From Malacoraja senta (taxonomy: Eukaryota), in the NCBI GenBank assembly GCA_038087875.1, contig CM075994.1:9240001-9304000 (forward strand): a DNA stretch of 64,000 bases. Direction: 5' to 3'. Shown piece after piece: positions 1 to 64,000 of the stretch. Made by a program: the position numbers and the translations under genes. The number at the start of each line of letters is the position of its first letter. The stretch's first letter is position 1. Under the pieces are notes generated by a model. That model worked only from the letters and a program-made list of their open reading frames with translations. It had not been told where the DNA came from and searched no databases.

Positions 1-272
1 GAGGTTGGGTCTCTATTCCTTGGAGCGCAGGAGGATGAGGGGTGATCCTTCAGAGGTGTATAAAATCATTAGAGGAATAGATTGGGTAGATGCACAGAGT
101 CTCTTGCCCAGAGTAGGGGAATCGAGGACCAGAGGACACAGGTTTATGGTGAAGGGGAGAAGATTTAATAGGAATCTGAGGGGTAACCTTTTCACACAAA
201 GGGTGGTGGGGGTATGTTTCCACGCTGTATCTCTAAACTAGAGATATTCATCTCAAATTGATTCTTACTTAC

Positions 273-380
273 CAACCTCTGCAACCCCAAGGTAGCATTG
301 CAGCCCCCAACGGCAGTTAACAGTTTTACCCACGCATTTTTCCGTTGATGCTAAGCAGGAGAAACACCGCAAACAGTTAC
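273..380 (-). CDS. Ly6/uPAR-family gene A, exon 2 (GNCLRCFSCLASTEKCVGKTVNCRWGLQCYLGVAEV); terminal exon lies beyond the left window edge
   Basis: 108-bp phase 1-1 exon bounded by a cAG acceptor and GTAAG donor; LxCxxC...C...C...C three-finger N-terminal pattern; paralogs at 40788 and 63318. Confidence 0.85.
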
Positions 381-1448
381 CTGTACATTGAGAACAAAAC
401 AGAGGAGGTTGTGTGAGAGACACCTGCAGCTCGTTCTGCCGCTGCTCTGAAAACGAGCAACTCCTTTCAATAAACATAGAGCAGTACCAACACAAAATGC
501 TGGAGTAACTCAGCGGGTCAGGCAGCCGCTCTGGAGAAGAGGTACAGGTGATGTTTTGGTCGAGACCCTCCCAAATGCCAACTGTTGTACTGGTTTGAAA
601 GTCGTCTTGTTGAATCTCATTATCTGTAACTCGTTCTCACCTCGCCCACTGCTAACAATGGCCTGTTTCCTTTATCATCTTTTCCTTTTTGCATATCTTT
701 CATTCATTTGTTCAATATCTCTCGATATCACTGCCTATCTCTCGTTTCCCTTTCCCCTGACTCTCAGTCTTGAAGAAGGGTCTCGACCTGAAACTTTTTC
801 AGGTCGAGACCCTTATTCCTTCTCTCCAGATATGCTGCCTGTCCCGCTGAGTTACTCCAGATATTTGTGTTTATTTTTGGTGTAAACCAACATCTGCAGT
901 TCCTTCCTACACCTCAGTGCTGTAGAGCCCTCTGATGTTTACATCATGTAAACAGGCCATTCGGCCCACCGAGTCCGCGCCGACCAGTGATCACCCTGTA
1001 CACTAACACTATCCTACACACTGACAAAGTAGTATCTAATCTTAGATACTAAGATTAGATACTTACAGTTACAGTTTTCCTTTTTGTACTATTATTGTTT
1101 GTTTCATATGTGTGTGTGTGTCTGTGAGTGTGTGTGGCAAGGAACTGCAGATGCTGGTTTACACCGAAGATAGACATAAAATGCTGGAGTAACTCAGCGG
1201 GACAGGCAGCATCTCTGGAGAGAAGGAAGAAGGGTCTCGACTTGAAACGTCACCATTCCTTCTATCTGGGACATCTAACAATAAAACACTCTTGACTTGA
1301 CAATAACTAACTCCATATTCAGTTACAAACTCTCTATGTGAATGAACACACAAGCTAAATGTTTAACCAAGAATTCCAATCCCACTTGAGAATCTAAAAT
1401 GCCTTTCCACAGTTAAACTAGAGAACAACAATAGTTATATTTCCTTAC

Positions 1449-1500
1449 CCGGAGAGGCACTGAGAATGAGACCAGCCACCAGGACCACAAGGCAATTCAT
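1449..1500 (-). CDS. Ly6/uPAR-family gene A, first coding exon (signal peptide MNCLVVLVAGLILSASP-G)
   Basis: ATG at 1500-1498 in aagATG context, 52 bp hydrophobic signal peptide, phase-1 GTAAG donor at 1448-1444; near-identical to the exon at 42102-42153. Confidence 0.85.
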
Positions 1501-1935
1501 CTTTGGATTTGAACAGCTGAGCTTCGAAGGCAAGCGAGAGAACAGGAAAAACTTCAAACAGAAGTCTTCAAATTCCCTGAAATCTGTAGAAGGATCCCAA
1601 CTGGAAACGTCACCAGTCCGTGTTCGCCAGAGATGCTGCCCGACTCACCGAGTTACACCAGCACTCTGAGCCTTTATTGAAAATCCCTTGTGATTTTGAC
1701 AATGGGATGGTGTGATAGAGGTTGGGGGTGGAGGCAAGGAAAAGATCGAATTACTGATGATTACATGATAGAGAAAACCTGAATTACTGGAAGAGATGAG
1801 AATGGGACGAGATTTACGAAAGAGATACGTGCGAAATGCAAAAAATCCCAAATCAGTCATCTGTGGAGAGAAGGAATCAAGGAAGTTGATACAAGGAACT
1901 GCTGGTGCTGGTAACGAACATCCTCCCCACAAAGC

Positions 1936-2130
1936 TCCGGAGTAACTCAGGTGGTCAGGCAACATCTCTAGAGCAACTCAGGTGGTCAGGCATCATCTCT
2001 GGAGTAACTCAGGTGATCAGGCAACATCTCTGGAGTAACTCAGGTGGTCAGGTAACATCTGTGGAGTAACTCAGGTGGTCAGGTAACATCTGTGGAGTAA
2101 CTCAGGTGGTCAGGCAATATCTCTGGAGAA
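1936..2130. repeat. ~31-bp tandem array (GGAGTAACTCAGGTGGTCAGGCAACATCTCT)
   Basis: About 6 adjacent copies of a Penelope-terminus subsegment; related ~58-bp arrays at 42965-43170 and 19820-19980. Confidence 0.85.
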
Positions 2131-2259
2131 CGTAGAGTGGTGATGTTTCCGGTCAGGTCCCTTCTCCAGATTTTAGGGGATGTGGCGGTAGATTTGTTGC
2201 AGATCCTGCTTTTTCCCCAAATCCCTTGAATCCGTTAGCCCCAATAGCTAAATCTAACT

Positions 2260-2445
2260 GTTAAAGAAGGAACTGCAGATGCTGGAAAATCGAAGGTACA
2301 TAAAAATGCTGGAGAAACTCAGCGGGTGCAGCAGCATCTATGGAGCGAAGGAAATAGGCAACGTTTCGGGCCGAAACGTTGCCTATTTCCTTCGCTCCAT
2401 AGATGCTGCTGCACCCGCTGAGTTTCTCCAGCATTTTTGTGTACC
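2260..2445. mobile_element. Fold-back Penelope-derived mini-element with 14-bp TSD
   Basis: ~75-bp near-perfect inverted arms centred near 2370; TSD AGCTAAATCTAACT at 2246-2259 and 2446-2459; arms match the Penelope 3' end at 60725-60840. Confidence 0.85.
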
Positions 2446-4089
2446 AGCTAAATCTAACTCTCTTGATGAGCACAAATAATTATTTGTTAAAGCGAACGCA
2501 AATAAAACACAGAAAACTATCAATAAAGAAACAATACTAAATAACTCTTACTCCCCTCTGCGTATAAGCAAGTTCGGTTTTACAACTGAGCATGCCCAGG
2601 TCATAGGTCATTCGGGATAAACACTCGCCAGCTGAGCGACTGTGTGTGTACGGACCTGCGTATTAATTTCAAGGAGATTCATAAATAAATGTATCCGTCA
2701 AATATGTCAGCAGTCGGCCACAGCGTACTGTAGGCTGCACTAATCCACAATTATTGACTCAGTACAGCAACAGCCCTGAAAACGCAAGAATGCCTGGAAC
2801 GAACCTGTTAATGATCAAATCCCTGGCATTAGTCTGAGTCACAGCCATTCAAATTCGATATTGATTTACACGAATTGCAAGTTGTGTGGTCAACCAATTT
2901 GAGACGGTCCTTACATTCCTATCTAAACAACCTTCCTGGATAGAAGGAAACCAGGAGAATGTGCTGTGTGGGGGGTGGGTTGGAAAGTTCAGATTGGATT
3001 CCAGAAGGCTGCTTAAACTTTCCAGGTGGGTTGGCTTAAATAAAGATGCTGTCACTTTAACCTCGGGTTGGTTCAAATCAAAGTCAAAGTCAATTTTATT
3101 CGTCACGTGCAGTGAAATGAATTTGCCAGCTGCGATACACTTAAAAAGAACACACAATGCACAATAGAATTTAACAAACATCCACCACAGCATTCTCCAC
3201 TGTGATGGAAGGCAACAAAGTTCAGTCAGTCCACCCGTGGTCAGGGCCATGAACCCTCCGTAGTCGCCGCTACGGACGGCCGGATGTACTGGCCCTCTCG
3301 TTGGGATGATCAAATCTCCAACGTCGGGACAGTCAAACACACTCCGCGGCTTGGAGGTCCCGACTCGGCACTTTCCTACCGGAGACCGCAGCTTCAGGAT
3401 GTTATAGGCCGCAGGCCGGCGGTCGGAGCTCTTCTCAGGCGATCCCCGGCAACAGATCCCAGGCTCAAGATGGTAAGTGCACGCCACGCTAGAAGCTCCG
3501 CAGACCACAACCCCACAATGTCAAAGTCACCAGGCCAGCGATTGGAGCATTCCTCTCTGGCGACCCCCGGCAAGGGTTTGCCCCGGCTCTGCAATGGAAA
3601 GTTCTGGGCCCGACTCCGGTAAAGGCTGCTCCAATCCATGCTGTTAGGCCGTGAGGGAGGCGACATGGTAAAAGTCGCCTCTCTCTGGAGTCTGTCAGGG
3701 CACACAGTTGGGAGTCGGGTCCGGGTGACCGGGCGGTGATAATTATGATAATTTGAAAGGTCTCGACCCGAATTGTAACCTATCCATGTTCTCCAGAGAT
3801 GCTGCCTGACCCGCTGAGTTCATAAGTGATAGGAGCAGAATTAACCATTTGGCCCATCAAGTCCACTCCGCCATTCACTCGTGGCTGACCTATCTCTCCC
3901 TCATAAACCCATTCTCCTGCCTTCTCCCCATAACCTCTGACACCCGCACTAATCAAGAATCTATGCGTTAAAAATATCCATTTACTTCGCCTCCACAACA
4001 GTCATATGTTGAAAGAATGGAGTGACTGGGCTTGTATACACTGGAATTTAGAAGGATGAGAGGGGATCTTATTGAAACATATAAGATTA

Positions 4090-4425
4090 CTAGACTAAGT
4101 GGGACCCGTTGAGTCCCAGCTTCACACGGGAGGGCTGGTCCCCCAACACAATAATCCACCTCTCCACCAATTCCAAGATTGCCAGCCAGTGTGGGGGGGA
4201 GGGGGGGGGGCTTTCTAGAGTGCTAGCATGGGTGTTGTGGGCCGAAGGGACTGGTTTCCAGAGGGCTAGAATGGATATTGTGGGCCGAATGGATTCTTGG
4301 GCTGGCTGATCAGTCAATCAGGCCTGGCAGCTCAGTAACTCAAGCCTTGCAGGTTGGTAGCTCAGAAACTGCGAGAAATTCTGCCGAAAACAGGTGAGAG
4401 ACTGAGTGAGAAGGGGGAGAGGGTG
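4090..4425 (-). mobile_element. Helitron 3' portion
   Basis: CTAG and hairpin at 4090-4117; inverted homology to 8280-8522 and 45880-46107. Confidence 0.7.
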
Positions 4426-7400
4426 GAATTTGGTGGCCTTGCACACTGCTTGAAGTGGCACGAAACTGCACTTGAATTTGGTGGCCTTGCACCCTGCTTG
4501 AAGTGGCATGAAACTGCACTTGAATTTGGTGGCCTTGCACCCTGCTAGAAGTGGCATGATACTGCACTTGAATTTGGTGGCCCTGCACCCTGCACCCTGC
4601 TTGAAGTGGCATGGCACTGCACTTGAATTTGGTGGTCCTGTTCCTTGCTTGAAGTGGCATGAAACTGCACTTGAATTTGGTGGCCCTGCACCCTGCTTGA
4701 AGTGGTAGGAAACTGCATTTGAATTTGGTGGCCCTGCACCCTGCTTGAAGTGGTATGAAACTGCACTTGAATTTGGTGGCGTTGCACCCTGCATGAACTG
4801 GTATGAAACTGAGCTTGAATTTGGTGGCCTTGCACCCTGCTTGAAATGGCATGAAACTGCGCTTGAATTTTTTTTAAATTAAAAAAAATAATAATAATAA
4901 TAATTTATTTTTTATTAGAAGTATTTTACATTACAGTAATCTGCAATAACGTAAATTTATACAGTTCTTGTACCACTTCTGTTTTTCAACTTTAATAGAA
5001 AAAAAGGATAGAAAGAGCTAGCAAAGACAGCCAGTGAGTGAATGAAAAAGTGGTCCAGGAACACACATGTGAACCTAAACCACAAGAAGTAGTTAAAGAA
5101 GAAAAGAAAAAAAGAGAAAAAAGAAAATAAGATAGGGCAATATGAAAGGGATGTACCTACTTCTTATCTTTACTCACCCCTCGCCAGGTCCTAAAACCAT
5201 TTATTATCAACATTTTGTTGCACCCTATGTTTGTAATAAGTCGATATATGGAGACCAAATCTTTTGGAATTGGTCTTGTTTACCTGCTAGGAGGAATCTC
5301 ATATCTTCTAGATGTAACAATTCCGACATATTAGAAGTCCACATATTTATTGTTGGCATAGGAGCATTTTTCCAAAATTTCAGTATCAGTTTTAATGTCG
5401 TTATTAAGCCATAACTTAGAAAACTCCTTTGAAATGCAGTCAGCTCCAAACTTGCTGCTATTGTTCAAAATATAATCAGTTCTGCATTCGGTTTCAGTTT
5501 TATTTTAAATAATTTAGTGAAAATTTCAAAAATTTAATTCCAAAATTTTTGAATTTTTATACAAAAAACAAAAGAATGTGCTATAGTTGATTCTTGGACT
5601 AGGCATTTATCACAGTTAGCAGAGGTATTTGGGTAAAATTTACTTAATTTAGCTTTTGAATAATATAATCTATGTAAAATTTTAAATCGAATCAGAGTAT
5701 GTCTTACGTTAATCGAACATTTATGCACATATAATAGATGTTTATCCCAACTCTCTTTCGAGATTTTTATAGCTAGTTCCTGTTCCCATTCTCTTCTAAT
5801 CCCGTCCGATGATGGAATTTCTATATTTAAAATGGAATTATATAGGTATGATATTAAATTAGCTGATTCCGCTTTTATATTCATTATCCCATCTAATAGG
5901 TCAGGAGACATATTTTGATATTCTCGTGTATACTTTTTCAAATAGTCACGTAGTTGAAAATATTTGAAATATTGATTACTATTCAAGTTGTATTTAAGTT
6001 GTAATTGGTGAAATGTTAAAATACTTCCATTATCATACATATCTCCAAACGTTTTAATTCCTACTCTTTCCCAATTTATAAAAGCTCTATCTATCATAGA
6101 AGGTTTAAACGAAGGGTTATTCATTATAGGTGAAAGAAGTGATAGATTTCTTAATTTTAACGTTAATTTTATTTGTTTCCAAATTCTAATTGTACTATGA
6201 ATAATTGGATTTTTACTATATATTGTATTCTTTATTTTTGTTGGTGAGAGAAGGATCGCTCCTATGTTAAAAGGGGAACAGTCCTCTCTCTCCATTACCA
6301 TCCAATCCACCTGCTGGGCCGAATTGTCCAACAGGTGAATCATATTTTTGACATTTGTGGCCCAATAATAATATAAAAAATTGGGGAGTGATAATCCACC
6401 AAATTCCTTAGGTTTACACAAATGTTTTCTTTGGATTCTGTGGGATTTATAGTCCCATATAAAATTTGTAATATCAGCATCCAATTTAAAAAAAAGATTT
6501 TTTGGTAAGTATATCGGTATTGACTGGAATAGATATAGAATTTGTGGCAAAAAGATCATTTTTATAGCATTTATTCGGCCTATAAGAGACATCAGGAGGG
6601 TTTTCCAGAATTTAATCAATGTGTTTAGTTTATTGAGTAAGGGCATATAGTTTGCATTAAATAGAGATTTATATTTTCTAGTAATTTCAATTCCCAAATA
6701 TTTAAATTTTTCTGAAGCGATTTTAAAAGGAATTTTAACAGGTGTGTCGATTCTTGAGGTTTAATCGTCATAATTTCACTTTTATTCCAATTTATTCTAT
6801 ATCCTGAAAAGGATCCAAATTCCTCAATTAAATTTAATATATTTGGTATACTAGTTTGTGATTTTGTAATATATAGTGGTACATTATCTGCATATAAAGA
6901 TATCTTATTATTTGAATATTTTGTATTGTACCCATGAATATTCGGATTATCCTAATACTTTCCGCTAAACGGTTCTATTACAAGAGCAAATAGCAGAGGT
7001 GATAATGAACACCCCTGTCTATTTCCCTTGATAACTGAAATTTCAAGGACAAAATATTATTAGTTAATATTTATGCCGTAGGCCTATCATATAATAATTT
7101 TACCCAAGCGATAAAATTCTCTCCCACTTGAAATTTTTGCAATACTTTAACCATATAATCCCATTCCACTTGATCAAATGCTTTTTCTGCATCCAGTGAA
7201 ATAATTGATAAGTCTTGCTCTTCGGTTTTATGTGAGTGCATTATATTAAACAGACGTCTCAGGTTATTGCTTGAATATCTCTTGGGTATAAACCCTGTTT
7301 GATCCGGATTTATTAATTTACTGACATAGTTACTTAGCCTTCTAGCTAATGTTTTCGCTAATATTTTTTGACCTGTATTTAACAGCGCAATAGCTCTATA

Positions 7401-8522
7401 AGAACCCGGATCTTCTAAATCTTTACCTTTTTTAGGTATAAGCGTAATCGTTGACTCCGCCAATGTTTCTGGTAGTGTATGTTCTTTAAAAGCATATGTA
7501 TACATTTTATGTAGTCGTGGTGTAATTATCTCGTAAAATCATTTATAAAATTCATTACTAAAACCATCTGGTCCTGGAGTTTTTCCATTCTTTAATGTAT
7601 TTATTGTTTCTTCTATTTCCTTAGTTGAGACTTGTGCACTAATTCCTCTTGTTCACTCACATTGAGTTTTGGAGATTACAATTATCCAGGAACTCTCTAA
7701 CTTTGGTACTATCTGCTACCGCTTTAGATGTATATAAATTTTGATAAAATTGAGCGAATCTTTTATTAATATCCTTAGGTAGTGTTAACAATTCCCCTTT
7801 ATCTGATTTAATCTTTAAAATCGTGTGGTCCTTTTCCCATTTTGTCAGTTGTCGAGCCAGAAGCTTGTGTGGTTTATCCCCAAATTCAAAATTTAAACTG
7901 CGCTTGAATTTGGTGGCCTTTCACCCTGCTTGAAATGGCATGAAACTGCACTTGAATTCGGTGGCTTTGCACCTTCCTTGAAATGGCATGAAACTGCACT
8001 TGAATTTGATCGCCATGCACCTTGATTGAAATGACATGAAACTGCACTTGAATTTGGTGGCCTTGCACCCTGCTTGAAATGGTATGAAACTGCACTTGAA
8101 TTTGGTGGCCTTGCACCCTGCTTGAAATGGTATGAAACTGCACTTGAATTTGGTGGCCTTGCACCCTGCTTGAAATGGTAGGAAACTGCATTTGATTTTG
8201 GTGACCTTGCACCCTGCTTGAAATGGAATTTCAAGGAAAAGCCGTGACTCAACTGCCAGCCCACCAGCTGTGAGTGAGTGAGCTGCCAGCACAACAGGCT
8301 TGAGTGACTGAGGTGCCAGCCCAAGAATCCATTTGGCCCACAATGTCCATACTAGCCCTCTGGAAACCAGTCCCTTCAGCCCACAACACCCATGCTAGAG
8401 CTCCAGAAAGCTCCCCTCCCCACTGGCCACCAATATTGGAATTGGTTGAGAGGTGGAATATTGCATTGGGGGACCAGCCCTCCCGTGTGATGTTGGGACC
8501 CAACGGGTCTCACTTAGTCTAG
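4426..8522 (+). mobile_element. Helitron 3' portion with ~48-bp minisatellite, interrupted by L1
   Basis: Unit TGAAACTGCACTTGAATTTGGTGGCCTTGCACCCTGCTTGAAGTGGCA at 4426-4870 and 7895-8225; terminal hairpin and CTAG ending 8522. Confidence 0.7.
4871..7894 (-). mobile_element. 5'-truncated L1-clade LINE (degenerate ORF2) with 17-bp TSD
   Basis: ORFs 5534-6697 and 7071-7505 (LIPKKGKD...YRAIALLN, SLDAEKAFD, GGLSLPN); T-rich tail at 4871; TSD AAACTGCGCTTGAATTT at 4854-4870 and 7895-7911. Confidence 0.9.
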
Positions 8523-8985
8523 ATAGAAACATAGAAACATAGAAAATAGGTGCCGGAGTAGGCCATTCAGCTCTTCGAGCCTGCACCGCCATTCAATATG
8601 ATCATGGCTGATCTTCCAACTCAGTATCCGTACCTGCCTTCTCTCCATACCCCCTGATCCCTTTAGCCACAAGGGCCACATCTAACTCCCTCTTAAATAT
8701 AGCCAATGAACTGGACTCAACTACCTTCTGTGGCAGAGAGTTCCAGAGATTCACCACTCTCTGTGTGAAAACGTTTTTCTCATAGAAAAAAGTTAGTCCA
8801 GTATATATGGTAAACATTTGCGGCCCCAACACCGAGCCTTGCGGCAATCCACTCGTCAATTCCTGCCATTCTGAAAAGGACCCGTTCACTCCTACTCTTT
8901 GCTTCCTATCTGCCAACCAATATTCTATCCATGTCAACACCCTACCCCAATACCATGTGCTCTAATTTTAGTCACCAGTCTCACG
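8523..8985 (-). mobile_element. CR1 LINE fragments (3' end plus RT piece)
   Basis: (ATAGAAAC)n tail and WIEYWLADRKQRVGVNG..GLPQGSVLGP; similar 3' fragments at 10197-10650, 17343-17765, 20040-20325. Confidence 0.75.
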
Positions 8986-9312
8986 GAATGATCAGCCATG
9001 GTCACATTGAATGGCGGTGCTCGCTCGAAGGGCCGAATGGCCTACTCCTGCACCTATTGTCTATTAATTCTGAGGTTATGACCTCTGGTCCTAGACTCTC
9101 CCACTTGTGGAAATATCCTCCACGTTCAATCAATCCATAATCAATAACTACGCCAGCAATAAACCAATGGCCATTCAATGGAGAGTTCAGAAAAGGCCTT
9201 GTTGAATCTATTGTTGTTGCTTGCTGCTTCACGGCATTTCATAGACTCTGGCATCTTTTGGTCCCCACCCAAGCAACCCAATCATCCACGTTTTGCATTA
9301 ACTAAGCAAAAT

Positions 9313-9900
9313 CGGGTCACGGTGGCGCAGTGCTAGAGTTGCTGCCTTGCAGCGCCGGAGACCCGGGTTCAATCCAACCACTGGTGCTGTCTGTGTGGAG
9401 TTTGTACCTTCTCCCATGACCGCATGGGTTTTCTCCGAGATCTTGGGTTTCCTCCCACACTCCAAAGACGTGCAGGTTTGTAGGTTAATTGGCTTTTAGA
9501 ATGGAGAGTTGTGAGTCTTTGGAGTTCTCTGCCTCAGAGGGCGGTGGAGGCCGGTTCTCTGGATACTTTCAAGAGAGAGCTAGATAGGGCTCTTAAAGTT
9601 AGCGGAGTCAGGGGAAATGGAGAGAAGGCAGGAACGGGGTACTGATTGGAGATGATCAGCCATGATCACATTGAATGGCGGTGCTGGCTCGATGGCCTTC
9701 TCGTGCACCTATTGTCTATTGTCTATTGTCTATTGTCTATTGTCTATTGTCTATTATCTATTGTCTATTGTCTATTGGTATAAGTGTAAATTGTCCCCAG
9801 TGCGTTTAGGGTGGTGTTAATGTGCGGGGATCACTGGCTGGCGCGGACTCGGTGGGCCGAAGGGCCTGTTTCCGCGCTGTATCTCTAAACTAAACTAAAC
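9313..9900 (+). mobile_element. tRNA-derived V-SINE (HE1-like) split by a CR1 3' fragment at about 9497-9775
   Basis: A-box GGTGGCGCAG, B-box GGTTCAATCC, V-domain GTGTGGAGTTTGT...GGGTTTCCTCCCAC, (CTAAA)n tail; other copies near 17035-17320, 18585-18860, 20535-20805, 60850-61012. Confidence 0.75.
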
Positions 9901-10651
9901 CTTCCCGATCCGAAGCGTCGCCTGTCCTTTTCCACCAAAGACACTGCCTGACCCGCTGAGTTACTCCAGCACTCTGTCTATTTTTGGTATAATCTAATAT
10001 CTGCAGTTTCTTTGTGCTGCAGATACGCCCCACTGTTGCTTGTTGTTTAGAGGAACACCGTCTTCCACATTACCCCACTACAGATATATTTTGGTCTAAA
10101 AGTAGACCTGCTTCCCTCTACAAAACAGGAAATGTAATTAAAAGAGAGAACTGAAGTTTACATGAAAGGCAAAGAATTTGCATCAGTAATTTGCATCATA
10201 GAAACATAGAAACATAGAAAATAGGTGCAGGAGTAGGCCATTCGGCCCTTCGAGCCTGCACCGCCATTCAATATGATTATGGCTGATCATCCAACTCAGT
10301 ATCCTGTACCTGCATTGTCTCCATACCCCCTGATCCCTTTAGCCACAAGTGCCACATCTAACTCCCTCTTAAATATAGCCAATGAACTGGCCTCAACTAC
10401 CTTCTGTGGCAGAGAATTCCAGAGATTCACCACTCTCTGTGTAAAAATGTTTTCCTCATCTCGGTCCTAAAAGACTTCCCCCTTTACCCTTAAACTGTGA
10501 CCCCGTGGTTCTGGACTTCCCCAACATCGGGAACAATCTTCCTGCATCTAGCCTGTCCAACCCCTTAAGAATTTTGTAAGTTTCTATAAGATCCCCCCTC
10601 AATCTTCTAAATTCTAGCGAGTACAAGCCGAGTCTATCCAGTCTTTCTTCA

Positions 10652-11650
10652 GGCCCGCACCTGTCCTTCACTATCACCCTGAGCACCAGCACACCACAGG
10701 GCTGTGTACTGAGCCCCATGCTCTGCTCCCTATTCACACACGACTGTGTTCCTGCATTCGACACCAACACCATTGTCAAGTTTGCAGACGACACAACGGT
10801 GATCGGGCTGATCACAAAGGTGATGAAACACACTACAGAGCGGAGGTGCAGAACCTGGCGGACTGGTGCTCAGATAACAACCTGTCCGTAAACACCTCTA
10901 AGACCAAGGAGCTGATTATCAACTTCAGAAGGACACATAATGGGGAATACGCTCCAATCTCTATCAACGGGGGACAGTGTGGAGAGAGTGTCCAGCTTTA
11001 AGTTTCTGGGCACACACATTTCAGAGGACCTCACATGGTCCACCAACACCGCTGCGCTGGTCAAGAAGGCACAGCAACGACTGTTCTTCCTGCATCACAG
11101 AGAGCATCCTAACATATGACATCTTTGTGTGGTATCTCAGCTGCACGGAGGCGGAGAGGAGAGCTCTTCAGCGCGTCGTCCACAGAGCGCAGAAGATAAT
11201 TGGGACAGAGCTACCAGCCTTGGAGGGCATCTACTACACACGGTGCCTCAGGAAGGCCGTCAGCATTCACAAAGACTCCTCACACCCTTGCAATAGTCTG
11301 TTCGAACGTCTACCTTCCGGCAGACGTTACAAGGCCTTCTACGCCCGCACCTCCAGACTTAGGAACAGCTTCATCCCCAGAGCTATAGCTGCTCTGAACC
11401 GGCCCTGCTGAGTGCCCACCCCCCAAGGAACTGTCTCCCTCGGATGGTCACGTCACACATCGACCCGGCACAGACACATTTGCACTTTATATTGTTTTAC
11501 TGTTTTACTATATATTTTTTTTATAAATCATGTTTCTCTGGGTATCTAAATTTTTAGCTGATTAAGTTATGACATCGGATGGAAGCTGCATACCAAATCT
11601 CGTTGCACCTATGTGCAATGACAATAAAAGATATTATTATTATTATTACT
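10652..11650 (+). mobile_element. Rex1/Babar-clade LINE fragment, degenerate
   Basis: Homologous to 13600-14590 with an internal deletion; (TAT)n tail. Confidence 0.82.
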
Positions 11651-12299
11651 AACCTCGGCAAATCAATGTAATTTTTTTTACAATTTGACCATTGTGTGTC
11701 TTTGGAGTATGCAAAGAAACTGGAGCACCCGGACAAACCCCATACTGTCACTTGATTCCATAAACCACATTGCCTTGCAGGTTTCCATTGTTGAGTTTCG
11801 GTAATAAATTTGAATAGTGTTTCTTTTACAAATATCCCTCGCCACCATCTTGCGAATGCCTTTGTTTTGTCCAGACCACACTCTGACTTCCAAATGAGCA
11901 GCGATAAACGTGACTGCATTCTAATACTTGGGTATGTTTTTGAGAGATTGCGTGCTGAACCCGAACACAATAGACAATAGGTGCAGGAGGAGGCCATTCG
12001 GCCCTTCGAGCCAGCACCGCCATTCAATTTGATCATAGCTGATCATCCCCAATCAGTACCCCGTTCCTGCCTTCTCCCCATATCCCCTGACTCCGCTATC
12101 TTTAAGAGCCCTATCCAGCTCTCTCTTGAAAGTTTCCAGACAACCGGCCTCCACCGCCCTCTGAGGCAGAGAATTGCACAGACTCACAACTCTCTGTGTG
12201 AAAAAGTGAAACAAGTGGGCATTTTATACTTTTGCGCACGTTTAGTGTATTGTTACGTCTGCTGAGGTACGGTAAAGAAATTCCTCCTCCGTCTCCTTT

Positions 12300-13090
12300 T
12301 TAAGGACAGAGGACATTTATTATCACATACACCAATTGGTGTAGTGAAATTTGACTTGCCATTGCAGCACACAGATAAAGATAAGACACAACATCCAAGA
12401 ATTTAATAGTAAACATAAAAACATCCCCCCACAATGGTTCTCACTGTGGAGGAAGGCAGCAAAAGTCCAGTCCCATCCCCAGTTCACCCATAGTCGAGGC
12501 CTATTGATGCCTCTGCAGTCGCCGCTACGGCAGCCCGATGTTTCAGGCCCTCTCAGCGGCCCGGAGTGTCTGGAGCGGCCGCTTCCTCCCCGGAGACCAC
12601 GTCTCCCGAAGTTGACGTTTTGCGCTGGTCGGAGCTCCGACTCTGGTGACCTCGTCATGCGATCCCAGGCTCCGCGGTGTTTAAAGCTCAGCACCGCCCG
12701 CAGCTGGAAGCTCCACAGACCGCAGACCGCAGCTCTGCGACGTTGGAGCCGGCGGTCACTGCACTCGGGTAAGGTATCGCCCGCTCCACGATGGTGCCTC
12801 AGCGCTGAGCCGCCGCCGAAGCTGAAGTCCTGGCCGGTCCCGGCAGGAAACGCCGCTCCAGACGGCCGGTAGGCCGCGAGGAAAGGGCGAAAACACGGCT
12901 CGGAGAAAAGTCGCATCTCCGACCAGGTAGGTACTGAGAAAAATAGTTTCCCCCTTTGCCTCCCCCACCCCCCACCCCCCACATAAAAAGACTAAAAGAC
13001 CTGCAAAACAAACACTTTTAACTAACTAAAAATAAAAAAAGTGAAAAGACTAACATCTGCTGGCAGGGCAGCTATACTCGACGGCGCCCC
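12300..13090 (-). mobile_element. GC-rich non-coding retroposon with LINE-like 3' tail (related copy at about 3075-3700)
   Basis: Shared GC-rich body and minus-strand AATAAA plus short tandem tail in both copies. Confidence 0.5.
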
Positions 13091-13419
13091 CTGTAGGTTA
13101 AAGGTACCTCCTTTTATTCTGAGACTGTGCCCTCCAGGCCGAGACTCTCCCCCTAGCAGAAACTTCCTCTCCACATCCAATCCGTTCATTATTCCAAAAG
13201 TGTCAATGAGGTGTGTACCCGCCCTCATCATTGGAACTCCAGCTAGTACAGGCCCAGTGCCGTCAAAAGATGCTCATCATACGTCATGACTTCCTGCCTC
13301 TTTAGTTTATCGTCACCTGTACCATGGTACAGTGAAAAGCCTTTGTTGTGAGCTAACCAGTCAGCGGAAAGACAATGCGTGATTACAGTCGATCCAGCCA
13401 CTGTGTATAGATACGTGAT

Positions 13420-14590
13420 AATGGATACTCACCTGGACAGACAGGGCACGTATGTGAGGATGCTCTTCATTGACTATAGCTCTGCATTCAATACGGTCAT
13501 CCCCACCAAGCTCACCACCAAACTCCACCAGCTAGGCCTCAGCTCGCCGATATGCGATTGGATCCTGAACTTTCTGACGGAGCGACCGCAGGCAGTGAGA
13601 CTGGGCCCGCACCTGTTCTCCACTATTACCCTGAGCACCGGCACACCACAGGGCTGTGTACTAAGCCCCATGCTCTACTCCCTCTTCACTCACGACTGTG
13701 TCCCTGCATTCGACACCAACACCATCGTGAAGTTTGCAGACGACACAACAGTGATTGGGCTGATCACCAACGGTGATGAAACAAAATACAGAGCGGAGGT
13801 GCAGAACCTGGCGGACTGGTGCGCTCATAACCAGTTGTCACTAAACACCTCCAAGACCAAGGAGCTGATTATTGACTTCAGGAGGTCCCATAATGGAGAA
13901 TACGCCCCAATCTCCATTTACTGGGAAAGTGTGGAGAGAGTGTCCAGCTTTAAGTTTCTGGGCACTCACATTTCAGAGGACCTCACATGGTCCAACAACA
14001 CCGCTGCGCTGGTCAAGAAGGCACAGCAACGACTGTTCTTCCTGAGGACATTAAAAAAGACTGGTCTGCCCCAACAGCTGCTGACAACGTTCTACCACTG
14101 CACCACAGAGAGCATATTAACGTATGGCATCTCTGTGTGGTATCTCAGCTGCACGGAGGCGGAGAGGAGAGCTCTTCAGCGCGTCGTCCACAGAGCGCAG
14201 AGGATCATTGGGACAGAGCTACCAGCCTTGGAGGGCATCTACCACACACGGTGCCTCAGGAAGGCCGTCAGCATCCATAAGGACTCATCACACCCTTGTA
14301 ACGGACTGTTTGAACTACTTCCCTCCGGCAGATGTTACAAGGCCTTCTACGCCCGAACCTCCAGACTCAGAAACAGCTTTATTCCAAGAGCTATAGCGGC
14401 TCTGAACCGGCCCTGCTGAGTGCCCACCCACCCGCCCTGGACAGTCTCCCTCGGATGGTCACGTCACTCAGCTTGCTTATTTATTTATTTTACTTTTCTT
14501 GTACATCGGTGGAGCTGCATACTAAATCTCGTTGCACTGACGTGCAATGACAATAAAAGATATTATTATTATTATTATTATTATTATATA
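13420..14590 (+). mobile_element. Rex1/Babar-clade LINE, 5'-truncated
   Basis: RT ORF with [32 protein letters not shown] plus (TAT)n tail. Confidence 0.85.
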
Positions 14591-14989
14591 ACGAGAATAA
14601 TGTTTAGTGCAAGGTAAAGTCCAATAAAATCCCATTCGAGATCGTCTGAGGGTGTCATTAGATCTGCACCCCCATACTCTATTTTCCATCTTTTTGTGGC
14701 TCCATGATTGTGAAAAGGCATCCTCAACACTAGGTTCTTCTGCTCACTGGGTGCCAACACAAGAGTCCACAGAGTAGTGCAGAAACAAAGATGTTGGTAT
14801 AAACCAAAGATGGACACAAAATACTGGAGTAATTCAGCTGTTCAGGCAGCATCTTATACAGTGGAAACATGCCCTTCAGCCCAACATGCCCACGCCGACC
14901 AACATATCCCATCTACAGGCATGATATTCTTCTGATTTGAATCGGAATTTTTTTGTTTTCCTATTTTTCAATTTTCTTGTGCCCGATTA

Positions 14990-15235
14990 TTTGGCGGCCA
15001 ATCAACCGCTGTCTCTAAGGGGGTTGCGTCCAATCACCGACCAGCTTCCTTTAAAATTCCCGTCCAATCAACAAATCGGTCTCCTGCCGTCCAATCAGCT
15101 GCTGCCTCCAATGGCGTTGTGTCCAATCACATAATGCGCCGGTCACTCGGCAACCAATCAGACGCAGTCTCCGAGGGGCGTTGCGGCCAATCGCCGAGCA
15201 GCTTCCCTTACTGAAGCAGAAGATGGCTGCAGCCA
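14990..15235 (+). promoter_or_regulatory. CpG-rich promoter-like island with seven phased CCAATC boxes and a YY1-like AAGATGGCTGC motif
   Basis: CCAATC at 14998, 15030, 15064, 15091, 15123, 15154, 15187 (27-34 bp spacing); AAGATGGC at 15220; TTTGAA at 14936. Confidence 0.6.
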
Positions 15236-15252
15236 ACATCAGTGTTTCTGTG

Positions 15253-15490
15253 TTAAAGAAGGAACTGCAGATGCTGGAAAATCGAAGGTACACAAAAATG
15301 CTGGAGAAACTCAGCGGGGTGCAGCAGCATCTATGGAGCGAAGGAAATAGGTAACGTTTCGGGCCGAAACCCTTCTTCAGACGAAGAAGGGTTTTCAGAC
15401 GAAGAAGGGTTTCGGCCCGAAACGTTACCTATTTCCTTCGCTCCATAGATGCTGCTGCACCTGCTGAGTTTCTCCAGCATTTTTGTGTAC
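15253..15490. mobile_element. Fold-back Penelope-derived mini-element with 16-bp TSD
   Basis: Inverted arms; TSD CATCAGTGTTTCTGTG at 15237-15252 and 15491-15506. Confidence 0.85.
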
Positions 15491-15928
15491 CATCAGTGTT
15501 TCTGTGCTGTTTGCACACAGTGCTAGGTAGGCAAAGGGACAATTCAGGTAGCATTTTTTGTAAAGAATTTTTTTAGCTGTATGAAGTCATTTATTTTATG
15601 AAATATTTATCTTTTGGGGGTTATTTTACTGGTTATGTGTTAGGAAAAAGTCTAAGCTTCTGTTATGTAAACTACCAACAGAAAGCTTGGGAATCACTTT
15701 CAATTTATTAAAATGCAGGAGCCCCCTGGACCCCCACTGGGGAGAGACCTAACCTGCCTCCTGGACCCCCGGCCAATACTTCCTACTTTTTTTCTGGAGG
15801 AGAAGGAATGGGTGACGTTGTGGGTCTTTAAACTCAAATTGGAATCGGTCTCCTAATTGGATTTACTTGTTGTAACTGGGAGCTGTGTCTTTGCCCCTGT
15901 CTAACGGGACTCGTTTGTTCATTTCCAG

Positions 15929-16004
15929 TTGGAGAAGTATCAGCAAGGGGACTTTGGCTACTGCCCTCGAGTGTACTGTGAGAACCAGCCTATGCTTCCC
16001 ATTG
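15929..16004 (+). pseudogene. CSNK2B: CSNK2B (casein kinase II beta) exon 5 equivalent, [26 protein letters not shown]
   Basis: Peptide matches the CK2 beta zinc-finger region; 76-bp exon with ttccAG acceptor and GTAGGT donor; neighbouring exons not found. Confidence 0.85.
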
Positions 16005-16027
16005 GTAGGTGCACCAACAACAACTTA

Positions 16028-16958
16028 AGGGCCTGTCCCACTTTGCCATTTTTTCCGGTGAGCGGTAGTGACTGACGCCCGTAAAACCGTCAAGTTGTAC
16101 GACATACGCACTGACGCGGTGACATTATTGTTTAAAATGCATTAACGTTTAAAATGCCTGTCCATTAATGTTTAAAATCCATGCATTGAAGGAAGAATAT
16201 TTTACAGCCCATCTGGGGTCCCTAACCCTAACTGGGCGTCATCCGCCCCTCACCTCCCCCACCCCGCTTCTCTACACTCCACTCCTATCTCCCTCCCCCC
16301 ACCCCCTCCTCTTCTCCCATCTCCACTCCTCCTCCTCCTCTCCCCTCTCCTCTCCTCAACGTTTCCTCTCCTCTCCACACCTCTCCTCTCCCTCCTCTCC
16401 TCCCATTTCCCCTCTCCCCTCCTCTCCTCTCCTCCCCTCCCCATCTTCTCCTCCCCTCACCTCTCCTCTCATGACCTCCCCTCTGCTCACCCCTCGCCTC
16501 AAATCCAGCACCTTAGATAATTGTAGTAAGGTGGAGGTGCGAAATTCTCTCCTTTCCTACCCACAGCCCTTCCTTTCTTCCCACCTCCCCGTTCATCCCC
16601 TGCTCCACTCTCCTCCCCTCCACTCTCCTCCCTGCCCCTCTCCTCCCTGCCCCTCTCCTCCCCTCCCCTCTCCTCACTGCCCCTCTCCTCCCTGCCCCTC
16701 TCCTCTGCTCTCCTCTCCTCTCCACGTTCATCCCCTCTCCTCTCCTTCCCTCTCAGCGTGTGACAGGGCGCACGGCATGATGAGACACTCCGATGTCGCC
16801 CCTGGATTTTGAACATTTCAAAAATCCAGGTGCGACAGGGAGACACCGCGCGTCACTACATGCGTTACCACGCATCACGCCGTGTCGCGACCCAACCACG
16901 ACGCGACAACCTCTTTTCTGGCTGTCGCTGAAAATGTTGCCCAAGTGGCACAGGCCCT
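16028..16958. mobile_element. PIF/Harbinger-like MITE containing a (CCTCT)n polypyrimidine tract
   Basis: TIRs AGGGCCTGTCCCACTT / AAGTGGCACAGGCCCT with TTA-like flanks. Confidence 0.65.
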
Positions 16959-19900
16959 TTAGATTTACATAATGTCCTTTGCAGCCTGAAAGTACCTTTG
17001 TCGAGGTGAACTGTGACCACGATCATCTTTAGTTTTTGTGTTAGTTTAGAGATACACCGTGGAAACAGGCCCTTCGGCCCACCGAGTCCACGCCATCCAA
17101 CGATCCCCGCACGTTAACGCTCTCCCACACACACACACACACACACACTAGGGCCAATTTCCATTGGTATCAAGCCAATTAACCTGCAAGCCTGTACGTC
17201 ATTGGAGTGTGGGAGGAAACCGGAGCATCCGGGGAAAACCCACGCAGGTCACGGGGAGAACGTCCAAACTCCGTACAGACAGCACCCGTAGTCGGGATCG
17301 AACCCGGGTCTCCGGCGCTTTGAACACTGAAAGGCAGCAAATATCCACTGGCTTGGCCTCCACAACCTTCTGAGACAAAGAATTCCACAGATTCACCACC
17401 CTGTGACTAAAGAAATTCCTCCTCATCTCTTTCCCAAAGGAACGTCCTTTAATTCTGGGGCTAAGACCTCCACTCCTAGACTCTCCCACTAGTGGAAACA
17501 TCCTCCCCACATCCACTCTATATGGCTTTCACTATTCGGTACCTTTCAATGAGCCCCCCCCCCTCATCCTTCTAAACTCCAGCGAGTAGAGGCCCAGTGC
17601 TGTCAAACGCTCATCATATGTTAACCCACTCATTCCTGGGATCATTCTTGTAAACCTCCTCTGGACCCTCTCCATAGCCGGCACATCCTTCCTCAGATAT
17701 GGGGCCCTAAATTGCTCACAATACTCCAAATGTGGCCTGACCAGCGCCTTCTAGAGCCTCAGCGTCACCTATCTCAAGGAAAAGTGGAGCCCACAATGGT
17801 CCATTGTTGGCTGTGGAGGAGGTGATAATGAGTGGATACAAACAGTGAGACAATATAGAACAATGGATACCAAGGGTAGACGCAGAAGGCTGGAGTAACT
17901 CAGCGGGACAGGCAGCATCTTTGGAGAGAAGGAATGGGCGACGTTTCGGGTGGAGTCCCTTCTTCAGACTCGAAGTCCATCTGTAAATTGTCCCTAGTGC
18001 GTGTAGGACATTGTTAGTGTGCGGGGATCGCTGGTCGGCGCCGGACTCGGTGGGCCGAAGGGCCCGTTTTTACGCAGACCGTCGATCCCTGCACTCTAAC
18101 GCTATCCTACACACACTGGGGACAATTTACAATTACACCCAGCCAATTAGCCTACAAAACCTGTACGCCTTTGGAGTGTGGGAGGAATCCGGAGCACCCG
18201 GAGAAGACCCACGCAGAGTACGGGTGACGTTTTCGGTCTGAAGGGTCTGAAGGGTCTCGACTCAAAATCGTCACCCATTCCTTCTCTCCAGAGATGCTGC
18301 CTGTCCCGCAGAGTTGCTCCAGCTTTTATGTGTCCATCTTAGCATTACATCCCTGTTTTTGTATTCCATCCCTCTTGAAATGTAGGAGGCCAGGTCAATG
18401 GATATTTTTTAGGCAGAGATAGATAGATTCTTGATTAGTGCGGGTGTCAGAGGTTATGGGGGGGAAGGCAGGAGAATGGGGTTAGGAGGGAGATGATTGA
18501 ACGGCGGCGTAGACTTGATGGGCCGAATGGCCTAACTCTGCTCCTACCACTTATCAACTTGTGTGGGGCCTCGCCATTTACCAAGCGGTAGAGTAGCTGC
18601 CTCACACCGCCAGAGACCCGGGTTCGATCCTGACCACGGACGCTGCCTGTACGGAGTTTGTACGTTCTCCCCGTGACCTGCGTGGGTTTTCCCCGGATGC
18701 TCCGGTTTCCTCCCACACTCCAAAGACGTGCGGGTTTGTCAGTTAATTTGCTTCGGTATAAGAGTCCCCAGTGTGTGTAGGATAGTGCTGGTGTGTGGGA
18801 CAATTGGTGGTCAGCGTGGTGGGGCCTGATTCCGTGCTGGGACTCTGATGTAAAGTCTAAACTCAGTATGGATTCCCCAATGACAAATGGAGATGTGGAA
18901 TTAATTAGTCCACGACCCTGAATTACTAGTCCGCTATTATTACCACAGAGCTCCTGGCCCATCTCCGCGTATGTGCCATTAATAGACAATAGACAATAGA
19001 CAATAGACAATAGGTGCAGGAGTAGGGCATTCGGCCCTTCGAGCCAGCACCGCCATTCAATGTGATCATGGCTGATCATCCCCAATCAGTACCCCGTGCC
19101 TGCCTTCTCCCCATATCCCCTGACTCCACTATCTTTAAGAGCCCTATCTAGCTCTCTCTTGAAAGTATCCAGAGAACCGGCCTCCACAGAGGCAGAGAAT
19201 TCCACAGACAATCCAGTAGTCCTTATTATCCAGTTCATTCCCGGGATGGCGGGACTGTCATATGTTGAGAGAATGGAGCGACTGGTCGGGTTTGGACTCA
19301 ATTGGCCGAAGAGCCTGTATCCGCGCTGTATCTCTAAGCTAAACTAAACCTTCAGAGAAATCCGACGCTTTAGAAACAAGGAACTACAGATGCTGGTTTA
19401 CACAAAATAAAAGGCACAAAGTGCTGGAGTATTTCAGCGAGTCATGTAGTATCTCTGGAGAACATGGACAGGTGATGTTTTGGGTCGGGACCCTCCTTCT
19501 GACTGCTGATCTGTTAGCTTAGAACGCAAAGCAAAGACTTATTATTAAAGTAGACACAAAAAGCTGGAGGAACATTGAAGATAGACACAGCAAGCTGGAG
19601 TAATTCAGCGGGACAGGCAGCATCTCTGGAGAGAAGGAATGGGTGTGACCTTTCGGGTCGAGACCCTTCAGTCTGAAGGAGACCCGAAACATCACCCATT
19701 CCTTCTCTCCAGAGATGCTGCCTGTCCCGCTGAGTTACTCCAGCGTGTTGTGTCTATCTTCGGTTTGAACCAGCGTCTGCAGTTCCTTCCGACACGTTAC
19801 TGATTGAAGAAGGACACAAAATGCTGGAGCAACTCAGTGGGCCTGGCAGCATCTCTGGAGAACATGGATAGGTACAAAGAGCTGGAGTAACTCAGCGGGT

Positions 19901-20891
19901 CAGGCAGCATCTCTGGAGAAGATGGATGGGTACAAAGTGCTGGAGTAACTCAGCGGGTCAGGCAGCATCTCTGGAGAAGAGGAATGGGTGACATGTTGGG
20001 TCAGCACCCCAATATCATCAGGTATTGAGGGACTGAACGTAGGTCTTGCTATTGAGTGAGTACTGCGTAGGTTCACAAGGTTAATTCCCGAGATGGCGGG
20101 ACTGTCATATGCTGAGAGAATGGAGCGGCTGGGCTTGTACACTCTGGAGTTTAGAAGGACTAGAGAGGATCTTATTGAAATATAAGATTATTACGAGTTT
20201 GGACACGCTAGAGGCAGGAAACATGTCCCCGATGTTGGGGGGAGTCCAGAACCAGGGGCCACAGTTTAAGAAAACGGGGTAAGGCATTTAGAATGGAGAT
20301 GAGGAAACACGTTTTCACCCAGAGGGTGAAATGCATGGGTTACTTAAACATAGAGAGATCAAAACTCATACTGCTCGGGTGTAAGCTGCCCAAGCGAAAT
20401 ATGAGGCGCTGTTCATCCAATTTGTGTTTGGCCTCACTCTGACAGTGGAGGAGGCCCAGGACAAAGGTCAGTGTGGGAATGGGAAGGGGAGTTAAAGTGC
20501 CGGGAGACCAGGCATCTTCGGAGAGGAAATTTAAGTTAGTTTAGATTAGAGATACAGCGCGGAAACAGGCCCTTCGGCCCACCGAGTCTGCACTGACCAG
20601 CGATTCCCGCATACTTAACACTATCCTACACACACCAGGGGGAATTTACAAATTTTTCCGAAGCCAATTAGTCTACAAACCCAGTGCGTTTAAGGAGTGC
20701 GGGAGGAAACCGGAGCTCCCGGAGAAAACCCACGCAGGTCACGGGTAGAACGCGCAAACTCCGTACAGACAGCGCCCATAGTCGGGATCGAAGCCGGGTC
20801 TCTGCCTCCTCCACCTTCTCGCTCCTGTCCTCCGCTCCATCGCCGTTAACTCTCTCCATCTCTTTCCCCCTTTTACCCCCCTTCTCTCCAG

Positions 20892-20982
20892 ACTCTACGG
20901 CTTCAAGATACACCCCATGGCCTACCAACTCCAGCTCCAAGCTGCCAGCAACTTCAAAAGCCCAGTCAAGACTATCCGTTAG
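20892..20982 (+). pseudogene. CSNK2B: CSNK2B last coding exon, (R)[29 protein letters not shown]
   Basis: Recognisable vertebrate CK2 beta C-terminus; long polypyrimidine tract and cAG acceptor at 20890-20891; TAG at 20980-20982. Confidence 0.88.
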
Positions 20983-21825
20983 AGAAAGAAGAGAGAGCGA
21001 GAGAGAGAGCGAGACCCGGGCAACTCCTCAAGAAAAGATGTCTGTTTAACAGCGGGCCCGCAGACAGATGATATGCCACGAGGCTGTAAACAGTGTTCAC
21101 TTTAACAAAAGAAACTCTTTGCCTTCTCCTCCCCTCTCTCCCTCCCTAACCCCCCCCCCCCACCCCCTCCAAAACCACATTATTCTGTTATTGCCGCTTC
21201 CACTCCCCTGTCCCCATTCACAGTCGTGAACTGAAGTTGGTGCCAATGGATTTCTTTTCAGTGGGGGAACAAAAACAAACTTTAAAACGTTTCATCAACA
21301 CAAAAATGAACCGCTTGTGTGTGTGTGTTTGTGAAGACATGGCAGGGTGAATTATCTGTCTTGGGAAGGAACTGCAGATGTTGGTTTACACCATCGATAG
21401 GCTCAAAATGCTGGAGTAACTCAGCGGGACAGGCGGCATCTCTGGAGAGGGAACGGGTGACGTTTCGGGTCGAGGCCCTTCTTCAGACACAAAAGTCCCC
21501 TCTCTCCAGAGATGCTGCCTGAGCCGCTGAGTTTACTCCAGCATTTTGTGTCTTGTCTAAGGTGGATTATTCTCTGTTCAACCCTGTTCACTTCTGCGAG
21601 TTCTTTATCTGAGTCCCGGTCACCCATGGCGCTCTCTGTCTCCGTCTCGAGGATTTGAGGGCAGTCGCAGGCCTGCAAGGTGTAATAACGAAGGAACTGC
21701 AGGTGCTGGTTTACACCAAAGAAAGACACAGGGTGCTGGAGTAACTGGGGGGTGTCAGGCAGCATCTCTGGAGAACATAGATGGGTGCCAGCTCGGGTCG
21801 GGACCCTTGAAGATAGTTCCAGACC

Positions 21826-22220
21826 CGAAACGTCGTCTACCCACGTTCTCCACAGATGCTGCCTGACCCGCTGAGTTACTCCAGCACTCTGTGAAACGTC
21901 ACCTACCCATGTTCTCCACAGATGCTGCCTGACCCGCTGAGTTACTCCAGCACTCTGTGAAACGTCACCTACCCATGTTCTCCACAGATGCTGCCTGACC
22001 CGCTGAGTTACTCCAGCACTCTGTGAAACGTCACCTATCCATGTTCTCCACAGATGCTGCCTGACCCGCTGAGTTTCTCCAGCACTCTGTGAAACGTCAC
22101 CTATCCATGTTCTCCACAGATGCTGCCTGACCCGCTGAGTTACTCCAGCACTCTGTGAAACGTCACCTATCCATGTTCTCCACAGATGCTGCCTGACCCG
22201 CTGAGTTACTCCAGCACTCT
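21826..22220. repeat. 66-bp tandem array (~6 copies) derived from the Penelope terminal repeat
   Basis: GTGAAACGTC recurs at 21891, 21957, 22023, 22089, 22155. Confidence 0.9.
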
Positions 22221-22778
22221 GCGTCCGTTGGATGGGATCAGCCCATCCCGGTGTTGTCAGAAGTCTGGTTTCCAGTCCCGCAGTGTAGGCAGCGGTTTAG
22301 GGTGAAGAGTATCACGTCAGTGGGCTTCTGAACGACAGGCCAGCGACGTGCCATTGAACCGCCATTTAGTTTTGACAACGGATTGGTACCAAAGACCCAA
22401 AGTGATGAACCAGTTGAAAGGGTGAACAACATCTACACTCGGTTGTCCCAACTTCCCACTGCCGTTTCCCCCCCCATCTTTATTTTCTCTCTGCAATCCG
22501 TACGTATGAGAGAGTTGCTACCAATTTCGAAGACATCCCGACCATTTAGTAACGACATTGAGAATCCTATAGCATTGGCCAGGCGTGACTCATTTATTCC
22601 ACCACCCTGCTCGGAATGAAGAATACTTTGGTTCCTTTCACCTGTCCTTTCCCTTCAGGTAAGTTAAGGTCATGAACTGTATTGTACGTATTCTATAAAG
22701 GAAGTTGACTTGGTAAAAAGCTGTCCGTATATTTTTTTTAAAGAAATTGTCTGGGATTGTTACTAATGTGTATTTCTG

Positions 22779-22784
22779 AATAAA
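22779..22784 (+). terminator. Candidate polyadenylation signal (AATAAA) of the CSNK2B-like unit
   Basis: AATAAA at the end of a non-repetitive AT-rich stretch (22230-22800) downstream of the CSNK2B last exon. Confidence 0.35.
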
Positions 22785-24156
22785 TGCTTGATTGAAGTGA
22801 CCACGAGTTTCAGTTTGCACATTCTGTCCCGACGGATAAGTCAAGTTTATTTGTCACATACACATACAAGATGTGCAGTGAAATGAAAGTGGCAATGATA
22901 GAAGGTAGACAACAATGCTGGAGAAACTCAGCGGGACAGGCAGCATCTCTGGAGAGAAGGAACGGATCGAGACCCTTCTTCAGACTGAGAGTCAGGGGAG
23001 AAGGAGACAGAGATAAGGAAGTTAGACAAAAATGCTGGAGAGACTCAGCGTGTGAGGCAGCATCTATAGAGCGAAGGAATAGGTGACGTTTCGGGTCGAG
23101 ACCCTTCAGACTGATGTGGGGGTGGGGGTGGGGGTGGGAAGAAGAAAGGAAGAGGCGGAGACAGTGGGCTGTGGGAGAGCTGGGAAGGGGGGGGGAAGGA
23201 GGGAGAAAGCAGGGACTACCTGAAATTGGAGAAGTCAGTGTTCATACAGCTGGGGTGTAAACTACCCAAGCGAAATATGAGGAGCTGCTCCTCCAATTTG
23301 CGTTGGGACTCACTCTGGCCATGGAGGAGGCCCAGGACAGAAAGGTCAGATTGGGAATGGGAGAGGGAGTTGCTGTGCTGAGCCACCGGGAGATCAGGTT
23401 GGTTAATGCGTCACTTATTCCTTCGCTCCATAGATGCTGCCTCACCCGCTGAGTTTCTCCAGCATTTTTGTCTACCTTCGATTTTTCCAGCATTTCCATT
23501 CTTTCTTAAACGTGGCAATAATAGGGACCGCTGTTAAAAGTTGCTGAGGGTCTATCACCAACTCTGCTCTAGGCTTTTCCTCACAGCAGTTTGCTACGGA
23601 GCCAAAATGAAGAGACGGACACGGAAGCGCAATGGGCGGCAGGGTGGCGCAGCGGCAGAGATGCTGCCTTACAGCGCTTGCAGCGCCGGACACCCGTGGT
23701 CAGGATGGAACCCGGGTCTCTGGCACCGCGGGGCATCAACTCTACCGCTGCACCACCGTGCAGTTTATAAAATTGTTTTCCAGAATTTGATAGAGGCTTT
23801 GACAGATTCTTCATTAGTACAAGTGTCAGGGGTTATGGGGAGAATGTGGTTGAGAGGGAAAGATAGATCGGCCATGATTGAAGGGCCGAGTAGGCTTGAT
23901 GGGCCGAATGGCTTAATCCTGCTCCTGGAACATAAAAAAAGGAATATGCTCACATATTTTTTGAAAATCAGTATTTTATTGAGATGCAGCAACAGATGTA
24001 CAGAGTCATGGTACAAACTCCAAGTTATATGATTATTATTATTATCCAAATTATTATAAGATTGCAAGTATCAAGTATGGTGTATTAGGCAATAGACAAT
24101 AGGTGCAGGAGTAGGCTATTCGGCACTTCGAGCCAGCACCGCCATTCAATGTGATC

Positions 24157-26105
24157 ATATAAACATATAACAATTACAGCATGGAAACAGGCCATCTCGG
24201 CCCTTCTAGTTCGTGTCGAATACTTACTCTCACCTAGTCCCATCTACCTGCACTCAGACCATAACCCTCCATTCGTTTCCCGTCCATATACCTATCCAAT
24301 TATTATTAGATAAAAACTAACCTGCCTCCACCACTTCCACTGGAAGCTCATTCCACACAGCTACCACTCTCTGAGAAAACAAGTTTCCCCTCATGTTGCC
24401 CCTAAACTTTTGTCCCTTAATTCTCAAATCATGTCCTCTTGTTTGAATCTTCCCTACTCTCAATGGGAAAAGCTTATTCACGTCAACTCTGTCTATCACT
24501 CTCATAATTTTAAAGACCTCTATCAAGTCCCCCCTTAACCTTCTGCGCTCCAAAGAATAAACACCTATCTTGTTGAACCTTTCTCTGTAACTTAGGTGCT
24601 GAAACCCAGGCAACATTCTAGTAAATCTCCTCTGTACTCTCTCTATTTTGTTGACATCCTTCCTATAATTAGGCGACCAAAATTGTACTCCATACTCCAG
24701 AATTGGCCTCACCAATGCCTTGTACAATTTTAACATTACATCCCAACTTCTATACTCAATGCTCTGATTTATAAAGGCCAGCACACCAAAAGCTCTCTTT
24801 ACCACCCTATCTACATGAGATTCCACCTTCAGGGAACTATGCACAGTTATTCCAAGATCCGTCTGTTCAACTGCATTCCTCAATTCACTACCATTTACCA
24901 TGTACGTCCTATTTTGATTTGTTCTGCCAAGATGTAACACCTCACACTTATCAGCATTAAACTGCATCTGCCATCTTTCAGCCCGCTCTTCCAAATGGCC
25001 TAAATCTCTCTGTAGACTTTGAAAATCTACTTCATTATCCACAACACCACCTATCTTAGTATCATCTGCATACTTACTAATCCAATTTACCACAGCATCA
25101 TCCAGATCAATGATGTATATGACAAACAACAGTGGACCCAACACAGATCCCCGAGGCACCCCACTAGTCACCGGCCTCCAACCTGACAAACAGTTATCCA
25201 CCATGACTCTCTGGTATCTCCCATTCAGCCACTGTTGAATCCATCTTGCTACTCCACTATTAATACCCAACAATTGAACCTTCTTAACCAACCTTCCATG
25301 TGGAACCTTGTCAAAGGCCTTACTGAAGTCCATATAGACAACATCCACTGCTTTCCCCTCATCAATTTCCCTAGTAACCTCTTCATAAAATTCAAGAAGA
25401 TTAGTCAAACATGACCTTCCAGGCACAAATCCATGTTGACTGTTCCTAATCAGACCCTGTTTATCCAGATGATTATATATCTTATCTCTAAGTATCCTTT
25501 CCATTAATTTGCCCACACTGATGTCAAACTAACAGGTCTATAATTGCTAGGTTTACTCTTAGAACCCTTTTTAAACAATGGAACAACATGCGCCGTACGC
25601 CAATCCTCCGGCACTATTCCCGTTTCTAATGACATTTGAAATATTTCTGCCATAGCCCCTGCTATTTCTACACTAACTTCCCTCAATGTCCTAGGAATTT
25701 TCTGTCAGGACCTGGAGATTTATCCACTTTTATATTTTTCAAAAGTGTCAGTACTTCCTCTTCTTTGATCCTCAGTTTCCATAGCTACCCTACTTGTTTC
25801 CCTTAGCTCACATAATTCAATATCCTTCTCCTTGGTGAATACCGAAGAAAAGACATTGTTCAATATCTCCCCCATCTCTTTTAGCTCTGCAGATAGCTGT
25901 CCACTCTGACTCTCTAATGGACCAATTTTATCCCTCGTTATCCTTTTGCTATTAATATAGCTGTAGAAACCCTTTGGATTTACTTTCACCCTACTTGCCA
26001 AAGCAACCTCATATCTTCTTTTAGCTTTCCTAATTTCTTTCTTAAGATTCTTTTTACATTCTTTATACTCCTCAAGCACCTCATTTACTCCATGCTGCTT
26101 ATAAT
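24157..26105 (-). mobile_element. 5'-truncated CR1 LINE in the Ly6 3' region (copy 1 of 3)
   Basis: RT ORFs 24317-25516 etc. with YADD; absent from the homologous gene C region near 61453. Confidence 0.88.
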
Positions 26106-26503
26106 TATGTCTGATCATCCCCAATCAGTACCCCATTCCAGCCTTCTTCCCATATACACTGACTCCTCTATCTAGCTCTCCCTTGAAAGTATTGGCATTG
26201 CCTTCGTCAACTTGAAGGAGGTTGTCCATGCACTGCCATCATAACATGCTTGTCTAGCCCCCTGAGATAAACAGTATTATAAGGTCATGCAGTAGGTGAT
26301 AGGAGAAGAACAAGGCCATTCGGCCCATCAAGTCTACTCCGCCATTCAATCATGGCTGATCTATCTCTCCCTCCTAACCCCATTCTCCTGCCTTCTCCAC
26401 ATAACCCCTGACACCCGCCCTAATCAAGAATCTATCTATCTCTGTGGTAAAAATATCAATTCACTTGGCCTCCCCAGCCTTCTGTTGGAGTTACTGAAGA
26501 TGT

Positions 26504-29500
26504 AAAAGGGGCAAAAACAGAAAGGAAGGGTAGTAAAAATCATCTGAAAGTGCTGTATCTAAATGCACGGAGTATTCGAAATAAGATAAATGAATTAATG
26601 GTGCAATTAAGTATATATAGTTATGATATCGTGGCCATTACGGAGACATGGCTGCAAGGGGATCAGGATTGGGAGTTAAATATAGAGGGGTACTCGACAA
26701 TTAGAAAAGATAGACAGGAAAGAAAGGGAGGAGGGGTGGCCCTTTTAATAAGGGAGGGAATAACGGCAATAGAGAGGAAGGATATTGCGTTGAAGGATCA
26801 GGATAGTGAAACAGCTTGGGTACAGATAGAGAATAACAAGGGGAAAAAAACACTAGTGGGTGTAATTTATAGACCTCCAAATAGCTGTGACGCTGTTAGT
26901 CAGAACATAAATCTGCAAATAGTTGACGCATGTAAAAAGGGAACTGCTGTAATCATGGGGGACTTCAATTTTCATATTAATTGGGCAAACCAAACTGGGC
27001 AGGGTAGACTAGAGGAAGAGTTTATAGAATGTATTAGAGACGGGTTCCTAGAACAGTATGTCACAGAACCGACAAGGGGGGAGGCAATCTTGGATCTGGT
27101 CCTGTGTAATGAAGCAGGATTAATTAAAAATGTCATAGTTAGGGACTCGTTGGGAACAAGTGACCACAATATGGTCGAATTCCATATTCAAATAGAAGGG
27201 GAGCAGGTTGAAACTCAGGCTAGGGTACTTAGTCTAAATAAGGGGGATTATGAAGGTATGAGGACTGAGCTGATCAAAGTTGACTGGGATAGCAGACTCA
27301 AGAATAGGACGGTACATGAGCAGTGGTGTACGTTTAAGGATCTACTGTATAACCTTCAAGAAAAATTTATTCCTATGAAGAGAAAAAGGGGTAAGGGAAA
27401 GAACAGTCAGCCATGGCTCAGTAAAACTATAAAGGATAGTATTCGGCTGAAGGCAAGGGCATATAAGGTAGCCAGAGATAGTGGGAGGGCAGAGGATTGG
27501 GAAGCATTTAAAGGTCAGCAAAAAATAACTAAGAGCTTAATTAAGACGGGGAAAATAGACTATGAAAGGAATTTAGCGAACAACATAAAAACTAATAGTA
27601 AGAGTTTTTATAGCTATATAAAAAGAAAAAGGGTGGCTAAGGTGAACGTTGGTCCATTGGAGGGTGAGACTGGAGAGTTGTTGGTGGGGAACATGGAAAT
27701 GGCAAAGGCATTAAACGAGTATTTTGTATCAGTCTTCACCATAGAAGACACAAAAAATATTCCAACGCTGGATAAACAGGGGGCGGTAGGAATGGAGGAG
27801 CTAAATACTATTAAGATCACCAAGGAGGTGGTATTAGGGAAATTAATGAGACTGAAGGAGGATAAATCCCCTGGGCCTGATGGATTACATCCAAGGGTCT
27901 TGAGGGAGATAGCGGTGGGGATTGTGGATGCATTGGTGATAATTTTCCAAAACTCCCTGGAGGCAGGAACGGTCCCAGTGGATTGGAAAATGGCCAATGT
28001 AACACCTATATTTAAAAAAGGAAGTAAACAGAAGGCGGGTAACTATAGACCGGTTAGTCTAACATCGGTGGTGGGTAAAATGTTAGAGACAATTATTAAA
28101 GAAACACTAACGGGGCACTTGGATAAACATGACTTCATCGGACAGAACCAGCATGGTTTTGTGAAGGGGAAGTCCTGTTTAACGAATCTGCTCGAATTCT
28201 TTGAGGAAGTAACAACCCGGGTGGATAAAGGGGAACCGGTGGATGTGGTATACTTGGACTTCCAAAAGGCTTTTGACAAGGTGCCACATAAGAGACTATT
28301 GCTAAAAATAAAAAATTATGGGATTGGGGGTAATATATTAGCATGGGTAGAGGATTGGCTAACAAATAGGAAGCAGAGAGTGGGGATAAATGGTTCATAC
28401 TCGGGATGGCAACCGGTAACTAGCGGGGTTCCGCAAGGGTCGGTGCTGGGACCCCAGTTGTTCACAATTTATATAAATGATTTGGAGGAGGGAACCAAGT
28501 GTAATATATCAAAATTTGCGGACGATACAAAAATGGGAGGAAAAGTAGGGGATGAGGAGGATAGGAAGAGTCTGCAAAAGGATATAGATAAGCTAGGTGA
28601 GTGGGCAACAACTTGGCAGATGAAATTTAATACTAATAAATGTGAAGTCATTCACTTTGGGAAAAAAAATGATAGGGCAAGTTATTTTCTAAATGAGGTG
28701 GAGCTGCGTTGTAATGCAACGCAAAGGGATCTAGGGGTAGTAGTACATGAATCACTAAAAGTTAGTATGCAGGTGCAGCAAGCAATCAGGAAGGCCAATG
28801 GAGTTTTGGCCTTTATTGCTAGGGGGATTGAGTATAAAAACACGGAGGTCTTGCTGCAGCTGTACACAGTATTAGTGAGACCACATTTGGAATACTGTGT
28901 ACAGTTCTGGGGTCCATACTTAAGAAAGGATGTACTGGCCCTGGAGGCAGTGCAGCGAAGGTTTACAAGATTAATTCCTGCAATGAGGGGATTGACATAT
29001 GAGGAAAGGTTAAGTAGGCTGGAACTCTACTCTTTGGAGTTTAGAAGAATGAGAGGCGATCTCATTGAAACATATAAGATCGTGAGGGGCCTTGATCGGG
29101 TGGATGCACCGAGGATGTTCCCAATGATCGGGGAAACTAGAACTAGGGGACATAGTTGTAGAATAAGAGGGGGCTCTTTTAAAACTGAGATGAGGAAGAA
29201 CTTCTTCACCCAGAGGGTGGTTAATTTATGGAATTCACTGCCCCAGGGAGCAGTGGAAGCAGAAACATTAAATATATTTAAGTCTAAAATAGATGGTTTT
29301 TTAGCTGCCAAGGGGATAAGGGGCTACGGGGAGAGGGCAGGGATATGGACCTAGGTATGGTTAGTATAGTAAGACCTGAGTGATCTCCTGGACAAGTGTC
29401 GATCGCCTGGATTGGGGTCGGAGAGGAATTTCCCGGATTTTTTTCCCGAATTGGACCTGGGTTTTTATCCGGTTTTTTGCCTCCCCCAGGAGATCACGCG

Positions 29501-29684
29501 GTTCTTCGGGTGGAGAGGGGTGATAGCGATATAAAGGGGAGGGTAGTGTCTTGTGTTCTGTGTCTTGTGTCTACTGTTTGTGGGTAAGGGTGTCTGTTTA
29601 GTGTTCAGCCATGAGCGAATGGCGGTGCGGGCTCGATGGGCCTGGTGGTCTACTCTCGCACCTACTTTCTATGTTTCTATGTTT
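26504..29684 (+). mobile_element. Young 5'-truncated CR1-clade LINE with uninterrupted endonuclease-RT ORF
   Basis: Carries ORF 26550-29354 and a (TTTCTATG)n tail; empty sites visible in sister duplicates near 34197 and 38550. Confidence 0.93.
26550..29354 (+). CDS. CR1 ORF2 (APE endonuclease plus reverse transcriptase), 934 aa
   Basis: YLNARS, ITETWL, GDFN, SDHN (APE); DFQKAFD, GVPQGSVLGP, FADD (RT); no internal stop. Confidence 0.9.
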   Translation: MLYLNARSIRNKINELMVQLSIYSYDIVAITETWLQGDQDWELNIEGYSTIRKDRQERKGGGVALLIREGITAIERKDIALKDQDSETAWVQIENNKGKKTLVGVIYRPPNSCDAVSQNINLQIVDACKKGTAVIMGDFNFHINWANQTGQGRLEEEFIECIRDGFLEQYVTEPTRGEAILDLVLCNEAGLIKNVIVRDSLGTSDHNMVEFHIQIEGEQVETQARVLSLNKGDYEGMRTELIKVDWDSRLKNRTVHEQWCTFKDLLYNLQEKFIPMKRKRGKGKNSQPWLSKTIKDSIRLKARAYKVARDSGRAEDWEAFKGQQKITKSLIKTGKIDYERNLANNIKTNSKSFYSYIKRKRVAKVNVGPLEGETGELLVGNMEMAKALNEYFVSVFTIEDTKNIPTLDKQGAVGMEELNTIKITKEVVLGKLMRLKEDKSPGPDGLHPRVLREIAVGIVDALVIIFQNSLEAGTVPVDWKMANVTPIFKKGSKQKAGNYRPVSLTSVVGKMLETIIKETLTGHLDKHDFIGQNQHGFVKGKSCLTNLLEFFEEVTTRVDKGEPVDVVYLDFQKAFDKVPHKRLLLKIKNYGIGGNILAWVEDWLTNRKQRVGINGSYSGWQPVTSGVPQGSVLGPQLFTIYINDLEEGTKCNISKFADDTKMGGKVGDEEDRKSLQKDIDKLGEWATTWQMKFNTNKCEVIHFGKKNDRASYFLNEVELRCNATQRDLGVVVHESLKVSMQVQQAIRKANGVLAFIARGIEYKNTEVLLQLYTVLVRPHLEYCVQFWGPYLRKDVLALEAVQRRFTRLIPAMRGLTYEERLSRLELYSLEFRRMRGDLIETYKIVRGLDRVDAPRMFPMIGETRTRGHSCRIRGGSFKTEMRKNFFTQRVVNLWNSLPQGAVEAETLNIFKSKIDGFLAAKGIRGYGERAGIWT

Positions 29685-29965
29685 ATATATATATGTAACC
29701 AGCTCCAAAACATAATTCAAATCAATAACAAATAAAAAAGTACATTGGAAGATTGAGGAATTACAGAACCCATAGAACTAACCACCATCGATGAACTAAT
29801 CCTGAACCTGGATGAGGGTTACTGATTTTGAAATGAAAAGGATTTGCACATCTGTTAGATTAAGTTGCTCATCTCTTGGAAATCAAGTGTTAAGACTCAT
29901 TATCCCTGATCTTCAGACAAAAAGCACCCAGAAGATTGCACTGTCATTATTATTATGCACTTGCT

Positions 29966-30153
29966 TCACATAAATATTGCAAACCAGACTGAGACCAGAG
30001 CAGGGAACAGCAGAAGAGATAATTTAACTTGGTCACTCGCGTTGCAGAGGTCAGTATCACAACAGTGGATAGAGACCAGGGCTCCTCCGATATTTTGCTG
30101 GACATTACAAAGAGCAGGGAGAATACATGCGGCTTCGTAAAACGTTAAATTTC
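29966..30153 (-). CDS. Duplicated Ly6 terminal exon (copy 3; TGA stop)
   Basis: 188-bp copy with intact acceptor and frame; no private exon 1 or 2. Confidence 0.7.
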
Positions 30154-31852
30154 CTGGAAAAACAGAATGGATAGTTAAATAATTTCTGTGTTTATAGTTC
30201 ACGAGACCAAGTGGGACCCGTTGGGTCTCATCCCCTCTACGCGTGGTTGCAGTGACGCACACACACTAACCACCCCCACACACACACTAACCACCCCCCA
30301 CACACACACACTATCCACCCCGCACACACACACTAACCACCCCCCACACACACACTAACCACCCCCCACACACACACTAACCACCCCCCACACACACACT
30401 ATACACCCCCCACACACGCACTAACCAACACCCACACTAACCACCCCCACACTATACACTCCCCAAACACACACACACACACACTAACCACCCCCCACAC
30501 ATACACTAACCACCCCCACACACACTATACACCCCCCACACACACTAACCAACCAGCCCCCCACACACTAACAACCCCCATTGATTTTATATTAATATTA
30601 TTCATACATTACTTTTACTCCATCCCCCACCCTATCCACTCATGTATAGCCCCCAACTCGCAGGCACGGCTCGAGAGAGGGGGGCAGACAGAGAGGGACA
30701 CAGAAGCACAGAGAGGGACACAGAGGCAGAGGGAGGGACACAGAGGCAGAGGGTGGGAGGGGGAGAGGGGGTCAAGAGGGAGTGTGAGGGGGCAGAGAGG
30801 GAGCAGAGAGGGAGCAGGGGGGCAGAGAGGGAGGGGTGTAGTGTTTGAGGGCTGGGGGGGGGGCTGTGGGAGAGCTGGGAAGGGGAGGGGAAGGAGGGAG
30901 AAAGCAGGGACTACCTGAAATTGGAGAAGTCAGTGTTCATACCGCTGGGGTGTAAACTGCCCAAGCGAAATATGAGGTGCTGCTCCTCCAATTTTCGGTG
31001 GGACTCACTCTGGCCATGGAGGAGGCCCAGGACAGAAAGGTCAGATTGGGAATGGGAGGGGGAAGTTGAAGTGCTGGGCCACCGTGAGATCAGGTTGGTT
31101 AATGCGTCACTTATTCCTTCGCTCCATAGATACTGCCTCACCCGCTGAGTTTCTCCAGCATTTTTGTCTACCTTCGATTTTTCCAGCATTTCGATTCTTT
31201 CTTAAACGTGGCAATAATAGGGACCGCTGTTAAAAGTTGCTGAGGGTCTATCACCAACTCTGCTCTAGGCTTTTCCTCACAGCAGTTTGCTACGGAGCCA
31301 AAATGAAGAGACGGACACGGAAGCGCAATGGGCGGCAGGGTGGCGCAGCGGCAGAGATGCTGCCTTACAGCGCTTGCAGCGCCGGACACCCGTGGTCAGG
31401 ATGGAACCCGGGTCTCTGGCGCCGCGAGGCATCAACTCTACCGCTGCACCACCGTGCAGTTTATAAAATTGTTTTCCAGAATTTGATAGAGGCTTTGACA
31501 GATTCTTCATTAGTACAAGTTTCAGGGGTTATGGGGAGAATGGGGTTGAGAGGGAAAGATAGATCGGCCATGATTGAAGGGCCGAGTAGGCTTGATGGGC
31601 CGAATGGCTTAATCCTGCTCCTGGAACATAAAAAAAGGAATATGCTCACATATTTTTTGAAAATCAGTATTTTATTGAGATGCAGCAACAGATGTACAGA
31701 GTCATGGTACAAACTCCAAGTTATATGCTTATTATTATTATCCAAATTATTATAAGGTTGCAAGTATCAAGTATGGTGTATTAGGCAATAGACAATAGGT
31801 GCAGGAGAAGGCTATTCGGCACTTCGAGCCAGCACCGCCATTCAATGTGATC

Positions 31853-33803
31853 ATATAAACATATAACAATTACAGCATGGAAACAGGCCATCTCGGCCCT
31901 TCTAGTTCGTGCCGAATACTTACTCTCACCTAGCCCCATCTACCTGCACTCAGACCATAACCCTCCATTCGTTTCCCGTCCATATACCTATCCAATTATT
32001 ATTAGATAAAAACGAACCTGCCTCCACCACTTCCACTGGAAGCTCATTCCACACAGCTACCACTCTCTGAGAAAACAAGTTTCCCCTCATGTTGTCCCTA
32101 AACCTTTGTCCCTTAATTCTCAAATCATGTCCTCGTGTTTGAATCTTCCCTACTCTCAATGGGAAAAGCTTATTCACGTCAACTCTGTCTATCACTCTCA
32201 TAATTTTAAAGACCTCTATCAAGTCCCCCCTTAACCTTCTGCGCTCCAAAGAATAAACACCTATCTTGTTGAACCTTTCTCTGTAACTTAGGTGCTGACA
32301 CCCAGGCAACATTCTAGTAAATCTCCTCTGTACTCTCTCTATTTTGTTGACATCCTTCCTATAATTAGGTGACCAAAATTGTACTCCATACTCCAGAATT
32401 GGCCTCACCAATGCCTTGAAGAATTTTAACATTACATCCCAACTTCTATACTCAATGCTCTGATTTATAAATGCCAGCACACCAAAAGCTCTCTTTACCA
32501 CCCTATCTACATGAGATTCCACCTTCAGGGAACTATGCACAGTTATTCCAAGATCCGTCTGTTCAACTGCATTCCTCAATTCGCTACCATTTACCATGTA
32601 CGTCCTATTTTGATTTGTTCTGCCAAGATGTAGCACCTCACACTTATCAGCATTAAACTGCATCTGCCATCTTTCAGCCCGCTCTTCCAAATGGCCTAAA
32701 TCTCTCTGTAGACTTTGAAAATCTACTTCATTATCCACAACACCACCTATCTTAGTATCATCTGCATACTTACTAATCCAATTTACCACAGCATCATCCA
32801 GATCAATGATGTATATGACAAACAACAGTGGACCCAACACAGATCCCCGAGGCACCCCATTAGTCACCGGCCTCCAACCTGACAAACAGTTATCCACCAT
32901 GACTCTCTGGTATCTCCCATTCAGCCACTGTTGAATCCATCTTGCTACTCCACTATTAATACCCAACAATTGAACCTTCTTAACCAACCTTCCATGTGGA
33001 ACCTTGTCAAAGGCCTTACTGAAGTCCATATAGACAACATCCACTGCTTCCCCTCATCAATTTCCCTAGTAACCTCTTCATAAAATTCAAGAAGATTAGT
33101 CAAACATGACCTTCCAGGCACAAATCCATGTTGACTGTTCCTAATCAGACCCTGTTTATCCAGATGATTATATATCTTATCTCTAAGTATCCTTTCCATT
33201 AATTTGCCCACCACTGATGTCAAACTAACAGGTCTATAATTGCTAGGTTTACTCTTAGAACCCTTTTTAAACAATGGAACAACATGCGCCGTACGCCAAT
33301 CCTCCGGCACTATTCCCGTTTCTAATGACATTTGAAATATTTCTGTCATAGCCCCTGCTATTTCTACACTAACTTCCCTCAATGTCCTAGGAATTTTCTG
33401 TCAGGACCTGGAGACTTATCCACTTTTATATTTTTCAAAAGTGTCAGTACTTCCTCTTCTTTGATCCTCAGTTTCCATAGCTACCCTACTTGTTTCCCTT
33501 ACCTCACATAATTCAATATCCTTCTCCTTGGTGAATACCGAAGAAAATACATTGTTCAATATCTCCCCCATCTCTTTTAGCTCTGCAGATAGCTGTCCAC
33601 TCTGACTCTCTAATGGACCAATTTTATCCCTCGTTATCCTTTTGCTATTAATATAGCTGTAGAAACCCTTTGGATTTACTTTCACCTTACTTGCCAAAGC
33701 AACCTCATATCTTCTTTTAGCTTTCCTAATTTCTTTCTTAAGATTCTTTTTACATTCTTTATACTCCTCAAGCACCTCATTTACTCCATGCTGCTTATAA
33801 TTA
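31853..33803 (-). mobile_element. 5'-truncated CR1 LINE (copy 2 of 3, duplicated with its flank)
   Basis: RT ORFs 31950-33382, near-identical to 24157-26105. Confidence 0.88.
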
Positions 33804-34477
33804 TGGCTGATCATCCCCAATCAGTACCCCATTCCAGCCTTCTTCCCATATACACTGACTCCTCTATCTAGCTCTCCCTTGAAAGTATTGGCATTGCCTT
33901 CGTCAACTTGAAGGAGGTTGTCCATGCACTGCCATCATAACATGCTTGTCTAGCCCCCTGAGATAAACAGTATTATAAGGTCATGCAGTAGGTGATAGGA
34001 GAAGAACAAGGCCATTCGGCCCATCAAGTCTACTCCGCCATTCAATCATGGCTGATCTATCTCTCCCTCCTAACCCCATTCTCCTGCCTTCTCCACATAA
34101 CCCCTGACACCCGCCCTAATCAAGAATCTATCTATCTCTGCGGTAAAAATATCAATTCACTTGGCCTCCCCAGCCTTCTGTTGGAGTTACTGAAGGTGTA
34201 TATATATGTAACCAGCTCCAAAACATAATTCAAATCAATAACAAATAAAAAAGTACATTGGAAGATTGAGGAATTACAGAACCCATAGAACTAACCACCA
34301 TCGATGAACTAATCCTGAACCTGGATGAGGGTTACTGATTTTGAAATGAAAAGGATTTGCACATCTATTAGATTAAGTTGCTCATTTCTTGGAAATCAAG
34401 TGTTAACTCATTATCCCTGATCTTCAGACAAAAAGCACCCAGAAGATTGCACTGTGCATTATTATTATGCACTTGCT

Positions 34478-34665
34478 TTACATAAATATTGCAAACCAGA
34501 CTGAGACCAGAGCAGGGAACAGCAGAAGAGATAATTTAACTTGGTCACTCGCGTTGCAGAGGTCAGTATCACAACAGTGGATAGAGACCAGGGCTCCTCC
34601 GATATTTTGCTGGACATTACAAAGAGCAGGGAGAATACATGCGGCTTCGTAAAACGTTAAATTTC
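34478..34665 (-). CDS. Duplicated Ly6 terminal exon (copy 2; ...CNVQQNIGGALVSIHCCDTDLCN...FM*, TAA stop)
   Basis: 188-bp copy of exon 38833-39020 with intact ttttccAG acceptor and open frame; no private exon 1 or 2. Confidence 0.7.
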
Positions 34666-36189
34666 CTGGAAAAACAGAATGGATAGTTAAATAATTTCTG
34701 TGTTTATAGTTCACGAGACCAAGTGGGACCCGTTGGGTCTCATCCCCTCTACGCGTGGTTGCAGTGACACACACACACTAACCACCCCCACACACACACT
34801 AACCACCCCCACACACACACTAACCACCCCCCACACACACGCACTAACCACCCCGCACACACACACTAACCACCCCCCACACACACACTAACCACCCCCC
34901 ACACACACACTAACCACCCCCCACACACACACTATACACCCCCCACACACACACTAACCAACACCCACTAACCACCCCCACACTATACACTCCCCAAACA
35001 CACACACACACTAACCACCCCCCACACATACACTAACCACCCCCACACACACTATACACCCCCCACACACACTAACCAACCAGCCCCCCACACACTAACA
35101 ACCCCCATTGATTTTATATTAATATTATTCATACATTACTTTTACTCCATCCCCCACCCTATCCACTCATGTATAGCCCCCAACTCACAGGCACGGCTCG
35201 AGAGAGGGGGGCAGACAGAGAGGGACACAGAAGCACAGCGAGGGACACAGAGGCAGAGGGAGGGACACAGAGGCAGAGGGTGGGAGGGGGAGAGGGGGGG
35301 CAAGAGGGAGTGTGAGGGGGCAGAGAGGGAGCAGGGGGGCAGAGAGGGAGGGGTGTAGTGTTTGAGGGCTGGGGGGGGGGGCTGTGGGAGAGCTGGGAAG
35401 GGGAGGGGAAGGAGGGAGAAAGCAGGGACTACCTGAAATTGGAGAAGTCAGTGTTCATACCGCTGGGGTGTAAACTACCCAAGCGAAATATGAGGTGCTG
35501 CTCCTCCAATTTTCGGTGGCACTCACTCTGGCGTTAGAGGAGGCCCAGGACAGAAAGGTCAGATTGGGAATGGGAGGGGGAGTTGAAGTGCTGAGCCACC
35601 GGGAGATCAGGTTGGTTAATGCGTCACTTATTCCTTCGCTCCATAGATACTGCCTCACCCGCTGAGTTTCTCCAGCATTTTTGTCTACCTTCGATTTTTC
35701 CAGCATTTCGATTCTTTCTTAAACGTGGCAATAATAGGGACCGCTGTTAAAAGTTGCTGAGGGTCTATCACCAACTCTGCTCTAGGCTTTTCCTCACAGC
35801 AGTTTGCTCACACCAGAATTTGATGGAGGCTTTGACAGATTCTTCATTAGTACAAGTGTCAGGGGTTATGGGGAGAATGGGGTTGAGAGGGAAAGATAGA
35901 TCGGCCATGATTGAAGGGCCGAGTAGGCTTGATGGGCCGAATGGCTTAATCCTGCTCCTGGAACATAAAAAAAGGAATATGCTCACATATTTTTTGAAAA
36001 TCAGTATTTTATTGAGATGCAGCAACAGATGTACAGAGTCATGGTACAAACTCCAAGTTATATGATTATTATTATTATCCAAATTATTATAAGGTTGCAA
36101 GTATCAAGTATGGTGTATTAGGCAATAGACAATAGGTGCAGGAGAAGGCTATTCGGCACTTCGAGCCAGCACCGCCATTCAATGTGATC

Positions 36190-38141
36190 ATATAAACATA
36201 TAACAATTACAGCATGGAAACAGGCCATCTCGGCCCTTCTAGTTCGTGCCGAATACTTACTCTCACCTAGTCCCATCTACCTGCACTCAGACCATAACCC
36301 TCCATTCGTTTCCCGTCCATATACCTATCCAATTATTATTAGATAAAAACGAACCTGCCTCCACCACTTCCACTGGAAGCTCATTCCACACAGCTACCAC
36401 TCTCTGAGAAAACAAGTTTCCCCTCATGTTGTCCCTAAACCTTTGTCCCTTAATTCTCAAATCATGTCCTCGTGTTTGAATCTTCCCTACTCTCAATGGG
36501 AAAAGCTTATTCACGTCAAATCTGTCTATCACTCTCATAATTTTAAAGACCTCTATCAAGTCCCCCCTTAACCTTCTGCGCTCCAAAGAATAAACACCTA
36601 TCTTGTTGAACCTTTCTCTGTAACTTAGGTGCTGACACCCAGGCAACATTCTAGTAAATCTCCTCTGTACTCTCTCTATTTTGTTGACATCCTTCCTATA
36701 ATTAGGCGACCAAAATTGTACTCCATACTCCAGAATTGGCCTCACCAATGCCTTGAAGAATTTTAACATTACATCCCAACTTCTATACTCAATGCTCTGA
36801 TTTATAAATGCCAGCACACCAAAAGCTCTCTTTACCACCCTATCTACATGAGATTCCACCTTCAGGGAACTATGCACAGTTATTCCAAGATCCGTCTGTT
36901 CAACTGCATTCCTCAATTCGCTACCATTTACCATGTACGTCCTATTTTGATTTGTTCTGCCAAGATGTAGCACCTCACACTTATCAGCATTAAACTGCAT
37001 CTGCCATCTTTCAGCCCGCTCTTCCAAATGGCCTAAATCTCTCTGTAGACTTTGAAAATCTACTTCATTATCCACAACACCACATATCTTAGTATCATCT
37101 GCATACTTACTAATCCAATTTACCACACCATCATCCAGATCAATGATGTATATGACAAACAACAGTGGACCCAACACAGATCCCCGAGGCACCCCACTAG
37201 TCACCGGCCTCCAACCTGACAAACAGTTATCCACCATGACTCTCTGGTATCTCCCATTCAGCCACTGTTGAATCCATCTTGCTACTCCACTATTAATACC
37301 CAACAATTGAACCTTCTTAACCAACCTTCCATGTGGAACCTTGTCAAAGGCCTTACTGAAGTCCATATAGACAACATCCACTGCTTTCCCCTCATCAATT
37401 TCCCTAGTAACCTCTTCATAAAATTCAAGAAGATTAGTCAAACATGACCTTCCAGGCACAAATCCATGTTGACTGTTCCTAATCAGACCCTGTTTATCCA
37501 GATGATTATATATCTTATCTCTAAGTATCCTTTCCATTAATTTGCCCACCACTGATGTCAAACTAACAGGTCTATAATTGCTAGGTTTACTCTTAGAACC
37601 CTTTTTAAACAATGGAACAACATGCGCCGTACGCCAATCCTCCGGCACTATTCCCGTTTCTAATGACATTTGAAATATTTCTGTCATAGCCCCTGCTATT
37701 TCTACACTAACTTCCCTCAATGTCCTAGGAATTTTCTGTCAGGACCTGGAGACTTATCCACGTTTATATTTTTCAAAAGTGTCAATACTTCCTCTTCTTT
37801 GATCCTCAGTTTCCATAGCTACCCTACTTGTTTCCCTTACCTCACATAATTCAATATCCTTCTCCTTGGTGAATACCGAAGGAAAGACATTGTTCAATAT
37901 CTCCCCCATCTCTTTTAGCTCTGCAGATAGCTGTCCACTCTGACTCTCTAATGGACCAATTTTATCCCTCGTTATCCTTTTGCTATTAATATAGCTGTAG
38001 AAACCCTTTGGATTTACTTTCATTTTACTTGCCAAAGCAACCTCATATCTTCTTTTAGCTTTCCTAATTTCTTTCTTAAGATTCTTTTTACATTCTTTAT
38101 ACTCCTCAAGCACCTCATTTACTCCATGCTACTTATAATTA
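36190..38141 (-). mobile_element. 5'-truncated CR1 LINE (copy 3 of 3)
   Basis: RT ORF 36287-37720. Confidence 0.88.
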
Positions 38142-38832
38142 TGGCTGATCATCCCCAATCAGTACCCCATTCCAGCCTTCTTCCCATATACACTGACTCC
38201 TCTATCTTTAGGAGCCCTATCTAGCTCTCCCTTGAAAGTATTGGCATTGCCTTCGTCAACTTGAAGGAGGTTGTCCATGCGCTGCCATCATAACATGCTT
38301 GTCTAGCCCCCTGAGATAAACAGTATTATAAGGTCATGCAGTAGGTGATAGGAGAAGAACAAGGCCATTCGGCCCATCAAGTCTACTCCGCCATTCAATC
38401 ATGGCTGATCTATCTCTCCCTCCTAACCCCATTCTCCTGCCTTCTCCACATAACCCCTGACACCCGCCCTAATCAAGAATCTATCTATCTCTGCGGTAAA
38501 AATATCAATTCACTTGGCCTCCACAGCCTTCTGTTGGAGTTACTGAAGCTGTATATATATGTAACCAGCTCCAAAACATAATTCAAATCAATAACAAATA
38601 AAAAAAGTACATTGGAAGATTGAGGAATTACAGAACCCATAGAACTAACCACCATCGATGAACTAATCCTGAACCTGGATGAGGGTTACTGATTTTGAAA
38701 TGAAAAGGATTTGCACATCTGTTAGATTAAGTTGCTCATCTCTTGGAAATCAAGTGTTAAGACTCATTATCCCTGATCTTCAGACAAAAAGCACCCAGAA
38801 GATTGCACTGTCATTATTATTATGCACTTGCT

Positions 38833-41800
38833 TCACATAAATATTGCAAACCAGACTGAGACCAGAGCAGGGAACAGCAGAAGAGATAATTTAACTTGGT
38901 CACTCGCGTTGCAGAGGTCAGTATCACAACAGTGGATAGAGACCAGGGCTCCTCCGATATTTTGCTGGAAATTACAAAGAGCAGGGAGAATACATGCGGC
39001 TTCGTAAAACGTTAAATTTCCTGGAAAAACAGAATGGATAGTTTAATTTCTGTGTTTATAGTTCACGAGACCAAGTGGGACCCGTTGGGTCTCATCCCCT
39101 CTACGCGTGGTTGCAGTGACACACACACACTAACCACCCCCACACACACACTAACCACCCCCCACACACACACACTAACCACCCCGCACACACACACTAA
39201 CCACCCCCCACACACACACTAACCACCCCCCACACACACACTAACCACCCCCCACACACACACTATACACCCCCCACACACACACTAACCAACACCCACA
39301 CTAACCACCCCCACACTATACACTCCCCAAACACACACACACTAACCACCCCCCACACATACACTAACCACCCCCACACACACTATACACCCCCCACACA
39401 CACTAACCAACCAGCCCCCCACTCACTAACAACCCCATTGATTTTATATTAATATTATTCATACATTACTTTTACTCCATCCCCCACCCTATCCACTCAT
39501 GTATAGCCCCCAACTCGCAGGCACGGCTCGAGAGAGGGGGGCAGACAGAGAGGGACACAGAAGCACAGAGAGGGACACAGAGGCAGAGGGAGGGACACAG
39601 AGGCAGAGGGTGGGAGGGGGAGAGGGGGGGGCAAGAGGGAGTGTGAGGGGGCAGAGAGGGAGCAGGGGGCAGAGAGGGAGCAGGGGGGCAGAGAGGGAGG
39701 GGTGTAGTGTTTGAGGGCTGGGAGGGGGGGGGGTGGGGCGTCATCACGGGGGAGGGTTGGTTCCCGAACTAAATACTCCTTCGCTTCCGGCTGCAAAACG
39801 CACCCGTCCCCAACCCAGTTGTCCCCACGGGAGGCATGTGGGGGGGGGTGGGGGGGCAGAGAGGGAGCGTGAGGGGGGCAGAGAGGGAGGGGGGTAGAGT
39901 TTGAGGGGTGTGGGCGCATCGTCAGAGGGGAAGGCTGGTTCCCGAACCTCGCTCCCGGCTTCAGGCTGCAGGTTGGGTGAGGTTCCTCGCAGCGTGAGAA
40001 AGAAGACAGCGGGGTTTTTATCAAAAGTTTGTCGGCAGCGACGGACTGGACGGGACCCGAGAGCTCTAGGACAGGGCCCAACTTGCTCGCTCTTCACTCG
40101 CTGCGTGTGCCGCTGTCTTCAGCGATGATCTTTGGTCTTCAGTCAACAGGGTGACATTTAATCAATGGGGGAGGAGGGAGGGGCAGGAGGAGACGTCACT
40201 CTTTTATAGTTAGAAGGATGAATCATTTTAGAGTGACACAGTGCAGATACAGGCCCTTTGGCCCAACTTGCCCACACCGGCCAACATGTCCCAGCTACAT
40301 TAGTCCCACCTGCCTGCGCTTGGTCCACATCCCTCCAAACTTGTCCGATCAATGTACATGTGCCTTAAACGTTGCGATAGTCCTTGCCTCAACTACCTCC
40401 TCTGGCAGCTTGTTCCATACACCCACCACCCTTTGTGTGAATGCCACTGAGTTTTCACATTCCTATGAGTAAATCAGCTATTTATTCACAGCATCGTACA
40501 GTCTTAACATCTTTACGAGGATGTTGCCAGGACTACAGGGTGTGAGCTATAGGGAGAGGCTGAGCAGGCTGGGTGTCTATTCCTTGGAGCGCAGGAGGAT
40601 GAGAGTTGATCCTATAGAGGTGTATAAAATCACGAGAGGTATAGATCGGGTAGACGCACAGAGCCTCCTGCCCAGAGTAGGGGAATCGAGGACCAGAGGA
40701 CATAGGTTTAAGGTGAAGGGCAAAAAATGTAATAGGAATCTGTATCTCTAAACTAGAGATGTGCATCTCAAATTGGTTCATACTTACCAGCCTCTGCAAC
40801 CCCAAGGTAACATTGCATGCCCCCAGGGCAGTTAACAGTATTATCCACGCACCTTTCCTGTGATACTAAGCAGTAGTAACACTGCAAACAGTTACCTGTA
40901 CATTGAGAACAAAACAGAGGAGGTTGTGTGAGAGACACCTGCAGCTCGTTCTGCTGCTGCTCTGAGCACGAACAACTCCTTTCACTAAACATAGAACAAT
41001 ACCGACACCAAATGCTGGAGTAACTCAGCGGGTCAGGCAACCGCTCTGGAGAAGAGGTACAGGTGATGTTTTGGTCGAGACCCTCCCAAATCCCAGCTGG
41101 TTGTACTGGTTTGATGAAACAGTCTGAAGAAGGGTTTCGGCCAGAAACGTTGCCTATTTCCATGGCTCCATAGATGCTGACCTACCCGCTGAGTTTCTCC
41201 AGCAATTTTGTCTACCGTACTGGTTTGAAAGACGTCTTCTCGAGTCTCATTCTCTGTAACTCGTTCTCACCGCGCCCACAGCTACCAATGGCCTGTTTCC
41301 TTTTATCATCTTTTCCTTTTTGCATATCTTTCATTCATTTGTTGAATATCTCTCGATATCACTGTCTATCTCTCTCGCTTCCCTTTCGCTTGACTCTCAG
41401 TCTGAAGAAGGGCCTCGACCCATAACGTCACCCATTCCTTCTCTCCAGAGATGCTGCCTGTCCCGCTGAGTTACTCAAGCACTTTGTGTCCATTTTTGGA
41501 GTAATCCAACATCTGCAGTTCCTTCCTACACCTAAGTGCTGTAGAGCCCTCTGATGTTTACAGCATGTAAAGAGGCCATTCGGCCCACCGAGTCCGTGCG
41601 GACCAGTGATCACCCCGTACACTGACACTATCCTACACACTGCCGAAGTAGTATCTAAACTACCTATACACGTATAGTTTTGCCTTTTTGCACTATTATT
41701 GTTTGGTTCATGTGTACATATGTGTGTGTGTGTGATTGTGTGCGTGTGCGTGTTCGTGTGTGTGAGTGTGTGGGTGTGAGTGTGTGTGGCAAGGAACTGC

Positions 41801-42153
41801 AGATGGTGGTTTACACTGAAGATGGACATAAAATGCTGGAGTAACTCAGCGGGACAGGCAGCATCTCTGGAGAGATGGAAGGGTCTCGACCTGAAACGTC
41901 ACCATTCCTTCTATCTGGGACATATAAAAATAAAACACTCTGGACCTGACAATAACTAACTCCATATTCAGTAACAAACTCTCTACATGTGAACGAACAC
42001 ACAGCTTAATGTTTAACCAAGAATTCCAATCCCACTTGAGAATCTAAAATGCCTTTCCACAGTTAAACTAGAGGACAAGAACAATAGTTATATTTCCTTA
42101 CCCGGAGAGGCACTAAGAATGAGACCAGCTACCAGGACCACAAGGTAATTCAT
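38833..42153 (-). CDS. Complete Ly6/uPAR (three-finger) GPI-anchored protein gene B, 115 aa; exons 42153-42102, 40895-40788, 39020-38833
   Basis: Spliced product MNYLVVLVAGLILSASPG NCLQCYYCLVSQERCVDNTVNCPGGMQCYLGVAEAG NLTFYEAACILPALCNFQQNIGGALVSIHCCDTDLCN ASDQVKLSLLLFPALVSVWFAIFM*: signal peptide, 10-Cys LU domain ending CCxxxxCN, hydrophobic GPI-type tail; GT-AG phase-1 introns; 52+108+188=348 bp. Confidence 0.9.
39066..40218 (-). mobile_element. Non-autonomous Helitron in intron 2 of Ly6 gene B (partial copies near 30202-30863 and 34714-35381)
   Basis: Minus-strand 5' TC and 3' hairpin plus CTCG; A|T target; empty site in gene C near 62379 (gttca|tgtatcatttt); internal (CA)-rich minisatellite. 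Confidence 0.8.
41115..41216 (+). mobile_element. ~100-bp Penelope-derived insertion containing a hammerhead-like motif
   Basis: TSD GTACTGGTTTGA at 41103-41114 and 41217-41228; empty sites in paralogs near 586 and 63633. Confidence 0.85.
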
Positions 42154-42602
42154 CTTTGGATTTGAACAGCTGAGCTTCGAGGGCAACAGAGAGAACAGGA
42201 ATTTTTTCGAACAGAAGTCTTCAAATTCCCTGAAATCTGTAGAAGGATCCCAACTGGAAACGTCACCAGTCCGTGTTCTCCAGAGATGCTGCCCGACTCG
42301 CCGAGTTACGCCAGCACTCTGAGCCTTTATTGAAAACCCCTTGTGATTTTGACTATGGAATGGTCTTACAGAGGTAGGGGGAGGAGGCAAGGAAAAGATC
42401 GAATTACTGATGACTACTGATTGCATCCGGCAGTTTGGAAACGGGCTATTCATGTTGTGTAACAGCCTTCAGTCATGGTAGTCTGCCTCGCGGAGACGTG
42501 ATCTGTTTCACGAAAAAGTAATTGGAAATCGGAATGGAAGCTGAAAGCAGCAAAAAGATTATTCACGTGGCTTGGGCAAAAAGACACAAAGTGCAGGGGG
42601 AA

Positions 42603-42875
42603 AGGGCATGTCCCACTTACGCGACCTTTACAGGCGACTGCTGGCATCCGTGATAGGTCGCCTGTTGAAAAATGTTGAAAATCCACAACATAGGAGACCT
42701 CTCAAGATCATACAGCCTGTATGGTCGTGAGAGGTCTCCTATGGTCGTGAGAGTTCTCCAAAGAGTCGCAGCGTCTTTCTGGTCACCACTGAATTTTCAA
42801 TATGTTGAAAATTTCGGCAATCTATCACGGGTGCCGACAGTCGCCTGTAAAGGTCGCGTAAGTGGGACAGGCCCT
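42603..42875. mobile_element. PIF/Harbinger-like MITE with ~55-bp TIRs
   Basis: AGGGCATGTCCCACTTACGCGACCTTTACAGGCGACTG / CAGTCGCCTGTAAAGGTCGCGTAAGTGGGACAGGCCCT; TAA-type target inside a Penelope-derived repeat. Confidence 0.75.
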
Positions 42876-43825
42876 TAACTCAGCGGGTCAGGATGCATAT
42901 CTGGAGAACGTGGAAAGATGACTCCAGCACTTGGTGGATTCTGAAAAAGTATCCCGAACTGAAATTGTCTATCCGCGTTCTCCAGAGATGCTGCCTGACC
43001 CACTGAGTTACTCCAGCACTTTGTACCTATCCATGTTCTCCAGAGATGCTGCCTGACCCGCTGAGTTACTCCAGCACTTTGTACCTATCTACGTTCTCCA
43101 GAGATGCTGCCTGACCCGCTGAGTTACTCCAGCACTTTGTACCTATCCGTGTTCTCCAGAGATGCTGCACAGTTGGAACAGTTTAATAACGACACATTAA
43201 AATCCGCCCTTCGGCCACTCGGCAAGCTGGGCTGATCTGATCTGACAGCCACTCGCTAGCTCGCTGCGTGCCCGATCCTAACGCAGAACTTCCACAAAAC
43301 CTTTGTGCTTCGGGTAACACCTACACCAAGAGCCTCTGCTAACAAGGGCTGGTGAACTGTGCTGGTCAACATGCACTGGGCGAGATGGCTGGGGGGAACA
43401 CACCACAACCACCGCAAACTTGGAACAGCACAGACAATCTATCCAATACTATAGGGCAGGCATTTCACAGTTAAATGTCTTATATCAGATTGGCGGCTCC
43501 TTCACAGGGCCAACCCAGTACTCAGTGTTCCTCGGAGATGAATCTTTGCCTTAATTCACACCACCTGTAGGTGAAGCATCAGCCCACATCACACTGATAC
43601 AGTCGCTGCCTGCCTCAGATTCAATATATTTTTACACATAAATTATGAATAAAGATAAAAAAATGTTTCAAACACAAGTAATAATTTCTTATTCCAGTAG
43701 CAAACACATTAAGGATGAAATGAAAATAATAAATTCTTTAACTTAATGAATATCTCATAATTGCAGAATAATGAAGTGAACTAGAACTGAGACTGTGTGA
43801 GTAGTGTGTGAACAGCAGAACAAGA

Positions 43826-43956
43826 AGGAGTCTGAAGAAGGGTCTCGACCCGAAACATCACCTGTTGTTTCGCTCCATAGATGCTGCCTCACCCGCTGAG
43901 TTTCTCCAGCATTTTTGTGTGCCTTCGATTTCTCCCGCATCTGCAGTTCTTTCTTA
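43826..43956 (+). mobile_element. ~130-bp Penelope-derived insertion containing a hammerhead-like motif
   Basis: TSD AGCAGAACAAGA at 43814-43825 and 43957-43968. Confidence 0.8.
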
Positions 43957-44739
43957 AGCAGAACAAGACAGGAAGCTGTTGAGTTGACAAAATTCTAGAT
44001 TACTTCCTTGGTGGAATAGTTCACAATTTATACACTGTTAATACAGCGCTGAGTTAACTTGTTTATCCCGAATGACCTTTGACAAATCCCATGATTCTTT
44101 GCGTTTATCGCGATACCGAACTCGCATATTAAAGGACGTTCCTTTAGGAAGGAGATGAGGAGGAATTTCTTCAGTCAGAGGGTGGCGAATCTGAGGAATT
44201 AATTGCCACAGAAGGCTGTGGAGGCCACAAGTCAGTGGATATTGTTAAGGCATATATAGATTCTTGATTACTACAGTTGGCAGGGGTTATGGGGAGAAAG
44301 CAGGAGAATGGCGTTAGGAGGGAGAGATAGATCATCCACGATTGAATAGAGGAGTAGACTTGATGGGCAGAATGGCCATATTCTGCTCCTGTCCCTTATG
44401 ACCTTCTGACACGAGTTCTATGTTATCCCTCTTTCACATCCACTGCCTGATGGAGCCCGGGACTCTGGCGCTGTGAGGCAGCAGCTCTACCCGCTGCATG
44501 CCGTGGCGCACATGTTGAAATCTGCTGGGTGCTGGCATGCGCATGAATCAAGAACCTGGTACTGTCAGAGGCCGAAACCCTGTCACGTGACTCGGGCTGT
44601 TGTCAGTTGACCAGCTGGTGCTCTTCCCGTTAAAGAATCTATCTATGCCTTAAAAATATCCACTGACTTGGCCTCCACAGCCGTCTGTGGCAATGAATTC
44701 CTCAGCTTCACCACCCTCTGACTAAAGAAATTCCTCCTC

Positions 44740-46860
44740 ATCTCAATAGACATTCGGTGCAGGACTAGGCCATTCGGCCCTTTGAGCCAGCACCTCCATT
44801 CAATGTGATAATTGGCTGATCATCCACAATCAATACCCCATTCCTGCCTTCTCCCCATAACCTCAGACTCCGCTATCTTTAAGAGCCCTATGCAGTGGCC
44901 CCTAGTTCTGCACTCCCCCAACATCGAGAACATGTTTCCTGCCTCTAGCGTGTCAAAACCCTTAATCTATATTACTCAAAGTCTGATCTTGACCACTTCC
45001 TGTTAATAATAATAATAATAATAATAATAGATAATAATAATTATAAAGTCTGATCTCAGAGTCCCCCTCTGCTGCGCAAGACGAGAGGATTTTTGCAATC
45101 GATGAAAAATAAAAGAGTTATTAGTGTTTAAAAAATGTTGGACTATAAAACCCGGCAGTGTTGTGTGCCTCTGCAAGATGGGGGGGGGGGGGGGCGAGAG
45201 GGTTACGTCTCTCAGTCTGAGCTGTGAATAACACTGAACACATGTCTACTAAACTGTGAGTGGTTATACTGACCTGTCAGTGCCCTTAATGGTTTGGAAA
45301 GGCTAAAGCTGTGTTGCCTTTGGTTTGGAAATGCTAAAGCTGTGTTGCCTAATTAAAGTTGCCTTGCCGAATTAAAGTTGCCTTGCCTTCTATATCATTA
45401 AAAGTCTAATCTTCACCACTTTCTGTTTGTGCTTTATATTGATTTTAGAAAAAACGCTATTACCTTACTCAGAGTCCCCCTCTGGCATCAGGTGCTGAGG
45501 ATTTTTCCCATCGATCAAAAATAAAAGAGTTATTAGTGTTTAAAAAAGGTTGAGATTCTCTCTCCTGTCAATCGCGCCATGAAGGCCACGCCCCTTCTGG
45601 TGGGAGGAGGAGGGTCTATAAAACCCAGAAGTGTGGGTGTGGCTCAGTCTCTGCAAGATTGAGGAGGGAGAGGTCACGACTCGCTGCCTTTAGTGGCTTT
45701 GTACCCTGCTTGAGATGGTATGAAACTGCACTTGAATTTGGTGGCCTTGCACCCTGCTTGAAGTGGTAAGAAACTGCACTTGAATTTGGTGGCCTTACAC
45801 CCTGCTTGAAATGTAATTTAAAGAATAGCTGTGAGTCAACTGCCAGCCCACCAACCATGAGTGAGTGAGCTGCCAGCACAACACGCTTGAGTGACTGAGT
45901 AGACAGCCCAAGAATCCATTCGGCCCACAATGTCCATACTAGCCCTCTGGAAACCAGTCCCTTCAGCCTACAACATCCATACTAGCGCTCCAGAAAGCCC
46001 TCCCCCACTGGTCACCAATATTGGAATTCGTGGAGAGGTGAAATATTGCGTTGGGGGACCAGCCCTCCCGTGTGATGCTGGTACCCAACAGGTCCCACTT
46101 AGTCTAGTAATCTTATATGTTTCAATAAAATACCCTCTCATCCTTCTAAACTCCAGAGTATACAAGCCCAGTCGCTCCATTCTCTCAGCATATGACAGTC
46201 CCGCAATCCCGGGAATTAACCTTGTAAACCTACGCTGCACTTCCTCAATAGCAATAATGTCCTTCCTCAAATTAGGGGACCAAAAATGCACAGAATACTC
46301 CTGGTGTGGTCTCACTAGGGCCCTATACAACTGCAGAAGGACCTATTTGCTCCTATGCTCAACTCCTCTTGTTATGAAGGCCAACATGCCATTCACTTTC
46401 TTCACTGCCTGCTGTACCTGCATGCTTACTTTAATTGACTGATGAACGAGGATCCCGAGATCCCATTGTACTTCCCCTTTTCCCAACTTGACATCATTTT
46501 GATAATCTGCCTTCCTTTTTTTGCTACCAAAGTGAATAACCTCACATTTATCCACATTAAACTGCACCTGCCATGCATCTGCCCACTCATCCAAACTGTC
46601 CAAGTCACCCTCCATTCTCAAAGCATCCTCCTCACAGTTCACACTGCCACCCAGCTGTGTGTCATCTGCAAATTTGGTAATGTCACTTTGAATCCCTTCA
46701 TCTAAATCATTGATGTATATTGTAAATAGCTGCGGACCCAGCACCGAGCCTTGCGGTACCCCACTAGTCACTGCCTGCCATTCTGAAAGAGACCCGTTAA
46801 TCCCTACTCTGTTTCCTGTCTGCCAACTGATTTTCTATCCATGTCAGCACTCTACCCCCA
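44740..46860 (-). mobile_element. CR1 LINE fragment interrupted by a Helitron
   Basis: RT ORFs 46343-46771 and 45968-46330; 3' end at 44740-44965. Confidence 0.75.
44966..46107 (+). mobile_element. Non-autonomous Helitron inserted in a CR1 remnant
   Basis: 5' TC, 3' hairpin (GGTACCCaacAGGTCCC, consensus GGGACCCaacGGGTCCC) then CTAG; inserted between A and T of CR1 'cccttaa|taatcttatatg' with no TSD. Confidence 0.85.
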
Positions 46861-47015
46861 AAGGAACTCTACTTCCTAAAGAAACGTCCTTTAATAAGCA
46901 AACTCGGTATTACAACTGCCCAGGTCATGGGTCATTCGGGATAAACTTTCTCGACAGCTGAGCGACTGCGTGTGTACGGACCTGCTTATTCATTTCAATG
47001 AGATTTATAAATAAA

Positions 47016-49400
47016 CTAGACTGTGGGACCCGTTGGGTCCCATTCTCACACGGGAGACCTGGTCCCCCAAGCAATATTCCACCTCTCCACCAATTCCAAT
47101 ATTCCACCACTCACGCATAGCCCCAACTGTGCAGGCACGGCTGACGGGTTTCCGTGGTGATGCCCCATGTCCCACCCCACTCTGTCCCTTGCCCTTTTTC
47201 CCACGCACTCACTCTATTCTCCCCTCACCCCGCCCCCCATCCACTCTTAATGGCTCTCCGGCGGCGCAGCCATTCCCTCCCATTGGGTTCCCATAGAACA
47301 CGCAGGTATTACTACGCAGGCGCAGCTGCCGGGCAAGACAAGTGGAAAAGGGAATTATTACAGCTTAAAATGTGAATAACTCTTAAAATATAACATCAAC
47401 TATAAACGGTAAAGATGAGATTTATTCAGTCCATTCTTTCTTGTTGTGTCTCTTGTTGCGTTCTGCAGCCGTGGGAGGGGATTGGCCACGTGGGGCTGTC
47501 AGGGGCCGAGGGGAGGCATCCTGCAGCCGGGGGAGGGGGATGGCTTCAGGTGGTGGCCAGTGCGGGGGGGCTTTCTGGAGGACTAGTATGGATGTTGTGT
47601 GCCGAAGGGACTGGTTTCCAGAGGGCTAGTATGGACATTGTGGACCGAATAGATTTTTGGGCTAGTCCTGCAGCTGGGCATTGGGAGGCTTCAGGTGGGG
47701 GCCGACGGGAGCATTCTGTAGCTGGGGGGACGATTCAGGCAGGGGCCGGTGGGGGGGGGGGGGCGGAGGAAAGCGCTGCCGTGTCCTGCCGCTGCCGTGG
47801 CCTGCCGCTGGGGGGGGGTTGTGCAATGGGAGGGGATGGGGGCGTGTGGGCGGAGTTGGTGAGCCCCGCCAGCGCCTGGCCCCGCCAGTGCCCGTCTCCG
47901 TCAATCCCCTTACTTTCATTCCTCACTTCCCGAGGATCTTGAGTTGGCAGCAATCGGGCAGGTTCCGCGCCAATTCTGGACTCACATTTCACTCGCTCAC
48001 GGCTTCTGGACTCGCAATTCACTCAGTCCGGCTTGTGGACTCAGTTTACTCCGTTGCGGCTTGTGGACTCGCAGTTTAGCATTCTCAAACCAACTTTTCA
48101 ACTAGGCAAGGCAACTTTTGCATTCTCAGACTAACTTTTCAATGAGGCATGGGAAATTTAGCATTCTCAAACCAACTTTTCAATTTTGCAAGGCATTCTC
48201 AAATCAACTTTTCAATTAGGCAAAGCATTCTCAAACCAACTTTTCAATTAGGCAAGGCAACTTTAGTATTCTCAAACCAACTTTTCAAATAGGCAAGGCA
48301 ACTTTAGCATTCTCAAACCAACTTTTCAATTAGGCAAGACATTCTCAAATCAACTTTTCAATTAGGTAAAGCATTCTCAAACAAACTTTTCAATTAGGCC
48401 AGGCAACTTTTGCATTCTCAAACCAACTTTTCAATTAGGCAAGGCAACTTTAGCATTCTCAAACCAACTTTTCAATTAGGCAAGGCAACTTTTGCATTCT
48501 CAAACCAACTTTTCAATTAGGTAAGGCAACTTTAGCATTCTCAAACCAACTTTTCGATTAGGCAAGGCAACTTTAGCATTCTCAAACCAACTTTTCAATT
48601 AGGCAAGGCATTCTCAAATCAACTTTTCATTTAAGCAAAGCATTCTCAAACCAACTTTTCAATTAGGCAAGGCAACTTTTGCATTCTCAAACCAACATTT
48701 CAATTAGGCAAGGCAACTTTAGCATTCTCAAACCAACTTTACAATTAGGCAAGGCAACCTTGGCATTCTCAAATCAACTTTTCAATTAGGCAAAACATTC
48801 TCAAACCAACTTTTCAATTAGGCAAGGCATTCTCAAATCATCTTTTCAATTAGGCAAGGGAACTTTAATTAGGCAAGGCAACTTTCATTAGGCAAGGCGA
48901 CTTTCATTAGGCAAGGCGACTTTCATTGGCAATACTACTTTAGCATTTCCAAACCAAAGGCAACACAGCTTTGGCATTTCCAAACCAAAGGCAACACAGC
49001 TTTAGCATTTCCAAACTATAATTTCAAACCACATTAAGGGCACTGACAGGTCAGTAAAACCACTCACAGTTTAGTAGACATGTGTTCAGTGTTATTCACA
49101 GCTCAGATTGAGAGACGTGACCCTCTCACCTCCCCATCTTGCAGAGACTGCCTGAGGCACTCAACACCTCCGGGTTTTCTAGTCCCTCCGGAAAGGGCGT
49201 GGCCTTCAGGAGGGAGAATCTCAACATTTTTCAAACACTAATAACTCTTTTATTTTTCATCGGTGTGAAAAATCCTTTTGTCCTGCGCAGCATAGGGGGA
49301 CTCTGAGTAAGATGGCCGGAAATCCACAGCCGATAGTGGCAGCGTGTTTTCTAAAATCAATATACAGAACAACACGAAGTGGTCAAGATCAGATTTATAT
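47016..49400 (-). mobile_element. Non-autonomous Helitron with large internal minisatellite
   Basis: CTAG and GGGACCCgttGGGTCCC hairpin at 47016-47041; 49020-49395 is the reverse complement of the 5' part of 44966-45300. Confidence 0.7.
48075..49015. repeat. Minisatellite of 41/31-bp units (GCATTCTCAAACCAACTTTTCAATTAGGCAAGGCAACTTTA)
   Basis: More than 20 adjacent variant units. Confidence 0.9.
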
Positions 49401-50319
49401 ATACACAAACACACATATATATATATTTCTCTAGCTTCTTTCTTCTGATTTCCTCAAATTATTTGTTGAGCTACCCTTTTCTTTCAATCCCTCTCTTTCT
49501 CTCTCTCTCTCTCCCTCCATGAAATCCTAATATTGTGAATAAAATATCCATGAACACATGCCAAGATATTTTTTCATTCTATATTAGTGTAATAAAATGT
49601 TGTGTATACATACCTACACTGATACAGAAGTGCTAGCTTTCGACATGAATAATGTACATTGCTACCATAGTTTAGTTTTGAATTTAACATATATCATGAT
49701 CTTAGGTAGGCAAAAATGCTGGAGAAACTCAGCGGGTGAGGCAGCATCTATGGAGTGAAGGAAATAGGTGACATTTCGGGTCGAGACCCTTCCTCAGTTC
49801 CTCGATGGCGCTAAAAATCACCCATCACCTACTACGGCTTTTTTGCCGAGTGGTCCATCTTGCTCTTGCTCTAGTATCTTTGCTGACAACCCACCCAGCC
49901 TAGTTTGAAATGCCTGCAGCTAAATACAGTGCCCTCATAATGTTTGGGACATTATTAATTTCTTTGCTTCTGCATTCCACAATTTGAGCTTTGTAATAGA
50001 AAAAATCTCATGTGGTTAAAGATCACATTGTCAGATTGTATAAAGGCTATTTTTATACATTTTGGTTTCACCATGTTGTTCTTGGAGATAAAAAATATAT
50101 AATATAAATACATGGTTCTACCATGAGAGCATGAGCTTCACCTTCGAGGAGAGAAAAGAGTACGAGAGAGAGAGAGAGAGAGAAAGAGGGATAGAGAGGA
50201 AAAGCTTGGACCATGGTGTGCAGACAGGAGATTGTAATACGCAGAGGGGCATAAGAGTTATTTTGTATTGTTTCTTTATTGATAGTTTTCTGTGTTTTAC
50301 TTGTGTTTGCTTCAATAAA

Positions 50320-50765
50320 TAAATGGAAATGGAAAAGGAAATGAAATGAAAATGAAAAGAGTTATTCGGCCTGCCCTGTGCTTGAAATTGAAATGTAATT
50401 GGAAATTAAAATGAAATGAGTTGTTTGGCCTCCCCCTGTGCTTGAAAATGAAATAGAAATGAAAGGAAAATGGAATGAGTTGTTTGGCCTGCCCTGTGCT
50501 TGAAATTCAAATGGAAATGGAAATCTAAATGACATGAAAATCAAATGAGTTGTTTGGCCTGCCTTGTGCTTGAAATTGAAATGGAAATGGAAAAGGAAAT
50601 GGAAATGAAAATGAAATGGAAATGGAAAAGGAAAAGGAAAAGGAAATGAAATGAAAATGAAAAGAGTTATTTGGCCTGCCCTGTGCTTGAAATTGAAATG
50701 GAAATGGAAATTAAAATGAAATGAGTTGTTTGGCCTGCCCTGTGCTTGAAATTGAAATGGAAAAG
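50320..50765. repeat. (GAAAT/GGAAAT)n-rich compound repeat with GAGTTGTTTGGCCTGCCCTGTGCTTGAAATT units
   Basis: Directly visible. Confidence 0.8.
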
Positions 50766-51084
50766 TCCAGAAAAAGTGCCTATCCACTGAAATTGCACTC
50801 ATATTTTTTTAACGAGTCCCTTTGGCCCATCATGCCTGTACTAGCCCAGGCGCTGTTCCTTCGGCCCATCAGAAAGTAATCCCCCTGCAAGTATTAAACC
50901 TCACCCCAGTATTTTTCTCCCTGCCTTCATTGGCTCCCTGTGAGATCCAGGCCAGGATTGAAGTTCCTCTTTCATTGCTGTGATCTGCAAAAAAAGATGA
51001 AAAATGTCTAAAATTGATTCTCCGCCGTCTCCCCTTTCTCTCTCACATAGTCTCTCACCTGTTTTGGAGAATTTCTGGCAGTTT

Positions 51085-51280
51085 CTGAGCTGCCACCCCA
51101 CCAGCCCTGAGTGACTGAGCTGCCAGCCCACCAGCCCTGAGTGACTGAGCTGCCAGCCCACCAGGCCTGAGTGACTGAGCTGCCAGCCCACCAGGCCTGA
51201 GTGACTGAGCTGCCAGCCCACCAGCCCTGAGTGACTGAGCTGCCAGCCCACCAGCCCTGAGTGACTGAGCTGCCAGCCCA
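51085..51280. repeat. 30-bp minisatellite (TGCCAGCCCACCAGCCCTGAGTGACTGAGC); second array at 53525-53750
   Basis: 6-7 near-perfect copies per array. Confidence 0.9.
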
Positions 51281-51585
51281 AGTATCCATTCGGCCCACAA
51301 TCTCCATACTAGCCCTCTGAAGTAGTTGTACAAACAAAGAGATGAACATTCCATGTTCTCCTTATTCTCATATAAATTGTAACTTTCAGTTCTCTCCGAT
51401 ATGATGAGAACTGTGTACTCTCCACCTCCTATGCCTGGTCTGAGTCCCTGCCCCCCCAAGCCCAAATGTCACCCCCTCTATCATCAAATGACTGCCCCCA
51501 AAATAATATAATATGCCAACAGTGGCCTAAATATAAATGGCTCCTACAGTATTTTTGTGGTCCTGTGACTGGATTTTAGGTGTAA

Positions 51586-54500
51586 CTAGACCAAGTGGGA
51601 CCCGTTGGGCCCCGTTCCACCAACCTAATATTCCACCACTCACCCATTCCCCCAACACAACCCGTTCCCCCAACCCAATATTCCACCACTCACCCATAGC
51701 TTCCAACTGCGGTGGTGTGGCTCATTTCCCCTCATCCCCCACACTCCATCCCCCTTCTCTTCACCCTCCCTCTTCTCTTCCCTCTCCTCCTCCCTCCTCC
51801 ACTCCCTCCCTCACCTCTCCCTCCCTCTCCTATCTCGTACCCTCAGTCACTCCCTCCCTCCCTCCATAACCCCTCTGCACTCTCTACCCCCTTCCACTCC
51901 CTCTATCTCCCTGCTCCCCCACCCCTCACCTCTCCCCCAACCCACTCCATCCCACTAAACACAATGTTTAAATAACATTTCTCCTCCTCCCCTCCCGCAC
52001 TCGCTCCCTCTCCTTACAACAATGTAACAAATATCTCATTGCACTGGGTGGAACACTGTTGACGGGCATTTTATGTAAATGATATCCCATTGTGACGTCA
52101 TATGCTGCTAACTGCCAGTGGACACTGCTGACAGGCAATTTATGTAAATGAGATCCCATTGTGACATCATAGCTGCTTACTGCCAGTGCAGATGGAAGAA
52201 ATGTTTCTCTACTAACAAGGGCTGGTGAACTGTGCTGGTCAACATGCACTGGGCGAGATGGCTGGGGGAAACGCACTACAATCACCGCAAACTTGGAACA
52301 GCACAGACCCTCCACTCAATCTATCCAATACTAAAGGGCAGGCATTTCACAGTTAAATGTCTTATATCAGATTGGCGGCTCCTTCACAGGGCCAACCCTG
52401 TACTCAGTTTTCCAGTTGATTGGTCCTCTCACCTGTCAAGTCAAGTGAGTTTATTGTCATGTGTCCCTGGTAGGACAATGAAATTCTTGCTTTGCTTGAG
52501 CACAACAGAACATAGTAGGCATTTACTACAAGGCATTCTATAAATATATACACAATGGTCAATATACTGATAAAGTGCAAATAACAGTATTGGCTAGTAA
52601 AGTTCAGTGTTATGTCCGAGCCAGGTTTAATAGCCTGATGGCTGTGGGGAAGTAGCTGTTCCTGAACCTGGTCGTTGCAGTCTTCAGGCTCCTGTACCTT
52701 CTACCTGAAGGTAGTAGGGAGATGAGTGTGTGGCCAGGATGGTGTGGATCCTTGATGATGCTGCCAGCCTTTTTGAGGCAGCGACTGTGGTAGATCCCCT
52801 CGATGGAAGGGAGGTCAGAGCCGATGATGGACTGGGGAGTGTTTACTACTTTTTGTAGTCTTTTCCTCTCCAGGGCACTCAAGTTGTCAATCACCTTGAT
52901 GAAGGTAACGCCCCTTCCGAGGGGGCCAGCAGTATAAAGCCCCGGATGCTGGACGTGGGTCAGTCACTCTGGAAGATCGTGAGGGAGAGTCCACAACTGT
53001 GATTCTAAGCTGTGAGTCAACTGAACTGTGAGTCTACTGAACTGTGAGTCTCCAATGTACTTGCAATAAATTATTTGTTAGACCTTAATGAAAATGAAAT
53101 GAGTTTTTTTGCCTCCCCTGTGCTTGAAATTGAAATGGAAATGGAAATGAAAGGAAAATGAAATGAGTTGTTTGGCCTGCCCTGTGCTTGAAATTGAAAT
53201 GGAAAAGTCCAGAAAAAGTGCCTATCTACTGAAATTGCACTCATATTTTTTAACGAGTCCCTTTGGCCCATCATGCCTGTACTAGCCCAGGCGCTGTTCC
53301 TTCGGCCCATCAGAAAGTAATCCCCCTGCAAGTATTAAACCTCACCCCAGTATTTTTCTCCCTGCCTTCATTGGCTCCCTGTGAGATCCAGGCCAGGATT
53401 GAAGTTCCTCTTTCATTGCTGTGATCTGCAAAAAAGATGAAAAATGTCTAAAATTGATTCTCCGCCGTCTCCCCTTTCTCTCTCACATAGTCTCTCACCT
53501 GTTTTGGGAGAATTTCTGGCAGTTTCTGAGCTGCCACCCCACCAGCCCTGAGTGACTGAGCTGCCAGCCCACCAGCCCTGAGTGACTGAGCTGCCAGCCC
53601 ACCAGGCCTGAGTGACTGAGCTGCCAGCCCACCAGGCCTGAGTGACTGAGCTGCCAGCCCACCAGCCCTGAGTGACTGAGCTGCCAGCCCACCAGGCCTG
53701 AGTGACTGAGCTGCCAGCCCACCAGGCCTGAGTGACCGAGCTGCCAGCCCAAGAATCCATTCGGCCCACAATCTCCATACTAGCCCTCTGAAGTAGTTGT
53801 ACAAACAAAGAGATGAACATTCCATGTTCTCCTTATTCTCATATAAATTGTAACTTTCAGTTCTCTCCGATATGATGAGAACTGTGTACTCTCCACCTCC
53901 TATGGCTGGTCTGAGTCCCTGCCCCCCAAAGCCCAAATGTCACCCCCTCTATCATCAAATGACTGCCCCCAAAATAATATAATATGCCAACAGTGGCCTA
54001 AATATAAATGGCTCCTACAGTATTTTTGTGGTCCTGTGACTGGATTTTAGGTGTAACTGGACCAAGTGGGACCCGTTGGGCCCCGTTCCACCAACCTAAT
54101 ATTCCACCACTCACCCATTCCCCCAACACAACCCGTTCCCCCAAACCAATATTCCACCACTCACCCATAGCCTCCAGCTGCGGTGGTGTGGCTCATTTCC
54201 CCTCATCCCCCAACACTCCATCCCCCTTCTCTTCACCCTCCCTCTTCTCTCCCCTCTCCTCCTCCCTCCTCCACTCCCTCCCTCACCTCTCCCTCCCTCT
54301 CCTATCTCGTACCCTCAGTCGCTCCCTCCCTCCCTCCCTCCCTCCATAACCCCTCTGCCCTCTCTACCCCCTTCCACTCCTCTATCTCCCTGCTCCCCCA
54401 CTCCTCACCTCTCCCCTAACCCACTCCATCCCACTAAACACAATGTTTAAATAACATTTCTCCTCCTCCCCTCCCGCACTCGCTCCCTCTCCTTACAACA

Positions 54501-55900
54501 ATGTAACAAATATCTCATTGCACTGGGTGGAACACTGTTGACGGGCATTTTATGTAAATGATATCCCATTGAGACGTCATATGCTGCTAACTGCCAGTGG
54601 ACACTGCTGACAGGCAATTTATGTAAATGAGATCCCATTGTGACATCATAGCTGCTAACTGCCAGTGCAGATGGAAGAAATTTTTCTCAAAGTGGCATCT
54701 TGCAAAGTTTGAAATGTGAATAACTTGTAATATATACAATCAATGTGAACGAAACTTGATACACCACACCACATGAGAATGGTGAGTAAGGTGTTTTGGT
54801 ATAATTTCAGAATCACATGGGCAGACATCTAAACACACAGACAGGCACACAGACACACATGCATAGAAACAAACAAGATCAGAGTTTTAGTAATATACTC
54901 GATCAAGTGGGACCCGTTGGGCCCCATTCCCCCAACGCAATATTCCACCACTCACCCGTTCCCCCAATACAACCCATTTTCACCACTCATCCGGTCCCCC
55001 AATGCAACCCATACCCCCCTACTGCTCAGGCATGGCTCATCTCATCTCATCCCCTAAAACTCCTTCCTTCCCTCTTCACCTTCCCTCTTCTCTCCTCTCT
55101 CCCCCCTCCCCTCGTCCACTCCCTCCCTTACCTCTCCCTTCCCCTACCCTCAGTCACATCCTCCCCCCATCCATCCCTCCCTCCCTCCCTCCATAACCCC
55201 TCCCTACCCCCTCCTCTCCCTCTATCTCCCTGCTACCCTATCCCACCATGCCACTAAACACAATGTTTAAATAACAATTCTTAATCGACCCCATGTGGGG
55301 GGGGGGGGGGTGGGGGGGGCAGCGAATCCGCTCACCTCTCCCCATCCCACCCTAAACAATTAAAATCTCGAATTAATTTTGAAAATGAAACCTCTCCCCT
55401 ATTCCACCCCTCCACAAGGAAACCTCACGTTGGCGATGGCGTCGGCACTCACATCCCCCATCCCACCCACCCACAAGGAAAATTCTAAATGAGATTAATG
55501 ATCCCAGATGTGCAACTTAATGAGATTCCATTGTGATGTAATTGTTTTTATGTAAATGAGATCCCATTGTGACGTCATAGCTGCCAACTGCCACTGCACT
55601 GGAAATTATTATTCTCAGTAAGGTTTTGTAAAGTTAAAAATGTGAATAATGTAAAATATAACATCAATATGAACGAAACTGTGATAAAACACACCACAAG
55701 ACAATTGTGTGTAAGATGGTCCAAAAATTGTAGCACTATTGTGTACCGTTTTGGTGTAATTCAGGACATCACACAGACAAGATGAGTGTTTTAGTAATAT
55801 ACTAGAAAGTGGGGTTTTGTAAAATTTTAAATGTCAATATCTTATAAAATATAACATCAATCTGAACGAAACATGACACAGGACAATGGTGAGTAAATTG
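51586..55900 (-). mobile_element. Cluster of Helitron-like non-autonomous elements (3' ends near 51586, 54057, 54898)
   Basis: Repeated (C)TAGACCAAGTGGGACCCGTTGGGCCCC termini followed by shared C/T-rich bodies. Confidence 0.55.
52435..52895 (-). mobile_element. Rex1/Babar-like LINE 3' fragment
   Basis: ORF 52610-52894 (LLPSGRRYRS...RFRNSYFPTAIRLLN); TTGAC-type tail. Confidence 0.7.
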
Positions 55901-56723
55901 GTATTTTAGTGCTATTCATCTGGCAGAGTTCAGATCATGAAAAGCTGGCAAACAAACAAACACTCTCACTGACAGACAAGATGAGATTTACAATTGTACG
56001 AAGCCGATTAAGCTACAAACCTGAGGTACACAAAAATGCTGGAGAAACTCAGCGGGTGCAGCAGCATCTATGGAGCGAAGGAAATAGGCAACGTTTCAGG
56101 CCGAAACCCTTCTTCAGACTGATAGGGGGTGGGGAGAAGAAAGGAAAAAAGGCGGAGGAGGAGCCCGAGGGCTGGGGGAGGGGAGGAGACAACCAGAGGG
56201 CTGATGAAGGGGAGGGAACAGCAAGGGCTAGCAGAATTGGGAGAATTCAATGTTCAAGCCCCCAGGATGTAGACTGCCCAAGCGGAATATGAGGTGCATT
56301 TCCTCCAATTTCCGGTGTTGCTTGCTGTGGCCATGGAGGAGACCCAGGTCAGAGAGGTCAGACACGGAATGGGAGGGGTAGTTGAAGTGCTGAGCCACCG
56401 GGAGGTCAGGTTGGTTATTGCGGACCGACCGGAGGTGTTCGGCGAAACGATGGCCAAGCCTCCGCTTGGTCTCACCAATGTAGATCAGCTGGCATCTAGA
56501 GCAGCGGATGCAATAGATGAGGTTGGAGGAGATGCAGGTGAACCTCTGTCGCACCTGGAACGACTGCTTAGGTCCTTGAATGGAGTCGAGGGGGAGGTGA
56601 AGGGACAAGTGTTGCATCTCTTGCGGTTGCAAGGGAAAGTACCCGGGGAGGGGGTGGTACGGGAGGGAAGGGAAGAATTGACAAGGGAGTTACGGAGGGA
56701 GCGGTCTTTGCGGAAGGCAGACA

Positions 56724-59560
56724 GCTATTAATGATTATGATATAGTTGGGATCACGGAGACATGGCTCCAGGGTGACCAAGGCTGGGAGCTGAACATCCA
56801 GGGATATTCAATATTCAGGAGGGATAGAGAGAAACGAAAAGGAGGTGGGGTAGCGTTGCTGGTTAGAGAGGAGATTAACGCAGTGGAAAGTAAGGACATT
56901 AGCTTGGAGGATGTGGAATCGGTATGGGTAGAGCTGCGAAACACTAAGGGGCAGAAAACGCTGGTGGGTGTTGTGTACAGGCCACCTAGCAGTAGTAGTG
57001 AAGTTGGGGATGGCATCAAACAGGAAATTAGAAATGCGTGCAACAAAGGCAAAACAGTTATAATAGGTGACTTCAATCTACATATAGATTGGGTGAATCA
57101 AATTGGCAGGGGTGGTGAGGAAGAGGATTTCTTGGAATGTATGCGGGATAGTTATCTAAACCAATAAGTAGAGGAACCAACGAGAGAGCAGGCTATTCTA
57201 GACTGGGTATTGAGTAATGAGGAAGGGTTAGTTAGCAGCCTTGTTGTGCGTGCCCCCGTGGGCAAGAGTGACCATAATATGGTTGAGTTCTTCATTAGGA
57301 TGGAGAGTGACATTGTTAATTCAGAAACAACGGTTCTGAACTTAAAGAAAGGTAACTTTGAGTGTATGAGACGTGAATTGGCCAAGATTGACTGGCAATT
57401 AGTTCTAAAAGGGTTGACGGTGGATATGCAATGGAAGGCATTTAAAGACTGCATGGATGAACTACAAAAATTGTTCATCCCAGTTTGGCAAAAGAATAAA
57501 TCAGGGAAGGTAGTGCATCCGTGGATAACAAGGGAAGTCAGGGATAGTATCAAAGCAAAAGATGATGCGTACAAATTAGCCAGAAAAAGCAGCATACCAG
57601 AGGACTGGGAGAAATTCAGAGACCAGCAGAGGAGGACAAAGGGCTTAATTAGGAAAGGGAAAATAGATTATGAAAGAAAACTGGCAGGGAACATAAAAAC
57701 TGACTGCAAACGTTTTTATAGATATGTGAAGAGAAAGAGATTAGTTAAAACAAATGTAGGTCCCTTGCAGTCAGAAACAGGTGAATTGATCATGCGGAAC
57801 AAGGATATGGCGGACCAATTGAATAACTACTTTGGTTCCGTCTTCACTAAGGAAGACATAAATAATCTGCCGGAAATAGCAGGGGACCGCGGGTCAAAGG
57901 AGTAGGTGGAACTGAGTGAAATCCAGGTTAGTCGGGAAGTGGTTTTGGGTAAATTGAATAGATTAAAGGCCGATAAATCACCAGGGCCAGATAGGCTCCA
58001 TCCCAGAGTATTTAAGGAAGTAGCTCCAGAAATAGTGGATGCATTAGTGATAATTTTTCAAAGCTCTTTAGATTCTGGAGTAGTTCCTGAGGATTGGAGG
58101 GTAGCAAACGTAACCCCACTTTTTAAGAAGGGAGGGAGAGAGAAAACGGGGAATTACAGACCAGTTAGTCTAACATCGGTAGTGGGGAAACTGCTAGAGT
58201 CAGTTATTAAAGATGGGATAGCAGCACATTTGGAAAGTGGTGAAATCATTGGACAAAGTCAGCATGGATTTACGAAAGGTAAATCATGTCTGACGAATCT
58301 TATAGAATTTTTTGAGGATGTAACTAGTAGAGTGGATAGGGGAGAACCAGTGGATGTGTTGTATCTGGACTTTCAGAAGGCTTTCGACAAGGTCCCACAT
58401 AAGAGATTAGTATACAAACTTAAAGCACACGGTATTGGGGGTTCAGTATTGATGTGGATAGAGAACTGGCTGGCAAACAGGAAGCAAAGAGTAGGAGTAA
58501 ACGGGTCCTTTTCACAATGGCAGGCAGTGACTAGTGGGGTACCGCAAGGCTCAGTGCTGGGACCCCAGCTATTTACAATTTATATTAATGAACTGGATGA
58601 GGGAATTGAAGGCAACATCTCCAAGTTTGCGGATGACACTAGGCTGGGGGGCAGTGTTAGCTGTGAGGAGGATGCTAGGAGACTGCAAGGTGACTTGGAT
58701 AGGCTGGGTGAGTGGGCAAATGTTTGGCAGATGCAGTTTAATGTGGATAAATGTGAGGTTTACCACTTTGGTGGCAAAAACAGGAAAGCAGACTATTATC
58801 TAAATGGTGGCCGATTAGGAAAAGGGGAGATGCAGCGAGACCTGGATGTCATGGTACACCAGTCATTGAAAGTAGGCATGCAGGTGCAGCAGGCAGTGAA
58901 GAAAGCGAATGGTATGTTAGCTTTCATAGCAAAAGGATTTGAGTATAGGAGCAGGGAGGTTCTACTGCAGTTGTACAGGGTCTTGGTGAGACCACACCTG
59001 GAGTATTGCATACAGTTTTGGTCTCCAAATCTGAGGAAGGACATTATAGCCATAGAGGGAGTACAGAGAAGGTTCACCAGACAGATTCCTGGGATGTCAG
59101 GACTTTCATATGAAGAAAGACTGGATAGACTTGGCGTATACTCGCTAGAATTTAGGAGATTGAGGGGGGATCTTATAGAAACGTAAAAAATTCTTATTGG
59201 GTTGGACAGGCTAGATGCAGGAAGATTGTTCCCGATGTTGGGGAAGTCCAGGACAAGGGGTCACAGCTTAAGGATAAGGGGGAAATCCTTTAAGACCAAG
59301 ATGAGAAAAAACTTTTTCACACAGAGAGTGGTGAATCTCTGGAACTCTCTGCCACAGAGGGTAGTTGAGGCCAGTTCATTGGCTATATTTAAGAGGGAGT
59401 TAGATGTGGCGCTTGTGGCTAAAGGGATCAGGGGGTATGGAGAGAAGGCAGGTACGGGATACTGAGTTGGATGTTCAGCCATGATCATATTGAATGGCGG
59501 TGCAGGCTCGAAGGGCCGAATGGTCTACTCCTGCACCTATTTTCTATGTATCTATGTATC
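56724..59560 (+). mobile_element. CR1 LINE with stop-disrupted EN-RT ORF2, nested in the Penelope-like element
   Basis: ORF segments 56856-57167, 57210-57905, 57906-59186, 59202-59465; (TCTATGTA)n tail; Penelope arm resumes at 59561. Confidence 0.9.
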
Positions 59561-60705
59561 TGTGGGGGGAGATGGGAAGAAGTGTAGTCCAGATAGCCAT
59601 GGGAGTCGGTAGGTTTGTAGTGGATGTCGGTAAGAATTCTATCACCTGCGATAGAGATAGTTGTGTGTAAGATGGAGATAATATCTCCATCGCAGGTGAT
59701 AGACTTCTTACCGACATCCACTACAAACCTACCGACTCCCATGGCTATCTGGACTACACTTCTTCCCACCCTGCTTCCTGTAAGGACTCCATCCCCCACT
59801 CCCAATTCCTCCGTCCACGCCGCATCTGCTCCCAGGATGAGGCGTTCCACACCAGGGCATCCGAAATGTCCTCATTCTTCAGGGAACAGGGGTTCCCCTC
59901 CTCCACCATAGATGAGGCTCGCACCAGGGTCTCTGCCATACCCCGCAACACTGCTCTCTCTCCCCATCCCCCCACTCACAACAAGGGCAGAGTCCCCCTA
60001 GTCCTCACCTTTCACCCCACCAGCCGTCACATACAAGTGATCCGTCAGTTTTGCCACCTCCAACGTGACCCCACCACTCGCCACATCTTCCCATCTCCCC
60101 CCATGTCTGCCTTCCGCAAAGACCGCTCCCTCCGTAACTCCCTTGTCAATTCTTCCCTTCCCTCCCGTACCACCTCATCCCCGGGTACTTTCCCTTGCAA
60201 CCGCAAGAGATGCAACACTTGTCCCTTCACCTCCCCCCTCGACTCCATTCAAGGACCTAAGCAGTCGTTCCAGGTGCGACAGAGGATCACCTGCATCTCC
60301 TCCAACCTCATCTATTGCATCCGCTGCTCTAGATGCCAGCTGATCTACATCGGTGAGACCAAGCGGAGGCTTGCCGATCGTTTCGCCGAACACCTCCGGT
60401 CGGTCCGCAATAACCAACCTGACCTCCCGGTGGCTCAGCACTTCAACTCCCCCTCCCATTCCGTATCTGACCTCTCTGTCCTGGGTCTCCTCCATGGCCA
60501 CAGCGAGCAACACCGGAAATTGGAGGAAATGGACCTCATATTCCGCTTGGGCAGTCTACATCCTGGGGGCTTGAACATTGAATTCTCCCAATTCTGCTAG
60601 CCCTTGCTGTCCCCTCCCCTTCATCAGCCCTCTGGTTGTCTCCTCCCCTCCCCCAGCCCTCGGGCTCCTCCTCCGCCTTTTTTCCTTTCTTCTCCCCACC
60701 CTCTA

Positions 60706-60745
60706 TCAGTCTGAAGAAGGGTTTCGCCCCGAAACGTTGCCTATT
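60706..60745 (+). ncRNA. Minimal type I hammerhead-ribozyme-like motif in the Penelope 3' terminus
   Basis: CUGAAGA, short stem-loop II, GAAAC-GUH; many copies, e.g. near 41122, 43831, 63816. Confidence 0.55.
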
Positions 60746-61264
60746 TCCTTCGCTCCATGGATGCTGCTGCACCCGCTGAGTTTCTCCAGCATATTTGTGT
60801 ACCTTCGATTTACCAGCATCTGCAGTTCCTTCTTTAACACAACCTACAAACCTGGACGTCTTTGGAGTGAGTCAGGAAACCGCAGCACCCTGAGAAAATC
60901 CACACAGTCACAGGGAGAACATGCAAACTCCGTACAGACAACACCCGTGGTCAGGATGGAACCCGGGTCTCTGGCGCTGTGAGGCATCAACTCTACCGCT
61001 GCACCACCGTGCCGCAGAATTATACAGTGTAGTAATAATAACATGTGAGACAGTTTATAAAATTGTTTTCCAGAATTTGATAGAGGCTTTGACAGACTCT
61101 TGATTAGTACAAGTGTCAGGGGTTATGGGGAGAATGGGGTTGAAAGGGAAAGACAGATCGGCCAGGATTAAAGGGCAGAGTAAACTTGATGGGCCGAATG
61201 GCTTGATCCTGCTCCTGGAACATAAAAAAAGGAATACGCTCACATTTTCTTTTGAAAATCAGTA

Positions 61265-61270
61265 TTTTAT
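61265..61270 (-). terminator. Candidate polyadenylation signal for Ly6 gene C (homologous sites near 23975, 31671, 36008)
   Basis: AATAAA on the minus strand ~870 bp past the stop codon, conserved in all duplicated 3' regions. Confidence 0.4.
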
Positions 61271-62143
61271 TGAGATGCGGCAACAGATGAACAGAGTAAT
61301 GGTACACACTCCAAATTATATGATTATTATTATTATTACTATCCAAACTATTAAAAGATTGCAAATATCAAGCATGGTGAATTAGACAATAGACAATAGG
61401 AGCAGGAGTAGGCCATTCGGCCCTTCGAGCCAGCAACGCCACTCAATGTGATCATGGCTGATCATCCCCAATCAGTACCCCGTTCCTGCCTACTCCCCAT
61501 ATCCCCTGACTCCGCTATCTTTAGGAGCCCTATCTAGCTCTCTTGAAAGTATTGACATTGCCTTTGTCAACTCGAAGGAGGTTGTCCATGCACTGCCATC
61601 GTAACATGCTTGTCTAGCCTCCTGAGATAAACAGTCTTATAAGGTCATGCAGTAGGTGATAGGAGCAGAACTAGGCCATTCGGCCCATCAAATCTACTCC
61701 GCCATTCAATCATGGCTGATCTATCTCTCCCTCCTAACCCCATTCTCCTGCCTTCTCCCCATAACCCCTGACACCCGTCCTAATCAAGAATCTATCTATC
61801 TCTGCGGTAAAAATATCAATTCACTTGGCCTCCACAACATTCTGTTGGAGTTACTGAAGCTGTGTATATATGTAACCAGCTCCAAAACATAATTCAAATC
61901 AATAACAAAGAAAAAAGCACATTGGAAGATTGAGGAATTACAGAACCCATAGAACTAACCACCATCGATGAACTAATCCTGAACCTGGATGAGGGTTACT
62001 GATTTTGGAATGAAAATAATTTGCACATCTGTTAGATTAAGTTGCTCATCTCTTGGAAATCAAGTGTTAAGACCCATTATCCCTGATCTTCAGACAAAAA
62101 GCACCCAGAAGATTGCACTGTGCATTATTATTATGCACTTGCT

Positions 62144-62331
62144 TCACATAAATATTGCAAACCAGACTGAGACCAGAGCAGGGAACAGCAGAAGAGATAA
62201 TTTAACTTGGTCACTCGCGTTGCAGAGGTCAGTATCACAACAGCTGACAGAGACTGTGGCTCCTGGGATAATTTGCGGGACATTACATTCAGCAGGGGAG
62301 GCACATCCAGCGCCATAAGCCTTTACACCAG
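62144..62331 (-). CDS. Ly6/uPAR-family gene C, terminal exon (AGVKAYGAGCASPAECNVPQIIPGATVSVSCCDTDLCNASDQVKLSLLLFPALVSVWFAIFM*)
   Basis: 188-bp exon, ttttccAG acceptor, CCxxxxCN motif, GPI-type tail, TGA stop. Confidence 0.88.
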
Positions 62332-62726
62332 CTGGAAAAACAGAATGGTCAGATAAATAATTTCTATATTCATAGTTCATGTATCATTTTAGAGTATTAC
62401 AGCGTGGAAACAGGCCCTTCACCCCAACTTGCCCACACCGGCCAACATGTCCCAGCAACACTAGTCCCACCTGCCAGCGCTTGGTCCATATCCCCCAAAC
62501 CTGTCCGATCCATGTACCTGTCTAACTGTTTCTTAAACGTTGTGATAGTCCCTGCCTCAACTACCTCCTCTGGCAGCTTGTTCCATACACCCACCACCCT
62601 GTGTGTGAATGCCACTGAGTTTTCACATTTCTATGAGTAAATCAGCTATTTATTCACAGAATCGCACAGTCTTAACATCTTTACGAGGATGTTGCCAGGA
62701 CTAGAGGGTGTGAGCTATAGGGAGAG

Positions 62727-63034
62727 TCGTCAAGTCACATTTATTTATATAGCACATTTAAAAAACAACTCTCGTTGGCCAAAGTGCTTTACATTTGTTA
62801 TAAGAATAGAATAAACAAGCAAACTACATACATATAGCCCTCGCTCAGAGGACGTCAAGAAAGGCTTGGGAGTATAGATAAGTTTTTAGTCTTGACTTAA
62901 AGGAGTCGATGGAGGGGGCAGTTCTGATGGGAAAGGGGTTGCTGTTCCACAGTCCAGGAGCTGCAACCGCAAAGGCGCGGTCGCCCCTGAGCTTATGCCT
63001 AGACCGCGGGATATTCAGCAACCCCAAGTCGGCC
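62727..63034 (-). mobile_element. L2-clade LINE 3' fragment in intron 2 of Ly6 gene C
   Basis: GDRAFAVAAPGLWN...FKSRLKTYL C-terminus; absent at the homologous site near 40557; short GAGAG duplication. Confidence 0.75.
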
Positions 63035-63317
63035 GAGAGGTTGAGCAGGCTGGGTCTCTATTCCTTGGAGCACAGGAGGATGAGGGGTGATCCTATAGAG
63101 GTGTATAAAATCATGACAGGAATAGATTGGGAAGATGCACAGAGTCTCTTGCCCAGAGTAGGGGAATCGAGGACCAGAGGACATTGGTTTAAGGTGAGGG
63201 GGAAAAGATTTAAAAGGAATCTGAGGGGTAACCTTTTCACACAAACGGTGGTGGGTGTATGTTTCCACGCTGTATCTCTAAACTAGAGGTGTGCATCTCA
63301 AATTCTTTCGTACTTAC

Positions 63318-63425
63318 CAGCCTCTGCTACCACAAGGAAGCATCGCTGCCCCGCAGAGCAGTTAATAGTTTTATCCACACATCTTTCCGTTGATCCTGAG
63401 CAGGAGTAACACTGCAAACAGTTAC
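63318..63425 (-). CDS. Ly6/uPAR-family gene C, exon 2 (GNCLQCYSCSGSTERCVDKTINCSAGQRCFLVVAEA); exon 1 lies beyond the right edge
   Basis: 108-bp exon with AG/GTAAG boundaries, paralogous to 273-380 and 40788-40895. Confidence 0.87.
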
Positions 63426-64000
63426 CTGTACATTGAGAACAAAACAGAGGAGGTTGTGTGAGAGACACCTGCAGCTCGTTCTGCTGCTGCTCTGACAACG
63501 AGCAACTCCTTTCACTAAACATAGAACAATATCGACACAAAATGCTGGAGTAACTCAGCGGGTCAGGCAGCCGCTCTGGAGAAGAGGTACAGGTGATGTT
63601 TTGGTCGAGACCCTCCCAAATCCCAACTGGTTGTACTGGTTTGAAAGACGTCTTCTCGAATCTCATAGTCTGTAACTCATTCTCACCTCGCCCACAGCTA
63701 ACAATGGCCTGTTTCCTTTATCATCTTTACTTTTTTGCATACCTTTCATTCATTTGTTCAATATCTCTCGATATCAACATCTATCTCTCTCATTTCCCTT
63801 TCCCCTGACTCTCAGTCTGAAGAAGGGTCTCGACCCGAAACGTCACCTATTCCTTCTCTCCAGAGATGCTGCCCGTCCCGCTGAGTTACTCCAGCACTTT
63901 GTGTCTATTGTCGGTGTAAACCAACATCTGCAGTTCCTTCCTACACATCAGTGATGTAGAGCCCTCAGATGTTTAAAGCATTTAAACAGGCCCTTCAGCC

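Follow-up and report, generated by a model that had tools for sequence, protein, structure and literature searches.

A 64-kb stretch of DNA from the skate Malacoraja senta (the window) falls within a skate-expanded cluster of single-domain Ly6/uPAR genes that, judging from its gene neighbours, lies by the MHC class III region, and whose predicted GPI-anchored LU domains are positively selected. In our preferred reading, to which we give a probability of roughly 0.55, these proteins are likely to be surface binders or decoys that microbes or parasites have drawn into an arms race. An immune or anti-microbial partner is suggested by the location of the cluster and by analogy with other systems. 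Tandem duplication and occasional exchange would keep the export and anchoring parts of the proteins alike, selection would drive their exposed LU surfaces apart, and one animal would therefore present a set of proteins that share an anchor but differ in surface.

Three LU genes and additional terminal exons in the window

Three Ly6/LU genes on the minus strand, which we call A, B, and C, fall wholly or partly in the window, and only B is complete within it (Table 1). The genes follow a plan of three coding exons of 52, 108, and 188 nt, joined at AG/GT phase-1 junctions. Single-LU Ly6/uPAR genes have been defined by exons that encode, in turn, the signal peptide, the first half of the LU domain, and its second half together with the GPI signal (PMC4839075). 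The original prediction had described the terminal exons of B and C as differing at about 17 of their first 30 residues with only about two codons changed synonymously, and our counts of 17 and two matched these figures exactly. The tail was also said to be identical in these two genes, and over the 24 codons that follow the last LU residue we found no nucleotide difference at all. As had likewise been noted, a single residue (of 20) separates the signal peptides of A and B, and exon 2 varies between fixed cysteines, with 12-14 of its 33 residues differing per gene pair and every cysteine kept.

Table 1. Coding exons and tandem units in and beside the window (window coordinates, except where contig C18 is named)
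Feature	Position	Strand	Description
Gene A coding exon 1	1449..1500	-	Signal peptide, 52 nt, phase-1 donor
Gene A exon 2	273..380	-	First half of LU domain, 5 LU cysteines
Gene A terminal exon	C18:9239435-9239622	-	Outside the window, 378-565 bases to its left
Gene B coding exon 1	42102..42153	-	Signal peptide
Gene B exon 2	40788..40895	-	First half of LU domain
Gene B terminal exon	38833..39020	-	Second half of LU domain, CCxxxxCN, GPI-type hydrophobic tail, stop
Gene C signal exon	window-equivalent 64533-64584	-	Just right of the window
Gene C exon 2	63318..63425	-	First half of LU domain
Gene C terminal exon	62144..62331	-	Second half of LU domain and GPI-type tail
B2, second copy of B terminal exon	34478..34665	-	Acceptor and frame intact; lacks exons 1 and 2 of its own
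B3, third copy of B terminal exon	29966..30153	-	Protein same as that of B2; lacks exons 1 and 2 of its own
Three tandem units	23166..39737	-	About 4.3-4.5 kb each, 97.5-98.6% alike, B terminal exon in each

Two further intact copies of the gene B terminal exon, B2 and B3, are present in the window and were absent from the earlier account. B2 differs from B by one amino acid, at a positively selected site. The last of the three tandem units that carry these exons is interrupted by a 3.2-kb insertion (26505-29685) with a LINE-like open frame of 906 aa; a candidate fourth, partial unit was rejected, as it belongs to unit 3, whose distal part this insertion separates off. Since the units differ from one another by 1.4-2.5%, with indels, and one of them has an insertion of its own, the tandem exons are unlikely to be an assembly artefact.

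A 12-gene cluster encoding three-finger domains

Genes A, B, and C belong to a 370-kb cluster of 12 Ly6 genes, nine of them intact, whose flanks are about 93% alike between copies. Within it, copies have been both gained and lost. Compared among ten paralogues, the proteins average 51% identity over the LU domain, against 92% over the signal peptide and 98% over the GPI-type tail. All ten cysteine columns are invariant in all ten paralogues, the C-terminal CCxxxxCN motif is present, and a GPI-type tail layout (small residues, a spacer, a hydrophobic end, and no cytoplasmic tail) is found in nine of the ten full-LU genes. In gene E, the hydrophobic tail has been lost through a frameshift, and the product might be secreted. 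The idea that a Ly6/three-finger family bearing GPI-type tails has recently expanded in a cartilaginous fish is borne out, the host being a skate. A divergent Ly6 exon was also seen at C18:9.190 Mb; a homologue search with this exon returned no match, and its identification as lypc is unsupported.

Profile matches and a structural model indicate that the encoded domain is a three-finger LU domain. All three full-length skate homologues tested passed the Pfam cut-offs for UPAR_LY6, Toxin_TOLIP, and CD59, with CD59 the best match for two of the three; the single exons of the window, taken on their own, fell below these cut-offs. An AlphaFold2 model of the Leucoraja homologue P0001 (pLDDT 68, moderate confidence) matched the LU domain of GPIHBP1 best (E 1.7e-4, rmsd 1.8), with snake toxins at rank 26 and below. 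Among sequence matches to solved structures, CD59 ranked best (E 3.5e-8), and PSCA was matched at E 2.4e-6. The column aligned to the active-site tryptophan of human CD59 (W40, after the sixth cysteine) is occupied by A, F, I, or M and not by Trp. A whole-genome profile search with Pfam PF00021 gave no match, and its search control likewise gave none.

Positive selection acts throughout the LU domain

In the ten paralogues, pN exceeded pS in 45 of 45 pairs (which are not independent of one another), and divergence at the first, second, and third codon positions was 0.29, 0.32, and 0.20, the second exceeding the third. M0 estimated an overall omega of 2.0 (p 5e-5 against an omega of 1; 10 paralogues). 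The codon models, among them the comparison of M7 with M8 that had been proposed as a check on diversifying selection, were fitted with our own code rather than codeml, using naive empirical Bayes on 10 sequences, and recombination can inflate the results of site tests; within these bounds, both this comparison and that of M1a with M2a supported a class of sites with omega above 1 (2dL 56-57, p about 1e-13), comprising about 46% of sites at an omega of 4.4-4.6. Each exon analysed alone, on its own tree, also had an omega above 1 (exon 2, p 5e-5; exon 3, p 2.5e-7), and 2dL was still 46 when double and triple mutations were allowed in the codon model.

The excess of amino-acid-changing differences is distributed across all three fingers, with the cysteines and the core LU positions invariant, and purifying selection acts on the GPI-type tail (pN 0.012 versus pS 0.109). 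The variability had been ascribed to hypervariable loops. The loops do vary, but strand positions are also involved: the posterior for omega above 1 exceeds 0.9 at 11 of the 36 non-cysteine strand positions and at 10 of the 25 non-strand positions.

The proposed contrast between fast exons and slow flanks stands in part. LU protein change is faster than neutral, but LU synonymous divergence itself exceeds flank divergence by a factor of about 2-2.4. In neutral-equivalent terms, the tree is 0.88 long for the LU exons versus 0.36 for the flanks (2.4-fold, p 6e-7), and four-fold sites in the LU exons differ in 95 of 689 comparisons (0.138), versus 0.069 in the flanks. Trees built from different regions conflict with one another, and the types of 3' end are mosaic among copies (AU p 0.005); in a Sawyer-type run test, no conversion tract reached global significance (best global p 0.052-0.2). 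Because of the excess synonymous divergence in the LU exons and the mosaic 3' ends, exchange between copies probably contributes to the likeness of the flanks. If the flanks are nonetheless taken as the true neutral rate, omega is about 9.

The cluster adjoins CSNK2B in an MHC class III block

Exons of CSNK2B (CK2-beta), the sole match in the genome, are located at C18:9.627-9.645 Mb. The Ly6 cluster lies off the 3' end of this gene, and its last member is about 17 kb away. Beyond CSNK2B are an ankyrin gene (NFKBIL1-like), a RING+MATH TRAF gene (TRAF2-like), ABHD16, and SAPCD genes. An assignment of the TRAF neighbour as TRAF6, and hence of the region as the CD59 locus, was rejected, as the MATH domain matches TRAF1/2. 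According to supplementary tables (PMC10751288), white shark and sawfish have the same gene block on their MHC chromosomes; relative to both species, ABHD16 is inverted here. Judged by its gene content, this is the shark and ray MHC class III block, and the cluster sits in it at the position of mammalian LY6G5/G6: in mammals, LY6G5B is described as lying directly downstream of CSNK2B in class III.

A search for MHC class I gave 88 matches in the genome, most on small contigs and none on C18, and a CLIC search gave four matches on two other contigs and none on C18, and so did not locate the left boundary of the shark and ray block. Linkage of the cluster to the core MHC thus rests on the shark and sawfish tables. 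The 200 kb to the left of the cluster consist mostly of repeats, with no recognisable non-Ly6 gene. As LY6G5/G6 proteins are absent from the sequence matches, and the LY6 genes of the mammalian MHC have been characterised as conserved (PMC6829570), orthology to LY6G5/G6 is positional only. The main text of the axolotl MHC paper makes no mention of Ly6 or of the neighbouring genes.

Homologues and transcripts in related skates

Skate proteins, from Leucoraja, Amblyraja, and Rhinoraja, account for 21 of the 22 homologue matches. The family had been called undescribed, and our literature search found no description of this skate Ly6 cluster; however, the expanded homologues carried by three other skates are already in databases, under automatic names. 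Some of these are called CD59-like and two Rhinoraja copies are called toxin-like, and the automatic CD59 and PSCA names on skate proteins represent best hits, not orthology.

RNA data from related skates show that genes of this family are expressed there: they are transcribed and spliced, and several paralogues are co-expressed. A junction joining exon 3 to exon 2 is present in RNA contigs from all three contig runs, and two of the three contain contigs of several paralogues. These contigs depart from the genome at the acceptor of the gene C terminal exon and run on into exon-2 sequence. In a poly-A run of a related skate, exon reads fall on one strand only, and transcripts or partial matches occur in many runs of other skate species from several studies; none of the RNA runs was listed as containing this exact stretch.

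Alternative explanations

The pattern could in principle arise with no adaptive drive, if the LU exons are old or relaxed, the flanks were homogenised by conversion, and omega was raised above 1 by recombination or a local excess of mutation. The tree lengths and four-fold divergences of LU exons and flanks, the conflicting region trees, and the mosaic 3' ends are consistent with this account. However, conversion and relaxation are unable to lift omega above 1 within an exon, and omega exceeds 1 both when each exon is given its own tree and when multi-base mutations are permitted; the excess of second over third codon positions, the invariant cysteines and core, and the still higher omega under the flank rate also argue against it. 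Conversion or relaxation as the sole cause is largely refuted, and we regard this account as very improbable. A role as toxin-like or neuromodulatory proteins, either in venom or as Lynx-type regulators of nicotinic receptors, seems equally remote to us. The fold and the exon-faster-than-intron pattern are shared with snake three-finger toxins, and the toxin-like Rhinoraja names and the tail-less gene E could be read in the same way, but nine of the ten full-LU genes keep a strongly conserved GPI-type tail that is absent from toxins, the fold search places snake toxins low, and Lynx-type modulators are conserved, not hypervariable. CD59-like complement inhibitors might instead be diversifying to escape microbial toxins that use CD59 as a receptor, as the structure, Pfam, and database-name matches to CD59 would allow. 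The variable, non-Trp residue at the W40-equivalent column speaks against this, as does a lungfish table that places CD59 on the same chromosome as TRAF6 and not beside CSNK2B, where the skate cluster lies; a CD59-type complement role is disfavoured, and we consider it quite improbable.

It is also conceivable, though unlikely, that the proteins are variable self-markers or ligands of immune receptors in the skate itself (such as NCR3/NKp30-like or other MHC-linked receptors), co-evolving with these receptors and with pathogen mimics. Such a role would fit the class III position, the NCR3-like gene clusters that in sawfish are no more than about 0.5 Mb from this block (PMC10751288 supplement), and the co-expression of several paralogues in one sample from related skates. 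Selection over half of all sites, however, fits any antagonistic partner equally. Reproductive recognition, at the egg or sperm surface or in a courtship secretion, is similarly doubtful. The egg protein Bouncer of zebrafish is a Ly6 protein, and a gene at the same position in sawfish and reedfish is automatically named SPACA4-like, but Bouncer and SPACA4 are single-copy, single-exon gamete proteins, whereas the skate genes are multicopy with three coding exons. Transcripts or partial matches in so many runs, whose tissues are not given, would be unexpected of gonad-only genes. A parallel is offered by plethodontid modulating factor (PMF) of salamanders, likewise a multicopy three-finger family, with a very fast, hypervariable coding region and near-constant UTRs (about 98% conserved; PMC8904931). 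Yet PMF is a secreted courtship pheromone, while the skate proteins have a GPI-type tail, the full ten-cysteine LU plan, and a place in the MHC class III block. More speculatively, and with low probability, skates could have made the ancestral class III Ly6 slot into a germline-diversified recognition repertoire in which constant export and anchor cassettes are homogenised by exchange, LU half-domains move between genes, and splicing picks among spare tandem terminal exons. Such an MHC-linked system of variable receptors or self-markers would use the three-finger fold in place of the Ig fold.

Comparison with known Ly6 systems

The positional counterparts of the skate genes in mammals differ in character. 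Mammalian LY6G5B, LY6G5C, and LY6G6C/D/E/F are also single-LU, three-exon genes directly downstream of CSNK2B, with ABHD16A nearby in the class III gene order, but they are few, old, divergent, and conserved, whereas the skate has a dozen young copies with omega above 1. The functions of LY6G5/G6 in mammals, where the genes are conserved, have stayed largely unknown for two decades. Snake three-finger toxins share with the skate genes the LU fold, the three-exon plan, birth-and-death duplication, and exons that evolve faster than introns; they derive from another Ly6 cluster and are secreted without a GPI tail, and the skate cluster shows no pointer to venom. CD59 and PSCA resemble the skate proteins in size, cysteine pattern, and GPI-type tail, but are single-copy at other loci, and the multicopy skate family does not keep the CD59 tryptophan. 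In the rodent Ly6a/c/g/i genes, the signal and tail are not near-identical to the degree seen in the skate. The mouse genes, on chromosome 15, are likewise GPI-anchored single-LU genes that expanded in tandem within one lineage (PMC4839075), but at the counterpart of 8q24 and not at the MHC, whereas the skate cluster is at class III.

The pattern itself is known from snake toxins and salamander pheromones, and what is new here is the class III placement of the skate cluster, together with the expanded homologues and co-expressed paralogues of other skates. In the oldest jawed-vertebrate lineage, the same genomic slot is occupied by a young family on which strong diversifying selection acts; this suggests that the class III Ly6 slot dates far back and is open to recruitment for an arms race. 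The locus offers a clean case for parting positive selection from flank homogenisation where exons evolve faster than introns, and its nine proteins, with a near-identical anchor, different surfaces, and 21 predicted contact sites, form a testable set.

A Ly6 gene cluster confined to one contig

Six-frame motif scans, self-alignment and direct reading resolved three minus-strand genes of the Ly6/uPAR three-finger (LU) type, A, B and C, on one shared plan, in which exons of 52 nt (signal peptide), 108 nt and 188 nt (terminal) meet at phase 1 junctions. Only B lies in the window in full; the last exon of A and the first exon of C fall a few hundred bases beyond its edges. Recounting returned the figures of the original prediction, namely 17 of 30 residues different between the terminal exons of B and C with 2 codons synonymous-only, and one residue different between the signal peptides of A and B. 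The signal region and the C-terminal GPI-type hydrophobic segment (tail) of B and C show 0 nucleotide differences.

As had been proposed, paralogues were collected across the scaffold. Genome searches with a terminal exon query and an exon 2 query each matched 13 of 13 candidates, every one on the contig carrying the window (C18), and 864 kb around the window was read for family members, yielding 12 genes in both orientations. Nine are intact and have a GPI-type tail (A, B, C, D, F, G, H, I and K). Gene E keeps ten cysteines and has a frameshifted tail; judged from its reading frame, it could encode a secreted form or be a recent pseudogene. Gene J has a stop within exon 2, an assembly gap follows it and its exon 3 was not found, and the last exon of L is truncated. 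For D and E, the distance between first and second exon is 12 and 28 kb, so that we infer these pairings, and gene counts near the two gaps are uncertain. Orphan signal exons are also present in the 864 kb, and immediately to the left of the cluster are three Ly6 terminal exons of more distant relationship, all with GPI-type tails.

Coordinates of the cluster and associated features (C18, contig carrying the window; L-numbers, DNA stretches around the window)
Feature	Location	Strand	Remark
Cluster of 12 genes	C18:9.239-9.610 Mb	both
Gene E	C18:9435701-9435903 (L014)		one-base frameshift deletes hydrophobic tail
Distant Ly6 terminal exon 1	L040:5855-6073, C18:9.2359 Mb	+	81% like distant exon 2
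Distant Ly6 terminal exon 2	C18:9.2175 Mb	+	81% like distant exon 1
Distant Ly6 terminal exon 3	C18:9.1901 Mb	-	unrelated at DNA level
Signal exon	C18:9355385		matches the next, across a gap
Signal exon	C18:9364193		matches the preceding
Assembly gap	C18:9363314
Assembly gap	C18:9579185		after gene J
TRAF gene	L064-L065, C18:9.686-9.701 Mb	-	RING present
Family exon-2 fragment	C18:9751122-9751205 (L070)		with donor and following intron
Terminal exon copy B2	window 34478-34665
Terminal exon copy B3	window 29966-30153
Insertion in third tandem unit	window 26505-29685		endonuclease/RT-like open frame
Relative of insertion	window 56735-59452		67% identical, more decayed
Past stop of B	window 36300-38832		AATAAA/ATTAAA absent
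Past stop of B2	window 32000-34477		AATAAA/ATTAAA absent
Direct duplication between B and C	window 50650-52209 and 53087-54688		1.6 kb, 95% alike, contains 30-bp minisatellite

Overlooked by the original prediction, the terminal exon of B occurs in three copies, each within a tandem unit of about 4.3-4.5 kb; likeness between the units is 97.5-98.6%. The further copies, B2 and B3, have intact acceptors and frames, neither has its own exon 1 or 2, and they differ from B at a single residue, itself a site under positive selection. An insertion that carries a 906-aa LINE-like frame interrupts the third unit, which argues that the duplication is genuine. No polyadenylation motif of either form occurs for 2.5 kb past the stops of B and B2, so transcripts might read through to the next tandem terminal exon.

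Positive selection across the LU domain

The selection analysis drew on the ten genes whose LU domain is complete, excluding J, L, B2 and B3; one inserted codon of H was removed and the shifted tail of E masked. Mean protein identity is 0.92 in the signal, 0.51 (0.35-0.90) in the LU domain and 0.98 in the tail. Divergence of the LU domain at codon positions 1, 2 and 3 is 0.29, 0.32 and 0.20, and by the Nei-Gojobori method all 45 pairs have pN above pS (0.293 versus 0.197 when pooled), compared with 0.012 versus 0.109 in the tail. Site models were fitted with purpose-written GY94/F3x4 code rather than codeml. The single-ratio model M0 gave an omega (dN/dS) of 2.0 (against omega 1, p 5e-5), and the proposed comparison of M8 with M7 favoured selection, as did M8 over M8a and M2a over M1a (likelihood-ratio statistic 2dL 56-57). 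M2a and M8 place about 46% of sites at omega 4.4-4.6. Each exon analysed by itself, with its own tree, also carried the signal (exon 2, p 5e-5; exon 3, p 2.5e-7), and allowing double and triple mutations did not remove it (2dL 46). Naive posteriors exceeded 0.9 at 21 sites, 11 of 36 on strands and 10 of 25 off strands. Thus, the fast change attributed to "hypervariable loops" is borne out but its confinement to loops is not, and "hypervariable surface" is the better term.

Selection and probable exchange between copies

Likeness of the flanks could also reflect homogenisation between copies. Alignable non-coding DNA differs at 0.069 per site (tree length 0.36), a loose neutral yardstick given that windows range from < 0.03 to 0.2, and four-fold sites of the LU exons differ by 0.138, with a neutral-equivalent LU tree length of 0.88. 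A model with the LU tree fixed at 0.36 was rejected (p 6e-7); under it, omega would be about 9. Synonymous divergence of the LU exons thus also exceeds that of the flanks, and amino-acid selection alone does not explain the whole contrast. Several observations favour exchange between copies. Trees from different regions conflict. Two mutually exclusive 3' ends exist, one with AATAAA about 250 bases past the stop (D, E, F, G and H) and one without (A, B, C, I and K); this split as a clade was rejected by intron data (AU p 0.005) and not by LU data alone (p 0.09). By inspection, the Leucoraja protein P0003 resembles a divergent exon 2 joined to a C-type exon 3, and 9 of 9 Rhinoraja proteins in the tree have their own common signal and tail residues. 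Against exchange, no gene-conversion tract was significant, and the neutral yardstick is loose. Exchange between copies probably contributes to flank likeness, and we take selection as the main cause of the exon/flank contrast.

The cluster lies beside MHC class III genes

About 17 kb to the right of the last cluster gene are exons of casein kinase II beta, matched nowhere else in the genome; the cluster lies off the 3' end of this gene. Beyond follow an ankyrin-repeat gene, which by resemblance and position we take to be NFKBIL1, a TRAF gene with RING and TRAF1/2-type MATH domains, ABHD16 and a SAPCD gene. The TRAF MATH domain is nearer TRAF1 than TRAF2 (83 versus 69 bits); human TRAF1 has no RING. 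The supplement of the cartilaginous-fish MHC paper PMC10751288 lists, on the sawfish MHC chromosome, SAPCD-like, abhd16a, TRAF2-like, nfkbil1, csnk2b, then a SPACA4-like Ly6 gene and clic1; in white shark, abhd16a, an unnamed gene, nfkbil1, csnk2b, three unnamed genes, lypc and clic1; and in reedfish, csnk2b, a SPACA4-like gene, clic1 and lypc together. Its main text makes no mention of Ly6. In mammals, the gene immediately downstream of CSNK2B in class III is LY6G5B (PMC3626593, PMC4839075). The skate cluster thus has the LY6G5/G6 position. The RING-bearing TRAF neighbour is an MHC-linked TRAF1/2 paralogue, of which sawfish lists one too, and distant Ly6 exon 3 could be the lypc-like gene found at this place in shark and reedfish. 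With one Ly6-named model in the sawfish interval, and lypc plus three unnamed genes in white shark, the expansion looks skate-specific, although annotation in shark and sawfish could have fused or overlooked copies.

The placement has limits: ABHD16 has the opposite orientation to its shark and sawfish counterparts, and searches of the genome for class I genes and CLIC1 found none on C18. A family exon-2 fragment lies amid the ABHD16 exons, 140 kb off the cluster, and may be linked to the inversion. Dozens of near-identical class I alpha-2-type exons are spread over many small contigs, an abundance that suggests a large class I expansion; on one of the contigs (C2938), alpha-1 and alpha-2 matches fall in a single open frame, separated by at most a short intron.

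Expression and a possible partner

RNA runs containing the exact M. senta stretch were not found. In related species, the match to the terminal exon ended at the acceptor (62332) and continued into exon-2 sequence in 3 of 3 contig runs compared; the RNA origin of these runs is a guess, supported by the intron-less exon junction. Two of them contain several different paralogue contigs converging in the constant tail. In a poly-A run, 17 of 17 aligned reads have one orientation, corresponding to minus-strand RNA under the usual stranded protocol.

Each gene would encode a small surface protein with a common export signal and anchor and a distinct three-finger surface. Duplication would provide copies, selection would push LU surfaces apart, exchange would hold the constant parts alike and occasionally recombine halves, and worn-out copies would decay. 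An omega near 4.5 across half the domain would require a partner that itself evolves quickly. Based upon the MHC position, multicopy state and co-expression, a microbial or parasite partner is most likely, at slightly better than even odds (roughly 0.55), ahead of a receptor of the skate itself or a gamete partner, both of which we consider less likely. We consider a CD59 role unlikely, since the skate family does not retain the key tryptophan and the locus differs from that of CD59.

Relation to known families

Protein database searches returned 18, then 22 proteins, the latter comprising 21 from Leucoraja, Amblyraja and Rhinoraja and one weak teleost match. No shark or ray homologue was among the 22, which is weak evidence of absence given that the search relies on shared five-residue words. 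Signal and tail residues of the M. senta genes are of the Leucoraja/Amblyraja type. Full-length homologues pass the Pfam LU-family cut-offs, and the predicted model of one (pLDDT 68) has the LU fold. The skate homologues mostly carry automatic PSCA-like or CD59-like names, so that "undescribed" applies to the literature but not to the databases: full-text searches, with subscription journals largely outside their coverage, found no paper on the family, its selection or its MHC position. The cluster is a real feature, and its fold, gene plan and pattern of fast exons with constant flanks were already known from snake toxins. Salamander PMF offers a further precedent (PMC8904931). The teleost match, a Colossoma PSCA-like protein (P0027), and the skate tail have the post-LU spacer motif QVKLSLL in common, a hint of an ancient common lineage.
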